A stretch of DNA of 64,000 bases from a virus (Duplodnaviria > Caudoviricetes). The notes beneath the pieces were generated by a model. The model made no database searches and was not told where the DNA came from. It was given only the letters and a program-made list of their open reading frames with translations. The stretch lies in IMG/VR virus record IMGVR_UViG_3300024346_000003; one strand, written 5' to 3'. The position numbers and the translations under genes were made by a program. The stretch's first letter is position 1; each line of letters starts with the position of its first letter. This document shows positions 1 through 64,000 of this stretch, one piece after another.

Positions 1-92
1 TATTTCACCGCTTGTTAGCATAGGTTTTTATTAATAAATATGTGAAAACACGCAAAAACAAAAAAGGATGACTTTCGCCACCCTTTTATAAA

Positions 93-1232
93 TTAGAATA
101 AATCCTCTATCTCAAATAAATCATCACCCATTGATTCATTATATTCATCTTCTTTTATTTCTCGTTTTATTTCATTTAATAATTCTGAAATAATTTCTTT
201 ACCTCTTTTAGTACCCCCTAGTATCTCTCTCATCGTATGAGCATATTCCTTAGGTTCCAATTGTGAAATATCAGCATATACATGATGCTTTAAATTAAAA
301 TCACCAGCTGGTATCATAGCACAGAATTTACCCCATAAACCAGGACCAATTCTCATATCCCATGGTTCAGCTTGTACAAAATCTGATTTGTTAATAACAT
401 ACTCAGCTATATTTTTTTTATTTGGTAAACCAGGTGCTGATAGAATTTCCATACAACCTTTAACCAATTCATGTATTAATACTGGGAAAACCATTGCTTT
501 AGCATTTAATGTTGTTGGTTTGTTTTTTTCTTTTGAACCAAACTCAACTTCACATTTACCAGCATTTGTTGAACTCTCTAAAGTTGGCTGCAAATAATAC
601 ATGTAATCAGCGGCAGTCATCATTTTTTTATAATTGTTAATCAATTTAGGATTCATATTAGTTAATTCAGCATCAGCTAAATGATACATATGATTAACTT
701 TTTTTGCAGCACCTTGATTCATTGCATTTACAAATCTTCTTTTATATACACTATCATTTGCATACTCCATTTCATCGTGGTCATCAAATTCAGTGATGGT
801 TTCTTGGTCAGGTACTAAATTTGTACCATTTAAATCAATATAAGGTGTTAATTCAGCATTTATAATAACTTCTTCTGGTATATCGAATTCTTCTCTAACC
901 ATTTTAACAGCTAATTCTACTAATTCTTTTTTGTGTTTTTCTTCTAAAGACATTGTATCATTAACTAAAGGCATCATTTCCATCATTAAAGACATATTAT
1001 CTATCTCCTCAACATTAAATGCTTTTTTAACTTCATTAACAACATCTTTAAATCTTTCACCAACAATTGCTGTTGCAAAATTTCGTTCATTACCAACTGG
1101 AAAACAAGGACTTTCACCTAAAGAAGTTTTATTACTTAATAAATCTTCCTCAAGTTTTGGGTGCATTCTTTCTTTTAAATCTTTTGGGTAAATAAGACTT
1201 TCAGCTAATATGTTTTTAGTTCTTCTACTCAT
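93..1232 (-). CDS. hypothetical protein (late module)
   Basis: 379-aa ORF, stop/start-coupled to upstream ORFs; no recognisable catalytic motif. Confidence 0.8.
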   Translation of the reverse strand: MSRRTKNILAESLIYPKDLKERMHPKLEEDLLSNKTSLGESPCFPVGNERNFATAIVGERFKDVVNEVKKAFNVEEIDNMSLMMEMMPLVNDTMSLEEKHKKELVELAVKMVREEFDIPEEVIINAELTPYIDLNGTNLVPDQETITEFDDHDEMEYANDSVYKRRFVNAMNQGAAKKVNHMYHLADAELTNMNPKLINNYKKMMTAADYMYYLQPTLESSTNAGKCEVEFGSKEKNKPTTLNAKAMVFPVLIHELVKGCMEILSAPGLPNKKNIAEYVINKSDFVQAEPWDMRIGPGLWGKFCAMIPAGDFNLKHHVYADISQLEPKEYAHTMREILGGTKRGKEIISELLNEIKREIKEDEYNESMGDDLFEIEDLF

Positions 1233-1678
1233 TATTTTAAATCTTTAACTTTTATTGTTTTTATAACTTTTCTTTTATTTTTTACAGATTCATCTATAGA
1301 ACCTAATTTAGACATATAATCTTGACCTTCAGGTGAATTTAACCAGTCATTATAGTCTTCTCTATTTCTATCATCTCTATCCGCAAGATTCTCAATATCT
1401 GAAGGACCTAAATCACCAAAATCTTCACCAGTTCCAGGATGATTATTTTCACTCACACCATCACCCTTTATAAATGTACCCATTGGTCCGTCTATAATAT
1501 CTTTATTTGTTTTAGCCACTTTCTTATCCAAATCCTCAAGTGCTTTTTTAGATTTTTCAATATCTTCAGGCTTTATTAATTTTGATTTATCATTTTGTTG
1601 GTTAACATCAGTTGTATTGCTAGTATTTACAACAGCATTTGCAGCTGCTTCAAGTATACTTATTTTTTTAATTCTCAT
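1232..1678 (-). CDS. hypothetical acidic protein
   Basis: 148-aa ORF in co-oriented operon. Confidence 0.75.
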   Translation of the reverse strand: MRIKKISILEAAANAVVNTSNTTDVNQQNDKSKLIKPEDIEKSKKALEDLDKKVAKTNKDIIDGPMGTFIKGDGVSENNHPGTGEDFGDLGPSDIENLADRDDRNREDYNDWLNSPEGQDYMSKLGSIDESVKNKRKVIKTIKVKDLK

Positions 1679-1679
1679 A

Positions 1680-2078
1680 TTACTTAACTTTTTTTTCTTT
1701 GTTATATTCTAAAACTAAATCACGTTCATAAAGTTTATCATTAACTTCAGCTATGTCTAAACCAAATGAGAACCAAAGTCTAGATTCTGGATATTCTTCA
1801 TAACCATCAATATCTTCCCAAGCCAATGCAACAATTTTATCAACCGCATCCCAAACAGCAAACGTATCACTATCTTGAACTAAATTGAATTTTATATCGG
1901 TACTTAATTTACCAACTGATTTAACAAATTCAGAATGTGGTGGCTCTGGTCTACCAGAAGCTGGAACCGCATCCCAATTATCACCATCAACATTATCAAT
2001 ATCAGATGAGAAGAGAAATTCATAAATGAAATCACCTTCCCAACCTTTACCAACTTTATTTATGTAAATTAATTTCAT
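1680..2078 (-). CDS. hypothetical protein
   Basis: 132-aa ORF in co-oriented operon. Confidence 0.8.
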   Translation of the reverse strand: MKLIYINKVGKGWEGDFIYEFLFSSDIDNVDGDNWDAVPASGRPEPPHSEFVKSVGKLSTDIKFNLVQDSDTFAVWDAVDKIVALAWEDIDGYEEYPESRLWFSFGLDIAEVNDKLYERDLVLEYNKEKKVK

Positions 2079-3886
2079 TAATAGTCCATTTTAGGTTTTG
2101 GTGCATGTGCTGGCTCAGCTTCCCAAATTCTTTTTCTTCTTGGTGAAGGTTGTGCTGGTTTTGTTTCTGGAATTACCACAGGTTCTTTAACTGGGTTATT
2201 CAATGTAATAGAATCTAACATATCTTGCATTTCGTTTAATTTTTCAATTATAACATCGTTATTTGCAAATATACTATTTTTTTTCAAATTATCCAAAGAT
2301 TCACTTATTTTAACACATTTATCTTTACCATTTTCAGTACCAGCGTACTTATAACCTTTCCAACATGCTTTACCATCAACACCTTTTATTTTATCTTCAC
2401 CAACTATTTTAGATACTGGTGTTCTAGACCACATTTTACATGACCAATATTTAGGTGTAGTTCTATCTTTTGCTTGAGCACATTTGTGTCTAGCTCTGAA
2501 TGATTTTCTTCTTTTTGGGTCATCTCTTTTAATTTCCATATTTGGGTCACCAAAATTAACTTTAACCACATTACCTTTTTTATTTTTAACGTAAACTTTA
2601 AATTTCTTAACATCACCCTTTGTCGGTTTACCTAATGTAACTTTTCTACCTTGGTATTCAGCTTCATTAATCCCATTCCCAACAAATAATTGCGCAATAT
2701 CACTTTCTGGCGATTCAACTGAACCATGATTATCTTCATATCCAGCTTCAGTATCACCGTCATAACCAAGTTGACCAGTTAAAAAATGATAAACTTCTTC
2801 AATATCATCTTTTGAAGTTGCTGCTAGATTTGAAATCCATTCACCATGGTTTAAAATCTCATTATCAACCATAAACACATCCATATTTAATATTTCATGT
2901 GTTGCATGTTTTATCGTTTTCAAATTTTGAAATAACATATAATTATTAGATTCAGACTCTTCAGTCATTCTTTCTTGACCTTCTAAATAATGGTAAATGT
3001 GCTCAATATCATGAGTTGCTGTTGCAACATGGTCTAAAGCCCAACCATGACCATTATCTAATAAAGCACTAACTTCATTCATATCCATACTCAATAATTC
3101 ACAAGCATCTTCATATATTGAATAGATATCATTAAAAAACATTCCATTTTTTAATTCTTCACCACCTTGATTATCGTTATTTTCATGTACTTCAAAATCA
3201 TCACCAAATGCGACAACATTATCACTTAATAAATCATCAGACTCCCACATTTGATTTTCAGCACCTGGTGCAAATCTAGCATCATTTGCAAAATATGATT
3301 TGTCAGCATTACCAGGTTGAAAACCTAAATCACCAGCTTCATCTAAAGGCTCTTCAGTTTCAGAATCAACATCTACTTCATCATCACCCATATTTGCTTC
3401 TTCATCATCACCAGTATCAACATTAACATCAACATTAACATCTTTACCTTCATCACCAGAAGATTTAATTTTTTTGATTATATCTTTTTGGTCTTCTTCA
3501 TCCATTTCAGCAGTATGAGTCGCTGAAATTACAGAATTAATTGCAAATTTTTCTAAATCAAAATCAGGTTGACCTTTATCTTCACTATATTTTCTAAGTG
3601 TAGTACCTAATTTACCAGCAAGTTGCTGTATATATTTTTCTGGGTCCTCAGTTTCATCAGCTTCAATACCAGCATCGAAAGGTGTATCATCAAATGGTTT
3701 ATCATCACCAGGTGCAGCTTCAGGTACCTCAGCATCCAAACCCATATCAGCTTCCTCACCACCAGTTACAGGAGGTGTAGAAACGTCCAAAGCTGGCGTA
3801 CTAGGTGCAGCCAGCTTTAGTTTATATTTTACTTCTTCTTCTAGATTATACCCTTCCTCTTCATCAGCGAAAAGACCAGTAGACAT
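2078..3886 (-). CDS. modular acidic protein, probable C-terminal part of a -1 frameshift fusion with 3907-4692
   Basis: 602-aa ORF; frame stays open upstream to the A10 run at 3913-3922; acidic linker, internal duplicated helical module, basic Cys module, Pro-rich tail. Confidence 0.8.
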   Translation of the reverse strand: MSTGLFADEEEGYNLEEEVKYKLKLAAPSTPALDVSTPPVTGGEEADMGLDAEVPEAAPGDDKPFDDTPFDAGIEADETEDPEKYIQQLAGKLGTTLRKYSEDKGQPDFDLEKFAINSVISATHTAEMDEEDQKDIIKKIKSSGDEGKDVNVDVNVDTGDDEEANMGDDEVDVDSETEEPLDEAGDLGFQPGNADKSYFANDARFAPGAENQMWESDDLLSDNVVAFGDDFEVHENNDNQGGEELKNGMFFNDIYSIYEDACELLSMDMNEVSALLDNGHGWALDHVATATHDIEHIYHYLEGQERMTEESESNNYMLFQNLKTIKHATHEILNMDVFMVDNEILNHGEWISNLAATSKDDIEEVYHFLTGQLGYDGDTEAGYEDNHGSVESPESDIAQLFVGNGINEAEYQGRKVTLGKPTKGDVKKFKVYVKNKKGNVVKVNFGDPNMEIKRDDPKRRKSFRARHKCAQAKDRTTPKYWSCKMWSRTPVSKIVGEDKIKGVDGKACWKGYKYAGTENGKDKCVKISESLDNLKKNSIFANNDVIIEKLNEMQDMLDSITLNNPVKEPVVIPETKPAQPSPRRKRIWEAEPAHAPKPKMDY

Positions 3887-3906
3887 CCCATCTACTTTAG
3901 TTTCAA

Positions 3907-4692
3907 TTAAGCTTTTTTTTTTAAAGTATTTAACAATGCTTCTTTTTCAGATTCAGTTAATGAATTTAAAATACCACTTACTTTATCAGAAGTATCTTCA
4001 CCAATAATTGAATCCATTCTAGCCATTGCAGTTTCAATACTAAAACCTTTTTTAGATTCAGGTATATTTATTTCTTTTGGTGGGTTAGGTAGTTGATTAG
4101 GGTCATCTTCATTTCCCATAGTGTAATCAACATCATCTAACATTTCATCGATAGCCATTTCATTTTCAGATAATTTAACAGCTTCAAATTCATCATCAGC
4201 ATCTTTGTTAGCAAGATTATCACCAAATTGACCTTCTTCCTTACCTTCTTTAGAATCGTAAGATAATTTTTCACCAGATTTATCTAAAATATCTTTAGAT
4301 GCATCATTTTCAGCTAACAAATTGTCATCTACAAATGCATTGTAGCTACTAATTTTACCATGAGCTTCATTTAAACTCATTAATTTTAAATTCAAATGTT
4401 TAATAGCTTTTGCGTATGATGGGTATACTTCAGATGTCTTATTCATCAAACCACCAATGTAATTGAAATCTTCAGTTACTAAATTTGATTGTTTGTCAGT
4501 TATTTTAATAAAATAATTGTGACCTTCTCTAACCACACCATAAACCTTACCATCAGGTCCTAATTTAGTCAATTCAACAACAGAATTTTTAACGTCTTCA
4601 TTTAATTGGGATTGACCCATTAATTCTCGCATTCTGTTAAGCTTATCATTACCTTTTAACCCTGTAGGTTTAACTATAAATGGATTCTTCAT
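3907..4692 (-). CDS. hypothetical protein ending in slippery LKKKA
   Basis: 261-aa ORF ending TTA AAA AAA AAA GCT TAA. Confidence 0.8.
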   Translation of the reverse strand: MKNPFIVKPTGLKGNDKLNRMRELMGQSQLNEDVKNSVVELTKLGPDGKVYGVVREGHNYFIKITDKQSNLVTEDFNYIGGLMNKTSEVYPSYAKAIKHLNLKLMSLNEAHGKISSYNAFVDDNLLAENDASKDILDKSGEKLSYDSKEGKEEGQFGDNLANKDADDEFEAVKLSENEMAIDEMLDDVDYTMGNEDDPNQLPNPPKEINIPESKKGFSIETAMARMDSIIGEDTSDKVSGILNSLTESEKEALLNTLKKKA

Positions 4693-4718
4693 TTTATATT
4701 GTTTTTTTAATTTTTTAT

Positions 4719-4976
4719 TTATAAGCTAATTGACCCCAAATATGGGCTACCATTAGTGACATCTTTATTAACACCAAGTACATAACAACCAACACCACCA
4801 GATAGTGTATTAATACCTATGAATATACTAGAACTACTACCCATATCAATGCTATACCCATTAACAGTAATGGTGCAACCTGTTGGTCCACCATATATTT
4901 CATTATAAGTGTATGCTGTTAAGTTAGCATCAGCAATTGTATGACATACTGCACTTACTTCATTTATTTTTGCCAT
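4719..4976 (-). CDS. small hypothetical protein
   Basis: 85-aa ORF downstream of two overlapping ATATTTAT motifs (4992-5005). Confidence 0.7.
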   Translation of the reverse strand: MAKINEVSAVCHTIADANLTAYTYNEIYGGPTGCTITVNGYSIDMGSSSSIFIGINTLSGGVGCYVLGVNKDVTNGSPYLGSISL

Positions 4977-5042
4977 AATATATTATAGTTTATAAATATA
5001 AATATGCGAAAAGTCTAAAAAAGATATTTTTATAAAATAAAA

Positions 5043-5066
5043 ATGGGATACTTTCATACCCCATTT
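5043..5066 (-). terminator. intrinsic terminator
   Basis: ATGGG(A)...CCCAT hairpin flanked by A/T tracts, directly after the thioesterase stop. Confidence 0.55.
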
Positions 5067-5071
5067 ATTTT

Positions 5072-5482
5072 TTATTTTGATTGACTGTCGGCAATTAACT
5101 TATTAATTCTATTTCTACCTTTCTCTCCGATTGGTATTGGATTACCTTCTTCATCAATTTGTACAAATTTTATATGTGTTTTTAAAACTAAAACTTGTTT
5201 CCCAGTATAAACATTATGGGCCCTGGCTTCCATGTATAACGTTACAGATGAATTACCAACTTGCGTTGGGTAACCATAGATTTTAAGTAACTGACTTTCT
5301 CTAGCTGGCTTCTCAAAGATACATTTATCAATTGATACAGTCACCATTCTAGGTGTATCACACAATTGCATTGAATATGCAGCAGCTGCCGCATCAATCC
5401 AAGCCAATAGTTTACCACCGAACAAATTACCATGGAAACCTAAGTCTGATTTTTTAATTGGGTGTTGGTTTAATTGTTCCAT
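5072..5482 (-). CDS. acyl-CoA thioesterase (hotdog fold, YciA-like)
   Basis: DLGFHGNLFGGKLLAWID motif and VTVSIDKCIF strand typical of hotdog thioesterases. Confidence 0.8.
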   Translation of the reverse strand: MEQLNQHPIKKSDLGFHGNLFGGKLLAWIDAAAAAYSMQLCDTPRMVTVSIDKCIFEKPARESQLLKIYGYPTQVGNSSVTLYMEARAHNVYTGKQVLVLKTHIKFVQIDEEGNPIPIGEKGRNRINKLIADSQSK

Positions 5483-5985
5483 TATTTTAACACTTGTTTT
5501 ATTTTATTAACATACCCCTCTAGTAATACAATCTTTCTTCTAATACTAATCTTATCCATATCCGCCAACATTCTTAAGTAATCGTTTAATTCATCTAATT
5601 GGTTAAATTCTTCTTTTAAAAGTTTAGATGCTTCACTTTCCATTAATTCTGCCATATTGAGTTTATCTGAAATGTTTAATTTTTTATCCCATTTTTCAAC
5701 AACTTCAGGAAATGTGTTTTTAATTGCGTTCTGTTGTCTGATTGGTATATCACTTTCCATTAATCCTGATAAATTTACCTTTTGTGTTTTGAAAGTCATA
5801 TCTTTATCTAACCCATCTAATAACCCAGTAGCTTCCCATTTTTTTATGGTTTTCTCTCGTTCCCATATTTTTATAAATGACTCAATTGTGGGTGTATATA
5901 TTCTTCTCTCCCACTCTTCAAAACTTATATGTGGTTCTTGATTTACAAATAAGTAATTTTCATATTGTGTTCTTAATGTTGCCAT
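5482..5985 (-). CDS. hypothetical protein with capsid-N-terminus-like segments
   Basis: 167-aa ORF; KKWEATGLLDGL and NMAELMESEASKLLKE segments. Confidence 0.65.
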   Translation of the reverse strand: MATLRTQYENYLFVNQEPHISFEEWERRIYTPTIESFIKIWEREKTIKKWEATGLLDGLDKDMTFKTQKVNLSGLMESDIPIRQQNAIKNTFPEVVEKWDKKLNISDKLNMAELMESEASKLLKEEFNQLDELNDYLRMLADMDKISIRRKIVLLEGYVNKIKQVLK

Positions 5986-5988
5986 AAT

Positions 5989-6186
5989 TTATTTTTTATT
6001 TTGATTGACTGTCAATTGTTGGGGTCTTTCCACCCATTCTTTATATGAATAATCATATATAGAACCGTCACTAGATTCTAGTATAAATCTAGTACTAGAT
6101 TTAAATCTTTCAATATCTGTCCAATCAGATATTTCAATATCTTTAAGGATATCACCTACTGGGTTTAATAATTTTAATTTAATCAT
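5989..6186 (-). CDS. small hypothetical protein
   Basis: 65-aa ORF in operon. Confidence 0.65.
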   Translation of the reverse strand: MIKLKLLNPVGDILKDIEISDWTDIERFKSSTRFILESSDGSIYDYSYKEWVERPQQLTVNQNKK

Positions 6187-6189
6187 AAT

Positions 6190-7443
6190 TTAATTGCTTA
6201 GTGGTGCTTTAATTGTTGGGTGTGATTGGTAGTCTTTTAAGATAAATCCATCTAACTCGTAATTATCAATATATGTTTCTTTTTCATATTTGAAAAATAA
6301 TTTTGGTAGTGTATATGGTTCTCTTGTTCGTGTTGGTATATTCCATTGGTCAATTTCAGAATGCGATAATGTACTACTGTCTCCACCGTTATAAATTTGA
6401 TTAAACATTTCTTGATTAACCATCGCTCTTCGTTCATCTAAAGTTAACTCTCTACCAATCTGTTCCTTTGCTTGTTCAACATGATTCAAATACAAATGTG
6501 TATCACCCAAGTTACCAATCAATTCATCAGGAACCATATTGACTTCCTTAGCAATGATTTCTAATAACAAACCATAAGATGCAATATTGAATGGTAAACC
6601 TAAGAATGTATCTACTGAACGTTGATTCCACATTAAAGAGATTGCTCGTTTAGGAATGTTAAATGAGTTTAGTTTTTTATGACCTTCATAACTTTCTACA
6701 TAATCAATCTCCCACATTCCTCGTTTGCCTGTTTCATTTTGATTTTGTTGATACCATAGTTCAATACGTTCTTCCAAACTCAACACTCTTGTAAAAAACT
6801 GAAAATCTGTATGACAAGGGGGTAATACCATTTCATTTAATTCACCAACATTCCAAGCAGAAACTCTATTGCGTCTGGAGTCTGGGTCTGTTTTAAGTAA
6901 ATTGATTGCGTTTTGTATTTGGTCTGTTCCTTTAATACCGTAACCTCTTTCTTCAGTTTGAGGCTCATAACCCCAATTTCTCCATTGTTTACCATACACT
7001 GGACCTAATTCACCCCACTTGTTAGCAAACTCATCATTAGTTTTTATTTTATTAATAAATTCTTCTTGTGTTAATAATCTTGAAGTTGCATTATAAATAG
7101 GTCCTTCTACAATAACTATATCTTTATTAATTTCTAAATTAAGATTTATGTTTTGATTTTTGTTAATAAAATTTTTATACGCATCACCATCCCAAATGTG
7201 ACAATTATTATCAATAAGATATTTAATGTTTGTATCACCACGTAAAAACCACAACAATTCTGTTACAATTCCTTTGAAATACATCTTTTTTGATGTAATC
7301 AGTGGAAAACCATCTGACATCTTGTGTCTGATTTGCCTTCCGAATACAGATATCGTACCTGTTCCAGTACGGTCTTGCTTGGTTACTCCGTTATCTAGGA
7401 TATCTTGGAGTAGGTCTGTGTATTGTTTATCTAGTTTGTTCAT
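6190..7443 (-). CDS. thyA: thymidylate synthase with insertions
   Basis: DRTGTGT, ELLWFLRG, LGPVYGKQWR, catalytic LPPCH, QRSVDTFLGLPFNIASY, GDTHLY, YQSHPTIKAPLS. Confidence 0.97.
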   Translation of the reverse strand: MNKLDKQYTDLLQDILDNGVTKQDRTGTGTISVFGRQIRHKMSDGFPLITSKKMYFKGIVTELLWFLRGDTNIKYLIDNNCHIWDGDAYKNFINKNQNINLNLEINKDIVIVEGPIYNATSRLLTQEEFINKIKTNDEFANKWGELGPVYGKQWRNWGYEPQTEERGYGIKGTDQIQNAINLLKTDPDSRRNRVSAWNVGELNEMVLPPCHTDFQFFTRVLSLEERIELWYQQNQNETGKRGMWEIDYVESYEGHKKLNSFNIPKRAISLMWNQRSVDTFLGLPFNIASYGLLLEIIAKEVNMVPDELIGNLGDTHLYLNHVEQAKEQIGRELTLDERRAMVNQEMFNQIYNGGDSSTLSHSEIDQWNIPTRTREPYTLPKLFFKYEKETYIDNYELDGFILKDYQSHPTIKAPLSN

Positions 7444-7586
7444 TTTAAATATTTTGTTTTATAGTCTAGCACTATTAATATTGCTTCTCTTATTTTTTCA
7501 TCATGTGTTGATTCATGTAGTAATTTTAACGTCTTATCAAAATCATCTATAAGATATGTATCGTATTGTTTATCTAGGCTGTTCAT
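7440..7586 (-). CDS. 48-aa protein not in ORF track; paralog of the C-terminus of 63651-63932
   Basis: hand translation MNSLDKQYDTYLIDDFDKTLKLLHESTHDEKIREAILIVLDYKTKYLK; ATGA overlap with thyA start. Confidence 0.7.
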   Translation of the reverse strand: MNSLDKQYDTYLIDDFDKTLKLLHESTHDEKIREAILIVLDYKTKYLK

Positions 7587-7803
7587 TGTATTTTTTTATA
7601 AACCATTTAATTCCTGTTATTTTATGAAGGTAGTATAAAACAATCTTTTTCTTATTTTTAGTCCATATTTTTCTTGTTCCATTCTTATCTGAAAATATCA
7701 TATATGGTGTTTCAATTAGGATATAAGGTGTATAGACTATTTTAGATTCGACAATCCTTTCCTCCATCGTAATATTAATAGTCGGTATTTCTTCTTTATT
7801 CAT
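7570..7803 (-). CDS. hypothetical protein
   Basis: 77-aa ORF overlapping neighbours. Confidence 0.6.
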   Translation of the reverse strand: MNKEEIPTINITMEERIVESKIVYTPYILIETPYMIFSDKNGTRKIWTKNKKKIVLYYLHKITGIKWFIKKYNEQPR

Positions 7804-8227
7804 TAGTTGGGTTAAAATATTTTTCTATTTTATTAACTAAATTCATTAGTTTTGTTTCTTTGAATTCAGAATTGGTGTCAAAATCAGTAATGATTAATTC
7901 CATATCATCGATTATGGATTGTTGTTTTAATCTAAGTTCTTCTTGTTTAAGTTTATCAATTTCTTCTTCAATAACTTTAGCATCAACAACATCACCTTTT
8001 TCAACTGAGTGTAATTTTATATGTGAATTTAGAATAATACCCTGACTTTCTGCGGTTTCAAATCGTAAATAATCAGATGGTGAAACATCCATGTAGGTAT
8101 ATTGTGCACCACGCTTGAATGTAATTGTTAATCTTTTAGATTCTTTATCATACTTTGATGATAAAATATTTGATGAGTCATAAGTTGCCTCAATCAAATT
8201 TTCAGTTTGTTTTCTTTTTAATAGCAT
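7796..8227 (-). CDS. KTSC-domain protein
   Basis: SSNILSSKYD..LTITFKRGAQYTY.DV...F.TAESQG pattern plus C-terminal coiled coil. Confidence 0.75.
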   Translation of the reverse strand: MLLKRKQTENLIEATYDSSNILSSKYDKESKRLTITFKRGAQYTYMDVSPSDYLRFETAESQGIILNSHIKLHSVEKGDVVDAKVIEEEIDKLKQEELRLKQQSIIDDMELIITDFDTNSEFKETKLMNLVNKIEKYFNPTNE

Positions 8228-8442
8228 AATTTATTACTTGTTTTATAAGCTTTTATTTCTGATAAATTAAATACGTTATGGACATTATCTCCGTCAGCAG
8301 TAATAATTACAATTAAAAATCCATTACTTAAAAATATTCTAGCATCATAATATTTGATATTCGTTATCGATACCCTCTGACTATCATTATATTTTAAAAT
8401 TTCAACTGATTTGTAATACACTCCATTTTCCATAATTATCAT
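8218..8442 (-). CDS. hypothetical protein
   Basis: 74-aa ORF after a TATATTTG promoter element. Confidence 0.65.
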   Translation of the reverse strand: MIIMENGVYYKSVEILKYNDSQRVSITNIKYYDARIFLSNGFLIVIITADGDNVHNVFNLSEIKAYKTSNKLCY

Positions 8443-8540
8443 TTAAACTTTACTTACGTGCAAATATACTGATATTTATTTAAAAAAACAATAGTTGATT
8501 TTTACAAAAAAAATAAGTACTTTTAACAAAATTTTTTAAT

Positions 8541-11060
8541 ATGAATAGAGAGATTATACCAAAATTAAAAATCATTATCGGTGAAGCTGTTAAAGAAGCT
8601 CGATTGATGGATGATACACTAGTAAAGCCAGAACACATACTAATTTCAATAATTAATGACAATGATAATGCGTGTTCAGATACATTAAAAAGTCTAGGAC
8701 TTAATTTAGTATTACTTAATGATTGTTTAATTCTTGAAGTTAGAAATTCAAATCTAACACCTAGAATTGATAATAGCACTAAAGTAACCGTACCTTTTAG
8801 TAAAGAAAGTAAATTATTATTTAAAGCTGTTGATTTTGAATCTAAAAGTTTAGGTGATAACCACATAGACACAACACACATCATGATGGCTATGTTAAAT
8901 ACAAATAACAAATTAAATATTAGAAAATTATTAAATAGTACTGGGATTTATTATGATAAATTTATAAGCGCAGTTAAACAAATACGAGATATGTTGAATG
9001 AAGAAAATAATTCATCAGATGATGAAAGTGAATTTGATTATTCTAATAGTGAGAATGATAGAAAAGATAAAAAACCAAAAAGAAGTGCACCTAGTAAAAC
9101 ACCAGTTCTAGATAATTTCTGTACCGATATTACAAAATTAGTTGATGAAAATAAAATTGACCCAGTTGTTGGTAGAAATAAAGAAATTAAAAGAGTTACT
9201 CAGATTTTATCAAGGAGAAAGAAAAATAATCCAGTATTAATCGGTGAAGCTGGTGTTGGTAAAAGTAGTATTGTTGAGGGTATCGCATTATTAATTAAAA
9301 GTGGGTCAGTACCCAGAACATTAATGGGTAAAAAAATCTATTCATTAGATTTGGCATCAGTTGTTGCTGGTACTAAATACCGAGGTCAATTTGAAGAGCG
9401 AATTATAGCTATTTTAGATGAACTAAAAGTTAATACTGATATAATCTTATTCATTGACGAATTACACACCTTTATAGGTGCTGGAAATGCATCAGGTTCG
9501 CTAGATGCATCAAACATATTCAAACCAGCATTGGCTAGAGGTGAAATTCAAGTAATTGGTGCAACAACATTAGATGAATTTAGAGAGCACATCGAAAAAG
9601 ATAGTGCATTAACTAGAAGATTCCAACAAGTATTGGTCGAAGCAACTACCGTAGAAGAAACTAAAATTATCTTAAATAATATTAAAGATAAATATGAAAA
9701 ATACCATAAAGTAACTTATACACCTGAAGCTATTGACGAATGTGTTAAAATGGCTGATAGATATATTACCGATAGAGCTATGCCAGATAAAGCAATTGAT
9801 GTTTTAGATGAAGCTGGTGCAAGTACAAATATTGCACATGAACTTCCAGAAAATATTAAAAAACTAGAACTTAAAAAAGATGACATATTAAAAAAGAAAT
9901 TAGAGGTTGTCCAAAAACAAAAATACGAAGAAGCTGCTGAACTTAGAGATGAGGAAAGAAAGGTGAATGAAGATTTAGACAAAGCTAAAAAGAATTGGAT
10001 AGAATCTTTAGATAAAAAAAGAACAATAATTGATGTTAATTTAATTGCTGAAACAGTATCAACAATGACTGGAATTCCATTAAGTAAAATCTCCTCACAA
10101 GAGAATAAAAAACTTATGTCAATGGATAAGGATTTGATGGGTAAAGTAATTGGTCAAGATGATGCAGTACTTAAAGTGATTAAAGCTATCAAAAGAAATC
10201 GTTTAGGTATTAGAAATAGAAATAAACCAATCGGTTCATTTATTTTCTTAGGACCAACTGGTGTTGGTAAAACACATTTAAGTAAATTATTAACTGAAGA
10301 GATATTTGGTGATTCAGATGCATTAATTCGTATTGATATGAGTGAATACATGGAAAAACATTCAGTATCTAAATTAATTGGTTCACCTCCAGGATATGTT
10401 GGGTTTGAACAAGGTGGTCAATTAACTGAAAAAGTTAGAAGAAAACCATATTCAGTTATTTTATTTGATGAAATTGAAAAGGCACATGATGATGTATTCA
10501 ATATCTTACTACAATTACTAGATGAAGGTCAATTAACTGATAGTTTTGGTAGAAAAATAAACTTCAAAAATTGTCTAATAATACTTACATCAAATGTTGG
10601 TGCTAAAGAATTGACTAGCTTTGGTAAATCTATGGGGTTCCAAACTGATTCTGTTATTTCTAATGAAGAAGAAAGAACTCGTTCAATTATTGAAAAAGCA
10701 CTTAAAAAGAAATTCAAACCAGAATTCTTAAATAGACTTGATGAAATTATAGTCTTTAATAGCTTAAAAGAGGAAGATATTCATAAAATAATCTATAACG
10801 AACTTGATAAATTAAAAGAACGTGTATTAGAAATGGGTTATAATATTAAAATAAATAAATCAGCTATAGAATTTGTTGCTAAAAATGGGTATGATGAAGC
10901 TTATGGTGCCAGACCATTAAATAGAGCAATCCAAAGATACATTGAGGACCCAATTGCTGATGAAATTTTAAGTGGTAATTTCAAGGAAGGTGAAACTATA
11001 AACATAACCTTAGATAAAACCAAAAACGAAATAGTAATCAAAGGAGATAAAACTAAATAA
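8541..11060 (+). CDS. clpC: ClpC/ClpB-family AAA+ ATPase (ClpC-like with UVR middle domain)
   Basis: Clp N-domain, Walker A GEAGVGKS and GPTGVGKT, FIDELH, RRFQ, QKYEEAAELRDEE, RIDMSEYMEKHSVSKLIGSPPGYVG, YGARPLNRAIQ. Confidence 0.93.
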   Translation: MNREIIPKLKIIIGEAVKEARLMDDTLVKPEHILISIINDNDNACSDTLKSLGLNLVLLNDCLILEVRNSNLTPRIDNSTKVTVPFSKESKLLFKAVDFESKSLGDNHIDTTHIMMAMLNTNNKLNIRKLLNSTGIYYDKFISAVKQIRDMLNEENNSSDDESEFDYSNSENDRKDKKPKRSAPSKTPVLDNFCTDITKLVDENKIDPVVGRNKEIKRVTQILSRRKKNNPVLIGEAGVGKSSIVEGIALLIKSGSVPRTLMGKKIYSLDLASVVAGTKYRGQFEERIIAILDELKVNTDIILFIDELHTFIGAGNASGSLDASNIFKPALARGEIQVIGATTLDEFREHIEKDSALTRRFQQVLVEATTVEETKIILNNIKDKYEKYHKVTYTPEAIDECVKMADRYITDRAMPDKAIDVLDEAGASTNIAHELPENIKKLELKKDDILKKKLEVVQKQKYEEAAELRDEERKVNEDLDKAKKNWIESLDKKRTIIDVNLIAETVSTMTGIPLSKISSQENKKLMSMDKDLMGKVIGQDDAVLKVIKAIKRNRLGIRNRNKPIGSFIFLGPTGVGKTHLSKLLTEEIFGDSDALIRIDMSEYMEKHSVSKLIGSPPGYVGFEQGGQLTEKVRRKPYSVILFDEIEKAHDDVFNILLQLLDEGQLTDSFGRKINFKNCLIILTSNVGAKELTSFGKSMGFQTDSVISNEEERTRSIIEKALKKKFKPEFLNRLDEIIVFNSLKEEDIHKIIYNELDKLKERVLEMGYNIKINKSAIEFVAKNGYDEAYGARPLNRAIQRYIEDPIADEILSGNFKEGETINITLDKTKNEIVIKGDKTK

Positions 11061-11063
11061 TTA

Positions 11064-11087
11064 AAAACCCACAATTGTGGGTTTTTT
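11064..11087 (+). terminator. intrinsic terminator
   Basis: AAAAACCCACAATTGTGGGTTTTT perfect hairpin with T tract. Confidence 0.8.
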
Positions 11088-11090
11088 TAT

Positions 11091-11098
11091 ATATTTAT
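11091..11098 (+). promoter_or_regulatory. putative late promoter ATATTTAT (example copy)
   Basis: same octamer just upstream of about ten genes (4992, 12540, 14973, 15705, 18051, 18608, 27331, 27365, 36647, 46049). Confidence 0.6.
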
Positions 11099-11102
11099 AA
11101 TT

Positions 11103-11492
11103 ATGATTGAAGAAATTCTAAATAATAAGTTTTCAGACTATTTAACAGGTCTAGATATATACGAAGATGGTAAGAGTATAAAACTAGCTAGAATCGTAAT
11201 TAAAGATGAATTTAGAGGTAGTGGTGTTGGGTCAGATATAATGAGTGACTTAATAAATTACGCTGATAATAATAAAAAGATTATAACCTTAACACCATCA
11301 TCTGATTTTGGTGGTAATAAAAATCGACTTATTCAATTTTATAAAAGATTCGGATTTAAACCGAATAAAGGTGTTCATAAAAGTTATGAATATATGGATG
11401 TGATGATTAGGTGGCCTAAAATAAACGAAGGGTCCCCAACGAAGACCCTTATCAAAGATTTACTTAGAGAAAGTTTAATTAATTTTAGATAA
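11103..11492 (+). CDS. GNAT-fold acetyltransferase-like protein
   Basis: acetyl-CoA motif EFRGSGVGSDIM and LIQFYKRFGF; C-terminal IKDLLRES motif. Confidence 0.7.
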   Translation: MIEEILNNKFSDYLTGLDIYEDGKSIKLARIVIKDEFRGSGVGSDIMSDLINYADNNKKIITLTPSSDFGGNKNRLIQFYKRFGFKPNKGVHKSYEYMDVMIRWPKINEGSPTKTLIKDLLRESLINFR

Positions 11493-12170
11493 TTTATTTT
11501 TAATACCCACTATATAATGGTGATTACTAATTTTATGACCAGAATTGATGTAACTTTGATACCCACCTGGCCCAGCATTATATTTAACTAGTGCATTTTC
11601 AGGTAAACCAGATTTCATATTTCTATTCATCATATAACCCCAAAACACTAAATTATTATTTTTATTTGATAACCATTTAACTGATTGTGAATATGTAGTA
11701 GGTTTAACTAAGGTTGAATCACCACTCAAATATCTAAATACTTTGATATCATTATCAGTAACTAATTTAGTCATTATTGCTAGACCAGATTTAGGTGATA
11801 TTTGAGCAATACCAATATGACCACCACTACCAACATTTACCACACCATTTTTATAATGCTTTGAACCAGACTCAATGATTATTTGACCGACAAATAATTT
11901 AAATCCTATCTGAGTGGTATCCAGATTATAAAATTCACAAACCTTTATAAATTGTGTTACAGTTTGCGAATCAATTTCTGGATTGTAATGACTAAATGCT
12001 TTATATGCAAAAGTATAATTAGGGTCAATTGTGATAATACTATCTTTTGATTCTTTAGTACTATCAAAATCATAACTTTTATTAGTTAAAATTGTTGGCT
12101 TACCATTAGGTATAATTAAACTTGTTGATACAAAAATCGCTAAAAATAATAGTTTATTTAAATTTTTCAT
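11475..12170 (-). CDS. secreted lytic transglycosylase (SLT-like)
   Basis: N-terminal signal/TM segment; IIIESG catalytic Glu, GIAQI, ALVKYNAGPG motifs. Confidence 0.75.
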   Translation of the reverse strand: MKNLNKLLFLAIFVSTSLIIPNGKPTILTNKSYDFDSTKESKDSIITIDPNYTFAYKAFSHYNPEIDSQTVTQFIKVCEFYNLDTTQIGFKLFVGQIIIESGSKHYKNGVVNVGSGGHIGIAQISPKSGLAIMTKLVTDNDIKVFRYLSGDSTLVKPTTYSQSVKWLSNKNNNLVFWGYMMNRNMKSGLPENALVKYNAGPGGYQSYINSGHKISNHHYIVGIKNKLSKIN

Positions 12171-12298
12171 ATATTTTTTTTTACAAATATACTAATTAAT
12201 TATCATATTTGCAAATATATCAGATACTTGAGGTATATACAATAAAATAGCCGTGGATATAAATACCCACAGCTATAGTTTTAATTTAAAATTAAATA

Positions 12299-12499
12299 TT
12301 ACTTATTACCTTTAGCGATTTCTGAAATCGTTTTTTCTAATTTAGCGATTTTAGATTCTAACAAACTAGCTTTTTTAGCTTCTTGCTCAGCAATCCATTC
12401 ACCTTTCTTTTTCTCAACCGCTTCTTTTACGATGTTATCGATTAAATCAACTAACGCTGATTCTTTGATTTGTACTGTTTTGTTTGTGTTTTTTGACAT
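12299..12499 (-). CDS. small coiled-coil late protein
   Basis: 66-aa ORF after ATATTTAT. Confidence 0.7.
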   Translation of the reverse strand: MSKNTNKTVQIKESALVDLIDNIVKEAVEKKKGEWIAEQEAKKASLLESKIAKLEKTISEIAKGNK

Positions 12500-12583
12500 G
12501 TCTTAAAGTTTATAAAAATTTTTATTACTCTTGTATATTATAAATATAACATTTTTAACAAAAAGACAAAATAAAAATAAAAA

Positions 12584-13108
12584 TTAGCACAATTTATCAG
12601 CACCCTTGGTTGCAGCCCACGCATCAGGTTTAACTTTAAAATCATACCCCATACCTAACATATAACCAACCGCTTCACTTAACGCTTTATTAGAATCAAA
12701 TCTAACATCTGGATTTATATCAGCATGTATCTCAAGTTTAATATCATATAAATCTAATAACGGTGAAATTTCACAAGCAATCTCAATTGTTTTAGCAACT
12801 TCCTTCATCATTCGTTCCTTAACACCTTCTTTACCTTTCTTTTGTGTTGCATCAAAATATGCACCACCGATTACCATACCACCTTTACCTTGGTGAATAT
12901 CTCTACCAAATTTATCTTTACCAATATTTTCAGTTAATGCAACAACTATAGCTGTCGCAAATTGGTATCCAACACCTCTTCTTTTTGAGTCAGTACCAAT
13001 ACATACTTTTATCCCATAACCTTTTGCCATTTCTTCTTCAAATATTTTTTCTAAATATTCAACTATTGGTTCATTAATAAACCCTTTTGAAACTCTCTTC
13101 CATTTCAT
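12584..13108 (-). CDS. RNase H-like YkuK/DUF458 family protein
   Basis: VCIGTDS, LEIHADIN, VKPDAWAATKGAD motifs. Confidence 0.8.
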   Translation of the reverse strand: MKWKRVSKGFINEPIVEYLEKIFEEEMAKGYGIKVCIGTDSKRRGVGYQFATAIVVALTENIGKDKFGRDIHQGKGGMVIGGAYFDATQKKGKEGVKERMMKEVAKTIEIACEISPLLDLYDIKLEIHADINPDVRFDSNKALSEAVGYMLGMGYDFKVKPDAWAATKGADKLC

Positions 13109-13152
13109 AACTTTTAATTTTTAATTTTTTTATCAATAAAAAACCCCCAGTG

Positions 13153-14553
13153 TTATTGGGGGTTCGTTATAATTGTATTCGGTAGTAACCGCCTCAATTT
13201 ATTATAATTCTCATCCCCTATATCTTTTATGCTAACCGCAACTCTATGTAACTTCCCACCATTCGACTTATCTAAATATTTAATCGTATCTGGAATATCA
13301 ATAATTCTATTACCCAAAATATTTAAAAATATTAAATTTTTAAGATTACCAATCTCTCTGGGTATCGTGGTTAGTTTATTATCTCTAACCACCATGACCT
13401 CAAGATTTGGTAATGAACACACCGATGGGTGTATAGATACCAAATTGGTATTATGCATCTCCAGTGTCTCCAAATTTTTAAATCTACTTAAATCTCCCAT
13501 TTTAGGTACTTCTCTATCTCTAAATATTATTATAGGTGTAGTATCTTCGATTACCTCAAATAAACTATCACTAAATCCAAATTTAATTAAATGGTTTAAA
13601 TATGTATTATTACCGATAGACCTAACCATCTTTGACAAGTTAATTAACTCATCATGGAAATAATTACTTAAACCATCACTATGCATCAAAACAGAATCAA
13701 ATATTCCACTATTTTGAATTGTGTTTTTTCTATTCTTAACCTGGTTACTTTCAAAATGTATCTGATACAATGTATCATCATTTAATTCACCATTAAAAAA
13801 CTCATTGTTAATAATTATGTAGATTTTCGATTTTTTACCATTTGGTGTCTTATAATTTGTTGTATAATTCTGAAACATACCATTCCCAGATTTACACGTA
13901 CACCAATTGGCAAATGAATCAAATACTACACTAGCATCCCTAGTTAAAGGGATATAAACTGTGTATTTCCTATCTCTAACACCTATTTCAGCTTGACCAG
14001 AGTCAACAAATTTATATAATAATCGTTCAATACCAGAAGCATCCCTAACAATAAATGGGTCAACAGCATCAAATAATTGACTTAATGATTTATACTGATT
14101 TATATCAGTTGGGTCACTTAAATCTTTTAATATATAACTACCACTACATAAATTTTTAAATTTTTGTTTTCTTTTATTCCCTTCAAATATTTCTAAATAT
14201 TCTTTAGCCAATGGCAAATCTTCAACAACAAATCTAATAGCCTCAATTATTTTATCTGATTTTAATAACCTATTAAAAGTTGTTAACATCCATTGAGTAT
14301 ACATCTTGTTTAGTGTTGGGTCTGAATCAATCATAACATCAAAAATGTGTTTTGATATGCTAAAATTCTTCTTTACCTTATCACCAACCTCAATAGAAGA
14401 TATCAATGCTAAACAGATTTCATCATCAGACTTAACTTTAGTAACATCATAACCATTACCATTAAGTTTCACAATCTTTGTCTCTAAAATTTTAGTGTCA
14501 AAAATGTCAAACTTATCTGATAAAAATTGTAACCTATCTGTTATTGATGTCAT
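13153..14553 (-). CDS. leucine-rich-repeat protein
   Basis: C-terminal LxxLxLxxN repeats (LETLEMHNTNL, LEVMVVRDNKL, LIFLNILGNRI); N-terminal region with NWCT motif. Confidence 0.8.
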   Translation of the reverse strand: MTSITDRLQFLSDKFDIFDTKILETKIVKLNGNGYDVTKVKSDDEICLALISSIEVGDKVKKNFSISKHIFDVMIDSDPTLNKMYTQWMLTTFNRLLKSDKIIEAIRFVVEDLPLAKEYLEIFEGNKRKQKFKNLCSGSYILKDLSDPTDINQYKSLSQLFDAVDPFIVRDASGIERLLYKFVDSGQAEIGVRDRKYTVYIPLTRDASVVFDSFANWCTCKSGNGMFQNYTTNYKTPNGKKSKIYIIINNEFFNGELNDDTLYQIHFESNQVKNRKNTIQNSGIFDSVLMHSDGLSNYFHDELINLSKMVRSIGNNTYLNHLIKFGFSDSLFEVIEDTTPIIIFRDREVPKMGDLSRFKNLETLEMHNTNLVSIHPSVCSLPNLEVMVVRDNKLTTIPREIGNLKNLIFLNILGNRIIDIPDTIKYLDKSNGGKLHRVAVSIKDIGDENYNKLRRLLPNTIITNPQ

Positions 14554-14605
14554 TTATTTAAATTTAAAAACAAATATACTAAATCTAAAGTAAAATATCA
14601 AGTAA

Positions 14606-14941
14606 TTATATAAATCTATTTATTAAATCTTCCTCCAGAAAAGTTTCAATCTGTGGTTTAATTACCCAAAATAGGTGATTATCTGTACAAAACTTATCGA
14701 TTATATCAAGCATAACTAAATTAGGATTTTCACCATCAGTAATTCTATATTTAACTTCCTCAAAAGAATTATATTTTCCAATACTAACCAAACCATTCAT
14801 AATTATATTGTATATTTCCCATCTATCCATATCTTTCTCATTCGAGTCCCACATGGAGTTTATTGCAAAATTTCTATATAGCTTGTCAAGCCTACTAAAT
14901 TTGCCAGAACTAGTTTTAATTGTTAAATTAAATTCTTTCAT
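14606..14941 (-). CDS. hypothetical protein
   Basis: 111-aa ORF after ATATTTAT; weak similarity to 15023-15343 (KYRITD vs QYKLTD). Confidence 0.7.
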   Translation of the reverse strand: MKEFNLTIKTSSGKFSRLDKLYRNFAINSMWDSNEKDMDRWEIYNIIMNGLVSIGKYNSFEEVKYRITDGENPNLVMLDIIDKFCTDNHLFWVIKPQIETFLEEDLINRFI

Positions 14942-15022
14942 CTGTCTACTATTTTAGTGTTTGTTATTAATGATAAATATCAACACACACTAGCTAAATC
15001 TATAAAATTGATTATATTTTCT

Positions 15023-15343
15023 TTAGAAATTGTTAATTTTATTATACAATCTATAAAGTTCTGGACTTAAGTTTTTTAACTCATTTAAAACCTGGATACA
15101 TGCCTCATTTGGTGGGATATTATCGGTTAATTTATATTGCAATTCCTTAACCTTAAGGGCATCTTTTATATTATATTTTAATTCTAAAATAACTTGATTG
15201 TAAGTGGCCCATTCATTTTTGGTTTTTAAATCACCATTGAATAAATTTTCAGTTATTTTATCTTCATATGCATGCTCTAAATAAGTATCAAATGGGCCAT
15301 ATACTTCCCTTAATTTTTCCCTTATTTTGGCGTTAATGTTCAC
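15023..15343 (-). CDS. hypothetical protein
   Basis: 106-aa ORF. Confidence 0.7.
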   Translation of the reverse strand: MNINAKIREKLREVYGPFDTYLEHAYEDKITENLFNGDLKTKNEWATYNQVILELKYNIKDALKVKELQYKLTDNIPPNEACIQVLNELKNLSPELYRLYNKINNF

Positions 15344-15353
15344 AACATCTATC

Positions 15354-15698
15354 TTACTTTAGTGTTATATTTTTAGATAACATACCATCTTTAATTTCAT
15401 CACGGTACCAATCATCAATTACTTGCTTAAGAAATTCTTCACCACAAATTCCATGGTAGGTATACTTAAAATAATCTAAAAGGTCTTTAGCGTTAATTAT
15501 GCTATCATCAGCTTTGACTTTAAATCTAGGTTGTTCATTATAGTCATGATAATCTTTCACTATAGCAGTTACCTTTTCGTAGTTGTTATTTAAGTTATCT
15601 AAAACTTCATCCAATACAATATGATAATCCCCTTCCTTAATCAAGGGTTTTATAATTTTATTATACTGCGATTCCGTTATTATAATTTTCTTTATCAT
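15354..15698 (-). CDS. hypothetical late protein
   Basis: MIKKIIITESQY leader; ATATTTAT 7 nt upstream. Confidence 0.7.
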   Translation of the reverse strand: MIKKIIITESQYNKIIKPLIKEGDYHIVLDEVLDNLNNNYEKVTAIVKDYHDYNEQPRFKVKADDSIINAKDLLDYFKYTYHGICGEEFLKQVIDDWYRDEIKDGMLSKNITLK

Positions 15699-15750
15699 TA
15701 TAATATAAATATCAGTATAAAACAAAAAAAGCGGGAAAACCCGCTTTAAA

Positions 15751-16059
15751 TTATTCTATAAAAATCCTTAAACCCTCAAGGGTTTGTGAACCAGATATTC
15801 GTCTATCAACATTACCACCCTTAAATAATACTAATGTTGGGATACTCCTAATTTGATACTGTAATGCTAATGAGTTATTATCATCAACGTTAAGCTTTAC
15901 GACCACAACTGAGTCAGTTTCATTTGCTAGGTCTTCTAATAATGGACCAATCGTTTTACAAGGTCCACACCATGGGGCCCAAAAATCTACTAAAACTGGT
16001 TTAGCTGATTTCAACACTAATTCTTCAAAATTAGTTAAATTTACTTCTTGTACTTTCAT
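15751..16059 (-). CDS. trxA: thioredoxin
   Basis: VLVDFWAPWCGPCK, IRSIPTLVLFKGG. Confidence 0.95.
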   Translation of the reverse strand: MKVQEVNLTNFEELVLKSAKPVLVDFWAPWCGPCKTIGPLLEDLANETDSVVVVKLNVDDNNSLALQYQIRSIPTLVLFKGGNVDRRISGSQTLEGLRIFIE

Positions 16060-16072
16060 AACTTTTTATTTA

Positions 16073-16420
16073 TTAAATATTTTTAGATGCACTAAAAACT
16101 GTATTTACTAAAGATATTGATTCATAAGATTTTTCCCAAACCTTATCATTTAAAAAATCATACATATAATTTGCTGATTCTTCATTTGTCAAACCAAAAA
16201 AAATTGATAACCTACCCAAAACCTTATTTAATATTAAATTATCAGTTTTACTAAATGGTAAACTAAATATCATTTTATCAGATAATGATTTACACATATT
16301 TCTAAATGTTTGGTAACCCAAAGCACGAGTAGACCTGTTAATCGATGTTGAACTAAATCTAAACTCATCGTATAAAAAATCACAAATATGGTATAAAACA
16401 ATCTTGTCAAACTTATTCAT
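16073..16420 (-). CDS. hypothetical protein
   Basis: 115-aa ORF. Confidence 0.65.
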   Translation of the reverse strand: MNKFDKIVLYHICDFLYDEFRFSSTSINRSTRALGYQTFRNMCKSLSDKMIFSLPFSKTDNLILNKVLGRLSIFFGLTNEESANYMYDFLNDKVWEKSYESISLVNTVFSASKNI

Positions 16421-16506
16421 TAGGTTGATATTTTTATTTTTTTAAAATTACTATTTAAAATTTAAAAAAACATATTTATTTAAGTAAAATGTTATAATTA
16501 AAATGG

Positions 16507-16818
16507 ATGAGGAAGTTAAGACCACAGAAAAAGACGAATGGGAAGAGTTTGGTGACCATACCATCACTAGTTTCTGATAATATAATAAATAATCTGGTAT
16601 TTAAATACCTGAAAAATGTTTATCCAATATTACGAATAAAAATAGATGGAAAGTTTAAAAGAGCTATAATGGTTAACAGTATTTGTTATTCAGTATCCCA
16701 ACATAAAAATAGTTTTATCCCAACGATAGTTAACGACATATCTAGAACATTCGATTTAGAACATATCGATTCCAAATCAGTTGTATTCGATTACTTCAAA
16801 TTTAAAACTTACCTGTAG
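16507..16818 (+). CDS. hypothetical protein
   Basis: 103-aa ORF. Confidence 0.55.
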   Translation: MRKLRPQKKTNGKSLVTIPSLVSDNIINNLVFKYLKNVYPILRIKIDGKFKRAIMVNSICYSVSQHKNSFIPTIVNDISRTFDLEHIDSKSVVFDYFKFKTYL

Positions 16819-16953
16819 TGTTATAAAGGTATAAAGACCTTAAATAATATAGGAAGAATAAAATTCCAGCCATAAAGGAAAACGTTGTTTTAGCTGAATA
16901 GATAACATATAATGATATTATTATCATCGTGTGGTAAAATAATTTGTTCATAA

Positions 16954-17529
16954 TCACCAAGATTCTATTTTTTTAAATTTTAACTCTGAAATGTATGTGT
17001 AATTTTGGTTGTCTATTGACGTATAACCCTCTTGAATATAGAAATACACAGTCGAATCAGAATAGTCGCATATAGTGGCTGTAATTGGCCTAGAAGAACC
17101 ACCCATTTGCATATTAGCAGATGTTGATTGTGGATTTTCCATAATTGTCCAGTTATTATTAGTTACATAAAAACCATATGGGTTTTGAGTGTCACCATTC
17201 AATACAAAATCACCATAACCTGGAACACTTGGTGGTTGATAAAAAGACCAAGTAGTTACATTAATCTCAATAGCTTCAATGTCAAATAATGAACCATCAT
17301 AATTTAAACTACTTGTGGTTTTACCTGGACCAAAATGGTCATATTTTGTTTTTTGACCAGTTTCCATGTTTTCAACGTACATAGAACCACCAACTAATAC
17401 CCATTTTCCATATATACCAATTTCTTGATTAACTTCAGTTGGTACTTGAGAGTTTGGTTGAATATCTTCCTTCTTACAAGAAGTTAAAACCAAAAATGAT
17501 GCGATAATTAAATAAATTAAACTTTTCAT
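16954..17529 (-). CDS. lipoprotein (Bacteroidota-type signal, lipocalin-like start)
   Basis: MKSLIYLIIASFLVLTS-C-KKED lipobox; IYGKWVLVG motif. Confidence 0.75.
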   Translation of the reverse strand: MKSLIYLIIASFLVLTSCKKEDIQPNSQVPTEVNQEIGIYGKWVLVGGSMYVENMETGQKTKYDHFGPGKTTSSLNYDGSLFDIEAIEINVTTWSFYQPPSVPGYGDFVLNGDTQNPYGFYVTNNNWTIMENPQSTSANMQMGGSSRPITATICDYSDSTVYFYIQEGYTSIDNQNYTYISELKFKKIESW

Positions 17530-17591
17530 ATTATGTATTTTTTAATGTTTATATTACAAATATAAGTATAATTTATTAATCTACCAAATTT

Positions 17592-18035
17592 TTAATCTAA
17601 ATTTATTGATTCAATATCTGAAAACACTTCTTTAGTCTTTTCATTATCGTCAACAAAATTACCTAAATCATTTATTATTGTTAATAACACATTTATTTTA
17701 TCCATATTTTTGTAGTATACTTTCTCTAAAGCATTATGCGTTGGTTCCCACTTATCATAATAAGTATCCTCATCAAATGATTTAAAATATTGCTCAAATT
17801 CAGCAGATATTTTTGAATTTTGAGCATCTAACGAATAAACCATATTATAAACAGGGTTAATTTCAACCTCACCATTTATTAGTTCAGCAACGTTAATAAA
17901 ACTAATACTATTATATGTCTTATTTAATTGATTTGTTATATTAACTAATCTACTATTATAATCAGCAATAGTATTTTCACCTTCCTTTAATAATTCCAGC
18001 ATCTTAAGTTGTGCTTCAGTAATAATAATCTTCAT
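17592..18035 (-). CDS. hypothetical late protein
   Basis: MKIIITEAQL leader; ATATTTAT upstream. Confidence 0.7.
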   Translation of the reverse strand: MKIIITEAQLKMLELLKEGENTIADYNSRLVNITNQLNKTYNSISFINVAELINGEVEINPVYNMVYSLDAQNSKISAEFEQYFKSFDEDTYYDKWEPTHNALEKVYYKNMDKINVLLTIINDLGNFVDDNEKTKEVFSDIESINLD

Positions 18036-18082
18036 AAAAATATTTTATTGATAAATATCAAGCAATTATCATATGTTTAAAT

Positions 18083-18571
18083 TTATTTTGTTAAACTTTT
18101 AGGAATCACCCTAACCTTAAAATATTTTTTAAATTGATATCTAGGTATTAAATACCCTTTTGTATTACTACCTAAATCACCACTATCATTGTGCACTTTA
18201 AATTCATTTTCAGAAATTAACTCACGTAACTTGTCTGATTTAATATACCACATCTCACGAAAGTGCTTAAAATATGTTACAAACCATTCAGCTTTTGTTA
18301 CAGTAATACCACTATCCTTACCCCTAGATGCAAATTCAATGAATATATTACCAGTATCAAAATCAGGTCTACAAAATACATCAGTTTTAATTTCATAACT
18401 AACTAATTTATAAGTTGATGAGCCCCTAATGGGCATTTTCATTATTAAATCATGTGAATTATCTTTATTATCTTCAACAAACTCACCACCAACTGATTCC
18501 AAGTCTAATCTAACTCGATATTCACCTTCTTCACCCAGTTCAATATCTTTTTCAAAATTATAATTTGCCAT
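18083..18571 (-). CDS. putative PD-(D/E)xK nuclease-like protein
   Basis: D..(x)n..EIKTD followed by NIFIEF pattern. Confidence 0.5.
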   Translation of the reverse strand: MANYNFEKDIELGEEGEYRVRLDLESVGGEFVEDNKDNSHDLIMKMPIRGSSTYKLVSYEIKTDVFCRPDFDTGNIFIEFASRGKDSGITVTKAEWFVTYFKHFREMWYIKSDKLRELISENEFKVHNDSGDLGSNTKGYLIPRYQFKKYFKVRVIPKSLTK

Positions 18572-18624
18572 AAATGCAAAGATATGTGAATTTTATTAAT
18601 AAAGCAAATATTTATTGATGTATT

Positions 18625-19380
18625 ATGAAAGATTTTATTCAAAATAGATTAAGAATATTAATAGAAGATGTATCTGATAGAGATAGTGACTTAAATGTAC
18701 CACCAATTATTAAATATGGTGGCCCTTCCCATGGGTATGAAGCTGAAGATATATATTTTATGTTAAATGCTGCAACTCAACTAGCTAATCAAATGCCACC
18801 AGAAACTATAGCAATTACATATGGTAATGGTGGATATGAATATATGCTATCACAAACCAGAGATGGTAATTTTATATTTAGAGGTAAACCAACAACAAAA
18901 TATTTTGAACCTGGTGATTTTAAATTATCAGATAATGGTAAAACATTATACATGTATACTATGGCATGTTCAAAATATTCAGATACACCATGTACAACAA
19001 TATACAATCCAATGGTTGATTCAAAAATAAAAGTATTAGTTGACCCAAGTATGAAACAAGCTATTATTGATTTCGTTAAAGGCGGTTCTAGTTATTTAGA
19101 TGATAAAGGTGTTGAAATACAAGCAGCTAAAATGTCACCAGATGAATTAGAAAGATTAGCTGGTAAAGAAGATTTATATGCAAAACGAGGTCAACAACAA
19201 AAAAGCTTCGATGATACTGAACTTGAACTTAGGGAAAAACTGAATGATTTGAAACTAGCTAGACTAAATTCAAAAGACCAATCAGAAGTTAAAAAAATTA
19301 GAGGTATTGAAGGTCAGTTAATGGTTCAATTAAAAGCAATTGAAAAAGAAAAAAATAAAAGAAGAAGCAGTAATATATGA
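18625..19380 (+). CDS. hypothetical late protein
   Basis: 251-aa ORF after ATATTTAT (18608-18615). Confidence 0.7.
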   Translation: MKDFIQNRLRILIEDVSDRDSDLNVPPIIKYGGPSHGYEAEDIYFMLNAATQLANQMPPETIAITYGNGGYEYMLSQTRDGNFIFRGKPTTKYFEPGDFKLSDNGKTLYMYTMACSKYSDTPCTTIYNPMVDSKIKVLVDPSMKQAIIDFVKGGSSYLDDKGVEIQAAKMSPDELERLAGKEDLYAKRGQQQKSFDDTELELREKLNDLKLARLNSKDQSEVKKIRGIEGQLMVQLKAIEKEKNKRRSSNI

Positions 19381-19775
19381 AATCATTTATAAAACAATTA
19401 CTTAATGAAGAATTTGAAACAATGCCAAAAAAAGCAATTGTCCAAAAATTCATGGATTTTGTTATTGACCATCTAGGTATTAATGATAAGGTAAATGCTA
19501 TTCTAACAAATGAAAAAGATGGTATCAAAACTACCGCAGTTTACGATAGTTCAGATGGTTCCATAAAAATCTATATTAAAAATAGAGCAATTGTTGATAT
19601 ATTAAGGTCACTAGCACATGAAATGGTTCACCATAAACAAAGACAACGTGGTGACCTTGAAAATAACCCAACAGCTGGTGATGACGGTTCGCCAGAAGAA
19701 AATGAAGCAAACGCTAAAGCTGGTGAATTAATTAGAATATTTGGTAAACAAAATCCTGAAATTTACGAATCTTAA
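19377..19775 (+). CDS. HExxH zincin-like protein
   Basis: RSLAHEMVHHKQ with downstream ENEANAKAG. Confidence 0.7.
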   Translation: MKSFIKQLLNEEFETMPKKAIVQKFMDFVIDHLGINDKVNAILTNEKDGIKTTAVYDSSDGSIKIYIKNRAIVDILRSLAHEMVHHKQRQRGDLENNPTAGDDGSPEENEANAKAGELIRIFGKQNPEIYES

Positions 19776-20917
19776 AAGATATCATTTAAATTAAAAATGT
19801 CATCTAACATTACACTATTAGATAGTTCACCTAAATCTTTATATACACTCTTATTACATTTATCTAGTTCAGATATTACTAAATCATACAACTCTTTAGG
19901 TGCTTCACAATTTTTATAACCCCTAAATTGTCCTATAATTAACTCTAAATTACCCTTAACCCACTTGTGTCTTAATTCTAACGTGTAACCATCGATATGA
20001 TATATAGCACAGCTACCGTTTTCAACCTTACTTATGTATGTGGCAACACAATGGTTATTAACCCTACCTTCATGAGCCATTTCTTTAGATGTTTTTAAAA
20101 TTTTAAATCCACTTTTTTCTGAAAAATCCAAATATTTCTCAGAAATGCTAAGCTCCCTATCACCATCAATAAAAACAACATCAGTTATCTCCCTGGCCCA
20201 AGTATCATGCTCTAATTTCAAACGCTTTGCTGACCAAGAACAATTAACTTTCTTATTTAATGTTTTGGCCATTTTAACTGTATCGTAAAATAACCCAAAA
20301 TCATATTTAGGTAATGTGTTATGTAAGTTATCAATATTAATCATATATTCAACGTAAAATCTTAAATAAATTACACGACTATCACTTTTAGTCAACTCAT
20401 ATAAAATTTTAGCACAAGGTAATGGAACTTTATACTGATATCTTAGTGCTTTATCAAGTGAAAATAGTTTTTTACTATATATAGTACTTAATGAAGTGCT
20501 ATGAATAACATTATGTTCAGTTAAATACCTAAGCCATGGTAATCGCTTAATCATTTCGGTTATTACAATATTACTATTTTGACAACTTAATAGATTTGCG
20601 AAAACTAAAGGTTTTATATTCTTACCACTTTTGTAATAAAACTTATTAGCCCTTTTCATAATAGAAAATTCACGACTTTCTCTATTATACATTTTATCAG
20701 TTTTACTAATACCATACTTCCTTACAAATTGTACAATATCAAAATCACCATTTGGTTCATCAAAAACTACTAATCTGGTACTTTTAAAAATATGTGAATC
20801 GTCATTCATATAGTAAACCCTAGCCTTAAATTTATCCTTCGCATAAATCCTAAACAATGTATCAACAACTGGTGATTGATGCGAATATAATTCTGTATAA
20901 ACAAATTCTTTACTCAT
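19772..20917 (-). CDS. PcfJ-like domain protein
   Basis: C-terminal EMAHEG..NNHCVATY...GQFRGYKN motif. Confidence 0.7.
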   Translation of the reverse strand: MSKEFVYTELYSHQSPVVDTLFRIYAKDKFKARVYYMNDDSHIFKSTRLVVFDEPNGDFDIVQFVRKYGISKTDKMYNRESREFSIMKRANKFYYKSGKNIKPLVFANLLSCQNSNIVITEMIKRLPWLRYLTEHNVIHSTSLSTIYSKKLFSLDKALRYQYKVPLPCAKILYELTKSDSRVIYLRFYVEYMINIDNLHNTLPKYDFGLFYDTVKMAKTLNKKVNCSWSAKRLKLEHDTWAREITDVVFIDGDRELSISEKYLDFSEKSGFKILKTSKEMAHEGRVNNHCVATYISKVENGSCAIYHIDGYTLELRHKWVKGNLELIIGQFRGYKNCEAPKELYDLVISELDKCNKSVYKDLGELSNSVMLDDIFNLNDIF

Positions 20918-21033
20918 AATAATAATTTTTAGTCTTGCAAATATACAAATAATTTATTCATAAACAAAATTATTTTTATTTTTTTTGCATAATTGAAAAA
21001 TAAATACTATATTTGTATCCTAAATTAAATGTT

Positions 21034-21291
21034 ATGCCAGATTTTTATGTAGATAGTCTTGATATAAGCCCATCAGATTTTATCGAGGAGTGCTCAAGTA
21101 GTGAAATTACCCAATTAATTGAAATATTAATTGAAGACGGTTATATTGATACTAAAACAGTTATCAAAGGTGATAACCAAAACCCTGATGATGAATTATT
21201 TGCACAATCATTACTCAAAATATCAGAATATAAATACCGATTAACTAATGAGGAAGAAGAACTTATTAATAAAATTGCAAATAGACTATGA
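21034..21291 (+). CDS. hypothetical protein
   Basis: first ATG after a TATATTTG promoter. Confidence 0.65.
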   Translation: MPDFYVDSLDISPSDFIEECSSSEITQLIEILIEDGYIDTKTVIKGDNQNPDDELFAQSLLKISEYKYRLTNEEEELINKIANRL

Positions 21292-21635
21292 AAATATCAT
21301 TTGACTTTGATTCAACCCTTACTGAGGAAAACAATCAGAAATTAGCAAAGAAATTTATTGATGATGGTCATGAAGTGTGGATTACAACATCCAGATTATC
21401 ATCAGACCATGGTAGGTCAAAAGGGTGGCCATGGATTATCACCCAAAATGATAAATTATTTGCAATTGCTAAAGACTTAGGAATTCCAGAAGATAAAATT
21501 AAATTCACAGAAGGTGATGATAAATGGAAATCTTTATATACCTTTGACATTCACTTTGATGATGATGATGTGGAAATTGAACTAATCAATGAAAACCTAC
21601 CTGATTGTTGTGGTATATTATTGTATAAAAAATAA
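21288..21635 (+). CDS. HAD-superfamily protein
   Basis: ISFDFDSTL motif I and HFDDD motif. Confidence 0.7.
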   Translation: MKISFDFDSTLTEENNQKLAKKFIDDGHEVWITTSRLSSDHGRSKGWPWIITQNDKLFAIAKDLGIPEDKIKFTEGDDKWKSLYTFDIHFDDDDVEIELINENLPDCCGILLYKK

Positions 21636-21642
21636 ATTAACT

Positions 21643-21855
21643 ATGAGGGATACAAAATATAAAACAATAACGATTACGGTGGAATTATCTGAATTTGCGT
21701 ATACACATAGGCATGAAATCGATGAATTAACTACAAGATTAATTAGAGAGACTAGTAGAAAAATAAATAGAACTATCAAATCACATAATAGATTTAAAGA
21801 TTATAAAATTAATGCTGATAGTATAACAATTAAAACATTTCCAAATAATATATAG
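21643..21855 (+). CDS. hypothetical protein
   Basis: 70-aa ORF in operon. Confidence 0.55.
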   Translation: MRDTKYKTITITVELSEFAYTHRHEIDELTTRLIRETSRKINRTIKSHNRFKDYKINADSITIKTFPNNI

Positions 21856-21856
21856 T

Positions 21857-22723
21857 ATGTTAGAATTAAATTTAGTAAATCAAGAAGCAAGTGATATTAA
21901 ATATAAAATATCCAAATTCCCAGATGGTCAACAAGATGTTACCATCATAAACTTAGGTATCACAAATGAAGTTATGATTAAATCAGAATTCAATAACTTT
22001 AAAGATTTGGAGTTAATCTTATGTGCAACAAAAGCACTTAAAAATATGCAAGTTGAAAGAATTCACTTATATATCCCATATATTCTTGGGGCTAGAAGTG
22101 ATAGACAATTTGTTCATGGTGGCACATCCTACTTAAGAGATATAATCGCACCAATATTAAATGCTCAAAATTATATAACAGTTACATGCATAGATGCACA
22201 TAGTGATGTTGCAGCAGCTTGTATCAATAATTTAACAGTTAATGATAATTCTTGGTTCGTTAAAACAGCATTAAATAAAAATGGTAAAAATATTAATGAA
22301 TTTACATTAGTATCACCAGATGCTGGAGCCCTTAAAAAAATCTATAATTTAGGTGAAAAATTAGATTATAAAAAAGAGATGTTAATAGCATCTAAACATA
22401 GGGATATTGAAAGTGGTCAAATCATTAGTACATATGTACCACTTAAAGCTGGTGAACACACACATAATAATTTCTTAATCGTTGACGATATCTGTGACGG
22501 TGGTAGAACATTTATTGAAATTGCAAAAGCAATCCACGAAATGAGACCAGATGCTAAAGTATCACTAGCAGTAACACATGGCATCTTCTCAAAAAACCTT
22601 TTGGAATTAAGTCACCATATTGAACATATCTATTGTACAGACTCAGTTAAAGAGATTAATGTTGATTCATATTCTGACTATACTGTTGATAATAGTTTCA
22701 TGACTCAAATTAACGTATATTAA
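21857..22723 (+). CDS. ribose-phosphate pyrophosphokinase-like protein (Adps-like)
   Basis: KFPDGQ, IPYILGARSDR, DAHS, VSPDAGA, IVDDICDGGRTF, VTHGIFS. Confidence 0.9.
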   Translation: MLELNLVNQEASDIKYKISKFPDGQQDVTIINLGITNEVMIKSEFNNFKDLELILCATKALKNMQVERIHLYIPYILGARSDRQFVHGGTSYLRDIIAPILNAQNYITVTCIDAHSDVAAACINNLTVNDNSWFVKTALNKNGKNINEFTLVSPDAGALKKIYNLGEKLDYKKEMLIASKHRDIESGQIISTYVPLKAGEHTHNNFLIVDDICDGGRTFIEIAKAIHEMRPDAKVSLAVTHGIFSKNLLELSHHIEHIYCTDSVKEINVDSYSDYTVDNSFMTQINVY

Positions 22724-22724
22724 T

Positions 22725-23204
22725 ATGAAGGAAATTAAACCACCACACTCAATAATGAAAAACTCAGAAAAAAATTATACAAAGATTTTTTTAGCTGGGA
22801 CTATTGAGATGGGTAATTCTGAAGATTGGCAAACCAAAATATCGGAACTGTTATCCGATAAACCCTTCACAATACTAAACCCAAGACGTGTTGATTGGGA
22901 CTCATCATGGTCTCAAGAATTTGAGAACCCACAGTTCTACCAACAAGTTACCTGGGAATTAAATGCCCTAGATAAAGCTGATATTATTATCTTATACCTA
23001 TTGCCAGACTCAAAATCACCAATATCATTACTAGAACTAGGCCTATATGCCGCTAGTGGTAAATTATTAGTGTGTTGCCCTAAAGGATTCTGGAGAAAAG
23101 GTAATGTAGACATCGTTTGTGAACGATTTAATATACCAATTTACGATAATATCGGCGAATTGTTGCATAATAACTTTTTTATTACTAACTTTGAAGAAAA
23201 ATAA
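22725..23204 (+). CDS. nucleoside 2-deoxyribosyltransferase-like protein
   Basis: IFLAGTI, ILNPRR, QVTWELNALDKAD, SPISLLELG. Confidence 0.75.
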   Translation: MKEIKPPHSIMKNSEKNYTKIFLAGTIEMGNSEDWQTKISELLSDKPFTILNPRRVDWDSSWSQEFENPQFYQQVTWELNALDKADIIILYLLPDSKSPISLLELGLYAASGKLLVCCPKGFWRKGNVDIVCERFNIPIYDNIGELLHNNFFITNFEEK

Positions 23205-23210
23205 ATAAAT

Positions 23211-24719
23211 ATGAGAATTAATCCTTTATTACTTACTGATGGGTATAAAACTGCACATCATAATATGTACCCAAAAGGTACAACACTAGTTTATTCAAAC
23301 TTTACACCAAGAACCAATAAATACGCACCAAAAGGTTGTGACCAAGTTATGTCATTTGGTCAACAAATGATTATGAAAATTATCCATGAAGCATTTCAAG
23401 ATGATTTCTTCTCACAACCAAAAGATGTGGTATGCGGTGAAATGAAACGTGAATTATCAATGTATTTAAATACAGATTATGATGTATCACACTTTGAAGA
23501 CCTTTGGGACTTGCAATACTTACCAATTAATGTAAAATCAATCGAAGAAGGTACTTTAGTGGGTATTAAAATTCCAGTATTGACAATTTATAATACACAT
23601 CCAGATTTTTATTGGATTACAAATTACTTGGAAACAATAATATCAAATCTATTGTGGAAACCAATAACTTCAGCATCAATTGCACATACATACCGTAAAG
23701 TGTTAACCAAATGGCAAGAAAAAACCGATTCTGAAAAATCATGGTTCATTGATTGGCAAGGACACGATTTCTCAATGAGAGGTATGGACTCAATCGATGC
23801 AACAATCTCATCTGGCCTTGGACACCTAACATCATTCTCAGGTTCCGATAGCTTACCAGCAATCTATGGTGCAAGAAAATACTATAATGAAACTGGATTT
23901 ATCTCTGGCTCAGTTAATGCAACAGAACACTCCGTAATGTGCGCTGGAACTAAAGATGATGAAATTGGAACATTCCGCAACCTTATGGAAACTTACCCAA
24001 CTGGTATCCTATCTATAGTATCAGATACTTGGGACTTGTGGAAAGTATGTACAGAACATATTGTTACTTTAAAAGAAGAAATTTTGGCTCGTGACGGTAA
24101 ATTAGTTATTCGTCCTGACTCTGGTGACCCAGTGGATATTCTTTGTGGTTGGGGCATACCTAATCAAACGTATAGTTTTACACCAGGTGAAAAAGTAGAC
24201 CCAGCATTTAAAGGAGTTATCGAATTGCTTTGGGATGTATTCGGTGGAACAATCAACGAACAAGGTTATAAAGTTCTTGACCCACACATTGGTGCAATCT
24301 ATGGTGATTCAATCACAATCGATAGAGCAGATGAAATCTGTGCTAGATTAGAAGCAAAAGGTTTCGCATCAACAAACGTAGTATTAGGTATCGGTTCATT
24401 CACTTATCAATACAACACTAGAGATACTTTCGGATTTGCAATGAAAGCAACATACGTTGAAGTTAATAAACCTAAGTTTGATGGTGACTTTAACCCTGAA
24501 GGTAGAGAAATCTTCAAAGACCCAATCACAGATGATGGAACCAAGAAATCAGCAACTGGATTATTGTACGTTACAAAAATATTGAATGAGTATTTTTTAG
24601 TTGATAGAGTAACTTGGGGCGAAGAAGAAGGTGGTGAATTACAAACAATCTACAAAGATGGTGAATTCTTAAATCAAACAACACTTACCGAAATTAGAAA
24701 TAGAACCAAAAACTTATGA
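23211..24719 (+). CDS. nicotinamide phosphoribosyltransferase-like protein (NAMPT/Namat-like)
   Basis: LTDGYK, HDFSMRG, ATEHSVM, SIVSDTWD, VIRPDSGDP, IYGDSIT, TRDTFGFAMKAT, KKSATG. Confidence 0.92.
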   Translation: MRINPLLLTDGYKTAHHNMYPKGTTLVYSNFTPRTNKYAPKGCDQVMSFGQQMIMKIIHEAFQDDFFSQPKDVVCGEMKRELSMYLNTDYDVSHFEDLWDLQYLPINVKSIEEGTLVGIKIPVLTIYNTHPDFYWITNYLETIISNLLWKPITSASIAHTYRKVLTKWQEKTDSEKSWFIDWQGHDFSMRGMDSIDATISSGLGHLTSFSGSDSLPAIYGARKYYNETGFISGSVNATEHSVMCAGTKDDEIGTFRNLMETYPTGILSIVSDTWDLWKVCTEHIVTLKEEILARDGKLVIRPDSGDPVDILCGWGIPNQTYSFTPGEKVDPAFKGVIELLWDVFGGTINEQGYKVLDPHIGAIYGDSITIDRADEICARLEAKGFASTNVVLGIGSFTYQYNTRDTFGFAMKATYVEVNKPKFDGDFNPEGREIFKDPITDDGTKKSATGLLYVTKILNEYFLVDRVTWGEEEGGELQTIYKDGEFLNQTTLTEIRNRTKNL

Positions 24720-24910
24720 AAAAATATTATCTACAAGTGATAGGTGGTGGTGTATATAAGTATGAAGTTTATGCAACATCATTTCACACACAAACAGCTG
24801 GCTCAACATCATTAGGGTATTATGCATTTTATGATGGTAAGAGCTTGGTGGCATGCTACCCAATTGATAGAACACTAATTGTAAGAATAGATGAAGACGC
24901 TGAAGTTTAA
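24716..24910 (+). CDS. hypothetical protein
   Basis: 64-aa ORF, ATGA-coupled. Confidence 0.6.
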   Translation: MKKYYLQVIGGGVYKYEVYATSFHTQTAGSTSLGYYAFYDGKSLVACYPIDRTLIVRIDEDAEV

Positions 24911-25235
24911 TAAAGAAAATGATAACCGTTGGTATGTGGACCTCCCAGAATGGGAAGGTCCCAAAGCCGACCTGGAAATGGTTAGCGGTGCTGACACCAT
25001 GCTAGATATTATCGCACAAGGTGAAGGTACAACAACACTATACATGGACACCGAATATCATGACGGTTTCGAAACACTACAGCTAAATAGATTAGCAACC
25101 GAATTAGGTAATGGTGCATACTACACAATGGAAAAATATCAAGGGATTGACTTTGACCTGGAAATGTGGCTATGCGATGTAACCAAATTTGTATTTGATG
25201 AATTCCCAACTAAAATATATTTTGTAAAATTATGA
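24891..25235 (+). CDS. hypothetical phage protein
   Basis: 114-aa ORF; WYVDLPEW..LEMVSGADTMLD motif. Confidence 0.7.
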   Translation: MKTLKFNKENDNRWYVDLPEWEGPKADLEMVSGADTMLDIIAQGEGTTTLYMDTEYHDGFETLQLNRLATELGNGAYYTMEKYQGIDFDLEMWLCDVTKFVFDEFPTKIYFVKL

Positions 25236-25432
25236 AAGATTTAATAGAAGCACTTACAATATTCCTTAAATATAAGGATGAAGAACGACCAACACACTGC
25301 GAACATGATACCCTATATATTATGGGTGTCGAAGAAGATGAAGTGTCAGAAGAAGATAAAAAAAGACTAGATGAACTTGGATTTTACTTTGGTGATGATT
25401 GCTGGGTATCATATAAATACGGCTCAGCCTAA
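25232..25432 (+). CDS. hypothetical phage protein
   Basis: 66-aa ORF with PTHCEHD motif. Confidence 0.7.
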   Translation: MKDLIEALTIFLKYKDEERPTHCEHDTLYIMGVEEDEVSEEDKKRLDELGFYFGDDCWVSYKYGSA

Positions 25433-25447
25433 ACTAAAATAAAAATT

Positions 25448-25840
25448 ATGGGATTAATAATAAACGCAGATAAAATAGAAAAAATATATATCACCAAAAC
25501 TAGACAGTCACCTTATGTTAGGTTTTATAAAGCAACACCAGATAAATATATTTTTTTTGGTCTAATAAAAAGTGAAAGTGCTGAAAGTGAATATTGGAGA
25601 TTAAATTGGGAAGGAAGATTCGAAACAAGACAAGATTTGGTAAATAATAACCCAAAAAAGTTTTATATAAATGATGACGCATTATTTCACTGCTCAATAT
25701 GGGAAAAACCAAATCTATATATCATAATGTCAAAAAGTGATAATGTCACAAGATACTATGACACAATTGAAGAACTAAATAAATCAGTAGATGATATTAT
25801 TAGGGCATCAAAAAACAACCTGATAGTTATAGAAGATTAA
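25448..25840 (+). CDS. hypothetical protein
   Basis: 130-aa ORF. Confidence 0.65.
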   Translation: MGLIINADKIEKIYITKTRQSPYVRFYKATPDKYIFFGLIKSESAESEYWRLNWEGRFETRQDLVNNNPKKFYINDDALFHCSIWEKPNLYIIMSKSDNVTRYYDTIEELNKSVDDIIRASKNNLIVIED

Positions 25841-25857
25841 TTATCGACCATTATATA

Positions 25858-25884
25858 AAAAACCCAGATTAAGTCTGGGTTTTT
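25858..25884. terminator. bidirectional terminator
   Basis: AAAAACCCAGA-TTAAG-TCTGGGTTTTT between convergent genes. Confidence 0.8.
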
Positions 25885-25889
25885 TATTA

Positions 25890-26705
25890 TTACTTCAACG
25901 TATCCAATAAACTTATAATGGTGTCGTAATACTCAAAATCATTATTATTCCTGGCACCATAGTACATCTCATTGGCCAATTTATACGCACCACCAAAATC
26001 TTCAATCTTAGGATTAGCCTGGAAAAATCCCCTCAATAAATCATACTTAGAATCATCAGGTATAGAATCAAATATCGAAAACTTAACCTCCTTCTTCTCC
26101 TCACCATGGAAACTAGGAACATCATACCCAACAACCTTAACATACCTAGTATTACTTATCCTAAACTCCAACCCATAATTACCATTCCAAACAATATTTA
26201 ACTTGTTGTTCAAATCAGCTGGTATCAAACTAAATACAAACGTCCTCTGATTACCCTCACTATTATTATCCTCAATGTTTTTTAATATTCCCCTTAACTT
26301 ATCTTCAGTCATACTAGGATTGGCCTTCTTAACCTCCTCAAAGAATGTAACAAAACCACCATAGAAATAATTCTCAACCTGAGTCTCCAAATGATAATCA
26401 TTACCCAAAACAGATTTTGCAATATCCATATTCAAATATAAAAACCTATCAACACTGGTAATGTAAAACTTAATAATGATTGGGTCATTCACTTCACCCT
26501 TTCTAGCATACCTAAACGCATGGTCATAATCGTAAAAACCATATAACCCCTTCCCTTGCATTGACCTTGAACCAATATTCAAACCACTCTGCTTTATAGA
26601 CTCCAAATTTGACATAGAGGTAACATGATACCCAAATAATGAACTACCATCGTACTCCTCACCCAATAAACTCTCCCTTAATAACTTTTTAATGTGATGC
26701 TTCAT
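25890..26705 (-). CDS. ADP-ribosyltransferase-fold-like protein
   Basis: GYHVTS..NLESIKQSGL...GKGLYG...A.RYA pattern; MKHHIKKLLRE leader. Confidence 0.55.
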   Translation of the reverse strand: MKHHIKKLLRESLLGEEYDGSSLFGYHVTSMSNLESIKQSGLNIGSRSMQGKGLYGFYDYDHAFRYARKGEVNDPIIIKFYITSVDRFLYLNMDIAKSVLGNDYHLETQVENYFYGGFVTFFEEVKKANPSMTEDKLRGILKNIEDNNSEGNQRTFVFSLIPADLNNKLNIVWNGNYGLEFRISNTRYVKVVGYDVPSFHGEEKKEVKFSIFDSIPDDSKYDLLRGFFQANPKIEDFGGAYKLANEMYYGARNNNDFEYYDTIISLLDTLK

Positions 26706-26707
26706 AA

Positions 26708-27325
26708 TTATTTTATATTATATATAACACTACCATATCTGGCATTGTCTAAATCTGTTCCCCTAACATCAACACCATCAAAGCCAATATACCTCATAAG
26801 CGTTGTTGATGGTGAATCATTATTATTTGAGTGAATTTTATTAATGATGTCTTTAATAATATTTTTATTATATGAACTAATTTTAATATTATCATTAAAC
26901 TCATCATTAAATTTTATCTTATCCTCATCACTTAAATTATTATAAGCATCGTTATTTCTAATATGACCAAAATTATCAACCGATTTCTTTAATTTACCAA
27001 AATGACGCAAAACACTTTCAATTGAATAGTCTAAATCACTATCCGATGAAAAATTATTAACCCCAGATAATAAATCATGTAATTTATAATCACCCTTGGC
27101 TAAATTATACCCATCTAAATTAATAACACTAACACCCCTGTTGCCAGTAATTTTACTATACTCCTTAGCATCACCCTCATTACCAAAAAAATAAAACCCA
27201 GTCCCAAAATGACCCGTACTCCTAATAGTATTACTAAACATTGATTTAACCTCAGCCTTATTAATTAAATCACCAGCCCTATAACCAAAATTCTCCCTTA
27301 ATAACTTTTTAATGTGATGCTTCAT
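26708..27325 (-). CDS. ADP-ribosyltransferase-fold-like protein
   Basis: GYRAG...GHFGTGFYF..AKEYS...GFDGV pattern; identical MKHHIKKLLRE leader. Confidence 0.5.
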   Translation of the reverse strand: MKHHIKKLLRENFGYRAGDLINKAEVKSMFSNTIRSTGHFGTGFYFFGNEGDAKEYSKITGNRGVSVINLDGYNLAKGDYKLHDLLSGVNNFSSDSDLDYSIESVLRHFGKLKKSVDNFGHIRNNDAYNNLSDEDKIKFNDEFNDNIKISSYNKNIIKDIINKIHSNNNDSPSTTLMRYIGFDGVDVRGTDLDNARYGSVIYNIK

Positions 27326-27386
27326 ATAAGATAAATATATTAAAGAGTGTAAAAATTTTTTTTAATATTTATATATAAAAATAGTT

Positions 27387-27791
27387 ATGATTGAAAAAAA
27401 ATTTATAAGTTACGAACCTAAAACAAAAAATAGATTCGTTGTCGAATTCCCAACAGAATGTAATATACAAGAATTTACCGTAAAGACAATTACAAACCCT
27501 AAATACATTAATGGCGAATGGCAAGATATTCATATCACATTTTGTGACCCATTAGCGGCATCAACAACACTAGGGTTATATAAATTAATAGAATATGTCC
27601 GCACCAATAATCAAAGATTCACAATCAAAATAAAATCATTGGACCCAACTGGTGTAAATGTTGAAACCTGGTTAATTATTGGTGGAGATACTTTCACAAT
27701 AGACTTTGGAAACCTAGATTATTCAAGTGATGAAGTTCAAATAATAAAAATGAGTTTAACACCCATACATTGTCGTATAGAATCTAAATAA
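27387..27791 (+). CDS. tail tube (T4 gp19-like) paralog
   Basis: YEPKTKNRF, WQDIHITFCDP, LDPTGVNVETW, FGNLDYSSDE pattern of myovirus tube proteins. Confidence 0.7.
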   Translation: MIEKKFISYEPKTKNRFVVEFPTECNIQEFTVKTITNPKYINGEWQDIHITFCDPLAASTTLGLYKLIEYVRTNNQRFTIKIKSLDPTGVNVETWLIIGGDTFTIDFGNLDYSSDEVQIIKMSLTPIHCRIESK

Positions 27792-27808
27792 TATAAGACC
27801 TTAATTTT

Positions 27809-28038
27809 TAACCCAAAATTTACCCAAAAAATTTTTTACATATAAGGGGGTCAAATATTACTGAGAGAAATTTGCCCAAAAAATTTTAGAGAGATATAAG
27901 AGACCTAAACATAGATGAAAAAATTTGCCAAAAAAATTTGCTTACAAATCCGAGTGCCCATATAGCACTCCGAACGGGGGGGGTGCAAAGAGGGTTCACG
28001 GAGGGGGGGCTATGGGGGGTATTTGCACCCCCTCCCCT
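27809..28038. repeat. A-tract direct repeats plus G-rich inverted repeat
   Basis: three AATTT(A/G)CC(C)AAAAA(A)TTT units; 11-bp stem GGGGGTGCAAA (27979-27989)/TTTGCACCCCC (28022-28032) around G-runs. Confidence 0.8.
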
Positions 28039-28041
28039 ATG

Positions 28042-28257
28042 TTATACCTTAGCTTCGTTCTCAAGCACTTTCAAGCATTCAGGGCATCCTACTTCTTCTA
28101 TACCTGAATAACTAGCGTGGTTGCTGCTTAATGCGGGTGTACCACATAAATTTCCAACTCCTGACTTGTAAGCGTGTGCCGTGTTTGACCATACGTTACC
28201 TTTATTTCCAAAAATTGAAAATTCGCTACCTAGTGTGTTGATGTTTACCTTTTCCAT
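28042..28257 (-). CDS. early hypothetical protein
   Basis: ATG directly after promoter module. Confidence 0.7.
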   Translation of the reverse strand: MEKVNINTLGSEFSIFGNKGNVWSNTAHAYKSGVGNLCGTPALSSNHASYSGIEEVGCPECLKVLENEAKV

Positions 28258-28386
28258 AATTTCAATTGTTTTAATTAGACAATACAAATATACAAATATT
28301 ATTCTATATAAACAAATTATTTAGCAATAAAGTTATTAACAAAAAAAAGTCCCATTTAGGGACTTTCTAATTTGATTAGTTTCTAA

Positions 28387-28941
28387 TCAACCAAAGATTA
28401 ATTCTTCGCCATTCATTTTGATAGCTAAAGTACTTGAAAGTTTGTATTGTGTAAACTTGTTTGACTTCAAATCTTTTTTAAGTTGATTTTTAGCCAATGT
28501 AAGCGCACGAGAATTAACGATTGGGTAAACACCTTGCTCGATAACAGTTTTGCTGTTACGTAAGCCGAAAATGTAAATTTCGCCAGTTTCGTTGTGTACC
28601 TTAATACCTTTCGCTACGATAGTGTAAGCGTCAATTTGTCCGTTAGAACGATTTTCGTTAGGGTTAACAAAAGAATTGATTAATTCAACTCTAGCTTTCT
28701 CTAATAAGATAGAATTACCGCCTAAGGTAGTAACGTCTAAAGATTGTAACGTTTCAATATCTTTCAACTTTGCGTTAGAAAGACTTGCACCAACGTTAAC
28801 AAGGTTGTTAGATACTTCACCGAAAGAATTTGTATATCCTTTGATAGATACGAAAGAAACGCCCGTAGGGGATTTAGCTAATACTTTAGTAAGATTAGTA
28901 ATAACTTGAAGTGCGATTGTTGACTTGTTGATAGTTTCCAT
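28387..28941 (-). CDS. early hypothetical protein
   Basis: 184-aa ORF with own promoter and terminator. Confidence 0.8.
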   Translation of the reverse strand: METINKSTIALQVITNLTKVLAKSPTGVSFVSIKGYTNSFGEVSNNLVNVGASLSNAKLKDIETLQSLDVTTLGGNSILLEKARVELINSFVNPNENRSNGQIDAYTIVAKGIKVHNETGEIYIFGLRNSKTVIEQGVYPIVNSRALTLAKNQLKKDLKSNKFTQYKLSSTLAIKMNGEELIFG

Positions 28942-29134
28942 AATTAAAAATTTTAAGTTGTTTTAAATAGACAATACAAATATAGGTATTTTATTTTGAT
29001 TGTGCAAATTTTTGTGTAATTATTTTCGTGTAGTTATTAACATTTTTTTGTTGAAAAGTATATGTTAAATAATTAGGATATGTTAAATATTATTTGTACC
29101 TTTGCAAAATTTTTCATATATGTATTTTTTTTTT

Positions 29135-29181
29135 ATAAGGTAGGTCGGAGTCTACTCTCCTATTACTTTCGTACTAGCCCC
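29135..29181 (-). ncRNA. structured small RNA family copy 1
   Basis: GGGGCTAG-TAC-GAAA-GTA-ATAGG-AGAGTAGACTCC-GACCTACC after own promoter. Confidence 0.65.
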
Positions 29182-29249
29182 TTTCTTTGTTATAACAAAT
29201 ATAGGAATAAAAAATGGTACTACCAAATTATAGTACCATTATTTTTAAT

Positions 29250-29483
29250 TTATTTTGATAAAGTTTTTAGCTCAGCTTTTATGCGTTTTGCCGTTTCACC
29301 TTTCCAAGTGTTAGCGTTACATAGGAAGTAAATAACGATACTTTTACCACTGTCCCAGCCGTACTTATCGTTAACCGATGTTAAGCTTTCCATAGCTTCT
29401 AAATAAGGTTTTGCGGCGTAATTAGGTTTAACCCAATCTTTTTTAATTTCACTTGCGATTTGATAAAGAGGTCTTGCGTTCAT
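29250..29483 (-). CDS. early hypothetical phage protein
   Basis: own promoter; AAKPYLEAM..YG.DSGKSIV.YFL.NANTWKGE motif. Confidence 0.75.
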   Translation of the reverse strand: MNARPLYQIASEIKKDWVKPNYAAKPYLEAMESLTSVNDKYGWDSGKSIVIYFLCNANTWKGETAKRIKAELKTLSK

Positions 29484-29546
29484 AATATACATTGTTTTAA
29501 ATTAGACAATACAAATATAAGTAATTTATTTCATATTTCCAAATAA

Positions 29547-29801
29547 TTACACAATTACTTTATTGTTATTTTCCCAAGCCCCCATATCTTTTGATTTATA
29601 GATTTTAAACCAATCGATATTTTGAATATCTTTTGAATCAACTAATTTACATGATAGATTAAATAATGAATGTGGCATTCTCCAATTAAGGGCATACCTA
29701 GATTTAATTGAATCTGATGCATTTTTAATCCATGTATGAAACAATTCTGTTCTTGTTTCAATATCATTAGCACCATTGAATATTTCCTCTGCGTTAAACA
29801 T
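29547..29801 (-). CDS. early hypothetical protein
   Basis: ATG after promoter module. Confidence 0.7.
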   Translation of the reverse strand: MFNAEEIFNGANDIETRTELFHTWIKNASDSIKSRYALNWRMPHSLFNLSCKLVDSKDIQNIDWFKIYKSKDMGAWENNNKVIV

Positions 29802-29900
29802 AATATATTGTTTTAAATTAGACAATACAAATATAAGAATACTATTTCAATTATCCTAATTATTTAACAAAAAAAAAGGGACTTTTTGTCCCCTTTAATT

Positions 29901-30176
29901 TTAGCTTTGTCCTTGTCGATAATTGTTACAATGGTTTCTATCAAATAGTTTATTTAATGTTTTGGTATGTTTTGTTTTTTTATGGTGTTTTTTATAGTTA
30001 AACCCATTTTTAGGTTTATCTTTTTTGATTTTAAAATTCTCAAAGATAATTGGTTTATCCTTTATTGAAATTTTGGTCACTATTGAATTTTCGATTTTTG
30101 TAACGTTTAGCATTTCAGTTGCTAACAATTGTGTAGTAAAAAACGACACTAACAAGAACATAATTAAATTTTTCAT
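29901..30176 (-). CDS. secreted/basic hypothetical protein
   Basis: signal-peptide-like N-terminus, Lys/His-rich tail. Confidence 0.65.
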   Translation of the reverse strand: MKNLIMFLLVSFFTTQLLATEMLNVTKIENSIVTKISIKDKPIIFENFKIKKDKPKNGFNYKKHHKKTKHTKTLNKLFDRNHCNNYRQGQS

Positions 30177-30239
30177 TTTTAAACGATTTAAATTAGACAT
30201 GAAACAAAGATAAGTAATTTATTTTAATCTACCAAACTT

Positions 30240-30410
30240 TTAGTAAGTTTTTTTTGATTTATTTTGACAATAAAAAGCATCAATAAATGTAGTTAAACCT
30301 ACAAGCATTCCAAATACTGAAATTGCACCAAGAATTGGTTCGTTAACATAAGCGCACAATGTGAACAAAGTTGTTGATAATACTAAAGTAATTAAAGAGA
30401 TAGTTTTCAT
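30240..30410 (-). CDS. 56-aa membrane protein (not in ORF track)
   Basis: hand translation MKTISLITLVLSTTLF..., two hydrophobic segments, own promoter. Confidence 0.65.
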   Translation of the reverse strand: MKTISLITLVLSTTLFTLCAYVNEPILGAISVFGMLVGLTTFIDAFYCQNKSKKTY

Positions 30411-30510
30411 AATGTATGTATTTTAATTAGACAATACAAATATAAGTAATTTATTTCAATCCACCAAATAAAATAGGATAATTATTTTATTTATTTTAAT
30501 CTTTTTTTTT

Positions 30511-30562
30511 ATAAGGTAGGTCGGAGTCTACTCTTCTGCTACCTTTTTGAAGTATCAGCCCC
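30511..30562 (-). ncRNA. structured small RNA family copy 2
   Basis: GGGGCTGA-TAC..GTA-GCAGA-AGAGTAGACTCC-GACCTACC after own promoter. Confidence 0.65.
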
Positions 30563-30630
30563 TTTTGTTAAAACAAAGATAAGGATAAGTTTTCACTTAT
30601 CCAAATCTTTTTTGATTTATTTTTGATTTT

Positions 30631-30900
30631 TTATTCAGCCACTAAAGTTAGTCTGTACTGCTCTAACTTTTCAGCGATGACATCAGCGCCACCCTTAACC
30701 CCGAAGTAACGTTTAACGTCTGTTATCTTCCAAAATCTGTGAGGTTTGATACCTTTGCTATATAACTTGCAATCTCTAATTGAAAGGATTAAGTTCCAAT
30801 ATGCTCTGCTAGTTTCAGCACCATTAACACTCAAACCATTTCCGAAGTCAGCTTCGAATTGCGTTCCTTTGATTTCCTTTAAAAATGTTTCCTTTTTCAT
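30631..30900 (-). CDS. early hypothetical protein
   Basis: ATG after promoter module. Confidence 0.7.
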   Translation of the reverse strand: MKKETFLKEIKGTQFEADFGNGLSVNGAETSRAYWNLILSIRDCKLYSKGIKPHRFWKITDVKRYFGVKGGADVIAEKLEQYRLTLVAE

Positions 30901-31050
30901 AATACGTTGTTTTAAATAGACAATACAAATATAAGTAATCTTTTTCAATATTCCAAATAAAATAGGATAATTATTTTATTTATTTTTTTTACTTAAAAAT
31001 TAGGTTATATCATTTATTATTCTTATCTTTGTTATGTACCAATAAGGTAA

Positions 31051-31096
31051 GGGGCTGAGCCGAGAGGAACAGAAGAGTAGACTCCGTCACGTCTAT
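31051..31096 (+). ncRNA. structured small RNA family copy 3
   Basis: GGGGCTGAG-CC-GAGA-GG-AACAGA-AGAGTAGACTCC-GTCACGTC after TATCTTTG promoter. Confidence 0.65.
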
Positions 31097-31183
31097 ACTT
31101 TTCCTTTGGATAAAAATGTTAAATAATTAGGATATCTTATTTATTATTATTATATTTGTAGTATCAATTTAAAATCAACAATT

Positions 31184-31402
31184 ATGAAAGTATTAAGAGA
31201 AGTTGGTGATGTTAAACTTAATGAAGGTCAACTAATGGCTAAAGGTTTAAATAATCTATACAACGAAAAAACAGGTCAATTATCATTATGGTTTGATAAT
31301 GAAGTTAAGGACTCCTTAATGAAATTACCCGATGATATATTTTTAGAAGTGGTTAGGGTTCATTTTGAACATGCCGAAGTTGGGCAATATAATCCAAACT
31401 AA
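31184..31402 (+). CDS. early hypothetical protein
   Basis: 72-aa ORF after TTAGGA..TATATTTG promoter. Confidence 0.7.
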   Translation: MKVLREVGDVKLNEGQLMAKGLNNLYNEKTGQLSLWFDNEVKDSLMKLPDDIFLEVVRVHFEHAEVGQYNPN

Positions 31403-31456
31403 TATAAAAGTAGATTAAATAAATAAGGGGGCTAAATTGCCCCCTTTCTTTCGTGC

Positions 31457-31476
31457 GTATACACGAATGTGTACAT
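31457..31476. repeat. palindromic (G/A)TATACAC-N4-GTGTA(C/T)AT element, copy 1 of 6
   Basis: also at 36692, 44355, 56542, 57067, 57529. Confidence 0.8.
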
Positions 31477-31488
31477 AGTGGGTGTATG

Positions 31489-31776
31489 CTATTGAGCACA
31501 CAACCCCCAAGGTTCAATCTTATCAATGTTTCGCCCATTCAAATTAAGTTCCTTGCAAATGAATTTAGCAAGTTTCTTATTTCCTGGTGTTCCTTCTGAA
31601 ATTTCACCCGTTTTAATTTGTTGGACAACGTATGACGGTTCCATACCCAATACTCTTGAACAAAACTTAACGTCTTGCCCTAAATAAAAAGACTTAGTTT
31701 TTGTCTTTGTTGATACAACCAACGACCAATTGTGGTCGAATCCGTAATTGCTAGTAATCTTAATTTCTGCGTTCAT
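31489..31776 (-). CDS. early hypothetical protein
   Basis: ATG after promoter module. Confidence 0.7.
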   Translation of the reverse strand: MNAEIKITSNYGFDHNWSLVVSTKTKTKSFYLGQDVKFCSRVLGMEPSYVVQQIKTGEISEGTPGNKKLAKFICKELNLNGRNIDKIEPWGLCAQ

Positions 31777-31850
31777 AATACTTTGTTTTAAAGTGACAAT
31801 ACAAATATAAGAAATAAAAACGACACTACCAAATGATAGTGCCATTATTT

Positions 31851-32081
31851 TTAAATTTCACAAATTCTTATTCCGAATTCCGTTTCAACATAAACTAGTT
31901 CTTCAATAGAACCACCTTTAACTTCATTAATAACGTAATCGAGTTCGTCTATTGGATAATCCCAAAGTGTTACATCTAAAATTTCTTCTGCAAATTCTTG
32001 TATGTCTTCAAGTTTTAGGTTTTTGGTTTCTTCATAACCTATTCGCTTTGCATACTCTTGTAATGAAATAGTTTCTAACAT
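31851..32081 (-). CDS. early hypothetical acidic protein
   Basis: own promoter. Confidence 0.7.
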   Translation of the reverse strand: MLETISLQEYAKRIGYEETKNLKLEDIQEFAEEILDVTLWDYPIDELDYVINEVKGGSIEELVYVETEFGIRICEI

Positions 32082-32339
32082 ACTTTCTAAGTTTTAAAGT
32101 GACAATACAAAGATACAAATATAAAATGGTATTTCCTAATTTAATTCCACTTTTTTTGTTTATGTTTATCTTTTCTTGTATAAGCTTTTTTTGACTTATG
32201 AACAGAATGACGCATTGCTTGTTGCAATTCGTGTTGAGTAATTTCGATAGTTTGAAGTTTCATAACTTATATTGTTTTAATTAGACAATACAAAGATAAG
32301 GATAACTTTTCAATTATCCAAATCTTTTGTTAATTATTT

Positions 32340-32657
32340 TTACATTGTATGAACATCATCTGTTATACTAAACGATATATCTCCATTTGCATCAACCTTG
32401 TTAGACACTAAACGAACAAGTGAGCTTTGCAAGTTACTTAATGAATTATACTTTTCGTATTTAATTCCTTTTGGTGTTCGTGCCCAAAGATTAGCACCCC
32501 ATGAAGAAATTTTGCAATCAGGTTTACCACTTCTATCTGCCAATACAACGTGAAACGTGTAAGGCTTATCAGATAAGTGAATGATAATTTGTTTTGCACC
32601 ATTATATAATTGGTCCAAAGTTACCTCTAATGATTTTAATGTGTTTAACGTTTTCAT
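32340..32657 (-). CDS. early hypothetical protein
   Basis: own promoter. Confidence 0.7.
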   Translation of the reverse strand: MKTLNTLKSLEVTLDQLYNGAKQIIIHLSDKPYTFHVVLADRSGKPDCKISSWGANLWARTPKGIKYEKYNSLSNLQSSLVRLVSNKVDANGDISFSITDDVHTM

Positions 32658-32745
32658 ATCTTATTGTTTTAAAGTGACAATACAAATATACAAAATAAAA
32701 ATGACACTACCAAATGATAGTGCCACTTTTTTTGTCAATCTAAAA

Positions 32746-33138
32746 CTAATCTAAGGTATTAAAGTAATCGTGTTTCATATTTGAAAGTGCTGAATATATG
32801 GTTTGGGAACCAATATCTTTACCTTCTTCATTTTTAATGGGTGTATTTCGTTTCAATATTTCCTTATATTCTTTATCATCGTAAATAAAACTTAAAAAGT
32901 CTATAATATGTCGTTTGCGATAATATTCAATTTGACTTGAAATGAATTTTTCAATAACTCTAGCAATTTGATAACTAGCTACTGTTGAAATAACACCAAT
33001 AATAATAACTAAACTTAACATAGCAAAAGTTGAGCTAAGTTCTATAAAAATTGGTGCGAACGATACTATTGTAATCGTTGTTGAAAATACAGCGATTATC
33101 GCTTTAAGTAATTTTGATTTTTCTACAAAGTTTAACAT
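32746..33138 (-). CDS. early membrane protein
   Basis: two N-terminal hydrophobic helices; own promoter. Confidence 0.7.
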   Translation of the reverse strand: MLNFVEKSKLLKAIIAVFSTTITIVSFAPIFIELSSTFAMLSLVIIIGVISTVASYQIARVIEKFISSQIEYYRKRHIIDFLSFIYDDKEYKEILKRNTPIKNEEGKDIGSQTIYSALSNMKHDYFNTLD

Positions 33139-33209
33139 AATTTTCTGTTTTAATTGGTTAAGACAAATATACAAATATAAAATGATATTTCCTAATTTAT
33201 TTTAAAGTA

Positions 33210-33287
33210 TTATTCATTTCCGTAGCCAGTTATTGATGCAATAATAAAAACCAACCCCATTACGATATAATCAAGTGCTTTTTTCAT
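33210..33287 (-). CDS. 25-aa single-TM micropeptide
   Basis: hand translation MKKALDYIVMGLVFIIASITGYGNE. Confidence 0.55.
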   Translation of the reverse strand: MKKALDYIVMGLVFIIASITGYGNE

Positions 33288-33289
33288 AA

Positions 33290-33373
33290 TTATCTTTTTA
33301 ATTCAATTATTAATGCTCCCACCAATACTGCAATAACTACTATTACTATTGCTGCAATAAAACCTACTACCAT
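33290..33373 (-). CDS. 27-aa single-TM micropeptide
   Basis: hand translation MVVGFIAAIVIVVIAVLVGALIIELKR. Confidence 0.55.
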   Translation of the reverse strand: MVVGFIAAIVIVVIAVLVGALIIELKR

Positions 33374-33376
33374 AAC

Positions 33377-33448
33377 TTAAGATTTTCTAATTTTAGTATC
33401 AAATGCTAAAACCACTGCGAATAAAAATATAACTGCTAATGCGCTCAT
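33377..33448 (-). CDS. 23-aa single-TM micropeptide
   Basis: hand translation MSALAVIFLFAVVLAFDTKIRKS; first ORF after promoter module. Confidence 0.6.
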   Translation of the reverse strand: MSALAVIFLFAVVLAFDTKIRKS

Positions 33449-33492
33449 AACTTTTTGTTTTAAAGTGACAATACAAATATAGGTAAAATATT

Positions 33493-33969
33493 CTACACTT
33501 CCAAATGTTTTACCAATATTTTTTTAATTTGTTTATTGTCACTTCTATCAAACGTATTATTCCATCTACCTTTGTATTTTGACTTAAGCATACTATCTAA
33601 AATAGTAAACGGCATATCAACAGAATGACAATGACTAAAAATTGGGTGCATTGTTAAATCATCGAAAAATCCTTTGCTATCAATATAAAACACTTTCTTT
33701 GATGTTTTAATTGTTACCATTACGTGTGACCAATCTGTTTTGAACAAATCAATTATAGCCTTATTTGCAATATGTCTGTTACTTTCGTAAACGCTATGTT
33801 CACGAACTAATAAAACCAATTCAGGTTTAAACCCTTTCTTAGTCAATACATTGTAAATGTGTTTTGCAACGAAACCACAACCACCACTATTAACATATCT
33901 AACTGAATTATCAATCTCATCGAATGATGATAATAAAGACTTTTTAATTTTAGCATTTAAGAATCCCAT
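33493..33969 (-). CDS. early hypothetical protein
   Basis: NSGGCG and SHVMV motifs, possibly papain-like Cys/His; own promoter. Confidence 0.7.
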   Translation of the reverse strand: MGFLNAKIKKSLLSSFDEIDNSVRYVNSGGCGFVAKHIYNVLTKKGFKPELVLLVREHSVYESNRHIANKAIIDLFKTDWSHVMVTIKTSKKVFYIDSKGFFDDLTMHPIFSHCHSVDMPFTILDSMLKSKYKGRWNNTFDRSDNKQIKKILVKHLEV

Positions 33970-34098
33970 AACTATTTGTTTTAAAGTGACAATACAAATA
34001 TAAGAATATAAAACGATATAACCTAATTTTTAATTAAAATAATTTATCTTATTTTATTAGGATATATCAAATATTTTCCTTACCTTTGTTTTGTCGAT

Positions 34099-34149
34099 GG
34101 GGCTGACACGAGAGTGGTAGTAGAGTAGACTCCTTGGGATACCTACTAC
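34099..34149 (+). ncRNA. structured small RNA family copy 4
   Basis: GGGGCTGA-CAC-GAGA-GTG-GTAGT-AGAGTAGACTCC after TACCTTTG promoter. Confidence 0.65.
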
Positions 34150-34218
34150 AAATTTGAGCCAACAAATAAAAAAGAGGGATTTCTCCCTCTTCTCATCAAC
34201 CAACTTAAAACAACAACT

Positions 34219-34476
34219 TTATACTGCGATAACCCAATCAGTAACCTCCCAATTCACGCTTGATGATACGCTATACCCTTTCTCTCTCAATCTTTGAGCA
34301 ACAATAGGCATATACATATACTCTTCAACACTCCAACCATAGCTTGGTGCACATTGTGCCGTTTCAAACTTGGTAGTTAAATACTCACCCCCTAATCGGC
34401 TTTCAATTCGAGCCATTAATTCATTAATGAATAACTCTTTTCTTTCTTGCGGTGTTAATGTTTTTGTTTCTGACAT
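34219..34476 (-). CDS. early hypothetical protein
   Basis: own promoter. Confidence 0.7.
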   Translation of the reverse strand: MSETKTLTPQERKELFINELMARIESRLGGEYLTTKFETAQCAPSYGWSVEEYMYMPIVAQRLREKGYSVSSSVNWEVTDWVIAV

Positions 34477-34684
34477 AATACTTTGTTTTAATTAGACAAT
34501 ACAAATATAAGAATATAAAACGATATAACCTAATTTTTATTTATCTTTTTCAAGTGAAACATTAAAAATAGTTCCAAATATGTTTTCAAATATTGATTTA
34601 ACATATAAGGTCTCTTTAATAGTTGTCTCATTATAGCACAACTCACCCTCATTATTGATATATAGATTTGAATTTTCCATTTTA

Positions 34685-35002
34685 TTAATTGTTATAAGTT
34701 ACCATTACTGAATCACTACAAAGAAAAACACTACAAGCAGTCAATTTCTCCATTGCCGTTTTAATAACGTATGTTCTAACTAGAAAATAAGATTTGTCTT
34801 GCTCAACTTGGAATTGTGTTCTACCAACGAAGTCAAATAAGCCCTCCTCAATGATTGTATCCATTTTCTTAATGGAATTCATTCCAAACAAATAATAAGC
34901 CATTAGGTTTGGGAAATCGTAGTTCTCTACTAATTGTCCGATTGAATACTGTCTTGAATAAAATTCAATTTCAGATTTTGGATAAGAATAATTTGCTTTC
35001 AT
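34685..35002 (-). CDS. early hypothetical protein
   Basis: own promoter. Confidence 0.7.
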   Translation of the reverse strand: MKANYSYPKSEIEFYSRQYSIGQLVENYDFPNLMAYYLFGMNSIKKMDTIIEEGLFDFVGRTQFQVEQDKSYFLVRTYVIKTAMEKLTACSVFLCSDSVMVTYNN

Positions 35003-35076
35003 AATGTATGTGTTTTAAATAGACAATACAAATATAAGTAATTTATTTCAATCTACCAAATATAAAACGATATTTT

Positions 35077-35301
35077 TTATATTGGTGAAATTTGATGTCC
35101 CTTTGCCCAATGACCATTATCAAGGTCAACGACAATTCTATCTGTATATTTCCAAAAAACTTGGTCTACAGGTTCCCCATACTTTTCACCAGCTTTGCAT
35201 AGTTCAATACCCGTCACTTTCGCTTTGAGTGGTGCAGCACCACCAAATCCACCTCGCCACATTACTTGGTCACCAACCTTAAGTGTAATTTTATTTGCCA
35301 T
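35077..35301 (-). CDS. early hypothetical protein (SH3-like beta barrel possible)
   Basis: LKVGDQVMWRGGFG motif; own promoter. Confidence 0.7.
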   Translation of the reverse strand: MANKITLKVGDQVMWRGGFGGAAPLKAKVTGIELCKAGEKYGEPVDQVFWKYTDRIVVDLDNGHWAKGHQISPI

Positions 35302-35386
35302 TTCGTTTCGTTTTAAATTAGACAATACAAATATAAAACAAAAAAATGACACTACCAAATTGTAGTGCCACTTTTTTTAATTATTT

Positions 35387-36154
35387 TTACTTTACTGAAA
35401 ATTCAGCTTTGTAAATTTTAACCAAGTGGTCATAAAACTCACCCTCATTTTCACTGAATTTCATGTGGGCAATTTTAAGTGCTTCTGACGTTTTTAAAAT
35501 TGCTTCTGACATTCTATTGTAATCTTTACAAAGTCGCATAATTTTGTATAAACTTCTGCGAACAAATGCCTTGTCAGGTATTGCATTTTTAACTAACATA
35601 ACCGCATCCAATAATTCCATGCTATCAGCCTCATTAACAAAAGTCATCTCACCACTAGTGAATACTTTACGGTTATTTGAACCAATAAAGATAAATAACA
35701 AGTCAGTCATAGTTAAACCTGTTTTTGTTTTTAATTCACTCATGATTATATATTCACGAATACCATTTGATTGGTATGAATCCATGTAGATTTTTGGTGA
35801 CCAACCCGCAGATGTATTATTTAATGTAGCAATGTACTTTGTTAAATTCAATTTTGAGTCAGATAACAACTCAACAATCAAAACATGAATAGGTAGTTCA
35901 AGTCGTTGTGCTGCTAAAAATCGATGTTGACCGTCAGCAATATAGTATTCAATTTTACCACTAATTGATTTAGTTTTAACTACTGTAATAACCACAGAAC
36001 CCGAACCAAACTTTTTAAAACTATCAACAAGTTTATTTACGTGTGATTCACGTGTGTTTCTGTTTGTACCTTTAAGTAGTTTGTACTTTGAAAAGTCAGT
36101 ACAATTTGAAATAAATTCAACAAATACCGATAATGGAAGATTTTTGTTACTCAT
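35387..36154 (-). CDS. ParB/Srx N-terminal-like (DGQHR) domain protein
   Basis: NRNTRESHVNKLVDSF...YIADGQHRFLAA..LELPI. Confidence 0.7.
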   Translation of the reverse strand: MSNKNLPLSVFVEFISNCTDFSKYKLLKGTNRNTRESHVNKLVDSFKKFGSGSVVITVVKTKSISGKIEYYIADGQHRFLAAQRLELPIHVLIVELLSDSKLNLTKYIATLNNTSAGWSPKIYMDSYQSNGIREYIIMSELKTKTGLTMTDLLFIFIGSNNRKVFTSGEMTFVNEADSMELLDAVMLVKNAIPDKAFVRRSLYKIMRLCKDYNRMSEAILKTSEALKIAHMKFSENEGEFYDHLVKIYKAEFSVK

Positions 36155-36306
36155 AACGTTTATGTTTTAATAATTAGACAATACAAATATAAGTAAACTA
36201 TTTCAATCTACCAAATAAAATAGGATAATTATTTATTTATTTTTTTGTATAAAAATTAGGATATATCATTTATTATCCTTACCTTTGTTATGTACCCGAT
36301 AGGTAT

Positions 36307-36355
36307 GGGCTGACACTCACAAGGTGGTAGTAGAGTAGACTCCGTCACGTCTATA
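36307..36355 (+). ncRNA. structured small RNA family copy 5
   Basis: GGGCTGA-CAC-TCACAAG-GTG-GTAGT-AGAGTAGACTCC-GTCACGTC. Confidence 0.65.
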
Positions 36356-36430
36356 TATGACCTGGACCAAAAAATACATTACAGTAAACTATTTAGTGTA
36401 AACTAAATTAGGAAATATGGTTTTATATTA

Positions 36431-36628
36431 TTATCTTTGTGACAATCTAATAAGTTGGCGTTGTATGAAATCAACATCTTTCTGACCATCATCAACCGAT
36501 TGTTCATCTTTTCGCTTATAAGCATTGAATAGTTTAGTCTGTGCTTTTTTAAGCATACTTAACCAACCTTCATACTCACTCATTCCTGAGTTTTGTAGTC
36601 CAACATTTTTATCTATTAATTTATCCAT
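36431..36628 (-). CDS. small hypothetical protein
   Basis: 65-aa ORF after ATATTTAT. Confidence 0.6.
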   Translation of the reverse strand: MDKLIDKNVGLQNSGMSEYEGWLSMLKKAQTKLFNAYKRKDEQSVDDGQKDVDFIQRQLIRLSQR

Positions 36629-36791
36629 CTTAAATAATAATATAATATAAATATACGAATAATATATTAAATATGCAAATTATACACGCACGTATACACG
36701 AATGTGTACATAACAACAAAGGAGATATCTCTATCTCCCTTGCTGTTCTTTGTCTGTCTATTAAAACAACCTTACACGTTGTATCTTTGTC

Positions 36792-37241
36792 TTATTCGAC
36801 CAAATCAAAGATTAATTCTGTATATCCTTTTGGAATGTCAGCTTTTCTACTTTCAATTGAAATAGTATCTCTAGCCCAACTTCCAACTAAATCACTTTCA
36901 CCTCTAAAGTCACCACCACCTCGACCATTACCCTCGCAAGTTAACAATGGTAGTGGGTGAATTTTCCAACCGTCACCATCTGCTGGTACCTTTGTTTTAT
37001 CAACAAATTGTTTTTTGTCGTGGTTAACAATGTACTTCGCTTTTGCAATTGGTAATATTTTAAAGTCTCTAGTGTTTGGACTTAACTTTGGCGCTGAACA
37101 TTCAGCAATACTTTGTGTATTCGCACCCGATTTTTCCAAATCTTCCAAACTGAAACCTTGCTCAACTAGCATAGGGATTACTTCTTTAGGTATGTTTTCA
37201 AACGGTTCCTCATCTGCTTTATTCCAACTAAAACTTCCCAT
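36792..37241 (-). CDS. early hypothetical protein
   Basis: IHPLPLLTCEGNGRGGGD motif; own promoter. Confidence 0.7.
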   Translation of the reverse strand: MGSFSWNKADEEPFENIPKEVIPMLVEQGFSLEDLEKSGANTQSIAECSAPKLSPNTRDFKILPIAKAKYIVNHDKKQFVDKTKVPADGDGWKIHPLPLLTCEGNGRGGGDFRGESDLVGSWARDTISIESRKADIPKGYTELIFDLVE

Positions 37242-37316
37242 AGGATATATTTTTTGTTTGTTTTAACAAAGATAAGGATAATATTTCAATTATCCAAATC
37301 TTTTGTTAATTATTTT

Positions 37317-37616
37317 TTACCACTGAAATTCAGTTTTAAACGATACCTTTGACTCAATCCAATCCAATACCTCACCAGCATAGTAAGACGTTGTTAAATC
37401 GAATAAAAACCAATCAACTTTGCTTCTAGCATCAGGTTCGTCAGTCATCACTTCCAAACGTGTAAATTCTTTTGCTTTACTTTGGTCGCTACCTTTAGTA
37501 CTACCTTTTGAATAGTCCCATACTTTACCAATAACTGTTACTTTCTTTGCAGTCGTTTCAACGGTAATAATACCTCCTTTGCAGTATTCACCAATCTTAA
37601 ATGTTTTTGTTGCCAT
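37317..37616 (-). CDS. early hypothetical protein
   Basis: own promoter. Confidence 0.7.
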   Translation of the reverse strand: MATKTFKIGEYCKGGIITVETTAKKVTVIGKVWDYSKGSTKGSDQSKAKEFTRLEVMTDEPDARSKVDWFLFDLTTSYYAGEVLDWIESKVSFKTEFQW

Positions 37617-37689
37617 GTTATATGTTTTTAAATTAGACAATACAAATATAAAACAATATAATGATATATCCTAATTATTCTTTAAATAA

Positions 37690-37953
37690 TTATTTTTCGT
37701 TGGTGCAAATAGTATCACCATTACCGTTGTATAACTCAACTGTTGATTGATTACCATTTTCTTCAATTGTCATTTGTTCGGAAGTTTCAAGTAATAATTC
37801 ACTATCATGTGCAATTCTATCTTCAAATTCTGTAAACATATCCTCAGAACTAGATACTATACCATTCTTTATTTTTTCGGAAACCTTATCAATATTTTCA
37901 TCATCGAAATATACTCGTTCCCAAATCGTAACTTTAAAATCTACATAAGCCAT
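37690..37953 (-). CDS. early hypothetical protein
   Basis: own promoter. Confidence 0.7.
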   Translation of the reverse strand: MAYVDFKVTIWERVYFDDENIDKVSEKIKNGIVSSSEDMFTEFEDRIAHDSELLLETSEQMTIEENGNQSTVELYNGNGDTICTNEK

Positions 37954-37993
37954 AATAATACGTTTTTAAATTAGACAATACAAATATAAGAAT

Positions 37994-38254
37994 TTAATTT
38001 GGCAAATCCAAATTTATATGAATATAAGACATAAAATAATCATGAGCGTTAATAAATTGGTTATTATATTCGTCCATAAAATCACTCAAACGTAATATCG
38101 TTATTTTATCATAAAGTGAAATATTATCGTTCAATTTTTGATTAATAGTTTCTACAACCCCAACTCTGCTATCAAATTTTTGATTTTCAATTTCCTCACA
38201 AGTTTTTCTTGCTCTATAACATTTAACCGAAATAAGTACCACACAAGTTTCCAT
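37994..38254 (-). CDS. early hypothetical protein
   Basis: 86-aa ORF. Confidence 0.65.
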   Translation of the reverse strand: METCVVLISVKCYRARKTCEEIENQKFDSRVGVVETINQKLNDNISLYDKITILRLSDFMDEYNNQFINAHDYFMSYIHINLDLPN

Positions 38255-38266
38255 AATAATATCCTT

Positions 38267-38467
38267 TTAAATAATAGTTAAAATGTCTTGTGGAACAATA
38301 TCAATCAATCCACCTTCATATTGAACATAAACCAATTCTTCATCATCACTTGGTTCTGAACATACAATAGCAATTGAACTCATTTCACTACGGAAAGGTT
38401 CTGTACATTCGTCAGTTAAATAACATTCAGCTATCTCAACTTTAATACCCTCTTTAAACTCGCTCAT
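38267..38467 (-). CDS. early hypothetical protein
   Basis: own promoter. Confidence 0.65.
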   Translation of the reverse strand: MSEFKEGIKVEIAECYLTDECTEPFRSEMSSIAIVCSEPSDDEELVYVQYEGGLIDIVPQDILTII

Positions 38468-38525
38468 AATATTTTGTTTTAATTAGACAATACAAATATA
38501 ATAATATAAAATGATATATCCTAAT

Positions 38526-38825
38526 TTATTCTGAAATTTTATACAACATTAAAGTATATTCTTCTGTACTAGCATACCAACCTCTTTTGTTGCACCATTT
38601 GTCAAATTTGATATAAACATCAATATCGTAATTCTTGTTATTGTATATGCGATTATCCAATGCACTCAAAGGGTTTGTATCTTTGTCTGTGTATGGTACA
38701 CTAGAGCCATTACGCAACCATATAGATTGATTAGGTTTATAATCTTTACTAAACTCACTACCACATTTAATTTCTAAGGTAGGAAATCGTTTTTGTAATT
38801 CAAATATAATTTCAGTGAAGTTCAT
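38526..38825 (-). CDS. early hypothetical protein
   Basis: own promoter. Confidence 0.7.
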   Translation of the reverse strand: MNFTEIIFELQKRFPTLEIKCGSEFSKDYKPNQSIWLRNGSSVPYTDKDTNPLSALDNRIYNNKNYDIDVYIKFDKWCNKRGWYASTEEYTLMLYKISE

Positions 38826-39009
38826 AATACTTTGTTTTAATTAGACAATACAAATATAAAACAATATAATGATATATCCAAATTATTTAACAAAAAAAAA
38901 TGGAAACATTTCTGCTCCCATTTCTTTGTTCTTTGTTTGTCAACTTAAAACTCACCATTATGGTTTGCTTATCTTTAATTTCTATTATATAAATACTTTA
39001 GTAAAAGAA

Positions 39010-39445
39010 TATGGGAGGTGGTTGTACATCCACCCCCCATTACTCCTTGTTCCATACCAAGTGCGCACCCGATACTTTATTTTCCGCTGAACAAAGCGTT
39101 TCCATTTAAGTCCCATAATCGGCAACCAAGAGCACTCATCTTGTTAGAGTTACGCTTCAAGAGGTCATCTCGTTAGAGTTACGCATTGAGACTATCTCAT
39201 CTCGTTAGAGTTACGCATAACACTTATCATCTTACCCCACACAGAATGTGGTTACGAATCAATCCATTTCCTTTACTTACGTAAAACAGTGATGGGTGTG
39301 TCAGAGGCTGTATCTCGTCTTGTTAGGTCTAAGAGGCTGTATCTCGAACCTGTTACATTATCGCTAGGCTGTTCTCATCTTGTTAATGATTGAAGCTACC
39401 GAGGACTTAAACTTCTACTATAGTATGTTAAAGAACGTTTTCCTT
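39010..39445 (-). ncRNA. candidate ~400-nt repeat-rich non-coding RNA
   Basis: own promoter (TATCTTTG at ~39454-39461), no ORF, elevated GC, ~7 TAAC(A/G)AGA(T/C)GA-like motifs, 3' GGTGG..CCACC hairpin. Confidence 0.55.
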
Positions 39446-39516
39446 TTGTTTAACAAAGATAAGTAATTTATTTTAAACTACCAAATCTTTTTGCAATTAT
39501 TTTTAATTTTTTTTTG

Positions 39517-39619
39517 TAGTCAGGACAGGATTCGAACCTGTGAATCCTCGGACTAAATACTAGACTACCACCTGAGGACCTCTTTCTAGTTAGCGTTAAT
39601 CCATCTCCGCCACCTGACT
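39517..39619 (-). ncRNA. tRNA-like RNA with non-canonical expanded middle (copy A)
   Basis: acceptor AGTCAGG/CCTGACT-A, T arm ACAGG-TTCGAAT-CCTGT, D-like arm; no canonical anticodon arm; 103 nt. Confidence 0.7.
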
Positions 39620-39706
39620 ATTTGTTATTCAAAGAACTTTAACAAAGATAAGTAATTTATTTTAAACTACCAAATCTTTTTGCAATTATTTTTAATTTTT
39701 TTTTTG

Positions 39707-39781
39707 TAGTCAAAATAGGATTCGAACCTATGTAACGATGTCTCTAATAGGACATCTGCTTTGCCACTCGGCCACTTGACT
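39707..39781 (-). ncRNA. tRNA-like RNA with 6-bp stem/8-nt anticodon-like loop (copy B)
   Basis: AGTCAAG/TTTGACT-A acceptor, GATGTC-CTATTAGA-GACATC arm, ATAGG-TTCGAAT-CCTAT T arm. Confidence 0.7.
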
Positions 39782-39867
39782 ATTTGTTATTCAAAGAACT
39801 TTAACAAAGATAAGTATTTTATTTCAATCTACCAAATCTTTTTGCAATTATTTTTAATTTATTTTTT

Positions 39868-39926
39868 GTGAGCGTTATGGAATCGAACCATACCGTATGA
39901 CTCGCCATTGCTAACCCTAGACGCTC
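39868..39926 (-). pseudogene. degenerate minimal tRNA-like element
   Basis: T arm TATGG-TTCGATT-CCATA and GAGCGT/ACGCTC acceptor-like stem; D/anticodon arms not recognisable. Confidence 0.4.
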
Positions 39927-39949
39927 TAGGCGTGCACACCTATTTGTAG

Positions 39950-40070
39950 TAGTCAGGACAGGATTCGAACCTGTATCAACAGAATGTGTAACTACCTGTT
40001 ATATTAAGCATTGTAGATTCGAACCACTCACTCTCTAGGCCTGTTGACTTACCAATTTGTCCACCTGACT
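39950..40070 (-). ncRNA. tRNA-like RNA with long insert (copy C)
   Basis: same acceptor/T arms; TCAACAG..CTGTTGA stem encloses ~65 nt including a second GGTTCGAATC; 121 nt. Confidence 0.7.
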
Positions 40071-40156
40071 ATTTGTTATTCAAAGAACTTTAACAAAGAT
40101 AAGTAAACTTTTCCAATCTACCAAATATTTTTGTAATTATTTTTAATTTATTTTTG

Positions 40157-40228
40157 TGACCCGACCAAGATTCGAACTTGGAATAGAAGATTAGAAATCT
40201 TCTGTGATATCCCTTTCACCATCGGGCC
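40157..40228 (-). tRNA. tRNA-Arg (UCU)
   Basis: cloverleaf; anticodon arm GAAGA-TTTCTAA-TCTTC; T arm CCAAG-TTCGAAT-CTTGG. Confidence 0.9.
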
Positions 40229-40291
40229 AAATAAGGGTTGTTCGAACTCCCTAAAAACCTCACCTAAGTTTTTTCTATGGATATAGAAAAA

Positions 40292-40368
40292 TGGTGGTCC
40301 AACTTGGACTCGAACCAAGGACTTCAACATTATGAGTGTTGCACTCTAACCAACTGAGTTATAAGACC
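40292..40368 (-). tRNA. tRNA with CAU anticodon (elongator Met or Ile2)
   Basis: cloverleaf; CAACA-CTCATAA-TGTTG; encoded CCA end. Confidence 0.9.
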
Positions 40369-40474
40369 GTTTGAGTCTTACCCCTCTAAACATTGATGCA
40401 TTATCTAGAGGGGTTTTTATTAAGCGAAGACCACCGCTATACAAATATAGTAATAAATATTTAATCTTGCAAAT

Positions 40475-40990
40475 TTATTTAAACATAATTGTTGCAATTG
40501 TTAAAGGTGTTCTTGGAATTGGTGTTGAACCACAATTAAACCCAATGATTTCAAACTGTGCAATATCTTTACTTCCATTGCTAATCGGTTCAATTGGTGA
40601 ATCGTGGAAAGCAATATCAGCACAATTAGCCATTTCAATTACAGAAATTGTAATTCTTTTACCACCCTTTGTTCTAATCGAAATTGTTTCATTCGAATTC
40701 TCACATTGAATAAATTGGTGTGGAAATTCTCTATTGAATATTGCGAACCCTTTGAACGCATAAATGATTTGCATCATCTGTGGTAAGAATTTTTCACTAT
40801 TCACATCGTTTGACTTGTTAGTCACGATACCGAAATTTTCATCAGGGTTGCAGTTGTTGATTGCCCAAATGAATGAAGCTAAATCTCTAACTGTTGCGGT
40901 GTAATTGTTATTCATTTTTACATAATAACCATCAGACAAAATAATGTCCTTAACATTGCTTGGAATCTCGTACTCAAATTGCTTGTTCAT
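40475..40990 (-). CDS. early hypothetical protein
   Basis: own promoter. Confidence 0.7.
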   Translation of the reverse strand: MNKQFEYEIPSNVKDIILSDGYYVKMNNNYTATVRDLASFIWAINNCNPDENFGIVTNKSNDVNSEKFLPQMMQIIYAFKGFAIFNREFPHQFIQCENSNETISIRTKGGKRITISVIEMANCADIAFHDSPIEPISNGSKDIAQFEIIGFNCGSTPIPRTPLTIATIMFK

Positions 40991-41064
40991 AATGTATGTG
41001 TTTTAATTAGACAAAACAAAGATAAGGATAAGTTTTCACTTATCCAAATCTTTTTTCAACTTTT

Positions 41065-41274
41065 TTAAATTGCTCTTGATTGCTCAATAAGTTTCAAAAT
41101 TTCCTCAACTGATTCAGCAACCTGATAACCACCATTGTTATGTGAATCGTGCTTTAATCTCGTACTTATACCATCTTCAAGTGGATACATACCTTGAATA
41201 CCATTGACACTTAAAACCATTTTTGTTTTTTTACGGTAATTGTTGGTTACTGAGATAAATCTAATGTTGCTCAT
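41065..41274 (-). CDS. early hypothetical protein
   Basis: own promoter. Confidence 0.7.
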   Translation of the reverse strand: MSNIRFISVTNNYRKKTKMVLSVNGIQGMYPLEDGISTRLKHDSHNNGGYQVAESVEEILKLIEQSRAI

Positions 41275-41350
41275 AGTATATTGTTTTAATTATTAGACAA
41301 AACAAAGATAAGGATAACTTTCCAATTATCCAAATCTTTTTACAATTATT

Positions 41351-41818
41351 TTAAAACTTTTTTGAAACGTGTTCGTGGTCAAGTATTCTTGTAATATCTC
41401 TAATAATATCCATTAGGTTTGCACTAACTTCTGTAAAGTTAATTACTACCTCAATATGCCCATGACAATGGTTTGGATTTTCAATACTCATAAATGCTTT
41501 ATCTCCTTTGCAAGTATCGTACTTATCAGTTATCCAACCCAAGTTCCATTCGGGTCTTGCACCCTTTCTGTAACCCAACATTTTTGTTCTGAATCTACAA
41601 CCATTCTCATCAGCAGTAAAAAATATAGTATCAATGTAGTTACTTTGTTTTTTAATACGATAGGTTGTACTATTCTCATCATCACGATTAGATACATACA
41701 AAGTATATACTTGACCCAAATCATTGATAAGTCGTCTTAAGAACTCTTTGTTCTTTTTGATTCTGTTGATTTTTTCAACTTCTGTGTTCCCGATTGCTTG
41801 TAATACTAAATTTTCCAT
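41351..41818 (-). CDS. early hypothetical protein
   Basis: own promoter. Confidence 0.7.
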   Translation of the reverse strand: MENLVLQAIGNTEVEKINRIKKNKEFLRRLINDLGQVYTLYVSNRDDENSTTYRIKKQSNYIDTIFFTADENGCRFRTKMLGYRKGARPEWNLGWITDKYDTCKGDKAFMSIENPNHCHGHIEVVINFTEVSANLMDIIRDITRILDHEHVSKKF

Positions 41819-41906
41819 TTTCGTTTGTTTTAATTAGACAATACAAATATAAGAAAAAAAAATGACACTACCAAATGATAGTGCCACTTTTTTTTAAATT
41901 AATTTT

Positions 41907-42266
41907 TTAACATTCAGCTTCAAAACTACATTGTCCGTTTTCAATGATACAATCACGAATCTGTTTGCCCAAACCTAAATCTGCATAATCACGCAATTCA
42001 TCTTGAGTAATTCCAGCTTCTTCCAACATTTTGTCGTTGTAACCATTTCGTTCCTCAAAGAACTTATCAATTAGTTGCAACTTGTCACCCAAACTTTCCT
42101 CAATGTTTTTGATTTCTTCCTCAACACCCTCAAGGTCTTCCTCACCAAAATAATAAGTTATAATGTTTGGTTGTTCACCTGTAACACCAAATCTGTCTGC
42201 GGCATCACTATCTTGCAATGCAAACCAAAACTTTCCGTCAATGTCACCACTATAATAACGTCCCAT
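41907..42266 (-). CDS. early hypothetical phage protein
   Basis: MGRYYSGDIDGKFWFALQDS N-terminus; own promoter. Confidence 0.75.
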   Translation of the reverse strand: MGRYYSGDIDGKFWFALQDSDAADRFGVTGEQPNIITYYFGEEDLEGVEEEIKNIEESLGDKLQLIDKFFEERNGYNDKMLEEAGITQDELRDYADLGLGKQIRDCIIENGQCSFEAEC

Positions 42267-42324
42267 AATAATATGTTTTTAAATTAGATTACAAATATAA
42301 GTATTTTATTTCAATCTACCAAAT

Positions 42325-42570
42325 TTATTTTGAACAATCTTTACATAAATCTTGGTCATTTATATCAAATACCATTTCACCCTTGATAAAACCACCACCA
42401 CAATTATCACAACAATACTCATTCTCATATTGTACCCATTCCTCCTCAGGTAAATATCCTATAAGGTATTTTCTTGGTACAAATGATAATAGTTCGTCTA
42501 TTACAGTAAAATCACCACCATTAATATCGTTTTGTATTACCTCAATTACTCTATCAATTAATTTGCTCAT
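42325..42570 (-). CDS. early hypothetical protein with C-terminal CxxC..CxxC
   Basis: CDNC...CKDC; own promoter. Confidence 0.65.
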   Translation of the reverse strand: MSKLIDRVIEVIQNDINGGDFTVIDELLSFVPRKYLIGYLPEEEWVQYENEYCCDNCGGGFIKGEMVFDINDQDLCKDCSK

Positions 42571-42719
42571 AATATATTGTTTTAAAGTTATACCACAAAG
42601 ATAAGGATAACTAATTACCCACACAACATACTATAGTTAGCATTTAAAATAATATAAAATAATATTAAATAAATTAGGATATGTCATTTATTATCCCTAC
42701 ATTTGTTTTGTCGATGGAC

Positions 42720-42769
42720 GGGCTGACACTCACAAGGTGGTAGTAGAGTAGACTCCGACCTACCTTATA
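42720..42769 (+). ncRNA. structured small RNA family copy 6
   Basis: GGGCTGA-CAC-TCACAAG-GTG-GTAGT-AGAGTAGACTCC-GACCTACC. Confidence 0.65.
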
Positions 42770-42888
42770 TTTTTTTTTAAATATATAAAAAAAATTTGCA
42801 AAGGTACAAAATAAAATCGACCTATGCAAATTTTTAATGAAAAAGTTATTAACAAAATGGTGGGGGTATTTTTCAACCCCCTTTCCAT

Positions 42889-43776
42889 TTATGCCATTAC
42901 CAAGCCTAACTTGTCAAGGGCAAACTGTAACCCTTGTTCGTTAGTTCGGTAGTTAGTACCCGTCATCATGCTTTCCTCACGTCCATTCTCTCTACGTGGT
43001 GCTGACTTTTCGTGTGTAGTCCATGAAGTAACCCCACTAAACAAACCAAACAAGTTGTCACCCTTCTGATTTGTCTCCTTCTTAATGTGACCATACAACG
43101 TCTCCATTGCATTCAAAGAACGTGTTGACAATTCACTTTCCGTCTTGATAGACATAGTCTTGTCAAACCCTAAAATGTGACGTACCATTTCGTCCGCCAA
43201 ACCTTTTGTCAAAGGTGTTGATTGGAAATGCTTATACGTTTCAGTCAATTTAAGACTCTCTAACAACGCCATTTCAATAAGGTAAGGTATTTCCTTAATA
43301 CGTTGTGTTAAACTCGCTGTATGGCGAAGTTTTGACTGTCCACTTTTGTAGAACTTAAAGAACTGATTAGAACATGACATAACCAATTCACCAATACCAA
43401 CTGATAAACCCGTAGAACCGTCATTACTGTCGATAATAGTAACATATCTTTTGATACGTTCGTCACCAACTTTTGACATTCCGTCAATTCCCAATTGAAG
43501 GAACACTTTACGTCCTCCATTCAAAGCACCCGCTTTTGTTACAGATAACTCACCAAACCCTTTAATACCGTTAAGTACTAATTCCACAATCTCATCGTTT
43601 TGAGACACTGTATACCCTTCTTTAACAGAATTGATACACTCACCCGTCTTGTCATTGAACAAGCCGAAAAATGGCGTTTCTTTGCCCGTAGCAGAAAGCA
43701 ATCTTTCTTTCTCAATACGGAAATCCAAGTTGTGCGCTACTAAGATTTCATTCACTTTGTTGTTTACTTCGCTCAT
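42889..43776 (-). CDS. DUF932/TIGR03299-like phage/plasmid protein
   Basis: YTVSQNDEI, GALNGGRKVFLQL, SNDGSTGL, CSNQF, RHT, LFGLFSGVTSWTTH. Confidence 0.75.
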   Translation of the reverse strand: MSEVNNKVNEILVAHNLDFRIEKERLLSATGKETPFFGLFNDKTGECINSVKEGYTVSQNDEIVELVLNGIKGFGELSVTKAGALNGGRKVFLQLGIDGMSKVGDERIKRYVTIIDSNDGSTGLSVGIGELVMSCSNQFFKFYKSGQSKLRHTASLTQRIKEIPYLIEMALLESLKLTETYKHFQSTPLTKGLADEMVRHILGFDKTMSIKTESELSTRSLNAMETLYGHIKKETNQKGDNLFGLFSGVTSWTTHEKSAPRRENGREESMMTGTNYRTNEQGLQFALDKLGLVMA

Positions 43777-43961
43777 AATAAAAAGTTTTAAATGATTAAC
43801 AGTACAAATATAATAATACTATTCCATATAAACAAATAAAAAACAATATATTTTTAATTTTTTTTTCATACCTTAATAATTGCGCACGCATGTATACAAA
43901 ATAAAAATGATATATCCTAATTTTTTTTGTTAAATTATCGCATATCGCAATACGCAATAAT

Positions 43962-44010
43962 GGCCTACCAAGGAGTCTACTCTCTCACATGCTTGCGACA
44001 TGCGACCCGT
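43962..44010 (-). ncRNA. structured small RNA family copy 7 (divergent)
   Basis: GGGTCG-CATG..CATG-TGAG-AGAGTAGACTCC-TTGG after own promoter. Confidence 0.6.
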
Positions 44011-44097
44011 CTTATTGACAATACAAATATAAAACAAAAAAACCACATATCCTAATAATACATGGTTTTTTTATTAACTATTTTATTCGTATCTTTG

Positions 44098-44301
44098 TTA
44101 CTCAGATTCATCATCGAATGCTGGGTCATATGGACATTCTATATCATCCTCAATTTCTTCTAGATGTTCTGTTAACTCATGCTGAATCTTTTCAGCAAGT
44201 TTAATACCCGCTAATTCTAATATTTCGGTCTCACTTGCATTCTCATCGACAATCACTCTAGTCATTAAACTAACTGAAACTAATTTTGCTACCTTACCCA
44301 T
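44098..44301 (-). CDS. early hypothetical protein
   Basis: 67-aa ORF. Confidence 0.65.
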   Translation of the reverse strand: MGKVAKLVSVSLMTRVIVDENASETEILELAGIKLAEKIQHELTEHLEEIEDDIECPYDPAFDDESE

Positions 44302-44383
44302 AATAATATTGTTTTATATTGTTATCAATCACTCAGGCGCTCGCTCGCCCGCCCGTATACACGTTTGTGTACATAGTGGTATG

Positions 44384-44701
44384 TTACCACTCAATCTTAA
44401 CCTCAAAGTCAAATGGTAAAGGCTCTTCTGATATTAAATACCCTATACGATTTACTATGTGGTAACCACTAACGTAATACATATTTGGTGCATACTCTCC
44501 CTCATCATCATCTGATTCACCGTCACCCTCAATGATTGTTATCACTCTATTTTGCTTTACCATTTCAGTAACAAAGTTAACTTCCTCACCATATGTTTCA
44601 AACATATTTCCGTCAAATGACGCATTGTCATCAATGTGGTTAGGGATAAGAGTTACCAACTCATCAAAGGTATCCTCAGTAATTTGCTTGATTGTTTCCA
44701 T
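44384..44701 (-). CDS. early hypothetical acidic protein
   Basis: own promoter. Confidence 0.7.
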   Translation of the reverse strand: METIKQITEDTFDELVTLIPNHIDDNASFDGNMFETYGEEVNFVTEMVKQNRVITIIEGDGESDDDEGEYAPNMYYVSGYHIVNRIGYLISEEPLPFDFEVKIEW

Positions 44702-44757
44702 AATGTTTTATTTAATTAGACAATACAAATATAAGTATAATATTTGATATATCCAAA

Positions 44758-45054
44758 TTAATGTTTAACAAATCTATCCTCACTAACATAGAATGAAAAC
44801 ATATTCATATACGTTCCCGAAATTGTATTGTGAACATATACCTCAATGTTGATTAATCTATCAGGCATTATTGCTTTCAATGTGCGTGACAAACGTCTCA
44901 GATTGAATTCCATATTTTCAGTAAGCATTTCAACATTGTAAGATATGTTATCAATCTTATTGCCGTCCTCATTTAGAATCATGGCTCCATTTGAATCTCG
45001 AACTTCAATGTTAATTTTATAGTTCCCAAATTTGGATTTAATATTGTATTTCAT
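44758..45054 (-). CDS. early hypothetical protein
   Basis: own promoter. Confidence 0.7.
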   Translation of the reverse strand: MKYNIKSKFGNYKINIEVRDSNGAMILNEDGNKIDNISYNVEMLTENMEFNLRRLSRTLKAIMPDRLINIEVYVHNTISGTYMNMFSFYVSEDRFVKH

Positions 45055-45101
45055 ATTATTATGTTTTAATTATTAGACAATACAAAGATAAGAATAATAT
45101 T

Positions 45102-45413
45102 TTAATATACCAAATAATCATTCATAATTTTTTCCTCAGCCATCGCTTCAATATAGCAATCGCTCATACCTTCTTTAGTATTCTTTTCCCAATACCCATC
45201 ACGCTTAACTTCTTCACTTGCGTTTAAGAAACCTTGGATAATATTATTAAAGAAAATTTCTAATGCAATAGTAGGTATTGATTCATCAGCACTCTCAATA
45301 TTGTCTTGTGGCATTTCTTGGTATGGTTGTGCAATTCTAACTCGTTCCCAAGTTCTTGCCACATGTATTAAGATGGTGTTAAACATCCATCTGTCTTTCT
45401 TTTTGATTTTCAT
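45102..45413 (-). CDS. early hypothetical protein
   Basis: ATG after promoter module. Confidence 0.7.
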   Translation of the reverse strand: MKIKKKDRWMFNTILIHVARTWERVRIAQPYQEMPQDNIESADESIPTIALEIFFNNIIQGFLNASEEVKRDGYWEKNTKEGMSDCYIEAMAEEKIMNDYLVY

Positions 45414-45475
45414 AATATATGTTTTAATAATTAGACAATACAAATATACAAATATAAAATGATATATCCTAATTT

Positions 45476-45970
45476 TTATAAATAAGATTCACATTCAATA
45501 AATCTTCTGAATGCAATTAGAACATCAGCATTGTTCCAATCAATTGGGTCTGCTGTTTCACAAACATCCTCATAACAAAATTGAAGAATGTCCTCATAGT
45601 TACTGGGTGTTTGAATTCCTATTCTATCAAACATATCAATAAGAATAGTATTAATCTCATCTTTCTTTTCAACAGTCCAATTCATTATAACTCTTTCAAG
45701 ATATTTTCCATGAACAATTATGTCACCCAATCCAACACTATCAGTTGGTAATACGGTAGCTAAACAATAGTCTAAGATTTCTTGTCTATAATACTTTGCA
45801 ATGTTTTCTTCGGTGTCAACCAAACGATAAACAAACGTTCTTACTTCATCATCAGGAACATCATTCTCAAATGCGTGAATAAATTTTGTATTCACATCGT
45901 AGAATATATCAAACGTATTATCGTTTAATGTATTATCTTTCAATTCAATTTGTTCAAGTATTAAATTCAT
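45476..45970 (-). CDS. early hypothetical protein
   Basis: own promoter. Confidence 0.7.
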   Translation of the reverse strand: MNLILEQIELKDNTLNDNTFDIFYDVNTKFIHAFENDVPDDEVRTFVYRLVDTEENIAKYYRQEILDYCLATVLPTDSVGLGDIIVHGKYLERVIMNWTVEKKDEINTILIDMFDRIGIQTPSNYEDILQFCYEDVCETADPIDWNNADVLIAFRRFIECESYL

Positions 45971-46060
45971 AGCTTTATTATTTTAATTAGACAATACAAA
46001 TATAAGTCTTTTTATTTACATTTCCAAGCAATTTAATACTTTTTTAGCATATTTATTGCT

Positions 46061-46207
46061 ATGAATAGTGAAAATCGTAAGAAATACATGAAAGATTTCG
46101 ATAAACTTAAGAAAAAATACGACATTGAATCAAAACAACGTAGTCATGATAAGTTAATTAATGAAATCAAAAAAGATAATGAAAATGGATGTGGATGCAA
46201 AGGATGA
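46061..46207 (+). CDS. 48-aa basic peptide ending GCGCKG (not in ORF track)
   Basis: ATATTTAT at 46049-46056, 5 nt before ATG. Confidence 0.55.
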   Translation: MNSENRKKYMKDFDKLKKKYDIESKQRSHDKLINEIKKDNENGCGCKG

Positions 46208-46210
46208 GGA

Positions 46211-47077
46211 TTACTCCCCAACCTTTACACTATCTAACCCTTCTAACAAATTATTAATGTCAATTTTATTGTAAGGAAACTTAACTTTTGGTGTTGAAAA
46301 TATAACATCAACTAAATGGTTTTGGTAACCTTGAAATTCTAAGATAATACCATTGTCAAGTGTAACTGTAAATATATTATTCTCAAATGAATAGTTGTTA
46401 ACATACTTACTAAACTTAATTTTGAAATGGTCTTCAATTCTTTTGTTTTTTAAAACTTCTAACCTTTTGTATTCTATTTGTGCAAATTCATTAGCAACAA
46501 TTTCAATAATCTTTGTATGAACATTTCTTGGATTAGTCATTTGACCTTTCTTGGAATAAGAATCTATGTTTGTACCACGAACTAACATTTTGTATCCAAT
46601 AATTCTATTGTTCCATCTTGACATTGCGTATTGCTCAATTGGTTGAATATAATATTCATGACCTTCGGGTACTGTTCCCGTATAAACAATCTTAAAAGTA
46701 TAACTGTACGTATCAATTTCAACAATCTCATTTGGTGTTAACCATTCACGTTCACCGTCAATATCTGAATATCTAATTTCAGAACCATGTTCATCAATAT
46801 TGAATAACTCAATTTTAATAACTTCAACAATTTTATTACAATCGAATCTGAAATCATTTGATACATGAATCAATTTGTTAAATAGTGACTCATACAATTC
46901 TTTTTTCTCCTCAGAAACTTTTTCTCGGTTTATATATCGTTCTGCTTCAGCATGAACTTTATTCCCCTTGTAGTAATCGTAAGACTTAAGCAATTCATTG
47001 TGCTTTGCTTGTTCCTCTGCTCTTCTCTCTTCGATTAGTGCAATCTCTTCTGCTGATAATTTCATCGTTTGTGACAT
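46211..47077 (-). CDS. early hypothetical protein
   Basis: 288-aa ORF, own promoter. Confidence 0.75.
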   Translation of the reverse strand: MSQTMKLSAEEIALIEERRAEEQAKHNELLKSYDYYKGNKVHAEAERYINREKVSEEKKELYESLFNKLIHVSNDFRFDCNKIVEVIKIELFNIDEHGSEIRYSDIDGEREWLTPNEIVEIDTYSYTFKIVYTGTVPEGHEYYIQPIEQYAMSRWNNRIIGYKMLVRGTNIDSYSKKGQMTNPRNVHTKIIEIVANEFAQIEYKRLEVLKNKRIEDHFKIKFSKYVNNYSFENNIFTVTLDNGIILEFQGYQNHLVDVIFSTPKVKFPYNKIDINNLLEGLDSVKVGE

Positions 47078-47153
47078 AACTTATATTGTTTTAAAGTGAC
47101 AATACAAAGATAAGGATAACTTTTCAATTATCCAAATCTTTTTACAATTATTT

Positions 47154-47498
47154 TTAAATTGAACCTAAACTATCTGACGGATAAGATTTCTCATCAATGA
47201 ACGTTGATAGACTATCAGAAATACCACCGTCTTGGTCGATATATTCTTGCTTGGCTGACAATCTGTAACCTTTAACCATTGCAATTGCAGTCTTTTTGCT
47301 TTGCTGATTTCTCGCATCGGTGTATTGTTTACTAGCCATTTGTTCAATGAACAAACAAGCCAATCTCATTTTTGACTGTTGCAATGTTGGATGGTCTTGA
47401 GCCATTAACTCAACCAATTCTTTAACCTCATTCGAACTTGCACCATTAACGAAATCGCTAATCTCTCTTGCTAACTCATCTGCTTTCAATCTAGACAT
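47154..47498 (-). CDS. early hypothetical protein
   Basis: HPTLQQS..TDARN motif; own promoter. Confidence 0.7.
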   Translation of the reverse strand: MSRLKADELAREISDFVNGASSNEVKELVELMAQDHPTLQQSKMRLACLFIEQMASKQYTDARNQQSKKTAIAMVKGYRLSAKQEYIDQDGGISDSLSTFIDEKSYPSDSLGSI

Positions 47499-47559
47499 AA
47501 TATAAAGTTTTAATTATTAGACAATACAAATATAAGAATACTATTTCATATATCCTAAT

Positions 47560-47835
47560 TTATTCGAATATTTCTTCAATAAATTCCATTTCAACATCTA
47601 AATGGTTTTCACAAATTTCTTTTGCGTCCAAGTCAATAACCTTATCTTCCACATAAAAATATATAGTGCAATCAATATCATTTTCTTCTGTATCAAATAC
47701 CTCTTTATCGTCACCCAAAGCTTCATCTAAACTTTCTGTTGCAATCGTAAAGATTTGTTCATCATCAAATTCATCTGAGATTACTTTAAATGTACGTGTT
47801 GGATATTCTACCCCTTTAAAATTAATAACATTCAT
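47560..47835 (-). CDS. early hypothetical acidic protein
   Basis: own promoter. Confidence 0.7.
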   Translation of the reverse strand: MNVINFKGVEYPTRTFKVISDEFDDEQIFTIATESLDEALGDDKEVFDTEENDIDCTIYFYVEDKVIDLDAKEICENHLDVEMEFIEEIFE

Positions 47836-47919
47836 AACTTATTTTTTTAATTAGACAATACAAAGGTAAAACAAATAAACCACAACTCCAAATAAATTGT
47901 GGTTTATTTTTACTATTTT

Positions 47920-48393
47920 TTACACATTTTCCTCTAATTCTACAACAAATTGCTCAAAATCAGCAGGTTTCCCCTCAAATAATAACTTTTTTCCTTTACT
48001 ATATTTACCTTTGCTATTAATGTAACCATTCTCAAAACACTTCAAAGTTACCTCTTTTGTATCAAAGTCAACAATAACTTCGTACTCATATTCTTGTCCG
48101 CAATCCTTTGCAGTAATTGGCTCAATGTAAAACCCACCCGCACCGTATTTGAAATGTGCAATCATCTGCGCTGCTAAACATCCAGCACCATTAAATAGTC
48201 TTTCAGTCTCATTCGTTGACCCAATACCATTAACTACTTTCCCACTTTTTAGAAAGTCTGCTAACTCTGTACCATGTCCTGACGGATAACCGTCATACTG
48301 ACGATACATATTCACAAGTTGGATTTTTACTTGCTTATTTTTGTTTTCATTCTTGTAAGTGTTAAACACTCTAGTTAAGCTACGAGTTCCCAT
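47920..48393 (-). CDS. early hypothetical phage protein
   Basis: MGTRS...YRQYDGYPSGHG...NGAGCLAAQMIAHFK motif. Confidence 0.75.
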   Translation of the reverse strand: MGTRSLTRVFNTYKNENKNKQVKIQLVNMYRQYDGYPSGHGTELADFLKSGKVVNGIGSTNETERLFNGAGCLAAQMIAHFKYGAGGFYIEPITAKDCGQEYEYEVIVDFDTKEVTLKCFENGYINSKGKYSKGKKLLFEGKPADFEQFVVELEENV

Positions 48394-48638
48394 TTTTTTA
48401 TGTTTTAATTATTAGACAATACAAATATAATTAATTAAAATGATATATCCTAATTTTCTTTCAACATTTTATTAAAAATAATATTAAGTTCCTGTAACTC
48501 AGGAAGCAAAGCATGTGCTTCTTGATATCTTTGCTCCAGTAATAAATCATTACGTTTTTTTATTAACGCTTCACGTTTTGACCTAACGACATCAATTGAA
48601 ATATATTTTACCATAATAATAATAATATTGTTTTATAT

Positions 48639-48914
48639 TTACATCCAACCTTGTTTAACAATTGTTGGTTTACCATTAACTAACTCCCATTTCTCAAACC
48701 ATTCTCCCCATTCACCTCTACGACTTCTTGATACACAAACTTCATCACTACCAATATGGTTATGTAAGATATAATCCTTTAATGCTTTTTTCAATTCAGC
48801 ATAAGTATTAAATTGTTTTGTAACATAAGGTGAATGCACTCTATAACGGTCATAGTTGTAGTCATGTTGACTTTCACTAGTCATATACCTTACTTGCGGT
48901 TTAAAATTGCTCAT
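48639..48914 (-). CDS. early hypothetical protein
   Basis: 91-aa ORF. Confidence 0.7.
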   Translation of the reverse strand: MSNFKPQVRYMTSESQHDYNYDRYRVHSPYVTKQFNTYAELKKALKDYILHNHIGSDEVCVSRSRRGEWGEWFEKWELVNGKPTIVKQGWM

Positions 48915-48931
48915 AATAATATTGTTTTATA

Positions 48932-49180
48932 TTATAGGTGTCCACCGAAATCGTTTGTTGGGTCTTGGAATTCGTATGAATCATCATCTGCTGACAAAGA
49001 ATCTTCAAATAAACCCTCCTCAATCTCATTATCCAACGCTTCATTTTCAGTTAAGAAATCAATTAACTCATCATCTTGAATTTCTACGGGAACATCAACT
49101 TCAACAGTTGTTTGTTTTGAATAGTAACGTGTTGCAGTTACTGTAACTTTTCTTGTTTCAACTTTTCTTGTTTCTAACAT
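48932..49180 (-). CDS. early hypothetical acidic protein
   Basis: own promoter. Confidence 0.7.
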   Translation of the reverse strand: MLETRKVETRKVTVTATRYYSKQTTVEVDVPVEIQDDELIDFLTENEALDNEIEEGLFEDSLSADDDSYEFQDPTNDFGGHL

Positions 49181-49227
49181 AATATAATGTTTTAATTATT
49201 AGACAATACAAATATAAGTAAAATAAT

Positions 49228-49497
49228 TTACATTACCAAATAAACTTGATTAATTTTTTCATCTTTATCTAAATGAACTTCAAGTGTTCTATCTTGATAA
49301 TTGATAGCAATAATCTCATCATCAATTAACCCATGCTCATCATCCATTGCATAATCAGAACTTAATCTTTGAATGGTACTTAATCCATGTGGGATACGTT
49401 CAAATGGTTTTAATTGTTTAATATTATGTTTCTTTTTGAAACTTTTCATAACCTTAATTACTAGGTCGTCTGTCGCTATTGGTAAATGCCCCGCCAT
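49228..49497 (-). CDS. early hypothetical protein
   Basis: own promoter. Confidence 0.65.
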   Translation of the reverse strand: MAGHLPIATDDLVIKVMKSFKKKHNIKQLKPFERIPHGLSTIQRLSSDYAMDDEHGLIDDEIIAINYQDRTLEVHLDKDEKINQVYLVM

Positions 49498-49539
49498 ATT
49501 TTATGTTTTTAATTATTAGACAATACAAATATACAAAAA

Positions 49540-49857
49540 TTATTCGTTATCTCCAAATTCTTTTTTAAGTTTTAGATAACTTTCATATCTACGTTCTTTA
49601 GCCCATTTAGCATTAAGTTCATTACCAGCAATTCGTTTTGCAAATTGCTCATCAGTTTCTTCAACCATTCTAGTAATTTCACCATGCCAATATCCTTGAT
49701 ACTCATAGTTATCATCATCAACCCAACATGAATGAATTACATCATCATCTTCTAATTCAAGATGTTTGATATCTCCCCAAATCATCTGACGGTTTTTTCC
49801 ATGGTGAAAGATTTGTTTTTCTTTCTTAATCTTCTGTGGTGATTTTTTATCTAACAT
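49540..49857 (-). CDS. early hypothetical protein
   Basis: 105-aa ORF. Confidence 0.65.
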   Translation of the reverse strand: MLDKKSPQKIKKEKQIFHHGKNRQMIWGDIKHLELEDDDVIHSCWVDDDNYEYQGYWHGEITRMVEETDEQFAKRIAGNELNAKWAKERRYESYLKLKKEFGDNE

Positions 49858-49869
49858 AATAATATTGTT

Positions 49870-50094
49870 TTATATTTTAAATCCAAAACTCTCAATACCT
49901 AGTTTATAATCAATTACTTCATTTTCAATACAAAGTTCCTTTGCCCCTTTAAAGTTACCACTAGTCCCAACACGTTCTTGTTCTTCGGTATCTTGAAACA
50001 CAATATACTTTGATAACATTGGGTGATTTTGTTCTTGAATGAAACAACCTTTGTACCACCATTCTCCCACTTCAATTTGTTTTGGTTTTGCCAT
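49870..50094 (-). CDS. early hypothetical protein
   Basis: own promoter. Confidence 0.7.
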   Translation of the reverse strand: MAKPKQIEVGEWWYKGCFIQEQNHPMLSKYIVFQDTEEQERVGTSGNFKGAKELCIENEVIDYKLGIESFGFKI

Positions 50095-50156
50095 GATAAT
50101 AATGTTTTAAATAATTAGACAATACAAATATACATAAAAAAAAAGAAGCCACCAAA

Positions 50157-50378
50157 TTAATTGGTGACTTTTTTAAACATTTCTTCTAGAATTTTGAAGT
50201 CTTGGTCTCTATCTGATTCCGCCGTGCGTCCTTGATATAAATAACTGTCATACGCTATAGGATTATCAGTTTCAATTTCAATAGAATAACCTCCAACATT
50301 CCCCTTCTCAACATTAATCGCAGTACTTACTAAATTTTTGCACTCACGATTAAGTACTACATTTTTAAACCCATTCAT
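50157..50378 (-). CDS. early hypothetical protein
   Basis: ATG start chosen downstream of structured leader; ORF track extends to a GTG at 50477. Confidence 0.6.
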   Translation of the reverse strand: MNGFKNVVLNRECKNLVSTAINVEKGNVGGYSIEIETDNPIAYDSYLYQGRTAESDRDQDFKILEEMFKKVTN

Positions 50379-50394
50379 AATTAATTGATTTAAA

Positions 50395-50482
50395 TAAAAG
50401 GCTAGCACAATGGGTGGTCTTTTGTAGATTTCATGTGCTAGCCTCTCGGTGTCTAATCTAAAACATAAGCGTGCCACCCTAG
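50395..50482 (-). promoter_or_regulatory. structured leader / attenuator-like RNA
   Basis: 10-bp hairpin GGCTAGCACA/TGTGCTAGCC plus T tract; competing GGGTGG/CCACCC and TAGATT/AATCTA pairings. Confidence 0.5.
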
Positions 50483-50556
50483 TCTTTTTATTCGTGTAAG
50501 TATTCGCTTATTAATTAGACATTACAAAGATACAAATTGCTTTTCATTAAACCTAA

Positions 50557-50883
50557 TTATTTTTTACTTTTTTTTAAAATGGCCATGTATAACATAGTGA
50601 TATCTTCAATGGTCAATGAATCCTTCAACCTGTTCATTTTAAGTGAACATGCAACAACATTGTCATCCGTGTATCCCTTAGTATTGTCCAACCTGTCAAA
50701 CGTCAATTGATTGTCATCAAACTGAACCCTGTTTAAATTGGCACCACTGATATAACATTTTTTTGTTGATAACAATTGTCGGACCTTCTTAAGACTTAAG
50801 TCAAACTCAAGTTTTCTACTATCAGCTGATGTCTTAATTGAAATTAACTTCTTTGCCACTTCTAAATCTGTAACCCTTTCCAT
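50557..50883 (-). CDS. HNH-like nuclease-fold protein (degenerate)
   Basis: CYISG...LTFDRLDNTKGY..DNVVACS..MNRLK. Confidence 0.6.
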   Translation of the reverse strand: MERVTDLEVAKKLISIKTSADSRKLEFDLSLKKVRQLLSTKKCYISGANLNRVQFDDNQLTFDRLDNTKGYTDDNVVACSLKMNRLKDSLTIEDITMLYMAILKKSKK

Positions 50884-50895
50884 AATAATATTGTT

Positions 50896-51273
50896 TTATA
50901 TTTTGTAGATTCCATAATCTACGGTTACCAAAGTATCTACAGGTAACCCATCTGCATTCTCACCATTTAACATCCAATGTGGTGTGACCCGTGGATTGTA
51001 ACTAACTCGCTCCCCTGTTATATCAGCTTGTACAAAATTACTGCTCCATGCAATGGTTAGTTCTTTACAAAGAACCCATGCGCAAACTACCTTCTCCCCT
51101 CCATCAAATATCTTCTGAGCGGTCTTCTTTTGATTCTTAAGGATGCACTCATGCATCAATAACTGAACTTCAGATGGGAAATGGTATTCAATTTTACCAT
51201 CAGGATACTGAACCTTCCATTTCATGAAATTCTTACCCCTAGCTAAATTGAATCTTACTTTGAAACTTTTCAT
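50896..51273 (-). CDS. early hypothetical phage protein
   Basis: VRFNLARGKNFMKWKV, VSYNPR motifs. Confidence 0.7.
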   Translation of the reverse strand: MKSFKVRFNLARGKNFMKWKVQYPDGKIEYHFPSEVQLLMHECILKNQKKTAQKIFDGGEKVVCAWVLCKELTIAWSSNFVQADITGERVSYNPRVTPHWMLNGENADGLPVDTLVTVDYGIYKI

Positions 51274-51342
51274 AACTTATATGTTTTAATTAGACCTTAT
51301 AAAGATAAGAATAATAATCCACAACCCCAAATAAATCATGGA

Positions 51343-51624
51343 TTATTTTACAACGTATTTATCTAAATTAGTATTATAAATAAGTTTGAAATTATGACTT
51401 GTTGCAAACGAAGTTATTTCTTTTTTTATTTTCTTTAATTCAGAACATTTTTTAGCATATTCTTTTGCCAATTCATCACGATATTTTGGTGGTGCATCAA
51501 CCCAATATTCAGCTATTTTAAATTCGACAAAATATCTAGCATCACATATATCGTTACCCAAATAACCAAATGATTCTAATTTGACTTTAATTTTATCGTG
51601 TAATGTATTTAATGAATTTTCCAT
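51343..51624 (-). CDS. early hypothetical protein
   Basis: 93-aa ORF. Confidence 0.65.
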   Translation of the reverse strand: MENSLNTLHDKIKVKLESFGYLGNDICDARYFVEFKIAEYWVDAPPKYRDELAKEYAKKCSELKKIKKEITSFATSHNFKLIYNTNLDKYVVK

Positions 51625-51633
51625 AAGATTATT

Positions 51634-51990
51634 TTATACCAAAACAATTCCTAAATCATCAAGTGTAATACAGTCACTTTCAATTTGGTCGCCACTGTGC
51701 CATTTGTTTTGTGCATAATAGTATACACTATTATTATACACAACTAATCTTTCAACATCAATTTTCCAGCTTTCAATATCCTCATCATCATCGTTAAGGT
51801 ATTCAACACTACCGTCTAAATCAATATTAATACTATTAATGAATTTATTGTTGTTAACAAGTTCCATTGCGTTCTTAATGTTATCGACATCTGTTGGTGT
51901 TAAATTGATTTTTAACTTATCAATTTCCATAGAATCTGAATACTCCATTGAATGAAATGCGATACCTTTTTCAATTACTAAATTTTCCAT
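51634..51990 (-). CDS. early hypothetical protein
   Basis: 118-aa ORF. Confidence 0.65.
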   Translation of the reverse strand: MENLVIEKGIAFHSMEYSDSMEIDKLKINLTPTDVDNIKNAMELVNNNKFINSINIDLDGSVEYLNDDDEDIESWKIDVERLVVYNNSVYYYAQNKWHSGDQIESDCITLDDLGIVLV

Positions 51991-52008
51991 GATAATATAT
52001 TTTAATTG

Positions 52009-52203
52009 TTATTTATCTTTTGCTATTACAAAATAAGAATTTAATTCTTCTTCTTGGTCATCCTGTGTTCCATCTTCATTATGTAATACAGGAAATTTTA
52101 AATATAAAAACTCCCAACCATCCTCATAAGAATCAAACTCATGAGCATTGAAACAATGATTATCAAACTCATCAACAATAATAAATTTATTAGACTTTTT
52201 CAT
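52009..52203 (-). CDS. early hypothetical protein
   Basis: own promoter. Confidence 0.65.
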   Translation of the reverse strand: MKKSNKFIIVDEFDNHCFNAHEFDSYEDGWEFLYLKFPVLHNEDGTQDDQEEELNSYFVIAKDK

Positions 52204-52245
52204 AAGGATATGTTTTAATTATTAGACATTATAAAGATACAAAAA

Positions 52246-52788
52246 CTATTTCACTTTTCCAAATAAAGTTTCAACTAATTTTGATTTATCTGTATGGAAT
52301 AAGTTAATCGCATTCGCTATTGAAATAGCTACACTACTATCTTCCTCCACCTCATCCAAATGCCAATAGCAAACGTGTGTAGGTTCCTTGTCGTCACCAT
52401 TGTCAATGTAGATATTTACACTCTCATTATCGATGGCCAACTTCATTCTATTTAAATTGAGGCCAAACATAACAGACTCCAATTCATCGCCAACAATTTG
52501 AAACCCTTGCTCATTGATAGAAACTACACCAAAACTTTCAAGTGAATCACCAATGGTCAAGTTACCCTCATCATCAGATACCAATTCATATATGCATAAC
52601 TGAAATGAATTAACCCCATTGTAAAATTCGTCAAACCAAATATTAATATCGTATTCTATATTTGTTTCCTCATCTTTGAATGTATCCCAATGGTCACTTT
52701 CCATACCCGTAACATCGATAACATATTCTTTACCTAAAAAGGTAAATGATAATCGTTTGTTTCTAGTGTTTAAAATTGCTGTTTCCAT
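52246..52788 (-). CDS. early hypothetical acidic protein
   Basis: own promoter. Confidence 0.7.
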   Translation of the reverse strand: METAILNTRNKRLSFTFLGKEYVIDVTGMESDHWDTFKDEETNIEYDINIWFDEFYNGVNSFQLCIYELVSDDEGNLTIGDSLESFGVVSINEQGFQIVGDELESVMFGLNLNRMKLAIDNESVNIYIDNGDDKEPTHVCYWHLDEVEEDSSVAISIANAINLFHTDKSKLVETLFGKVK

Positions 52789-52874
52789 GATAATATTGTT
52801 TTAATTATTAGACAATACAAATATAATAAATAAAAGTGACACTACCAAATTATAATGTCACTTTTATTGTCTAA

Positions 52875-53612
52875 TTAAACAATAGCTTCTAATACGAAAC
52901 CACTAGTTAAAGCTTCTTTGTTTTTTTCAGCACCACCTTTGCCCGTAATGTTTTTGAATTTCAATCCAACAATTACATTCTTATCATCTAAGAAACGCAA
53001 GTCGTTATCATCACCATTGATAACCTTATAACCGTTATACGTTTCAGGTAACTTTGTAAATACCATTGCTACATTGTGACCCGCTTGTAATAAGCTTAAA
53101 GATATTTCATGATTTTCCTCGGAACGTGAAAATGTTAAATGATAATTCTTTGGTAACTCCTTTGCAAATCTAGTGTAATTCTTTGTGTAGTCATAGAATT
53201 GAACATTAGGAAACGTATCAAAGATTGTTTTACCATTGGACGTTTTTTGCTTCTCAAATGAAATATCACTTGTACCATTCAAACGTATTGCCAGGATAAA
53301 ATCAGTATCAGCAACTTTCTTTTCTAATTTGCCAATTTCAACTACCAACTTATCTAAAAATGCAATTCTATCTGAAAGATAAAATTCTGTTTTTTCAGTT
53401 CTACCATTCTTAACACTTTGGTAAATTCCACCAAAACCACTTTCGAATAAACATGCACTAGCACAACCTTTACTCGCCATGGGACAAATGTTTACCCCCT
53501 TAGAATTTTGTGTAAATGGTGACATGTACAAAATGAAAGTCTTGTAACCTTTCTTTTCACCTTTAATCGTTTTAGCATTGTTAAACGATAATAAACTTTT
53601 CTTGTAACTCAT
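52875..53612 (-). CDS. phage Gp88-like protein (CxxxxxxCxxxC)
   Basis: ICPMASKGCASACL, RLNGTSDI, FYDYTK, LTFSRSE, GDDNDLRFLD. Confidence 0.75.
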   Translation of the reverse strand: MSYKKSLLSFNNAKTIKGEKKGYKTFILYMSPFTQNSKGVNICPMASKGCASACLFESGFGGIYQSVKNGRTEKTEFYLSDRIAFLDKLVVEIGKLEKKVADTDFILAIRLNGTSDISFEKQKTSNGKTIFDTFPNVQFYDYTKNYTRFAKELPKNYHLTFSRSEENHEISLSLLQAGHNVAMVFTKLPETYNGYKVINGDDNDLRFLDDKNVIVGLKFKNITGKGGAEKNKEALTSGFVLEAIV

Positions 53613-53715
53613 AATAATATGTTTTAATTAATTAGACAATACAAATATAAAACAAAAAAGTGAGACTTCCAAATAAAATCTCACTTTTTTTAAAATTAAT
53701 TATATACTATACTAT

Positions 53716-54792
53716 TTAACCCTTTCCATTTCTTACATCATGCAAATAATCAATCTCATCATTTGTACTTTGAGCAAACAATTGCTTTAACATTTGCTCC
53801 TCCATACCAACTTGTCGTAAAATGTATTCCATGGTTTCACCGTCAACCTCAATCACTTTCAACTTACCAATAATATCCCTTACCAAATCATGTGTATGTT
53901 GTGTTTGACATAATACTGTTGGTGCATCAGCAAACGTATTTTTTCGCCAATCCATATCAGCCTCTTCATAGGTACCATCTTTTTTCCAAAAACCTACTAC
54001 CAAAATATCATCACATCCACCCATGGTAATATTTATTGATTCACAAAACTTACCATACTCTACCAAATCAAATTTAACAATATCGAATAAGTAATTCTCA
54101 TCGTCAATAACTTCACCTTCACCATAACCAATTACCTCAATTACATTTCCGTCCTTGTCGCAACTAATATGCCCCCATGAACTTTCAAATGACATGAATT
54201 CCTCTCTAATAATTGGAACCTTGCTCAAATCAATTTGTTTCTTTTTCACAATTGAAATAAACTTATTATCCAATACTATATAATTTGTCTTACCAAATGG
54301 AAAACCATTGTCATTTTCAGTAATAATAACCCCCAAATCAAGCAACTCATGAAATTCACTTTCATAAACATCACCAATGATTTCTGTATTATCAGCATTA
54401 CCAATTGTATAAACTTCTTCGGGAAAATCATATTCTATATTTCCAACTACAATTGGTTTAAGTTCTTCTTTTGGGAACAAATTATACCAATTATCAACTA
54501 TGGCCATATCATCATTCAACCCCAATGCAATTCTAACATCGTCAGAACAATTCTGAATTAAATCATGGTCATTAACACTCATGTTAATTGGTAGTGACTT
54601 ATCAACGTCCTCAGTGTATTTAGAAATTGACGTATTAATCTCTTTCGCACTACGAACCGCACATTCAATGCGTTTCTCGACCTCATCAATTTTAGCACCC
54701 AAATCATTCAATGCTATATCAACTTCATCATCCTTTTGGAATAAATCCCAACGCTTCATTGTTTCAACCAATTCATTAAATTGCTTTTTCAT
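53716..54792 (-). CDS. early hypothetical protein
   Basis: ATG after promoter module. Confidence 0.75.
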   Translation of the reverse strand: MKKQFNELVETMKRWDLFQKDDEVDIALNDLGAKIDEVEKRIECAVRSAKEINTSISKYTEDVDKSLPINMSVNDHDLIQNCSDDVRIALGLNDDMAIVDNWYNLFPKEELKPIVVGNIEYDFPEEVYTIGNADNTEIIGDVYESEFHELLDLGVIITENDNGFPFGKTNYIVLDNKFISIVKKKQIDLSKVPIIREEFMSFESSWGHISCDKDGNVIEVIGYGEGEVIDDENYLFDIVKFDLVEYGKFCESINITMGGCDDILVVGFWKKDGTYEEADMDWRKNTFADAPTVLCQTQHTHDLVRDIIGKLKVIEVDGETMEYILRQVGMEEQMLKQLFAQSTNDEIDYLHDVRNGKG

Positions 54793-54842
54793 AATATATG
54801 TTTTAATAATTAGACAATACAAATGTAAGTAAAAGAATTCAC

Positions 54843-55097
54843 TTATCCTAATTCTTCAACATTTTTATTTGTTGCGTCATAAGATACAATTCTGAAATCA
54901 CCAAATAAGATACCTTTATAGTATACAGCACTATTGTTAAATCTTATCAAATCAACCTCACCACCATCTACTACCAATCGCAAATGACCATATGTCCATT
55001 GGAAACTATCTATCGGGCCAACCACAATAAATGTGTCATCAATGTGATTCTCTTTTGTCTCAGGATTTAACCTATTGAAAAATTCTATCTGTAACAT
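54843..55097 (-). CDS. early hypothetical protein
   Basis: 84-aa ORF. Confidence 0.6.
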   Translation of the reverse strand: MLQIEFFNRLNPETKENHIDDTFIVVGPIDSFQWTYGHLRLVVDGGEVDLIRFNNSAVYYKGILFGDFRIVSYDATNKNVEELG

Positions 55098-55115
55098 AAT
55101 AATATAGTTTTATAT

Positions 55116-55343
55116 TTAATCATTAATATTTTCCCAACCTTCCAACTCAGTTAATTCCATACCAATTGGTCTTAACCCATAAGGCTCGGCATTCAAATAG
55201 TAATCAAAGGTATAACCCAAAGGCTCTAACTCATCTAACAATCTACCTAACTCATGGTAATCATCAGCATCCTCATCAAATGTTACCAATACGTCTTGAA
55301 CTTCACTAGGAATCAATTCGGGTGTTTCAAATAAATCTTTCAT
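55116..55343 (-). CDS. early hypothetical protein
   Basis: LGYTFDYYL..EPYGL motif; own promoter. Confidence 0.7.
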   Translation of the reverse strand: MKDLFETPELIPSEVQDVLVTFDEDADDYHELGRLLDELEPLGYTFDYYLNAEPYGLRPIGMELTELEGWENIND

Positions 55344-55402
55344 AATATATGTTTTAATAATTAGACAATACAAATATAAGAATATAAAATGATATATCCT
55401 AA

Positions 55403-55939
55403 TTAATTTTCAACAAATTTTAAAAGAAATTTATCACTAAACTTACCCCCATTATGTGCCTTGCAACATTTAGCACACGCATACGTTCTTGATACCTTTC
55501 TATGCTTCGGACTTTCATGCCCACAATTATCACATGTAAGACTATATTTCGCTTTAGGTAAATTAACAGTTTCACCATCATAACATCTATTACCATCACA
55601 ACCAATCTGCTTTGCAATAGATTTCCAATTATGACCATGACCCCTACCATTTTTAATTCCATAAACCTCAACAGAAAATGCATGTGCCATTTCATGTAAT
55701 ATAGTATTCTGTATTCTACTATCTATCTTATCCAAATTCTCACTACATAAAGGTAATGATAAACTAATCTTCTTTTGAATATAATGACAAGTACCAAATG
55801 CACGTTTCCTATTGTTAAACTCAAATCGATAACCCAAACCTTTAGCACTCACACTATGTGTACCACTATATGTAGTAAACGTAAATTCTTTTGACATCAA
55901 CTCATCAACCAATACTCTTACATCATTTAACGTTCCCAT
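55403..55939 (-). CDS. SprT-like metalloprotease
   Basis: TILHEMAHA, GHGHNWK, C-terminal CDNC/CAKC zinc ribbon. Confidence 0.85.
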   Translation of the reverse strand: MGTLNDVRVLVDELMSKEFTFTTYSGTHSVSAKGLGYRFEFNNRKRAFGTCHYIQKKISLSLPLCSENLDKIDSRIQNTILHEMAHAFSVEVYGIKNGRGHGHNWKSIAKQIGCDGNRCYDGETVNLPKAKYSLTCDNCGHESPKHRKVSRTYACAKCCKAHNGGKFSDKFLLKFVEN

Positions 55940-56091
55940 AACTTATATTGTTTTAATTAGACATTACAAATATAATAATACTATTCCATATATCCTAATT
56001 TTTATACAAAAAAAATTTAAAATTATTTTACAAAATAATTAGGTTATCTCATTTATTATCCCTACCTTTGTTATGTACCCGATAGGGATAC

Positions 56092-56140
56092 GGGCTGATA
56101 CTCAAAAGGTATCTGGAGCGTAGACTCCAACCTACCTATA
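56092..56140 (+). ncRNA. structured small RNA family copy 8
   Basis: GGGCTGA-TAC-TCAAAAG-GTA-TCTGGAGCGTAGACTCC-AACCTACC after TACCTTTG promoter. Confidence 0.6.
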
Positions 56141-56586
56141 TAAATTATTTCTACTATAAACCACCCCAACCTACAAAGATAATAAAAATTTTCCACAATA
56201 CCAAACTTTTTGACAAATATTTTCCACTATAATATAATACACGAATCTATAATAATGATACAACACCAATCTATAATAATCGTGCAGCAGCAATCAATAA
56301 GATTAACACATCAACAATTAATAAGATTAACACAGGGTAATACTATACAGGATACAAATATTATATTCCTGTTGCACCTAAACAATTAATATCGTATCTT
56401 TGTAGTCACCAAGTCCTGGAGATTATAACCAGGCAATACAATTTAGATAATCAAACGGCTCGCCCTTAACCAGCGGGCCATTTGATGCTATTAACGATAA
56501 TAATATAATACACCATACACATACACCCCTCACACGAGGCCGTATACACGTTTGTGTACATATCGTATAGTACAATATTGAATAAT

Positions 56587-57051
56587 ATGAAACAGGATTA
56601 TAAACTTACAATAGAACTGGTGCCACAAACTTGCTGGTATACCAATGTTCGCAGCAACGTAACCAAAACTGAATGGGATACCATTAGAAATATATGCTAT
56701 GATAGAGCAAATCACCTATGTGAAATATGTAAAGACTCTGGAAAGAACCAAGGATATAAACATAATGTGGAATGCCACGAAATTTGGCACTATGATGACG
56801 TAAATAAAATTCAGACCTTAACAGGTCTAATAGCACTATGCCCATACTGCCATAAATGTAAACACCCAGGTCTAGCACAAATTAATGGTGAAACTAATAT
56901 CGTAATTAATCAACTAACCAAAGTTAATAATATCTCAAAAGAAAATGCTGAACAATATTTAATGCAAACATTTCAAATATGGAAACAAAGAAGTAAATAT
57001 AATTGGACCCTCGATATTTCACTAATTAATGACTACTGGTGGAAATCTTAA
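56587..57051 (+). CDS. HNH endonuclease
   Basis: CEIC..VECHEIWHYDD..LIALCPYCHKCKH. Confidence 0.85.
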   Translation: MKQDYKLTIELVPQTCWYTNVRSNVTKTEWDTIRNICYDRANHLCEICKDSGKNQGYKHNVECHEIWHYDDVNKIQTLTGLIALCPYCHKCKHPGLAQINGETNIVINQLTKVNNISKENAEQYLMQTFQIWKQRSKYNWTLDISLINDYWWKS

Positions 57052-57121
57052 ACCCCAAATAAATCGATATACACAATTGTGTACATATACCTAACACTAA
57101 TTGTTAGACTAACCTAACTTA

Positions 57122-57137
57122 TGTTTCACGTGGAACA
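57122..57137. promoter_or_regulatory. parS-like ParB binding site
   Basis: minus strand TGTTCCACGTGAAACA matches the consensus TGTTNCACGTGAAACA exactly. Confidence 0.75.
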
Positions 57138-57155
57138 TTTAGGTACCATTTAATC

Positions 57156-57339
57156 GGTGGTAATTTGTGGGGGAAATGCCGTTCTATATTTAAATTTCTT
57201 AAAATTTTGTGGAAAAATTATATAAAATCTCTTTAGCAGTCAGACTTTAAAGTACTAAATCCTTATAAATAATAGTTATTTAATTATTCCATAACATTTA
57301 TGTACCGAGTATCACATCATAATCCCACAAATTACCACC
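57156..57339. repeat. 16-bp perfect inverted repeat
   Basis: GGTGGTAATTTGTGGG (57156-57171) / CCCACAAATTACCACC (57324-57339). Confidence 0.85.
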
Positions 57340-57561
57340 AATTCCCACAAAACAACTAAATGTCCCTAAAAAGGTGTAACGTGCGATATACGGTACAAAT
57401 AGTACATCATTCTTCTGGGAATAGGGTACACATAATATAGTGTCTGTATGGGCTTAAAAAGTGCATATAAATAAATCCCCATAGAGTTATTTTCCTATGG
57501 GGATATATGGTATTGTTTATTATTTTCCGTATACACAAATGTGTATATGTGGGTATGTTAA

Positions 57562-57813
57562 TTACCCCAATTCAAATTCTTCAAACATTATAGTTAGGTC
57601 ACCTAGGTCTCTCCATTCTGATATTGTTTCTTCTAAATTTTCAGCTTTTAGGTATTCTATATAATATCCATGTATATCATCAATATTATGGATAAAATAA
57701 TTACCTTTTTCTGTACGGTAGATATCGCTATCACCATACTCACAATTTTTCAATGACACGATTAACGTAGATGTTTCTGTGTCAAAAACTAAACCATTAC
57801 TAATTCCTTTCAT
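57562..57813 (-). CDS. hypothetical protein
   Basis: 83-aa ORF after TATATTTG promoter. Confidence 0.65.
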   Translation of the reverse strand: MKGISNGLVFDTETSTLIVSLKNCEYGDSDIYRTEKGNYFIHNIDDIHGYYIEYLKAENLEETISEWRDLGDLTIMFEEFELG

Positions 57814-57846
57814 ATTTTTATTTTTTAAATTTATATTACAAATATA

Positions 57847-58542
57847 CTAATAATTTTTTATATGTGCAATTTTTTTATTTTGTTTTATTGCTATATATTT
57901 TTGGTATGTATTTGGTTGGGTATATTCTTTTCCAGTGATTGTTTTATAACCTAGTTTATTTAGTTCTTCTGCAATTTGTTTGAATGTCCAATTCTTTTTA
58001 TCTTTTTTATTTTTGATTAGTTTAATTACTTCTTTAGATTCGAATAGTCCACCTTTATGTCTATTAATAATTTGTGGGTATCTTCTTATATTATTTTTTG
58101 TATTGATTCTATATATTGAATCCACTGAAGTAAGATGTGTTGGTGATATAAGAATTGGTTCAGTTTTATTGGTAATTATTTTTGCTGTGTTTCCGTTAAT
58201 GAATTGTGATATTATTTCATTATTTCTTTTATTCATAATGAATGTGTTCAATGATTCATTTTGAATTGATTTAAATAAATCTGATAGTTTTGATTGCGGC
58301 AGATTATATTTTTTAATAATATCTTTATATTGTATATCATTATTAATATCGTTTAGGATATTTTGGTGCATTGTTTTTTTGTTGGTTCTAATTTTGTTCC
58401 AGATTGATATATTATTCTTTTTAGCTATTTGGTAGACTCTTTGTTTTGTTATATTGAATTTGGTTGCAATGGTTGTTAGAGTCCAATTGTTATCAATTAG
58501 ATTAATAATTTCTTTTTCTCTTTCTATATTTCTTTTTGACAT
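57847..58542 (-). CDS. multi-HTH DNA-binding protein
   Basis: WTLTTIATKFNITKQRVYQI HTH; WTFKQIAEELNKLGYKTITGK recombinase-like DNA-binding motif. Confidence 0.65.
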   Translation of the reverse strand: MSKRNIEREKEIINLIDNNWTLTTIATKFNITKQRVYQIAKKNNISIWNKIRTNKKTMHQNILNDINNDIQYKDIIKKYNLPQSKLSDLFKSIQNESLNTFIMNKRNNEIISQFINGNTAKIITNKTEPILISPTHLTSVDSIYRINTKNNIRRYPQIINRHKGGLFESKEVIKLIKNKKDKKNWTFKQIAEELNKLGYKTITGKEYTQPNTYQKYIAIKQNKKIAHIKNY

Positions 58543-58597
58543 GTTATTTCTTTTTATACAAAGATAGTAATAATATTTTAGTTATCCAAATTTATTT

Positions 58598-58927
58598 TTA
58601 TGACCATTTTTTTAATAGTTCTTCTAGGTGTTTAACTCTATCTTCTTTGCCTTGGACATTGCGTATTTCGTTTAGTTCTTTGTTCATTATTTCTAGTGCG
58701 TGATTAAATACTGATTGATACATTTCATCCATTCTTCTTGGCATATCTTCTGTTGGTATTCCTTGAATGCTATCACTGACTAATACTGGTTGTATATTTT
58801 TAACTTTTGGGAATTGTAAGTCTTCCCACTTTGTTTTTTCTTCCAGTTGTTTTTTAACTTGTTCATCAATTTCTGGGTTATTGTGTATATTTAACCAATC
58901 TGATATTATTGTATTTTTCTTTTTCAT
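58598..58927 (-). CDS. hypothetical protein
   Basis: ORF coupled to upstream gene. Confidence 0.6.
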   Translation of the reverse strand: MKKKNTIISDWLNIHNNPEIDEQVKKQLEEKTKWEDLQFPKVKNIQPVLVSDSIQGIPTEDMPRRMDEMYQSVFNHALEIMNKELNEIRNVQGKEDRVKHLEELLKKWS

Positions 58928-58928
58928 A

Positions 58929-59219
58929 TTACATTGATATAAAATGTTTATCACATTTAGTACATTTATATGGTAGTGGTGTTATTCTTGGGTTATCTGA
59001 CACTTTATCATTAGTTATGATATTATGTTGACAATCCCATTGAAACATAAAGTTAATAGCATTCTCTAATGATTCGCATGTAATACCATAACCTGTGCCG
59101 TCCATTCTTTTGGGTGTATAGTTCATATCATATGATGAATCATAGTCTGGTGATATGATTACTTTTCTTGGTTGTCCATTAGGTAGTGTAACTTCTACTG
59201 TGGTAAACTTTCTTTTCAT
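58929..59219 (-). CDS. hypothetical protein
   Basis: 96-aa ORF. Confidence 0.6.
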   Translation of the reverse strand: MKRKFTTVEVTLPNGQPRKVIISPDYDSSYDMNYTPKRMDGTGYGITCESLENAINFMFQWDCQHNIITNDKVSDNPRITPLPYKCTKCDKHFISM

Positions 59220-59397
59220 ATTAGGTTGATATAATAGTTTTATTATTTTTGATTTAATCTTTTTAATTCCTTTATTGGTTTTTTAATAAACCATTTTTTA
59301 TAGAATGGTAAATTATTCCATGATTCAATCTCCTCCCAATTGACTAATACATATGCGTGGTCTTCGGTGATAATAAAATGTTTTATAAATTCTTCAC

Positions 59398-59682
59398 TCA
59401 TATTTGTTTCGGTTTTTTATTCCAATTCATTACTATAAAAACATTTTCAAATGAACGTAAATCGTCTATTAATCTATTATAGCCAATATTGTAGTGAATC
59501 ATTTTACTTCTTGGGTAAGGGTATTCTGTCTCCAATCTTTTAAGTAACTCGGCATACTTTTCTTGAAGTGGGTTTTCCCAAATTGGTTTCTCATCTTTTT
59601 TAACTTTTTGTTTCTTAGATGGTGTTCCACTTTCTTCTATTTCTCTCCATAAACGTTCTGGGTCCATGTTAATATTACTCAT
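59398..59682 (-). CDS. hypothetical protein
   Basis: ATG overlapping stop of 59675-60043. Confidence 0.55.
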   Translation of the reverse strand: MSNINMDPERLWREIEESGTPSKKQKVKKDEKPIWENPLQEKYAELLKRLETEYPYPRSKMIHYNIGYNRLIDDLRSFENVFIVMNWNKKPKQI

Positions 59683-60043
59683 ATTTGTCTTCATATTTAT
59701 AATCAACATATAACAATACACCTGAAGGTTTCCAGGGGCCTTCATCATATTTCCATCTAACAAATTCTGAATAAGTTTCATATCCATGAACTTTAGCTTC
59801 ATAATCAAAGTAATCTCTGATAGTTCTTGCCATAGGCATATTTGGAAATTGAGGATGGTCAGCTGGAAATCTCTTAAATGACATATCATAGTCAACAAAT
59901 ATTTGAACATACTTCTCATATTCTTCATCTGTGATTATGGAAGGTTTTCCTGTATTATGAGATTGAAACTTTAGTTTATCAAACCAATGTTGGTATAGGG
60001 TGGTACGGTCTCTATTCTCTGATGCTTTATTGTAATCACTCAT
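59675..60043 (-). CDS. hypothetical protein
   Basis: 122-aa ORF, ATGA-coupled. Confidence 0.65.
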   Translation of the reverse strand: MSDYNKASENRDRTTLYQHWFDKLKFQSHNTGKPSIITDEEYEKYVQIFVDYDMSFKRFPADHPQFPNMPMARTIRDYFDYEAKVHGYETYSEFVRWKYDEGPWKPSGVLLYVDYKYEDKYE

Positions 60044-60501
60044 CTTTGTTTTTTATAATTTAAACATATTGCTAATTGCATTTTAAACCATCTGAGGTGG
60101 ATAGTATATGTAATGGTAGCACTGTTAATTCCCCCTTCATTTTCCATTATAAGTCTCCAATCTAATTTTTGAAAAATAATTGTGGGTATTATTACGACCA
60201 AATCACTTGGTCCTTTTGAATACGTTGGTTTTCTTAATTTAATCATACGTATTTGTTTTGGTTTAATTAAAACAGCTATATTATCACCTACTTGATGAAA
60301 AGCTTTTTCAAATCTTTCTATCCCTGTAACTTCATATAGGGCATTGTCTGTTTCACCATCTCTTATTCTTACAAGTTCTGTGATTGTGTCCCCCACCTTT
60401 ATATCACCACAATTGTTGTCTCGCCATCTAACGGTGATAATCTCACCTCTATTTCTAAGGGTGAACTTATCTTCATATATTAACTTGTATTCTTTACTCA
60501 T
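60040..60501 (-). CDS. protein with EF-Tu domain II-like N-terminus
   Basis: IYEDKFTLRNRGEIITVR..IKVGDTI..VTGIERFEK..VGDNIAVLI resembles EF-Tu barrel II. Confidence 0.6.
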   Translation of the reverse strand: MSKEYKLIYEDKFTLRNRGEIITVRWRDNNCGDIKVGDTITELVRIRDGETDNALYEVTGIERFEKAFHQVGDNIAVLIKPKQIRMIKLRKPTYSKGPSDLVVIIPTIIFQKLDWRLIMENEGGINSATITYTIHLRWFKMQLAICLNYKKQR

Positions 60502-60515
60502 CTTTTTGTATTTAG

Positions 60516-60722
60516 TTATCTTACAACTTCTATTTCATTATCATAATAATCAAGCCTGAATCCTTTGTAATAACATATATCCCATATGTCTTCTGGTAAA
60601 TCACCTCTAAGATTATCAAACATTATCATAAATTCACCATCATCAGTCACTTCCCAATATATGTCTGTAAATACCAAGCCATATTTAGTCTTGAGATATT
60701 GAGTCATTTCTTCTTTACTCAT
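60516..60722 (-). CDS. hypothetical protein
   Basis: 68-aa ORF. Confidence 0.6.
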   Translation of the reverse strand: MSKEEMTQYLKTKYGLVFTDIYWEVTDDGEFMIMFDNLRGDLPEDIWDICYYKGFRLDYYDNEIEVVR

Positions 60723-60853
60723 ATTTGTTTTGGTTTAAAATATTAATGATAAAATATTAATGATAATACTATAGGTATGCCTAACACTATAAGCACCCAT
60801 ATTATAACTCCTATTTGGTCGTAGATATCTTCTTTATTCATCTTTGTTTTGAT

Positions 60854-61249
60854 TTAAAAACTAAAATTTAATTGCCCACCTATTTCTAATTTATCATCCC
60901 ATAACCCAATGATTTTAGATATAAGTTCAGACCCGACATCAATCATCATAGGGCTCATATCAATCGCAACTTGCTCACAAGTATTCTTGGAGACGGTAAT
61001 TTCCCCAATGTTATTATATTTATGGTCTATTAACTGACCATACTTACTTCTCATTTTATTAACATCAAGTCTCCAAGTTTCATCATAAATTTGTTTAATA
61101 GTCTTACCATTAACCAACTCATTTTTATAAAGTGGTTCCCTTATAAAAACATCATTCACTACTTCTCTGAGTCCCTGTAATATTTGATGGGCACAACCAC
61201 CATCAAGCATACTATAGTAAAACGCTTGTTTATCTACACTATCAATCAT
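60854..61249 (-). CDS. hypothetical protein
   Basis: 131-aa ORF. Confidence 0.6.
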   Translation of the reverse strand: MIDSVDKQAFYYSMLDGGCAHQILQGLREVVNDVFIREPLYKNELVNGKTIKQIYDETWRLDVNKMRSKYGQLIDHKYNNIGEITVSKNTCEQVAIDMSPMMIDVGSELISKIIGLWDDKLEIGGQLNFSF

Positions 61250-61509
61250 CTTTGTTTTATTTTGTATTCACCAAATTTTTTTAACCACACACTCATTTCT
61301 TCTGTCAACTCATCCCAATACCTCGGTACTATAAGAATATCACCCCTTGTAGTTTCAAAAGTTTTATCATCAATTCTGTCTAACGTTTGTACTGTATCCA
61401 TCCACTCATGTGAAGGTAATGCCATTCTATCCCATGGAATAATGGATTTACCCCAACATGTTTTTTTTAACCATTCCCACCGTTCTTCTATTGATAATTC
61501 TTTATTCAT
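61246..61509 (-). CDS. hypothetical protein
   Basis: 87-aa ORF, ATGA-coupled. Confidence 0.6.
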   Translation of the reverse strand: MNKELSIEERWEWLKKTCWGKSIIPWDRMALPSHEWMDTVQTLDRIDDKTFETTRGDILIVPRYWDELTEEMSVWLKKFGEYKIKQR

Positions 61510-61660
61510 GCGGTTCTGTTTACTTTAATATCACCAACTTTAATCATTGATATTCTAATTTCTTCAATTGCGTCTTTTACCATCTCAGACATTTGTTCTT
61601 CTGTATAATTTACCCAATCAGAAACAACTTCCACTTCAACTTTATAAACTGTTGCCATAT

Positions 61661-61891
61661 TTATTTGTATATTTCTTTATAATTTGATTTAATTGAATCA
61701 AACTCTTCCTTTGTCATAGACATCCAAGCACCATAATCATAAGTAGATGCTTTATAAGTGTCAATAATTTGTCTACCTTCAGTTTCATCAATTAATGTTA
61801 ATCTGTCTTTCCAATGGAAACTCTGTTCAAGAAACAATCTTTTATTCGTTTTATGTTTCCAAACTTTTTTCCCATAATCATCTAATTCCAT
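61661..61891 (-). CDS. hypothetical protein
   Basis: 76-aa ORF. Confidence 0.6.
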   Translation of the reverse strand: MELDDYGKKVWKHKTNKRLFLEQSFHWKDRLTLIDETEGRQIIDTYKASTYDYGAWMSMTKEEFDSIKSNYKEIYK

Positions 61892-61908
61892 ATTATTTAT
61901 TTTATTTG

Positions 61909-62021
61909 TAGTCAGGACAGGATTCGAACCTGTACTTCATATAGTATACAATATGGTGTGTTTATACTTCACACTCTGCTTTAACCATTAAGGTGTGTGT
62001 CTACCATTCCACCACCTGACT
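61909..62021 (-). ncRNA. tRNA-like RNA with expanded middle (copy D)
   Basis: identical AGTCAGG/CCTGACT-A acceptor and T arm; Leu-type D arm TGGTGGAATGGTAGACAC; 113 nt. Confidence 0.7.
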
Positions 62022-62140
62022 ATTTGAGGTTGAGAACCTCTGTATTGTCTGTACTGTTGAATCTATCCCAAAGGGACATACTATTCATACATAGCATCTG
62101 TTCAGTTTTCCTTTCTCAAGGGAACAACACGTATTATAAA

Positions 62141-62494
62141 TTATTTTGTTACAACTGTGATAGTTGAGAATTCTGAATCACCATCTTTAGATAAATAAAA
62201 ATATGATGTAAATTCATTCTCATAATAAATTATCCAATATGGGTCACTATCCGAATCAACATCTTTAGGAAATTCAATACTTTGGTCATCATCACCGAGT
62301 ATTCTTTTCAATTCTTCTCTAGCTTCATTATGTTTTGCATAATAAAAAGAATAATTATCAAAATCTTTTGTACCTATAACATACCATTGCATAACGGGTA
62401 CATTAGATTTTTTATTTTTCACAGTTATTATTCCTTGGGCATTTGCCGCTACTGATGTAATCATTAAGATTACTGTTAAAATTAAATTTTTCAT
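62141..62494 (-). CDS. secreted hypothetical protein
   Basis: signal peptide MKNLILTVILMITSVAANA-Q. Confidence 0.7.
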   Translation of the reverse strand: MKNLILTVILMITSVAANAQGIITVKNKKSNVPVMQWYVIGTKDFDNYSFYYAKHNEAREELKRILGDDDQSIEFPKDVDSDSDPYWIIYYENEFTSYFYLSKDGDSEFSTITVVTK

Positions 62495-62560
62495 GTTTTT
62501 ATTTTTAAATTATTTTATAATACAAATATAGTAATAATATTTTACTTATGCAACTTTATT

Positions 62561-62740
62561 TTAATATTTGGACCTGATGACACCTTCTTCAATCATAAAC
62601 AATTGTTTCCAAAGATACTGTGCTGTTTCGTTATCACCAGTTTCTTTTATTTTAGTTATTTCATTATCCATTTGTTTGAAATCTTCTTCGGTTTCACATT
62701 TGAATAATCTTTCCAATATTTCTTGTTGTTCTTTATTCAT
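62561..62740 (-). CDS. small MNKEQQE-family protein
   Basis: ATG overlaps stop of upstream gene; shared N-terminus. Confidence 0.6.
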   Translation of the reverse strand: MNKEQQEILERLFKCETEEDFKQMDNEITKIKETGDNETAQYLWKQLFMIEEGVIRSKY

Positions 62741-63161
62741 AACTCTCAATTGTTTTATCGTTGTATGTTAGTGTGATTAGTTTGGTTGGGATGTTTTTTT
62801 CATTTAATGTTTCAATCCAATTATCTTTTACATCATCTGAAATAGGAATTAACAATTTAGTTTTAGTTAAAATATAATGTCTCTCTTCCAAACTCAACTC
62901 TCGTTCTTCAATCTTTAATCCCCACCTTTCAGAGAATTCTGTATCGGTTTTACATTTGTTGATGAATTCTTCTTGGTTATATGTTCTATACCCATATGTA
63001 AAAGATGGATTTGTGAAATGTTCATAATATCCATCATACTCAACTAAACATCCATCTAAATACCCCTTAATTTTATCTAACCCTGTTTCAATTCCATTTA
63101 TAGTGTATTCAAGATATTTCTCATAAGCCTCATCCAATAATTCTTGTTGTTCTTTATTCAT
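62733..63161 (-). CDS. ThyA-insertion-like protein (paralog 2)
   Basis: NQEEFINKCKTDTEFSERWG and RELSLEER match ThyA insertion segments. Confidence 0.75.
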   Translation of the reverse strand: MNKEQQELLDEAYEKYLEYTINGIETGLDKIKGYLDGCLVEYDGYYEHFTNPSFTYGYRTYNQEEFINKCKTDTEFSERWGLKIEERELSLEERHYILTKTKLLIPISDDVKDNWIETLNEKNIPTKLITLTYNDKTIESYE

Positions 63162-63279
63162 AACTTTCTATTGTTTTGTTGTCCTTAACAATTCCATTAA
63201 CTTCTCATACTCGTCAGGTAATTCTTTTTTTATTACCTCTAATTGATAGCCGAGTGGTGTTGTATATTTTTTCTTTTTC

Positions 63280-63654
63280 TTATTCATAACTTTCAATTGT
63301 TTTATCGTTGTATGTTATTGTGATTAGTTTGGTTGGAATTTTATAATCATTGCAATTCCCTTCATCTCCTTCTCTACCCCCACCCATTAGCATATCCCAT
63401 TCAAACGAATCAACATATTTATAACCTAATTCACATCTCTCCTCCAAACTCAACTCTCGTTCTTCAATCTTTAGTCCCCACCTCTCAGAAAACTCATCAT
63501 CTGTTTTGATTTTGTTGATGAATTCTTCTTGAGTAAACGGTCTATATTGTAATGGGTCTGAATAATTAACAATACCTGGTGTTTTGCTAGGTTCATACTT
63601 TTTTAGATAATTTTTATAGGCCTCACCCACTAATTCTTGTTGTTCTTTATTCAT
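63280..63654 (-). CDS. ThyA-insertion-like protein (paralog 1)
   Basis: AYKNY, TQEEFINKIKTDDEFSERWG, RELSLEERCEL, IPTKLI match ThyA segments. Confidence 0.75.
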   Translation of the reverse strand: MNKEQQELVGEAYKNYLKKYEPSKTPGIVNYSDPLQYRPFTQEEFINKIKTDDEFSERWGLKIEERELSLEERCELGYKYVDSFEWDMLMGGGREGDEGNCNDYKIPTKLITITYNDKTIESYE

Positions 63655-63932
63655 CTTTGTTTTTTATTATCTAAGTATTCTGTTTTATATCTTTGTATTA
63701 ATAATATGGATTCTCTTATTTTTACATCGTGAGTAGATTCGTGCAACATTTTTAATGTCTTATCAAACTCATCCATTGTCGGGTCTAGTTCTTCGGTCCA
63801 ACATTTTTTATCAGAATCGAACGTCATTATTTTATAGTTTGAAAAATCCCAATCTTTTTTATATTGTTCTGCGAACTCTGGGTCTTTTAGTTTTTTGATT
63901 AAATCACAAAAATTATTAACTTCTTTATTCAT
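63651..63932 (-). CDS. hypothetical protein; C-terminus paralogous to 7440-7586
   Basis: DEFDKTLKMLHESTHDVKIRESIL vs DDFDKTLKLLHESTHDEKIREAIL. Confidence 0.75.
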   Translation of the reverse strand: MNKEVNNFCDLIKKLKDPEFAEQYKKDWDFSNYKIMTFDSDKKCWTEELDPTMDEFDKTLKMLHESTHDVKIRESILLIQRYKTEYLDNKKQR

Positions 63933-64000
63933 AATCTTATGTTTTTGGTGCAAAAAAATATTCTATCACTGTTTCATCACTTGTATAATCATGTAATTCA

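Follow-up and report, generated by a model that had tools for sequence, protein, structure and literature searches.

Transcriptional frameshifting at poly-A has been described for tssM1 of Citrobacter rodentium (A11) and for tssM of Yersinia pseudotuberculosis, where both forms of the protein and the ratio between them are required for function and the frameshift frequency is about 20–25% (PMC4256274). Among known systems, tssM1 is the closest experimental parallel in layout to the split phage gene that we describe here: in both, poly-A stands just before the stop codon of the upstream frame, the short product is that of the zero frame, and the long product is attributed to slippage that adds A's. 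The two differ in that tssM encodes a bacterial secretion-system membrane protein and was established by experiment in two species, whereas ours is a phage gene for which the evidence is comparative and extends over about 95 lineages. A second parallel is the tau/gamma pair of Thermus thermophilus dnaX, which has been attributed to slippage during transcription of a 9-nt run (Larsen et al. 2000, reviewed in PMC5009743). It shares with the phage gene a homopolymer of RNA–DNA-hybrid length, at which mixed mRNAs would give two products with the same N-terminus, and one relative in which the phage gene is a single ORF (L187, below) copies the dnaX layout exactly. In dnaX, however, the long form is read in the zero frame and slippage yields the short one, the reverse of the arrangement in our phage and in 95% of its relatives, and the proteins are unrelated.

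The A AAA AAG sites of Escherichia coli dnaX and of IS elements carry 6–7 A's, an upstream Shine-Dalgarno-like element and a downstream stem-loop. They resemble the phage site in their Lys-codon heptamer, their –1 direction and their two products, and one of the relatives (L023) has A AAA AAG itself; the phage run differs in being always 9–12 long and in lacking a conserved stimulator. Lambda G/GT, T7 10A/10B and the major head protein of phage A2 are late genes with a short major and a long minor product, made in a set ratio for assembly, but we found no relation to them in sequence or fold, their slippery sequences are of another type, and the gene described here is located upstream of the terminase and is not flanked by the genes for tube and tape measure. 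Retroviral and Ty Gag/Gag-Pol and the internal proteins cut by T4 gp21 offer an analogy of logic only, that of cargo carried on minority copies and then cut by a particle protease; the targeting peptides of the T4 capsid-targeted proteins have 10–20 residues, as against the 260 residues of ORF-A. The kind of mechanism is already known. The A-B protein family is undescribed, and we found no description of the gene family or of its recoding in the literature searched.

Layout and conservation of the split gene

The window, by which we mean the whole 64,000-nt stretch of DNA analysed, comes from an uncultured large T4-like phage and carries the split gene on its minus strand (Table 1). Its sequence is as the initial annotation had described it: ORF-A closes with AAT ACT TTA AAA AAA AAA GCT TAA (stop at 3909–3907), the zero frame passing through the A10 run as (TT)A AAA AAA AAA before GCT TAA, so that an A AAA AAA heptamer (X XXY YYZ) stands in the zero frame. 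After the run the –1 frame can be read directly, and free of stops, as AGC TTA ATT GAA ACT AAA GTA GAT GGG ATG TCT (SLIETKVDGMS) into ORF-B; on the 5' side of the run it is open for 24 nt, from 3946. Counted from the first base of the ORF-A stop, the ATG of ORF-B lies 23 nt further on, in the –1 frame and 20 nt past the stop. One extra A joins ORF-A to ORF-B, and the predicted A-B fusion has 871 aa (260 + 9 + 602; computed pI 4.55, net charge –77), in agreement with the fusion of about 870 aa, made alongside a short product, that had first been suggested.

Table 1. Features of the locus, in window positions, and of the two predicted proteins, in residues
Feature	Position	Strand	Remarks
thyA	7443–6190		in the window
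TATAAATA, T4 late-promoter consensus	4716–4723	–	23 nt before the ORF-A ATG
ORF-A	4692–3907	–	261 aa, zero-frame short product, ends LKKKA*
Overlap of zero and –1 frames	3946–3907	–	40 nt; holds the run and the ORF-A stop
A10 run, slip site	3922–3913	–	mRNA sense; T10 on the plus strand
Trans-frame linker SLIETKVDG	3913–3887	–	–1 frame from the last A of the run; L-I-E directly post-slip
ORF-B	3886–2078	–	602 aa, –1 frame extension
Three ORFs after ORF-B	2078–93		in the window; counterparts of the three ORFs of relatives
ORF-A N-terminal domain	residues ~15–111		basic, alpha-beta-beta-beta-alpha (helix, three-stranded sheet, helix), confident in the model
ORF-A remainder			acidic disordered linker and three C-terminal helices (AlphaFold model)
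ORF-B N-module	residues 82–143		conserved, helical
ORF-B His-rich helical repeat domain	residues 244–375		confident duplicated helical domain at 248–373 in the model
ORF-B small basic domain	residues 409–497 (406–497 in the comparison with phrog_7595 and DUF5754)		contains Cys
ORF-B other parts			acidic disordered stretches; basic Pro-rich C-terminal tail

Runs of nine or more A's are as such not rare in the window, which has 30% GC (15 observed, about 19 expected), so the weight of the A10 run rests on its conservation and not on its occurrence. It is the sole homopolymer of at least 9 that lies, in mRNA sense, within a long ORF of the window, the others being intergenic or in a likely spurious 83-aa ORF. 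We collected relatives from IMG/VR in four scans, for which ORF-A, ORF-B and two relatives with a fused gene served as queries; these gave 228 loci, reduced to 101 distinct junctions by removing identical ones; the protein identity of these relatives is about 35–80%, the lowest values against the window being about 35–40%. Because the sequences share descent, counts of junctions are not counts of independent trials, but at 95 of the 101 the gene was split, had an A-run and carried ORF-B in the –1 frame, which bears out the conservation of the split that the initial annotation had named as a check. Among these 95 the run was A10 in 76, A9 in 13, A11 in five and A12 in one, and never shorter than 9. 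A continuous ORF in relatives, which had been named as a sign that the split is spurious, was found at only five of the 101 junctions (L169, L170, L187, L188 and L216). Split junctions numbered 96 in all, the single one outside the –1 frame (L121, run A9) having ORF-B at +1.

The junctions are otherwise far from uniform. The overlap of the two frames is 13–64 nt long and always 1 mod 3, with a sole exception of 65 nt, and the zero-frame tail after the run varies from 0 to 8 codons; many indels must thus have occurred, yet the –1 offset was retained. L023 is a case in point, with an A12 run and one extra T downstream by which the –1 relation is restored. In some relatives a TAA, composed of a T plus the run's first two A's, closes the –1 frame, which leaves the inside of the run as the only place for a shift. 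Six further close relatives, from independent JGI metagenome assemblies, all have A10 and the identical layout, and when JGI metagenomes were scanned with the exact flanks, no run-length variant of the window phage was found.

The same data speak to an origin of the split at the DNA level, by which the true genome would have A11 and the homopolymer would have been misassembled, or replication slippage would act as a phase-variation switch in which only A11 makes ORF-B. Homopolymers are indeed error-prone and hypermutable, the related contigs L169 and L170 carry A11 and are fused, and fused proteins in the databases are mostly singletons. Against this, dozens of independent assemblies, made from different samples, show A10 in an unchanged layout, the run stays at 9–12 with a –1 relation kept by compensating changes such as that of L023, and ORF-B is intact and conserved in split genomes, which means that it needs to be expressed from them. 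We regard a DNA-level explanation as very improbable, and the split, judged by these comparisons, is not an assembly error.

Codon usage gives a separate measure of how the run is maintained. AAA makes up 79% of the Lys codons in these ORFs, and about half of all KKK would therefore be expected to be pure A9 by chance; the observed numbers are 94 of 94 at the junction and six of 65 elsewhere in the same ORFs. Selection thus acts on the homopolymer itself, with long A-runs avoided where slippage would be harmful and fixed where it is used.

It might also be supposed that ORF-A and ORF-B are two independent genes without recoding, ORF-B being translated from its own ATG at 3886, perhaps by coupling or re-initiation, and the run encoding a Lys-rich tail. 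Gene callers in public databases do list the two ORFs separately, the ATG is close behind the ORF-A stop in the window, and its Met belongs to a conserved peptide, DGMSTGLF, that is kept in the window's own clade, so that some initiation at 3886 is conceivable. The strong independent start that had been envisaged as evidence against a fusion is, however, not conserved: close relatives replace the Met (DGRTTGLF in L038, EKKSTGLF in L230, PRDTTGLF in L065), and of 83 relatives, 47 lack an ATG in frame with ORF-B in the 90 nt that follow the run. Conservation of the –1 protein moreover begins at the run, upstream of that Met, with the peptide S-L-x-E-T-K starting at the first post-run codon (S, L and E at positions 0, 1 and 3 in 57, 65 and 47 of 94 junctions, respectively, then T-K-Y-K-L-K). 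Two unlinked genes would also fit poorly with a –1 relation that survived so many indels, with the pure-A KKK confined so largely to the junction, and with the natural fusions described next. We find independence of the two ORFs scarcely credible; by this comparison ORF-B depends on the slip site.

Scanning ORF-A against 1.8 billion representative proteins (E ≤ 1e–3) returned a family of 810 cluster representatives, most of which end in ...LKKK plus 0–8 residues; the ORF-B family has more than 6,000 proteins. A minority of the ORF-A relatives are natural single-ORF fusions, among them P0096, P0086 and P0110, each of which is a singleton protein. The junctions read ...SKKKSLSETKYKLK in P0110, ...TKKKSLIETKYKLK in P0096 and ...LKKKDLTEAKYKLK in P0086, which is exactly what the split genes would yield by the predicted fusion. 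In L187, also fused, an A10 run lies in frame and both other frames meet stops within three codons. A second slip site was suspected from P0012 (ending ...LKKKDK) and P0014 (...HLKKN) and from frame changes inside ORF-B homologues; in L165, L172 and L184, however, what follows downstream is an ORF apart that starts at an ATG of its own, which we read as module shuffling and not as recoding.

These comparisons establish the slip site, its conservation and the junction peptide to be expected, and they strongly support the view that the A10 run is a site of programmed recoding at which the 261-aa and 602-aa ORFs are fused.

Slippage by polymerase or by ribosome

Which machine slips, and in what ratio the two products are made, we infer from the properties of the run and its flanks. 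We consider slippage by RNA polymerase to be the probable main route (probability about 0.6), favoured by the minimum length of the run, its use of three phases and the lack of conservation of any stimulator. Late genes of T4-like phages are transcribed with the host core RNA polymerase. At this locus the enzyme would realign the nascent A-tract on the template T-tract and add one A, so that one late transcript would serve two proteins by way of the A10 slippage site. The majority product, the 261-aa ORF-A protein, would end at the TAA one codon past the run; for a fraction of the molecules, the reading of an additional A-equivalent at the run would lead into the –1 frame and to the 871-aa fusion (...LKKK-SLIETKVDG-MSTGLF...), A11 transcripts yielding it by ordinary translation.

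With a minimum of 9 and a mode of 10, the run has the length of the RNA–DNA hybrid (9–10 bp), and the review by Atkins et al. reports highly efficient slippage of bacterial RNA polymerase in vivo where 9 A's or T's stand in a row (PMC5009743). All three phases of the run relative to the zero frame occur, in proportions of 80/9/6 among the 95 junctions, the 80 sharing the phase xxA AAA AAA AAA / G. RNA folding of the flanks at 94 junctions gave little sign of conserved structure, either in the 60 nt downstream (mean z –0.64 against shuffles, median about –0.3) or in the 50 nt upstream (mean z –0.62, median about –0.3), and z fell below –2 in 16–17% of the folded flanks. The sole stem in the window, of 7 bp and z –1.2, begins 16 nt past the run, too distant for a classical stimulator. 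The retention of the run in fused relatives, such as L187 with its dnaX-like arrangement, also speaks for the polymerase.

The same 871-aa fusion would also result from a classical programmed –1 ribosomal frameshift on faithful A10 transcripts, with tRNA-Lys in the P and A sites slipping back by one base on A AAA AAA, or with the ribosome sliding on the poly-A. A AAA AAA is intrinsically slippery and is found in frame in every relative, as any run of at least 9 entails; L023 has the dnaX-type heptamer in frame, the direction is –1 at 95 of the 96 split junctions, and the one phase common to 80 of 95 suits the heptamer, although it could also be inherited. Sliding of E. coli ribosomes on repeated AAA codons has been reported (PMC4363877), and certain phage frameshifts function without stimulators (PMC5009743). 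Seven bases would suffice for such a site, yet none of the 95 relatives has a run shorter than 9, and neither a bare 7-nt heptamer nor any other heptamer was seen at the junction of any of them. The occurrence of all three phases likewise tells against ribosomal slippage, as does the lack of a conserved hairpin or pseudoknot 5–9 nt downstream, and a run of A9–A10 is expected to slip under bacterial RNA polymerase regardless (PMC5009743). We therefore think the ribosome unlikely as the principal agent, though less so than either explanation that dispenses with recoding, and –1 slippage on A AAA AAA may contribute beside that of the polymerase. The programmed –1 frameshift of the initial annotation accordingly holds good in so far as it is programmed recoding, whereas the ribosomal mechanism that it assumed is not required.

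Gene neighbourhood, predicted proteins and a possible role in the head

Relatives share the gene order thyA, a small ORF, A, B, three ORFs of unknown function and TerL (the large terminase). Comparison of the three downstream genes with cultured phages gave either nothing or unannotated megaphage records only. We saw no likeness to a tail assembly chaperone: there was no match to any Pfam or PHROG chaperone family, and the position is upstream of TerL, not between tube and tape measure. The sequence TATAAATA before ORF-A (Table 1) was discarded as its late promoter, since its 19 occurrences in the window are what chance provides at 30% GC and only six of 96 relatives have it; about half of the 96 have ATATTTAT-type motifs instead upstream of ORF-A.

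The A-B product is acidic and mostly disordered. ORF-A gave an AlphaFold model of mean pLDDT 72, with no match to Pfam or PHROG families and none by tblastn in 50,697 phage records; Foldseek found nothing significant for the model (weak dsRBD-like rows at E 0.1–1), and VIA-align reached a Z of 5 at most, with no convincing fold. ORF-A also showed no similarity to a neighbouring gene at 5482–5985 ('capsid propeptide copy'). Profile searches against PDB sequences returned nothing below E 0.4, the ESM Atlas hypothetical viral clusters only, and a 12 kb megablast against cultured phages no match.

ORF-B is mostly disordered in its AlphaFold model (mean pLDDT 51). For residues 244–375, DinB/YfiT-like chains came top in VIA-align and fill most of its first 15 rows, although the best score (Z 8.7, rmsd 4.3, 128 aligned) is borderline and falls below the caution level that the tool sets for helical bundles; His 280, 286, 299 and 367 of ORF-B are near-invariant, and Pfam gave no DinB match. 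Residues 407–486 match phrog_7595 (E 2.1e–12), and matches to Pfam DUF5754 (14.5 bits, cut-off 27.4) and to DTX3L were sub-threshold. Stand-alone homologues of the phrog_7595 domain were found by tblastn in pelagiphages, roseophages, Flavobacterium phages and Nitrosopumilaceae viruses. The ORF-A/ORF-B family itself is confined to uncultured phages, and no homologue of the A-B gene family was found in any cultured phage.

Short L/I-x-E motifs raise the question of proteolytic processing. T4 gp21 cleaves its substrates after L/I-X-E (PMC9026906), and related proteases of giant phages likewise cleave after Glu (PMC5694885). An [LIV]-x-E motif lies within 12 residues past the slip at 91 of 94 junctions, against a background of 0.03–0.05 motifs per residue; in the window it is the L-I-E directly before T-K in the linker. 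Conserved L/I-x-E motifs are also found in ORF-A, at LNE 30–32 (E32, 87%), LNE 107–109 (E109, 99%) and E176 (85%), and in ORF-B, at LDE|A 181–184 (E183, 98%) and INE|A 406–409 (E408, 100%); the LNE, LDE|A and INE|A motifs are near-invariant within otherwise variable, disordered linkers. We tentatively suggest that the A-B product is a T4-type prohead-protease substrate made in two forms, whose cargo would be cut off after assembly, a suggestion to be read in the light of the shortness of the motifs and the Glu-rich protein in which they occur. The slip would then dose a minority of ORF-A molecules with ORF-B cargo, to be released by cleavage at the L-x-E just past the junction.

Extended to a large clade of uncultured T4-like giant phages, polymerase slippage on A10 might serve as a dosing device like that of Gag/Gag-Pol, in which ORF-A would be a prohead core or targeting protein and ORF-B a cargo brought into the capsid and freed by the protease; this, too, is possible but doubtful. 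ORF-A would be abundant and the minority carrying ORF-B fixed, the cargo would comprise the DinB-like metal-binding module, the small basic Cys domain and the basic tail, and the release sites would be the post-slip L-x-E and the inter-domain L/I-x-E|A. The scaffold or head role first proposed for the locus is thus an inference that the position upstream of TerL and the conserved L/I-x-E favour, and for which no family, fold or annotated relative was found.

Consequences for annotation and phage gene expression

The gene is split by gene callers in every public assembly, and thousands of entries in the databases thus list a pair of proteins, although a short protein and a long fusion are most likely what the phage produces. 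With about 95 diverged lineages bearing A9–A12, it is among the better comparative cases for programmed homopolymer slippage in bacterial viruses, and its fused relatives, which retain the run and have stops in the other two frames, display the reciprocal layout. For the annotation of phage metagenomes, ORFs should be joined across runs of A9 or more where the –1 frame stays open beyond the run and has no start codon. Should the head-cargo reading be true, large phages would have here a simple way to set the copy number of a packaged protein, and if the dosing reading holds across the clade, polymerase slippage might be a general expression strategy of AT-rich environmental phages.

Adenine runs at and away from the slip site

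ORF-A and ORF-B, the upstream and downstream reading frames probably joined by slippage at the A10 run, depart from their usual arrangement at only one of the 96 split junctions of relatives. In locus L121 (~2929-2991) the run is A9 and ORF-B lies in the +1 frame. Its sisters L113 and L122 carry A10 with ORF-B in the -1 frame. The L121 layout may reflect a mistake in the assembly, or else a variant form whose recoding would require deletion or double insertion of A. In the ORF-A-related proteins P0012 (a cluster of 18 members) and P0014, a single ORF joins ORF-A with the N-module of ORF-B, and ends in ...HLSLKKKDK or ...HIHLKKN directly before the stop. These Lys-rich ends may mark a relocated or second A-run site farther downstream.

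Two further A-runs of the window close to stop codons, both A8, are shorter than the slip site. Across the ORF-A and ORF-B homologues of all loci, KKK outside the slip site was encoded as pure A9 in 6 of 65 cases, vs about half expected from codon usage. Because KKK thus avoids pure A9 coding away from the slip site, these sequences suggest that long A-runs are costly in the hosts of these phages.

Coordinates of features in the window and of divided ORF-B loci in relatives
Feature	Location	Strand	Remarks
A8 run	window 1689-1696	minus (mRNA sense)	9 nt before stop of ORF 2078-1680
A8 run	window 50568-50575	minus (mRNA sense)	11 nt before stop of ORF 50883-50557
Terminator-like hairpin	window 5066-5041	minus	within 4982-5066 region
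85-aa ORF	window 4976-4719	minus	
Thymidylate synthase gene	window 6190-7443	minus	417 aa
Small basic domain	ORF-B residues 409-497 (ORF-B = window 2078-3886)		conserved Cys and His; pI 10.3
ORF-B divided into two ordinary genes	L165:5756-8848; L172:6065-8430; L184:5753-8322		

Upstream signals and the thymidylate synthase gene

About half of the 96 relatives have a ATATTTAT(A/T)AATAAA-like motif 20-30 nt upstream of the ORF-A start, the form ATATTTA occurring in 52; this motif may be the late promoter of the phage group. CATATTTATATTTATAAAC lies 3' of the terminator-like hairpin, preceding the 85-aa ORF.

The Pfam profile match to the thymidylate synthase is broken into three stretches; given this and the length of the protein, the enzyme has sizeable insertions relative to ordinary ThyA.

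Modules of ORF-B

Where ORF-B is divided, the first gene ends past the small basic Cys domain (...YWSCRLPRYAKKLGLSGGGTWW, then stop), and the second, with its own ATG, begins MKEFRNYMFFENL... and encodes both the helical repeats rich in His and the basic tail at the C terminus. Module order in these three loci is unlike that of the window, which argues that modules are shuffled within the ORF-A/ORF-B family.

Pelagiphages, roseophages, Flavobacterium phages and Nitrosopumilaceae spindle-shaped viruses encode the small basic domain (...RRKSFRARHKC...YWSCKMW) on its own, in a separate gene of ~90 aa. Such a viral host range is unusually wide for an uncharacterised domain.

Follow-up and report, generated by a model that had tools for sequence, protein, structure and literature searches.

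The window analysed here, a 64-kb stretch of phage DNA, very probably carries eight paralogous, stand-alone genes for a single structured non-coding RNA of ~70–110 nt, which adopts a four-part fold and is predicted to be transcribed by the main RNA polymerase of the host from strong phage promoters situated among small early-type genes. By the measure of Rfam 15 and the literature searched, this small RNA family is previously undescribed. The eight loci match no Rfam 15 family, either at the gathering score or at E ≤ 10, in agreement with the earlier note on this DNA, which had not recognised the family; the loci of the cultured phages Larrie and phiST likewise match none at E ≤ 1, and the only matches to the motif string in the literature searched were primers and constructs unrelated to it.

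Eight dispersed small-RNA genes

Exact matches to GTAGACTCC fall at 29147, 30523 and 43972 on the minus strand and at 31077, 34125, 36335, 42748 and 56120 on the plus strand, and nowhere else in the 64-kb window. Allowing up to one mismatch yields 11 matches, a number reached by none of 100 shuffles, and the R1 covariance model returns exactly eight copies in the window, at 48–76 bits, the next match scoring 10.5 bits. These are the eight places at which the copies had originally been noticed. The elements and their promoters are as follows.

29073..29104, plus strand: convergent full promoter facing copy 1
29131..29182, minus strand: copy 1, RNA core and 16 nt of tail (GAAA loop; tail GACCUACC; R1 63.4 bits)
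29196..29227, minus strand: copy 1 promoter (TTTGGTAGT-15-TATATTTG; overlaps the terminator-like hairpin of the upstream gene)
30507..30563, minus strand: copy 2, RNA core and tail (tail GACCUACC; R1 66.3 bits)
30574..30605, minus strand: copy 2 promoter
31000..31031, plus strand: copy 3 promoter
31050..31101, plus strand: copy 3, RNA core and tail (GAGA loop; tail GUCACGUC; R1 61.7 bits)
34057..34088, plus strand: copy 4 promoter
34098..34149, plus strand: copy 4, RNA core and tail (GAGA loop; tail UUGGGAUA; R1 48.1 bits)
~34170–34195: GC hairpin terminator 3' of copy 4
36256..36287, plus strand: copy 5 promoter
36305..36359, plus strand: copy 5, RNA core and tail (tail GUCACGUC; R1 65.5 bits)
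42674..42705, plus strand: copy 6 promoter
42718..42772, plus strand: copy 6, RNA core and tail (tail GACCUACC; R1 76.2 bits)
42799..42830, minus strand: convergent full promoter facing copy 6 (TTTGCATAG-15-TACCTTTG; same fixed spacing in relatives)
43956..44010, minus strand: copy 7, RNA core and tail (stem base UCG/UGA; tail UUGGUAGG; R1 48.9 bits)
44024..44055, minus strand: copy 7 promoter
56039..56070, plus strand: copy 8 promoter
56090..56144, plus strand: copy 8, RNA core and tail (GAGC subtype, U-U mismatch at the stem base; tail AACCUACC; R1 61.5 bits)
56174..56205, minus strand: convergent full promoter facing copy 8

The TAnnTTTG element assigned to each copy by the earlier note proves to be part of a complete bipartite promoter of the Bacteroidota type (-33 box TT[TA]GG...., 15-nt spacer, TAnnTTTG) 5' of all eight copies, separated from the RNA element by a gap of 10–25 nt. 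The copies are dispersed, lying 0.5–13 kb apart, each with its own promoter, and none of the eight heads an ORF, as had been claimed; the 72-aa ORF found 3' of copy 3 is served by a promoter of its own (31127–31158). Two copies carry additional hairpins, copy 3 having a predicted 5' hairpin (GUACC..GGUA) ahead of the core and copy 7 an 11-bp hairpin 3' of its core and tail. Each copy is separately promoted, lacks an ORF, has a defined end and is conserved at the level of RNA, and so has the properties of an independent small-RNA gene, the transcripts themselves being predicted from sequence.

Expression early in infection may be expected from the host-type promoters and the position of the copies among small early-type genes. 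The surrounding region contains ~60 near-identical cassettes of promoter and 5'-UTR, some with a hairpin overlapping the -33 box. No sequencing run classed as RNA contains the 6-kb stretch that was tested. Element-bearing contigs of relatives occur in one freshwater metatranscriptome, in which RNA is not separable from DNA, and in some unlabelled runs, although contigs cannot show transcription, strand or ends.

A covarying hairpin beside a near-invariant junction

Read 5' to 3', the RNA consists of an optional 5' hairpin, A-N-GGG, the P2 hairpin, the 13-nt near-invariant strand N-AGAGUAGACUCC, R-N-C and a variable tail. Some 20 nucleotides are near-invariant within a core of 29–45 nt, and the shortest copies, of 28–29 nt, comprise the central hairpin, the conserved 3' strand and then variable sequence. 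The GGG and AGAGUAGACUCC are 94–100% conserved, whereas the length of P2 is free (4 to >10 bp) and its loop, usually a GNRA-like cap, is variable. This contrast, taken together with correlated, subtype-specific changes within the junction (A27>U with A32>C; G5>C with G31>A), makes the junction look like the functional part of the molecule. The constant scaffold with variable parts described by the earlier note corresponds to a near-invariant junction with a variable P2 and tail, and the GNRA loops that it had seen in three copies are those of copies 1, 3 and 4.

The compensatory changes first noticed in the eight copies hold for the whole helix, and covariation among homologues is strong. All six modelled pairs of P2 change on both sides (90 cells), which none of 500 shuffles equalled, and the covariation score is 0.438 as against 0.02–0.08 for slid controls. 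On the named strand G·U pairs outnumber A·C 85 to 5, which indicates that the P2 fold is selected in RNA, and on the strand originally proposed. The same figures bear on the idea that the repeats are a DNA-level site, such as an operator or a recombination or packaging site, with an incidental hairpin. A repeated and highly conserved 12-mer does adjoin the promoters, but changes that preserve pairing and an excess of G·U on one strand only are the signature of an RNA, and a DNA site can be given almost no credence.

P2 begins directly 3' of the GGG, its CUG pairing with YAG, and the base of the stem exchanges CUG/CAG for UCG/CGA, UCA/UGA or CCG/UGG. It follows that CUGA is part of the stem: of the 5' GGGCUGA motif and ensuing hairpin put forward by the earlier note, the GGG and the hairpin stand but the CUGA is not a free 5' motif. 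Nor can it be a free hammerhead core, since the CUG is paired. A hammerhead ribozyme was rejected because this pairing covaries, no NGA follows CUGA and no Rfam model matches.

Other pairings and motifs were also considered for the fold. Pairing of the tail with GUAGAC (P3) gave a mean duplex energy of -3.7 kcal/mol; shuffled tails gave -2.6 and scrambled probes -2.7 ± 1.0, a difference of ~1 SD that is not significant. By-eye checks of an extension of P1 by leader–tail pairing, and of pairing between the tail and the 3' arm of P2, were inconsistent across copies. Kink-turn, C/D-box, sarcin–ricin and tetraloop–receptor readings were dropped because the strands that they take to be free are base-paired or else no partner strand is present. 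The candidate pairing GGG:UCC (GGG:ACUCC) shows no variation on either side apart from rare variants (GGU, GUG, AGG and GGC; CUAC), and these are uncompensated.

These results are relevant to the proposal that the GGG, the base of P2 and the invariant strand build a self-contained fold, either a new small self-cleaving ribozyme or an aptamer that might, for example, soak up a nucleotide signal, possibly with a pseudoknot formed by GGG:UCC and GUAG:YUAY. The ~20 near-invariant nucleotides of so small a core, the GNRA-like loops and the presence of several copies per phage genome would all suit such a fold; hammerhead and twister ribozymes also occur in multiple copies per phage genome. Moreover, the correlated junction changes hint at tertiary contacts, and A>G changes in GUAGAC are still compatible with the proposed tail pairing. 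However, no known ribozyme or riboswitch model matches, the hammerhead-like CUGA is not free, the tail–GUAGAC pairing is only ~1 SD better than that of scrambled probes, and GGG:UCC lacks compensation. A fixed loop–receptor contact is hard to reconcile with a P2 of free length, and there is no regulated gene downstream. We regard a ribozyme or aptamer as quite unlikely.

Orientation, neighbours and convergent promoters

Among 121 genomic contexts the element is head-on within the gene array in 60, co-directional in 42 and at a divergent junction in 16. Such free orientation relative to neighbouring genes points to a trans-acting product and not to a leader. The next gene 3' of the element carries its own promoter, and U runs or hairpin terminators follow copies, many of which have ordinary terminators. 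A riboswitch or other cis-acting leader was rejected on these grounds, that is, on the 60 of 121 head-on contexts and the separate promoters of downstream genes. An antitermination RNA of the put/nut type would fit neither the orientation statistics nor the layout of the eight loci, and a type III antitoxin RNA (ToxI-like) was discarded because the copies are dispersed with their own promoters instead of forming tandem head-to-tail repeats.

A broader class of cis-acting transcription device would include a put/nut-like modifier of polymerase, or a head-on promoter unit that blocks read-through of early genes or primes replication at a downstream AT-rich stretch. It would account for the position of the element, always within ~25 nt of the predicted transcription start, for the half of the copies that lie head-on to the gene array, and for the AT tracts of U runs and A runs and the convergent promoters downstream of a subset. 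Set against this are the free orientation to neighbours, the separately promoted downstream genes and the ordinary terminators after many copies, and simple promoter interference would have no need of such strong conservation of RNA sequence and structure. A cis-acting device is very unlikely.

The convergent promoters are a feature of about a fifth to a third of copies. The earlier note reported them at copies 1 and 6, where both are indeed full promoters, but its list was incomplete, as copy 8 is faced by one too. A transcript from the promoter at 29073..29104 would run antisense through copy 1 and encounter a hairpin and U run near 29215–29250. In relatives the convergent full promoters stand at a fixed distance, with CAAA at +42/43, and they are also present in phiST and Larrie.

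DUF932 and GP88 genes are frequent neighbours of the element. Copy 6 lies ~120 nt past the stop of a DUF932 gene, with which it is convergent, and this position is kept in many related phages. Neither gene product was retained as a partner protein, as such a neighbourhood is expected at a density of one element per 1–3 kb and neither gene occurs in phiST or Larrie. A TnpB-like protein was also dismissed, its genes being present in two jumbo relatives and absent from the Cbastviruses. No partner was found by association in the window, which is 64 kb of a genome of >270 kb.

Recurring tails

The eight copies fall into 3' tail classes, as previously described, and among distant phages NNCCUACC, NNCACGUC, AUGGUNCN and NCNGAACC recur. 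One P2 type occurs with different tails. These observations raise the possibility of seed-pairing regulators, in which the junction would be a constant handle, serving a chaperone or stability, and the 8-nt block 3' of ACUCC with its flank would be a seed for host or phage RNAs that differs by copy. The sharing of tail classes by distant phages, the joining of the same P2 type to different tails and a constant-then-variable layout that resembles guide RNAs all speak for it, and the copies with convergent promoters have a perfectly complementary partner. On the other hand, outside the elements themselves the window has no excess of sequences complementary to the tail cores (GGTAGG, 13 occurrences as against 9.2 expected; GACGTG, 4 as against 7.9), the few tail classes offer little diversity for a guide system, and eight nucleotides are too short to test without a host genome. 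It also counts against seed-pairing that Hfq is not known from Bacteroidota. On balance such regulators are possible but unlikely.

Distribution among phages and hosts

The homologues number 146 distinct sequences in all, from phage and metagenome contigs; the contigs that carry the RNA number at least 17 from IMG/VR phages and 55 from metagenomes. Related carriers are marine and lake phages that hold several to thirteen copies at a time, and high densities are seen, with 9 elements across a complete genome of 288 kb, 13 within 40 kb and 12 within 11.7 kb. The carriers range from 78-kb siphoviruses to jumbo phages, and the window itself derives from a giant phage of Flavobacteria-type hosts with a genome of >270 kb. 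The cultured carriers are Tenacibaculum phage Larrie and, more weakly, Cellulophaga phage phiST. Megablast and blastn of GenBank phages with whole regions gave no match, and Larrie was recovered from them only by a 60-nt core query at E ≤ 10.

An R1 search of 302 sampled host genomes (151 of Flavobacteriaceae and 151 of Bacteroidota) yielded neither a relative nor array-like multiple matches. Homologues are thus confined to phages (IMG/VR, metagenomic and cultured) relative to this sample, in line with the phage-encoded family of the earlier note. A 17-base pattern scan of genome contigs had returned at least 120 matches, where ~1,660 are expected by chance, and the matches inspected lacked both promoter and hairpin, the one exception being a mis-binned phage contig (L032); for both reasons the scan is no evidence of cellular copies.

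The same search weighs on a further alternative, that the RNA mimics a CRISPR repeat or guide RNA and serves as an RNA anti-CRISPR or as a decoy for another RNA-guided host protein. RNA anti-CRISPRs exist, and the minimal copies of 28–29 nt do resemble a repeat with the start of a spacer. No R1 relative or array, however, is present in the genomes sampled. Furthermore, a repeat mimic reproduces the repeat of its host, but the hairpin here is unconstrained in sequence. The guide RNAs of dCas12f-sigmaE in Flavobacteriia were considered and set aside, as the text of the paper describing them shows no shared motif and the sampled host genomes no R1 match. On this sample of genomes we regard mimicry of this kind as highly improbable.

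A possible mode of action

The reading that we favour, if only tentatively, is of a trans-acting RNA whose junction docks one protein and which serves in many copies as a decoy, sponge or scaffold, with antisense control in a subset. Its working part would be the invariant junction, made up of the GGG, the first pairs of P2 and AGAGUAGACUCC, and this would be the docking site of one specific protein. A host factor seems a more probable partner than a phage protein, because no protein is common to the window and both cultured carriers, from which TnpB-like genes are also absent. With so many copies, the RNA could become abundant enough in early infection to titrate the protein or put it to another use, and where a convergent promoter is present, a counter-transcript complementary along its full length may switch the RNA off or be switched off in turn.

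The high copy dosage supports a decoy or scaffold. Against it, the diversity of P2 and tail among copies of one genome exceeds what dosage alone would need, the recurring tail classes NNCCUACC and NNCACGUC could be functional seeds, and the 13-nt invariant strand and GNRA loops would fit just as well a core that folds by itself for catalysis or ligand binding. A bolder and rather unlikely extension would see in the junction the active centre of a novel type of very small functional RNA. This RNA would either cleave itself or bind a ligand, or else be a decoy with high affinity for a host protein of immunity or RNA processing, and flavobacterial phages would mass-produce it from up to a dozen early genes as an RNA-based weapon of takeover or counter-defence, with some copies checked by antisense RNA.

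Comparison with known systems

To our knowledge, phage small RNAs are poorly known beyond a few model phages, with almost nothing described for phages of Flavobacteriia, and the RNA biology of Bacteroidota differs from that of E. coli in making no use of Shine–Dalgarno sequences and having no known Hfq. Flavobacteriia are major players in marine and lake carbon turnover. Comparative support for the present family is unusually strong, with 146 distinct sequences, covariation of a whole helix, a 13-nt invariant strand and extreme copy number, and its presence in two cultivable phage–host pairs makes its function directly testable. If the RNA turns out to work as a decoy, as a guide or by catalysis, phage takeover or counter-defence in Bacteroidota would gain a layer based on RNA.

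Among known systems, the multicopy paralogous sRNAs of Bacteroidota (the canonical intergenic sRNA genes of Bacteroides, e.g. GibS) are similar in standing alone behind -33/-7 promoters, lacking an ORF and having several diverged paralogues. The phage RNA differs in sequence and fold, in its far higher copy density and invariant 13-nt strand, and in its absence from the 302 Bacteroidota genomes. RNA anti-CRISPRs (Racr; solitary repeat mimics) are also phage-borne and promoter-driven, with a hairpin and conserved flank, and are likewise possible decoys of a host protein; here, however, the sampled genomes hold no similar host repeat, the hairpin varies freely and the copies are many and not one or few. 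HK022 put and lambda nut (boxB) are likewise structured phage RNAs that lie close to a promoter, occur repeatedly and have loops of the GNRA type, but they act in cis ahead of operons, whereas half of the present elements point against their neighbours and none heads an operon. Counter-transcript pairs such as P22 sar, ColE1 RNA I/RNA II and R1 CopA resemble the subset with convergent promoters ~100 bp apart, from which two complementary short transcripts are expected, yet the partner promoter is found at only a fifth to a third of copies while the fold of the sense RNA is common to all. Finally, the setting of ~60 promoter and 5'-UTR cassettes, some bearing hairpins, recalls the PeSL (promoter-early stem-loop) cassettes of T4-type phages; PeSLs precede protein genes, whereas the RNA element is a separate predicted transcription product with a covarying fold.

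Small RNA genes in the window

The earlier note had placed eight small RNA elements in the window, and the 9-mer GTAGACTCC occurs there exactly eight times, at those positions.

Positions of the 9-mer, by copy
29147 (-), copy 1
30523 (-), copy 2
31077 (+), copy 3
34125 (+), copy 4
36335 (+), copy 5
42748 (+), copy 6
43972 (-), copy 7
56120 (+), copy 8

On the strands originally assigned, all eight copies share a uniform layout of promoter, leader, A-N-GGG, hairpin, N-AGAGUAGACUCC and variable tail. In every copy the promoter, which is of the Bacteroidota housekeeping type, comprises a -33-type box (TTAGGATAT, TTTGGTAGT or TTTGGATAA), a 15-nt spacer and TAnnTTTG, and a leader of 10-25 nt follows. 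As had been claimed, no ORF lies downstream of any copy; the 72-aa ORF behind copy 3 has its own promoter, as do the genes behind copies 1, 2 and 7. A covariance model built from 33 family members (R1) likewise recovers these eight copies and no others, scoring them at 48-76 bits; the best score elsewhere in the window is 10.5 bits.

The window is AT-rich (30% GC) and has genes for NAMPT, thymidylate synthase, a ClpB-like ATPase and thioredoxin, together with a tRNA cluster and dozens of small uncharacterised genes; its DNA is detected in marine and lake metagenomes, and a search for close relatives among GenBank phages found none. Between 28200 and 56000 lie some 60 near-identical promoter cassettes (TT[TA]GG....-15 nt-TAnnTTTG) on both strands, one preceding nearly every small gene, and most lead into a common 5' UTR (UAUUGUCUAAUUAAAACA or UAUUGUCACUUUAAAACA) and then ATG. 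These cassettes resemble the PeSL cassettes of T4-type phages, and the -33 boxes of several are embedded in a terminator-like hairpin of the preceding gene. Within the tRNA cluster each tRNA has a separate promoter, and three share an identical leader, UUAAAGUUCUUUGAAUAACAAAUAGUCA.

Further features of the window
39450-40400 (-) and 61909-62021 (-), tRNA cluster
39517-39619, tRNA-like gene, oversized anticodon region with a 47-nt insert
39707-39781, tRNA-like gene, oversized anticodon region with a 9-nt loop and, according to ARAGORN, a four-base anticodon
39950-40070, tRNA-like gene, oversized anticodon region with a 55-nt insert
61909-62021 (-), likewise over-long
39454 (-) to ~39380, full promoter (TTTGGTAGT-15-TATCTTTG) followed by neither an ORF nor a recognised tRNA; its product may be another small RNA
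36408-36439 (+), second plus-strand promoter directly behind copy 5 with no plus-strand ORF after it, aimed into the 3' end of minus-strand ORF 36431-36628; predicted transcript antisense

Structure of the RNA

The hairpin between GGG and the near-invariant 3' strand (P2) starts immediately behind the GGG. In most copies it opens with the pairs C-G, U-A and G-Y; the alternatives at these three positions are UCG/CGA, UCG/UGA, CUA/UAG, UCA/UGA, CCG/UGG and CAG/CUG. The compensatory changes noticed earlier hold in an alignment of 66 sequences, where all six modelled P2 pairs show two-sided change (90 cells) and 95% of cells are paired. None of 500 shuffles reached the observed values, and sliding the partner columns lowers the covariation score from 0.438 to 0.02-0.08; the seed set agrees. 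Since G.U outnumbers A.C by 85 to 5, selection on the fold acts at the RNA level, on the strand chosen in the earlier note. The P2 covariation and this imbalance both contradict a site acting at the level of DNA, a reading that is scarcely credible.

The smallest form of P2 is CUGA-GNRA-UCAG and the largest exceed 10 bp; its fourth position is usually a purine-purine mismatch, and its cap is usually GNRA-like (GAGA, GAAA, GUAA or UC[RNAA]G). In the flanking strands, 95% of sequences carry A at position 1, conservation of both GGG and AGAGUAGACUCC is 94-100%, and the tail opens with R-N-C. Linked changes at the junction mark two subtypes: GAGC, to which copy 8 belongs, combines A27>U with A32>C, and GGCA combines G5>C with G31>A. 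The GGG:UCC helix proposed earlier is possible; both its sides are invariant, and rare variants lack compensation. The tail (CUAC, GUCUAU, YUAU) could plausibly pair with GUAGAC, and three A>G variants remain compatible with this pairing; it was not significantly better than controls. Many copies also have a 5' hairpin, in which a start-proximal GUC/GUACC is paired with a 3' arm. The helix varies freely in length and in sequence but the strands of the junction stay constant, and for this reason the junction appears to be the functional surface; that it forms a ribozyme or aptamer core is quite unlikely.

Distribution among phages

About 17 IMG/VR contigs contain between them 30 stretches that match an exact core pattern, 27 of these stretches having the promoter-hairpin-tail layout, and a 25-base pattern matched 56 metagenome contigs, TARA ocean and lake samples included (chance expectation ~0.02). 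Applied to the pattern-found loci, R1 gave 161 and 107 matches, amounting to 146 distinct sequences.

Copies per genome or fragment
Complete 288-kb genome with terminal repeats, 9 (all in the first 36 kb)
40-kb fragment, 13
53 kb, 9
18 kb, 6
11.7 kb, 12

A less strict pattern, used to look for cellular copies in 596 Gb of genomes from bacteria and archaea, gave chance-type matches with promoter and hairpin absent, the sole exception being a phage-like contig that had been assigned to a MAG. R1 gave no credible match in the genomes of 151 Flavobacteriaceae and 151 other Bacteroidota.

Two cultured phages of the genus Cbastvirus carry the element, so that its function is directly testable. In Tenacibaculum phage Larrie (ON950054.1) four matches fall at 16.9-19.5 kb, where small genes are separated by unannotated gaps that hold the matches; in Cellulophaga phage phiST (NC_020842.1) there are three, which are weaker and lie near the genome ends.

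Copies in phiST (loci L274-L276)
NC_020842.1 76446-76620
NC_020842.1 78281-78450
NC_020842.1 1560-1730

A further conserved block, GCGCACCCUCGCNCCUUCGG, is common to all three phiST copies, ~30 nt behind the core. Another conserved sequence, the 15-mer AATCATTCTAAATAA, occurs in either orientation ~30 nt downstream of the element in some relatives (loci L008, L018, L024, L030, L167, L170 and L174); it is absent from the window. In one metagenomic copy (L263, 622-714) a 38-nt insertion inside P2 holds a partial second copy (..GUAGUAGGAGGGACUCCAACAC..) and is a nested duplication. The jumbo-phage relatives G001 and G002 each have two TnpB/Cas12f-like genes (open frames of 213-443 aa), unlinked to the small RNA loci.

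TnpB/Cas12f-like loci
G001 40935-41135 and 72826-73029
G002 38075-38275 and 44415-44612

Orientation and convergent promoters

Orientation in 121 distinct contexts
Opposed to a co-directional gene array, 60
Along the gene array, 42
At divergent junctions, 16
At convergent junctions, 3

The positions themselves are evolutionarily stable. The copy-6 type, convergent and ~120 nt past the stop of a DUF932 gene, is kept in more than 12 relatives at 74-96% protein identity, and this placement recurs in two relatives at ~50%. Free orientation combined with stable position fits independent genes with a trans-acting product, and fits neither leaders nor mobile repeats. A device acting in cis on transcription is very unlikely.

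The convergent promoters described for copies 1 and 6 are present, and the list can be extended: a complete one also faces copy 8. At least 11 of 66 relatives are faced by a complete convergent promoter at a fixed distance (CAAA at +42/43 after ACUCC). Convergent promoters also face all three phiST copies (TATCTTTA, ~90 nt downstream) and one Larrie copy. From such promoters a fully complementary counter-transcript would be expected. Other copies have ordinary hairpin terminators 30-50 nt farther downstream. Two Larrie copies stand face-to-face ~50 nt apart with overlapping tails (ON950054.1 ~16960-17060; L268 1140-1225), and these tails (ACCGAACC... and GUCACGUC...) are predicted to be mutually antisense.

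Function

The family comprises phage-restricted genes, high in copy number and free in orientation, which have their own promoters, lack coding capacity and specify a conserved, strand-specific RNA fold. The most economical reading, held tentatively, is a specific protein-binding platform serving as decoy, sponge or scaffold. The host polymerase would transcribe the genes early, the RNA would act in trans, and the many gene copies would supply the dose of decoy or scaffold. No protein of the window is common to all carriers, so a host partner seems likelier than a phage one. Seed pairing through the tail classes is unlikely, and the lack of enrichment for tail targets within the window argues against it; mimicry of CRISPR or guide RNAs is highly improbable.

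Comparison with known systems

Nothing in Rfam 15 matches the small RNA, in keeping with the earlier failure to recognise a family, and literature searches found no description of it. The original observation is confirmed and extended, and its interpretation supported in part. What is new about the family is its sequence, fold, copy density and restriction to phages; that it represents a new functional class is doubtful. Phage-encoded small RNA genes are already known in kind, and in kind the family resembles phage decoy RNAs and the sRNA genes that form multicopy families in Bacteroidota; the subset with convergent promoters resembles classical counter-transcript pairs.

Follow-up and report, generated by a model that had tools for sequence, protein, structure and literature searches.

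The 64-kb window analysed here, a stretch of phage DNA, carries eight copies of a small element (Table 1) composed, from 5′ to 3′, usually of a 5′ hairpin (P0), a GG, a second hairpin (P2) of 6-9 bp with free loop sequence, a purine-rich linker of 4-6 nt, the box GUAGACUCC, which is invariant in the RNA family, and an exchangeable tail. The sequence GTAGACTCC occurs exactly eight times in the window (29147-, 30523-, 31077+, 34125+, 36335+, 42748+, 43972- and 56120+), and the 11 matches found at ≤1 mismatch were a total reached by 0 of 100 shuffles. A covariance model run over the 64 kb with filters off recovered all eight copies, at 41-78 bits, without adding any other credible one, bearing out both the number and the location of the elements in the original prediction. 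The remaining model matches were two overlapping ones at 5029-5078 (16.7-18.7 bits, E 0.075-0.22). The GNRA loops expected in three copies are GAAA in copy 1 and GAGA in copies 3 and 4, and the expected compensatory changes (TAC/GTA, CAC/GTG, CC/GG and CATG/CATG) are all present in the hairpin.

Table 1. Positions of the eight RNA copies, their -7 boxes and the convergent -7 boxes in the window.
Feature	Position	Strand	5′ part and P2, or sequence	Box and 3′ part
RNA copy 1	29134..29180	-	GG 29180-29178; P2 29177-29171 / 29166-29160, GAAA loop	box GUAGACUCC 29155-29147; tail GACCUACC + UUAUA to 29134, then A-run
-7 box, copy 1	29196-29203	-	TATATTTG	
Convergent -7 box, copy 1	29097..29104	+	TACCTTTG	
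RNA copy 2	30510..30561	-	GG 30561-30559; P2 30558-30552 / 30542-30536	box 30531-30523; tail GACCUACC + UUAUA to 30510, then A-run
-7 box, copy 2	30574-30581	-	TATCTTTG	
RNA copy 3	31037..31098	+	5′ hairpin UACCAAUAAGGUA; GG from 31052; P2 31055-31061 / 31066-31072, GAGA loop	box 31077-31085; tail GUCACGUC + UAUAC
-7 box, copy 3	31024-31031	+	TATCTTTG	
RNA copy 4	34094..34192	+	GG from 34100; P2 34103-34109 / 34114-34120, GAGA loop; z -3.8	box 34125-34133; atypical tail UUGGGAUACCUACUAC; strong bidirectional terminator hairpin ~34172-34191
-7 box, copy 4	34081-34088	+	TACCTTTG	
RNA copy 5	36293..36356	+	5′ hairpin; GG from 36307; P2 36310-36316 / 36324-36330	box 36335-36343; tail GUCACGUC + UAUAU
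-7 box, copy 5	36280-36287	+	TACCTTTG	
RNA copy 6	42711..42778	+	5′ hairpin GUCGAUGGAC; GG from 42720; P2 42723-42729 / 42737-42743	box 42748-42756; tail GACCUACC + UUAUA, then U9
-7 box, copy 6	42698-42705	+	TACATTTG	
Convergent -7 box, copy 6	42799..42806	-	TACCTTTG; between DUF932 gene terminator and element	
RNA copy 7	43932..44018	-	5′ hairpin GUCAAUAAGAC; GG 44008-44006; P2 44005-43999 / 43991-43985; z -3.25	box 43980-43972; atypical tail UUGGUAGGCC; hairpin ~43962-43932
-7 box, copy 7	44024-44031	-	TATATTTG	
RNA copy 8	56076..56141	+	5′ hairpin UACCCGAUAGGGAUA; GG from 56092; P2 56095-56101 / 56109-56115	linker GGAGC; box 56120-56128; tail AACCUACC + UAUAU
-7 box, copy 8	56063-56070	+	TACCTTTG	
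Convergent -7 box, copy 8	56174..56181	-	TATCTTTG	

As originally proposed, each of the eight copies follows its own TAnnTTTG promoter; this promoter is of the Bacteroidota type and lies 8-30 nt ahead of the copy. These host-type promoters consist of a -33 element (TTTG/TTAGG) and a -7 box (TAnnTTTG), the latter sharing a TAYCTTTG subclass among the RNA genes, and the upstream module TTAGGATAT / TTTGG is common to the RNA copies, ~45 neighbouring ORFs and tRNA genes. Expression of the RNA and its early timing are predicted from promoter motifs only, and its ends likewise from motifs. The early region with the RNA elements also carries DUF932, ParB-like and SprT/ArdC-like genes. Copies 3, 5 and 8 are divergent from gene promoters at 30926, 36184 (ParB-like gene) and 55967 (SprT-like gene), respectively. 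The claim that no ORF follows the elements holds for half of them; 80-190 nt past copies 1, 2, 3 and 7 lies a same-strand ORF with its own promoter (past copy 2, a same-strand promoter and then a 56-aa ORF).

Convergent promoters, foreseen for copies 1 and 6, were found at both and also at copy 8, thus opposite three of the eight window copies and ~15% of the family, with a fixed spacing that places the -7 box ~42 nt past CUCC. An antisense transcript is predicted from each: across copy 1, ~135 nt would run through the element to a hairpin and U-run near 29207-29245; at copy 6 the transcript would head for the ORF at 42325-42570, which also has a proximal promoter of its own; and at copy 8 it would likewise be antisense to the element. 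The arrangement at copy 6 recurs in L011, L018, L025, L036 and L100.

Covariation among homologues is strong in P2. In two independent homologue sets, 90% and 85% of P2 cells are paired, compared to 30-55% in slid controls, and double-change cells number 115 and 147 against 37 and 51 in shuffles, counts that 0 of 500 shuffles reached in either set. Pairs of the G.U type outnumber A.C in P2 (118 vs 32), indicating that the transcribed strand is the one that folds. The length of the P2 loop changes in steps other than multiples of three, and the element contains no ORF. The 5′ hairpin P0 is also evident in folding energy (-2.7 vs -1.2 kcal/mol, p = 5e-19); single-sequence folds gave no unusual stability in six of the eight copies (z -1.3 to +0.7). 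P2 is the only helix supported, as no covariation was found for a second helix or a pseudoknot. Of the GGG predicted to be constant at the 5′ side, GG is universal but the third G is C or U in many homologues, which limits a GGG:CUCC pairing to at most 2-4 bp; GG and CUCC are themselves invariant, leaving no sequence change there for covariation to score. An otherwise invariant AGNGUAGACUCC contains one freely variable base, and the separate invariant GG lies on the opposite side of P2 from it.

The 3′ module is exchangeable: some copies have an 8-nt tail followed by YUAUA and a U-run, others a conventional hairpin terminator. Two main tail classes, RACCUACC and CACGUC, are conserved across unrelated phages, and internal pairing does not account for the conservation of either class or of the YUAUA box. 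A U-run follows the tail in only 44% of members and 39% are without an obvious terminator; a discrete short RNA is therefore not assured.

With the covariance model, 73 members were found in viral contigs, the isolated Tenacibaculum phage Larrie and four MAG contigs, and at least 99 further members in marine and freshwater metagenome contigs. Every one of these homologues, at least ~170, lies behind the same promoter type, and no family in Rfam 15 was matched, even at E≤10. The core of the original prediction, an uncatalogued, self-promoted and structured RNA built on a constant scaffold with parts that can be exchanged, is thereby upheld by the homologues, the P2 covariation, the G.U excess and the search of Rfam. 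Orphan structured-RNA motifs from phages and metagenomes (Rfam 'Gene; sRNA') are alike in their covariation, conserved junction nucleotides and phage link, whereas the present family stands out by its several copies, each with a promoter of its own.

A same-strand ORF follows ~28 of the 73 members, and ~28 run towards the 3′ end of an ORF on the other strand. In Larrie, whose four RNA copies are clustered in 2.6 kb, all genes lie on one strand and three of the copies on the other. This random orientation relative to neighbouring genes marks them as stand-alone RNA genes. The neighbouring gene clusters of members contain nothing RNA-binding. Outside the RNA copies, a search with the 9-nt box GUAGACUCC found no perfectly complementary site in the window or the complete Larrie genome; this, together with the conservation of the tail classes across unrelated phages, weakens a guide-like reading of the tail.

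Each of the eight loci is best explained as a free-standing gene for a non-coding RNA of ~70-100 nt, which we tentatively propose to act as an abundant early decoy or sponge. It is probable that the RNA acts in trans as free RNA; the decoy mechanism itself is more doubtful. Host RNA polymerase would transcribe the RNA from injection onward, and eight strong promoters would provide a high dose. The GG and AGNGUAGACUCC may meet at the foot of P2 and form a constant site at which a conserved component of the hosts, a protein or an RNP, could dock, to be titrated or redirected by the RNA in takeover or counter-defence, while P0 and the 3′ module would serve stability and 3′-end formation. A host rather than a phage partner is favoured because the window phage and Larrie have only two proteins in common yet an identical box, and because the neighbours include no RNA-binding genes. 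Likewise, a recognition surface rather than a linear seed is favoured by the variable base inside AGNGUAGACUCC and the invariant GG across P2. The convergent promoters hint at antisense or transcription-level roles, for which the decoy idea has no explanation.

Base-pairing riboregulation, in which the invariant single-stranded box, alone or together with the tail, would be a seed leading to RNase III cleavage or translation block of RNA targets, is unlikely. Its targets would be a conserved host RNA or the antisense transcripts at copies 1, 6 and 8, each the exact complement of its own element with 12-25 nt of complement to other copies, and the fixed spacing of the convergent promoters is in its favour. 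A 5′ hairpin, a conserved single strand and a 3′ hairpin or U-run also form the classical sRNA layout, as in the sponge or anti-sRNAs of phages and prophages (AgvB/AsxR, EHEC prophages), which are similarly short, ORF-less genes that carry a host-type promoter of their own, have a hairpin at either end and occur several times in a genome. However, an antisense promoter is missing from 85% of members, the box has no other exact complement in the window or in Larrie, and a seed would need neither the interrupting variable base nor the invariant GG. The best rRNA match, 9 bp with one G.U, is at chance level (~0.25 expected) and missing in two of five genomes, and pairing with GUCUA, the 5′ end of phage mRNA, would span just 5 bp and is not kept in distant carriers. 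Unlike in the AgvB/AsxR type, the conserved part does not differ between phages that have almost no proteins in common, is interrupted by a variable base and goes with an invariant GG across a hairpin, and no RNA target is evident. To our knowledge, the hosts of these phages are without Hfq-type systems.

A cis-acting co-transcriptional element, either a put/nut-type antiterminator RNA or an attenuator or riboswitch-type aptamer with terminator, appears distinctly unlikely. It would alter its own RNA polymerase or read-through for downstream control or for silencing of opposing promoters, which would suit the constant closeness of the copies to the start site (8-30 nt) and the A-run variants without terminator that precede same-strand genes, while U-run variants tend to face convergent promoters. 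As in put, two hairpins lie 1-4 nt apart, and both HK022 put and lambda nut are early-promoter-proximal sites with two hairpins and a conserved single-stranded box; in the commonest subtype, moreover, the tail can pair with either GUAG(AC) or the P2 3′ arm, giving mutually exclusive folds. However, about half of the copies, and three of four in Larrie, run towards the 3′ end of a gene on the opposite strand, so that antitermination or regulation would have no operon to act on; many copies are followed by a terminator-like run, and same-strand genes downstream have promoters of their own. The tail/upstream complementarity is weak and variable in register (-7.1 vs -6.2 kcal/mol), with no covariation support for an alternative helix. 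Membership in the put/nut group was not supported, given the lack of sequence similarity and the copies off operons.

A new small-molecule aptamer or self-cleaving ribozyme, with the invariant unpaired nucleotides as ligand pocket or active site, seems improbable. The invariant junction, sequence-free paired helix and free loop within ~40 nt are a typical conservation pattern, and so many copies with strong promoters would be fitting for a stoichiometric sponge, which as an aptamer could capture a host immune signalling nucleotide. Against this, the Rfam search gave no riboswitch or ribozyme, a single helix covaries, and no sign of a ligand or cleavage site was seen. Likeness to tRNA or tmRNA was tried and not supported.

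Very improbable is a DNA-level element, be it a phage-RNAP promoter, an operator bound by a protein or a cassette for recombination of the kind known from T4 as promoter-early stem-loops (PeSL), with transcription incidental. Larrie encodes a T7-like RNA polymerase, GTAGACTCC-N8-YTATA superficially resembles a 23-bp single-subunit RNAP promoter ending in TATA, and the neighbouring promoter cassettes are highly repetitive, in the window, as with PeSL cassettes, early-promoter units that are almost identical recur by the dozen among small early ORFs. However, the G.U excess shows that only one strand folds, and Larrie has only its four clustered copies, three against the direction of all genes. 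The element is always downstream of a host-type promoter, never alone, and a phage-RNAP promoter was not supported. The stem-loop of a PeSL precedes the promoter as a terminator and works at the DNA or transcription level, whereas the hairpin here lies downstream as part of the transcript, shows covariation as RNA and is accompanied by an invariant box.

Least credible is mimicry of host immune RNA, whether by a CRISPR-repeat-like solitary RNA or by a type III toxin-antitoxin pseudo-antitoxin: RNA anti-CRISPRs (viral solitary repeat units) and pseudo-ToxI are likewise small structured viral RNAs with their own promoter that act by mimicry and need dosage, and the short spacer-less hairpin with flanking conserved single strands and its early-region setting fit them, but AGNGTAGACTCC is no commoner than a reversed control in 401 Bacteroidota genomes and never in arrays or tandem runs. 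The covariance model had no match in 150 other Bacteroidota genomes, and a tail-inclusive 19-mer matched only four phage-like MAG contigs in a scan of 185,579 species genomes. Neither the 401 genomes nor the species-level scan yielded a CRISPR repeat or tandem antitoxin carrying the box, and CRISPR-repeat mimicry is not supported.

Whatever its mode of action, we are highly confident that this structured small-RNA gene family of Bacteroidota phages is real, since the same uncatalogued RNA recurs in well over a hundred other Bacteroidota-type phage contigs and is thus widespread among them.

The motif GTAGACTCC occurs exactly eight times in the window, confirming the eight copies of the original prediction at their positions, and 11 matches with at most one mismatch were observed, a total reached in none of 100 shuffles. 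A covariance model (CM) derived from homologues and run over the window with filters off regained all eight copies at 41-78 bits; apart from these the 64 kb yielded just two weak overlapping matches (16.7-18.7 bits, E 0.075-0.22). The copies lie dispersed within 29-56 kb at spacings of 0.5-12 kb, one promoter apiece, where small minus-strand ORFs are densely packed and nearly each is self-promoted. The source of this sequence (30% G+C) is a large phage encoding thymidylate synthase, a ClpB-like ATPase, NAMPT, a ParB-like protein and several tRNAs, and megablast of 20 kb of the window against INPHARED phages gave no relative. The thymidylate synthase ORF encodes 417 aa that align to only ~280 positions of its profile (phrog_160), in several stretches, which suggests that a large segment is inserted, perhaps an intein or an additional domain.

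Of 96 loci retrieved from IMG/VR by a pattern scan, about half are chance matches in high-GC contigs; the low-GC loci all display the promoter together with the complete architecture, and their contigs often have 3-7 copies each. The CM members comprise 73 in IMG/VR contigs, MAG contigs and the isolated Tenacibaculum phage Larrie (Cbastvirus, 77.5 kb); metagenome contigs of marine and freshwater origin add at least 99, giving a family of at least ~170 instances. Larrie carries four copies in unannotated intergenic DNA. A tail-inclusive 19-mer searched against 185,579 species genomes matched only four MAG contigs (two of the three MAGs contribute one contig each, the third contributes two), all phage-like, multi-copy and with the same promoters, and the CM found no match in 150 other Bacteroidota genomes, indicating that the family is phage-borne in the genomes searched. 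Blastn with one element matched Larrie alone, and a search with 3 kb of Larrie gave no match beyond Larrie itself. The window and Larrie have only two proteins in common, SprT-like and ThyA, and the box, an invariant 9-nt motif 3' of the main hairpin P2, is identical in both. Rfam 15 gave no match at the elements, either at the gathering score or at E<=10; over the window only tRNA matches pass the threshold, and the weak matches overlap no element. Literature searches by sequence and keyword returned nothing relevant to the element. GTAGACTCC turns up as a primer in about 1,000 papers because GGUAGUAGAGUAGACUCC (42748-42756 and all other copies) is very similar to the conserved end of the hantavirus genome, UAGUAGUAGACUCC, a likeness taken to be coincidence. 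The homologues, the covariation described below and the negative Rfam result thus support the core of the original prediction, an uncatalogued, independently promoted and structured phage sRNA family, and the element is a new RNA family outside Rfam 15 and the other classes tested.

From 5' to 3', the element consists of a 5' hairpin (in most members), an invariant GG, P2 (6-9 bp), a purine-rich linker R-A-G/A-N, the invariant GUAGACUCC, an 8-nt tail and YUAUA. The GG, the hairpin and AGNGUAGACUCC, inside which one base is freely variable, form a core of ~40 nt. P2 covaries strongly in both the viral set and the independent metagenome set. In the former, 90% of cells are paired (30-55% in slid controls) with 115 double-change cells versus 37 +/- 5 in shuffles (0/500), and in the latter 85% are paired with 147 versus 51 (0/500). 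Stems such as CUG/CAG, UCG/CGA, CAG/CUG, UUG/CAA, CGAUAC/GUAUCG and CC(U)GAUC/GAUCGG are interchangeable, and the loops are GNRA, of CACAA type or up to ~20 nt long. G.U pairs in P2 outnumber A.C by 118 to 32, which argues that the helix forms only in the transcribed strand, as expected of an RNA and not of a double-stranded DNA site. The element is without an ORF, and the hairpin indels across members are not multiples of 3. The 5' hairpin is more stable than in shuffles (-2.7 vs -1.2 kcal/mol, p = 5e-19) and reaches at least 4 bp in 135 of 172 members, 88 being expected. A mutual-information scan of the alignments revealed no covarying helix besides P2, neither a second helix nor a pseudoknot. 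The GG might pair with the CC that ends the box, covariation being uninformative here since both are invariant. The proposed 5' GGG held in part: GG is invariant, but many members have C or U in place of the third G. Folding of single sequences gave nothing unusual, copies 4 and 7 excepted.

The tails fall into classes (RACCUACC, (G/A)NCACGUC, AUGGUNC and UUGG...) that recur in unrelated phages and mix freely with the P2 types. In copies 4 and 7 the usual tail is absent and ordinary strong hairpins stand in its place, suggesting that this module mainly makes the 3' end. Complementarity of the tail to upstream sequence is weak (-7.1 vs -6.2 kcal/mol, p = 2e-4) and varies in register. Behind the tail, 44% of members have a U-run and 17% an A-run, the other 39% having neither.

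A -7 box TAnnTTTG precedes each copy by 8-30 nt, with TTAGGATAT or TTTGG ~20 nt further upstream, matching the Bacteroidota -7 promoter consensus TAnnTTTG (PMC10309648). At the level of the motif, the predicted independent promotion extends to all eight window copies and to 73/73 members of the first set, and a looser motif search placed a putative promoter at 140/172 members of both sets pooled. The same promoter cassette stands ahead of the tRNA genes and of ~45 ORFs, in the latter case with a conserved leader GTCTAATTAAAACA...ATG behind it. These ~45 near-identical cassettes of ~50 nt (AATTAGGATATATCATTTTATATTCTTATATTTGTATTGTCTAATTAAAACA...ATG) occur on both strands and recall the promoter-early stem-loop (PeSL) cassettes of T4-type phages; the element itself lacks the defining PeSL feature and is outside that class. 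The -7 subclass is mostly TATATTTG for protein genes and mostly TAYCTTTG for the RNA copies, the tRNA genes and the convergent promoters described below. The clustered tRNA-like genes are individually promoted and have a conserved leader; several share the acceptor AGUCAGG/CCUGACU without an encoded CCA, and some are atypical (Table). A nearby promoter leads into ~350 nt without an ORF, possibly another non-coding RNA.

The orientation of the element relative to adjacent genes is random. About 28 of 73 members have a same-strand ORF downstream, which has its own promoter, and another ~28 of 73 point towards the 3' end of an ORF on the other strand; a divergent gene promoter ~100 nt upstream is the rule. 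All annotated genes of Larrie lie on one strand and three of its four RNA copies on the other. Two Larrie copies on opposite strands meet tail to tail with a gap of only 3 nt, and transcription of their 3' regions would thus be convergent. In about 15% of members, window copies 1, 6 and 8 included, a convergent promoter lies opposite at a constant spacing; most of these members have a U-run, and the transcript predicted from that promoter is antisense to the entire element. The product for copy 1 may be a discrete anti-RNA, as the predicted transcript ends at a terminator hairpin. The copy-6 layout, downstream of a DUF932 gene, keeps its synteny in at least six further contigs, and a convergent pairing of the DUF932 gene with an RNA copy is conserved across a cluster of 17 contigs.

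Coordinates of features in the window and in phage Larrie
Sequence	Feature	Position	Strand	Remark
Window	Weak overlapping CM matches	5029-5078
Window	Thymidylate synthase ORF	6190-7443	-
Window	Promoter and leader cassettes	28900-56200	both
Window	Example cassettes	34502-34533, 38493-38524, 55371-55402		almost every small ORF has one
Window	Predicted antisense transcript, copy 1	29097-29245	+	bidirectional terminator hairpin after ~135 nt
Window	Predicted antisense transcript, copy 6	42806-42600	-	convergent promoter
Window	Predicted antisense transcript, copy 8	56181-56000	-	convergent promoter
Window	ParB-like, DUF932 and SprT/ArdC-like genes	35387-36154, 42889-43776, 55403-55939	-
Window	ORF-less stretch	39100-39454	-	-7 box ending 39454
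Window	Three 27-nt direct repeats in this stretch	39136-39223		spacing 29-32
Window	Second repeat pair in this stretch	39298-39346
Window	tRNA-like gene cluster	39514-40368 and 61909-62021	-
Window	Locus in cluster	near 39514-39620		called merely as weak tmRNA-like match
Window	tRNA-like gene	39706-39781		8-nt anticodon loop, ARAGORN anticodon 'atta'
Window	Overlong tRNA-like gene	39950-40070		121 nt
Window	Overlong tRNA-like gene	61909-62021		113 nt
Larrie (L125, ON950054.1)	Four RNA copies	16.9-19.5 kb
Larrie	Tail-to-tail pair of copies	16921-17069	opposite
Larrie	T7-like RNA polymerase gene	31230-33581

The element is a conserved, strand-specific RNA hairpin with invariant single-strand flanks, promoter-proximal, multi-copy, phage-restricted and independent of orientation. 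Its closest functional likeness is to phage-encoded stand-alone small RNAs, with a putative promoter of its own, no ORF and conservation across genomes, as judged from the sequences. Its deployment is unusual, with one host-type promoter per copy, 4-8 copies in either orientation and sometimes an antisense promoter. We infer that it would be a stand-alone, abundant, early RNA acting in trans, whose conserved surface may be recognised by a conserved host component. Three observations point to a recognition surface for a conserved host component, and away from a linear seed or a phage partner: the box is identical in phages sharing only two proteins, a variable base interrupts AGNGUAGACUCC, and another invariant element, GG, is found on the far side of the hairpin. 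The recurrent neighbours (DUF932, GP88, ParB-like, SprT-like, DUF1281 and DUF6011) include no RNA-binding family, GP88 is common in unrelated phages and only two proteins are shared with Larrie, so that a phage protein partner was not supported by neighbourhood. The exact reverse complement of the box was found nowhere else in the window or the complete Larrie genome. On these grounds we tentatively prefer a role as decoy or sponge during takeover or counter-defence. Genes for DUF932, ParB-like and SprT/ArdC-like proteins typify anti-restriction islands and the leading regions of mobile elements. All three are encoded in the early region of the window, and relatives add DUF1281 and DUF6011; this gene set fits the takeover or counter-defence idea without proving it.

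A new aptamer or ribozyme would fit the conservation pattern. Of the covarying helices expected in a conserved aptamer core, a single one is supported, next to an invariant junction, and the element has no Rfam relative. Hammerhead, twister, pistol, hatchet and HDV-like ribozymes gave no match at E<=10, and by inspection the CUGA...GAAA-like strings do not fit a hammerhead core. A base-pairing or antisense regulator is suggested by the convergent promoters, but these accompany only ~15% of members and no further targets were found: the best host rRNA complement is a chance-level 9-mer in 16S h43, and UAGAC could pair with the GUCUA 5' end of the early mRNAs of the window over 5 bp only, in a leader not kept in distant carriers. 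A cis-acting element of put, nut or attenuator type shares with the family its promoter-proximal start, 8-30 nt past the -7 box in all members, and P2 and tail pairings are mutually exclusive in the commonest subtype. Orientation is against it: whereas put/nut antitermination RNAs lie at the head of a same-direction operon, about half of the members face opposite-strand gene ends, and three of four Larrie copies oppose all genes. A riboswitch or attenuator is likewise disfavoured, about half of the members having no co-directional gene and the tail complementarity being weak and variable. The loci are not tRNA- or tmRNA-like acceptor mimics, as neither ARAGORN nor Rfam calls any of them, and an AlaRS/tmRNA-like acceptor (G3.U70, 3' NCCA) conflicts with the unconserved third G and with RACC, which is not NCCA. 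The G.U asymmetry argues against a DNA-level element, including a promoter for the T7-like polymerase of Larrie; such promoters would be expected in many copies, ahead of the middle and late genes and pointing the same way, but the Larrie copies number only four in 2.6 kb and are mostly antisense to genes. Mimicry of a CRISPR repeat (an RNA anti-CRISPR as a solitary repeat unit) or of a type III antitoxin (ToxI-like or pseudo-antitoxin) is not supported, as the box pattern occurs at control frequency and never in arrays or tandem runs in the 401 Bacteroidota genomes sampled, no host CRISPR-repeat copy appeared in these or the 150 CM-negative genomes, and the phage copies are dispersed and self-promoted.

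Oceans and lakes harbour abundant phages of Bacteroidota (Flavobacteriia and relatives), of whose non-coding RNAs, to our knowledge, almost nothing is known. The present family is widespread, confined to phage-like DNA and kept in phages sharing almost no proteins, with several self-promoted copies retained inside an early, anti-defence-like gene region. A surface of 9-12 nt that stays invariant in phages this divergent implies that the target in the host is conserved. It is a speculative possibility, to which we give rather little weight, that the ~40-nt core, in 4-8 promoted copies, founds a new counter-defence or takeover RNA class, as a high-affinity decoy for a conserved Bacteroidota host protein or as a new aptamer or ribozyme fold, e.g. 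a sponge for an immune signalling nucleotide; a decoy, aptamer or ribozyme, if true, would be a new class of RNA. The small core suits structural and biochemical work, and Larrie, a phage in culture whose host genus is known, allows a direct test. The identity of the target would expose a phylum-specific route of takeover or counter-defence.

Follow-up and report, generated by a model that had tools for sequence, protein, structure and literature searches.

The 64,000-nucleotide stretch of viral DNA analysed here (the window; IMG/VR record IMGVR_UViG_3300024346_000003, Caudoviricetes) carries eight short dispersed elements, and the question is whether they specify an RNA and what such an RNA could do. 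An earlier note had described them as an unrecognised family of structured early phage small RNAs (sRNAs). All eight copies are real. An exact search of the window gave 8 instances of GTAGACTCC, all at the places that note lists (shuffles: 0.14 ± 0.35), and a covariance model run over it recovered precisely these eight copies at 37.7-57.1 bits, the next match scoring 6.2 bits; their number and positions are thereby confirmed (Table 1). The compensatory hairpin pairs and the 3' tail classes are also as that note described. GNRA loops, counted there in three copies, are present in four, since copy 7 has GCAA. Taken singly, copies fold no better than shuffles.

Table 1. Element copies and associated promoter elements in the window.
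Feature	Position	Strand	Remarks
Copy 1	29135..29191	-	Predicted start to tail end; GAAA-loop hairpin; tail GACCUACC
Copy 2	30511..30569	-	Tail GACCUACC
Copy 3	31036..31097	+	5' hairpin P0; P2 with GAGA loop; tail GUCACGUC
Copy 4	34093..34145	+	5S-like rod fold: GUC/GAC helix, 7x7 internal loop, CUG/UAG hairpin
Copy 5	36292..36355	+	Loop UCACAAG; tail GUCACGUC
Copy 6	42710..42768	+	Hairpin that of copy 5; tail GACCUACC
Copy 7	43960..44019	-	Stem base UCG/UGA; GCAA loop; UUGG-class tail
Copy 8	56075..56140	+	Core variant AGCGUAG; tail AACCUACC
Copy 1, -7 promoter element	29196..29203	-	-33 element upstream
Copy 2, -7 promoter element	30574..30581	-	
Copy 3, -7 promoter element	31024..31031	+	
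Copy 4, -7 promoter element	34081..34088	+	
Copy 5, -7 promoter element	36280..36287	+	
Copy 6, -7 promoter element	42698..42705	+	
Copy 7, -7 promoter element	44024..44031	-	
Copy 8, -7 promoter element	56063..56070	+	
Convergent promoter facing copy 1	29097..29104	+	No ORF; would yield antisense transcript
Convergent promoter facing copy 6	42799..42806	-	No ORF
Convergent promoter facing copy 8	56174..56181	-	No ORF

A full -33/-7 Bacteroidota promoter lies 4-5 bases ahead of each of the 8 copies, in the early-gene region, which bears out the individual TAnnTTTG promoters claimed previously. The arrangement is general: in an unbiased homologue set, a promoter stands immediately ahead of the element in 35/36 copies. 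In contrast to about 60 surrounding gene promoters, those of the window copies are not followed by an ATG leader, and no reading frame follows the copies, as had been noted; among homologues, an ORF lies within 60 bases downstream in only 7/351. A small-ORF reading was rejected, there being no conserved start or frame, no triplet spacing in the hairpin lengths (12-25) and no ATG leader. Co-directional genes, each with its own promoter, lie 70-200 bases downstream of copies 1, 2, 3 and 7, and half of the window copies point at oncoming genes. The convergent promoters reported at copies 1 and 6 are both present; that list was incomplete, as copy 8 is faced by one too. Convergent promoters face 37/250 homologues, and for 23 of the 37 the distance is conserved at about 42 bases; tail-to-tail pairs of homologues also occur.

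About 390 distinct homologues were collected from at least four unrelated phage groups with genomes of 60-360 kb. The carriers are many unrelated viruses of aquatic Bacteroidota with 1-10 copies each of the ~60-base element, small phages having a single-copy element; among them is the cultured phage immuto_2-6A, whose host is Flavobacterium sp. LMO8. The element was absent from the host chromosomes searched and from the 642-kb phage LR756502. A loose scan of genome contigs gave mostly chance matches, the few real ones (L031, L113) being short, AT-rich, phage-like contigs. No partner gene is common to all phage groups; only ribonucleotide-reductase-like and thymidylate synthase genes recur across groups. 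A search of 101-base stretches against Rfam, its curated ribozymes, riboswitches and antitoxins included, returned no match at E ≤ 10, in agreement with an unrecognised family, which may figure without a name among the 10,006 viral RNA candidates catalogued in PMC10690425.

Across the homologues, the invariant part consists of A-N-G-G, a hairpin based on CUG/YRG and N-AGAGUAG-AC, the N-AGAGUAG segment being kept in the large majority of copies. The hairpin varies in length (11-25 bases) and tails shuffle freely between hairpins, a 12-base core staying constant. Since the hairpin covaries strongly (61 two-sided cells against 0/500 shuffles) and is rich in G-U pairs (176 G-U against 20 C-A in the basal stem), the family acts as RNA. 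These results, with the homologues and the Rfam null, support a structured early phage sRNA family with a constant core and shuffled variable modules. The proposed pairing of the 5' GGG with ACUCC did not hold: it is possible on paper within the window and is not conserved in homologues. The ACUCC segment itself is not conserved, immuto-like phages reading AGAGUAGAC-GGG instead, and the 60-kb phages have UAG, AAG or UGG where the window copies have GGG. RNAalifold returned only an invariant 3-pair GAG/CUC hairpin with zero covariation, broken in immuto-type copies. An H-type pseudoknot aptamer, which needs two covarying stems, was rejected, GGG:CUC being invariant or broken and the GUAG:CUAC changes one-sided.

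The likeness to rRNA escaped the earlier note: the conserved part of the family matches loop E and helix IV of 5S rRNA. When a profile trained on phage copies only was used to search 400 kb of host DNA on both strands, the top six matches and 8/9 of the top nine were 5S rRNA, with scores equal to those of the copies in the window. The median score of 5S was 22.8 bits, that of the best background 16.1. Agreement with 5S is greatest for a model cut at the G105 equivalent, and it stops exactly there; this boundary was picked after the likeness had been noticed, and the significance corrected for the post hoc choice is, by estimate, ~0.01-0.05. In 41 whole Flavobacteriaceae genomes, 35/43 pattern matches were 5S and the other 8 were scattered.

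The shared features follow one another in the order of the 5S loop E-helix IV-loop D arm (RF00001), namely A-N-G-G, a CUG/YGG hairpin and R-AGAGUAG. The 3' strand of the loop E module, G98-G105 (GAGAGUAG), is present, and covariation and stem ends place a helix IV-like hairpin starting CUG/YGG next to it; CUG/CGG are the commonest stem bases in two phage classes, likewise in Bacteroidota 5S. In the symmetric 7-base 5' strand, GAUGGUA, bases A73, G75 and G76 are kept in four classes and 77-78 are altered or the strand is one base short; most copies depart from 5S at 77-78. Conservation of A at the A73 position reaches 97%, 97%, 100% and 80% in four architectures, its 3' neighbour varying. In GGCA-type copies, which have the full 7-base 5' strand, the two loop E-like strands covary: the G100 equivalent becomes A or C in 14/14 of them and in none of the other tabulated classes. 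The flanks of the sRNA thus match in sequence the loop E strands, whose partners we take to be A73-U103, G75-A101 and G76-G100, and they would presumably adopt the same non-canonical pairing.

Compared with 5S rRNA, the phage RNA is a single arm with no helices I-III and usually no helix V, with altered bases 77-78 and with an extra 3' module. Three helix V closing pairs are found in 16% of the best class and 0-8% elsewhere, and are present in copy 4. The ~60-kb phage class cannot form a whole loop E because its 5' strand is not conserved. The full three-domain RF00001 fold of ~115 bases was not reached at Rfam score, 0/22 phage records matching. The interiors of the hairpins for the most part resemble 5S no more than shuffles do, and their loops share k-mers with 5S only weakly (0.38, shuffles 0.24 ± 0.05; terminators 0.27). 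Scans of viral contigs for closer 5S intermediates gave only host flanks and chance matches. Likenesses to the sarcin-ricin loop, tmRNA ends, SRP, Y RNA, kink-turns, HDV-like ribozymes and tRNA anticodon arms did not hold up once compared with the alignment.

Nothing in 5S corresponds to the invariant AC that follows the matching segment or to the conserved YRC ten bases further along. In this 3' module, AC-N7-YRC, the YRC spacing is constant in all classes and the tail obeys a YRY constraint; the module is duplicated by itself in some copies (L014, L178, L238), and its loop is wholly different in immuto-like phages, where UCC-RNCC gives way to GGG-CCGG. Pairing reaches 79.5% over five core:tail pairs, but every change in them is one-sided: where the G102 position has become C, the tail still has C. 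Complementarity to 5S bases 102-109 is seen in the commonest tails, and those of the immuto type do not match 5S. Between the module and host rRNA operons no significant likeness or complementarity was found, and an 11-base tail likeness to 23S rRNA was discarded, about one such being expected by chance. The module could fold back on GUAG, probably setting stability, the 3' end or an on/off conformation.

The reading that we prefer, tentatively and with a probability of about 0.45, is an early, high-dosage mimic of the 5S arm that would titrate a host loop-E-binding factor. Judging from the promoters, host RNA polymerase would make RNAs of ~55-70 bases in high dose right after DNA entry. Each would fold a hairpin equivalent to 5S helix IV/loop D, as the covariation supports, with the A-N-G-G 5' flank and the N-AGAGUAG 3' flank mimicking the two strands of bacterial loop E, and would act in trans, decoying a factor that recognises the 5S arm; extra copies would raise the dose and vary the mimic. 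The sponge or decoy of the earlier note is kept as a predicted function. To our knowledge, bL25/Ctc is the only established binder of the 5S loop E arm, and we know of no 5S-specific nuclease. bL25 is encoded by the hosts and not by the phages, and L25 binds loop E specifically (PMC4408793); its titration would leave newly made 50S subunits short of bL25. A hypothetical defence nuclease or sensor directed at 5S rRNA would be the other candidate target. The rod fold of copy 4 and the lack of a phage partner gene shared across groups also favour a decoy. Against it stand the post hoc model boundary, the departures from 5S listed above and the unremarkable folding of single copies. In addition, YRC and loop E would compete for GUAG, the 5' strand can be taken up by P0, and the benefit of removing bL25 within one latent period is not evident.

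Other readings received less weight. It is rather unlikely that the 5S-like half is a stabilising scaffold, perhaps protected by bL25, and that a UAGAC-N7-YRC 3' module does the work by binding another host factor; duplication of the module alone, its constant YRC spacing and the shuffling of tails between hairpins are in agreement with this, but its loop is replaced wholesale in immuto-like phages and it shows neither significant likeness nor complementarity to host rRNA operons. We accord the same small weight to a reused non-canonical motif in which a two-hairpin or pseudoknot fold soaks up a small molecule, such as a nucleotide that signals immunity, or some unrelated defence protein. Such a sponge would suit the small invariant purine-rich junction between two helices, the high copy number, the early timing and the degree of core:tail pairing, whereas the one-sided core:tail changes, with C retained opposite C, the unconserved GGG:CUCC pseudoknot stem and a 5S match far above background argue against it. 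A cis-acting transcription element (promoter-proximal pause, terminator, insulator or polymerase sink among crowded early promoters) would explain the position directly behind a promoter, the weak hairpin with its A/T tract, the spaced convergent promoters and the tail-to-tail pairs; it is nevertheless unlikely, because half of the window copies are directed towards oncoming genes, promoters of their own serve the genes downstream, termination needs no invariant unpaired bases and the element is single-copy in small phages.

A guide or antisense RNA whose 8-base tail chooses the target appears improbable; the earlier note had listed a guide-like RNA among its options. The variable tail beside a constant core, the combinatorial shuffling and the complementarity of the commonest tails to 5S fit this reading, yet neither a shared partner or effector gene nor a complementary target was found, the tail is held to YRY, immuto-type tails misfit 5S, and the best duplexes with the rRNA operon are unremarkable and vary from copy to copy. 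RNA-guided systems (TIGR, bridge RNA and similar) were rejected, there being no linked effector protein and no free tail. Very improbable, too, is a DNA operator or recombination site at the near-palindrome GAGT-AG-ACTC: dispersed repeats in a modular early region and a 12-base core permitting module shuffling would be expected of it, but copy 8 and the immuto class lack an intact palindrome, the element is oriented with its promoter, and the excess of G-U over C-A pairs is that of an RNA. We give least credit to a small self-cleaving ribozyme, also suggested previously: invariant junction bases beside variable helices would fit it, but the Rfam result, the lack of a conserved second stem for an active site and the absence of downstream RNA to release count against it.

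Phage RNA decoys are known, such as the pseudo-ToxI repeats of phage phiTE and the RNA anti-CRISPRs Racr and rAcrVIA1. Like them, the window family would be a short phage RNA that copies a host RNA and acts by dose; the known decoys copy antitoxin or CRISPR RNAs, whereas the window family resembles rRNA and is scattered, each copy having a promoter to itself. A search of hosts for a matching defence RNA gave none, and no host array of the type III antitoxin kind or CRISPR repeat with the unit turned up in 401 Flavobacteriales genomes (one phage-like contig) or in 41 family genomes. Racr is named in PMC13687109. Phages also amplify tRNAs against PARIS, Septu and retron Eco7 (PMC13728456), where extra copies of a translation RNA outlast a host nuclease, but as whole functional tRNAs and not as a fragment mimic. 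Ribosomal-protein leaders, and the rplY operator, mimic rRNA to bind a ribosomal protein (PMC4408793); they are of the host, cis-acting and part of an mRNA, and the rplY hairpin has no obvious loop E likeness. The sRNA motif was absent from Bacteroidota rplY upstream regions. The PeSL promoter-stem-loop cassettes of T4-like phages and the HK022 put RNAs share the repeated early promoter followed by hairpins, but lead into genes, whereas the window family is without ORF.

No report of a phage RNA mimicking rRNA was found in the literature searched, and we know of none otherwise. If the 5S-arm decoy is real, widespread phage RNAs mimic an rRNA domain in trans. Phages would then either adjust the ribosomes of the host by means of RNA or be countering a 5S-linked immune step of Bacteroidota that has so far gone undescribed, in which case the phage RNA could be used to pull out the component concerned. 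That unrelated phage groups infecting a single host phylum carry the element, in as many as ten promoted copies, points to a strong and common selection. The family is directly testable, since the cultured Flavobacterium phage immuto_2-6A and Tenacibaculum phage Larrie carry one and four copies, respectively.

The earlier note had described eight dispersed copies of a small structured RNA, each behind its own promoter and followed by no ORF. The copies were borne out by a nine-base core whose eight occurrences in the window are all at these elements (0.14 expected), and a corrected covariance model recovers exactly these eight with 37.7-57.1 bits, the next match reaching 6.2. No known family was recognised in Rfam, which gives only tRNAs in the window, and two 101-base test stretches had no Rfam match at E<=10. 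The 28-57 kb part of the window is an early-gene region; nearly all its small genes are individually preceded by a -33/-7 Bacteroidota promoter and, between promoter and ATG, an A-rich leader. The eight elements do lie behind the same promoter type, without leader. The gene-less convergent promoters reported opposite copies 1 and 6 (numbered by coordinate) were confirmed, copy 8 has one likewise, and such antisense promoters are conserved (37 of 250 element copies).

Viral and metagenome contigs were scanned by pattern and yielded 382 distinct copies, a number that further scans raised to about 390. The covariance model detected the element in 49 of 49 phage records, all picked for holding it. 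One or two copies are present in phages of ~60-67 kb and in ~160-kb immuto-like phages, and up to ten in larger ones; among cultured phages, Flavobacterium phage immuto_2-6A carries one copy and Tenacibaculum phage Larrie carries four, of which two lie tail to tail. The window has 54 ORFs in common with a complete 288-kb phage bearing about nine copies (median identity 57%). Only nucleotide-metabolism genes are common to the carrier groups, and the element was not found in 401 Flavobacteriales genomes, bar one phage-like contig. The element is thus a trait of phages, spread among unrelated lineages that infect a single host phylum, and a host molecule is its probable partner; no phage-encoded partner was found across the carrier groups. 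Tail-to-tail pairs, each element with its own promoter, were observed in contigs L169 (four pairs within 6 kb), L223, L303, L334, L374 and L438. Near the element, L318, L329, L343, L365 and other ~60-kb phages have no TAnnTTTG promoters, and repeated ACG..GATAAT and TGCTATAC motifs stand in their stead.

What stays constant is A-N-G-G, a stem base that in most cases is CUG/YRG, N-AGAGUAG-AC, and YRC at a fixed distance of ten bases past GUA; YRC is able to pair back with GUA(G), the changes seen there being one-sided only. Immuto-like phages carry AGAGUAGAC, then GGG, CGG or UGG where others have UCC, and in the 60-kb class GGG is replaced by UAG, AAG or UGG. Because these classes carry other bases there, the proposed GGG:ACUCC helix is not general. 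A second hairpin follows an element copy in contigs L014, L178, L238, L221, L380 and L386, and in L014 the 3' module is repeated by itself after this hairpin. Another ncRNA-like motif, a hairpin then terminal AGAGUAAA, is common to ~60-kb phages (L285:4865 and L351:7704, both minus strand).

In a set picked regardless of promoters, 35 of 36 copies have a same-sense upstream promoter 33-50 bases off, and an ORF lies within 60 bases of only 7 of 351 copies. The hairpin, in which the earlier note had seen compensatory changes among the eight copies, covaries strongly, with 61 two-sided changed cells against 0 in 500 shuffles and far lower values in slid controls; its three basal pairs show 176 G-U versus 20 C-A. 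The element thus very probably acts as an RNA. Single copies fold no better than shuffles, a result that is compatible with a motif rich in non-canonical pairs, yet is no evidence for such a motif. The constant core with variable parts described in the earlier note held up, hairpins and tails being freely shuffled between copies.

In Bacteroidota 5S rRNA the order is GAUGGUA, CUG-hairpin-YGG, GAGAGUA, G. When a phage-only profile was run on 400 kb of host DNA, 5S ranked top with scores equal to those of the window copies, and in a sweep of model boundaries 5S reached a median of 22.8 bits against 16.1 for the best background, the signal being maximal at the G105 equivalent (5S numbering) and dropping beyond. 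A phage-derived pattern gave 43 matches in 41 whole genomes, of which 35 lie in 5S genes and the other 8 are scattered; lengthened by AC, it left only three, all chance. From those counts, a chance match amounts to about three per million for a given 115-base RNA and three per ten thousand for a match anywhere in ~10 kb of structural RNA, and we estimate a probability of roughly 0.01-0.05 after allowing for the post hoc boundary choice. The A73 equivalent is conserved at 80-100% in four architectures, its neighbouring base being variable. The GGCA change in the 5' strand is always accompanied by a change at the G100 equivalent, so the two strands flanking the hairpin seem to interact, and copy 4 folds as a full rod. 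Compared with 5S, helix V is usually missing, bases 77-78 differ, the 60-kb class is without the 5' strand and hairpin interiors hold little 5S signal. The element is predicted to work like the 5S arm of loop E and helix IV; it is not a 5S gene.

The preferred, still tentative reading is a decoy of the 5S arm, with a probability of about 0.45 that is shared about equally by bL25 and an undescribed 5S-directed defence protein as the target. The less probable rivals are a 5S-like half that serves as scaffold, a sponge unrelated to 5S, a transcription element, a guide RNA, a DNA site and a ribozyme. The RNA would be made early and at high level, would adopt loop E geometry and would titrate the host factor. 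Two-domain bL25 is present in hosts and absent from phages; L25 is a specific binder of loop E, and growth is slower when it is lost (PMC4408793; PMC10931766). Phages out-dose tRNA nucleases by extra tRNA (PMC13728456) and Cas13 cuts 5S (10.1101/2022.07.05.498905). The within-genome diversity of copies suits the defence protein as target.

RNA decoys are already known from phages; one that copies rRNA would be a new variety of them, if true. No paper with the motif or such an RNA was found in the literature searched, one large candidate catalogue lying outside the comparison, and the Larrie paper does not mention the element. Several viral contigs of 23-47 kb (L770-L782) terminate with the 3' half of a 5S gene of Bacteroidales type, which suggests prophages integrating at 5S rRNA, a possible route for phage capture of the 5S arm.

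Other features of the window
Feature	Position	Strand	Remark
ClpB-like chaperone gene	8541-11060		
Leucine-rich-repeat protein gene	13153-14553		
NAMPT-like enzyme gene	23211-24719		
ParB-like protein gene	35387-36154		
Promoter 3' of copy 5	36432	+	no ORF; antisense to small gene
ORF-less promoter adjoining tRNA cluster	39300-39461	-	short direct repeat inside; possible additional ncRNA
tRNA cluster	39706-40368 and 61909-62021	-	own promoter per gene
DUF932 gene	42889-43776		
Promoter and structured leader	50380-50532	-	~150-base leader upstream of 73-aa ORF
GP88 gene	52875-53612		

The leader of the 73-aa ORF combines a strong terminator-like hairpin with an alternative GGGUGG/CCACCC pairing and looks like an attenuator. 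The tRNA cluster includes a tRNA with an 8-base anticodon loop, as well as two long tRNA-like matches given by Rfam and not by ARAGORN. In immuto, a DUF932 gene also lies near the element.
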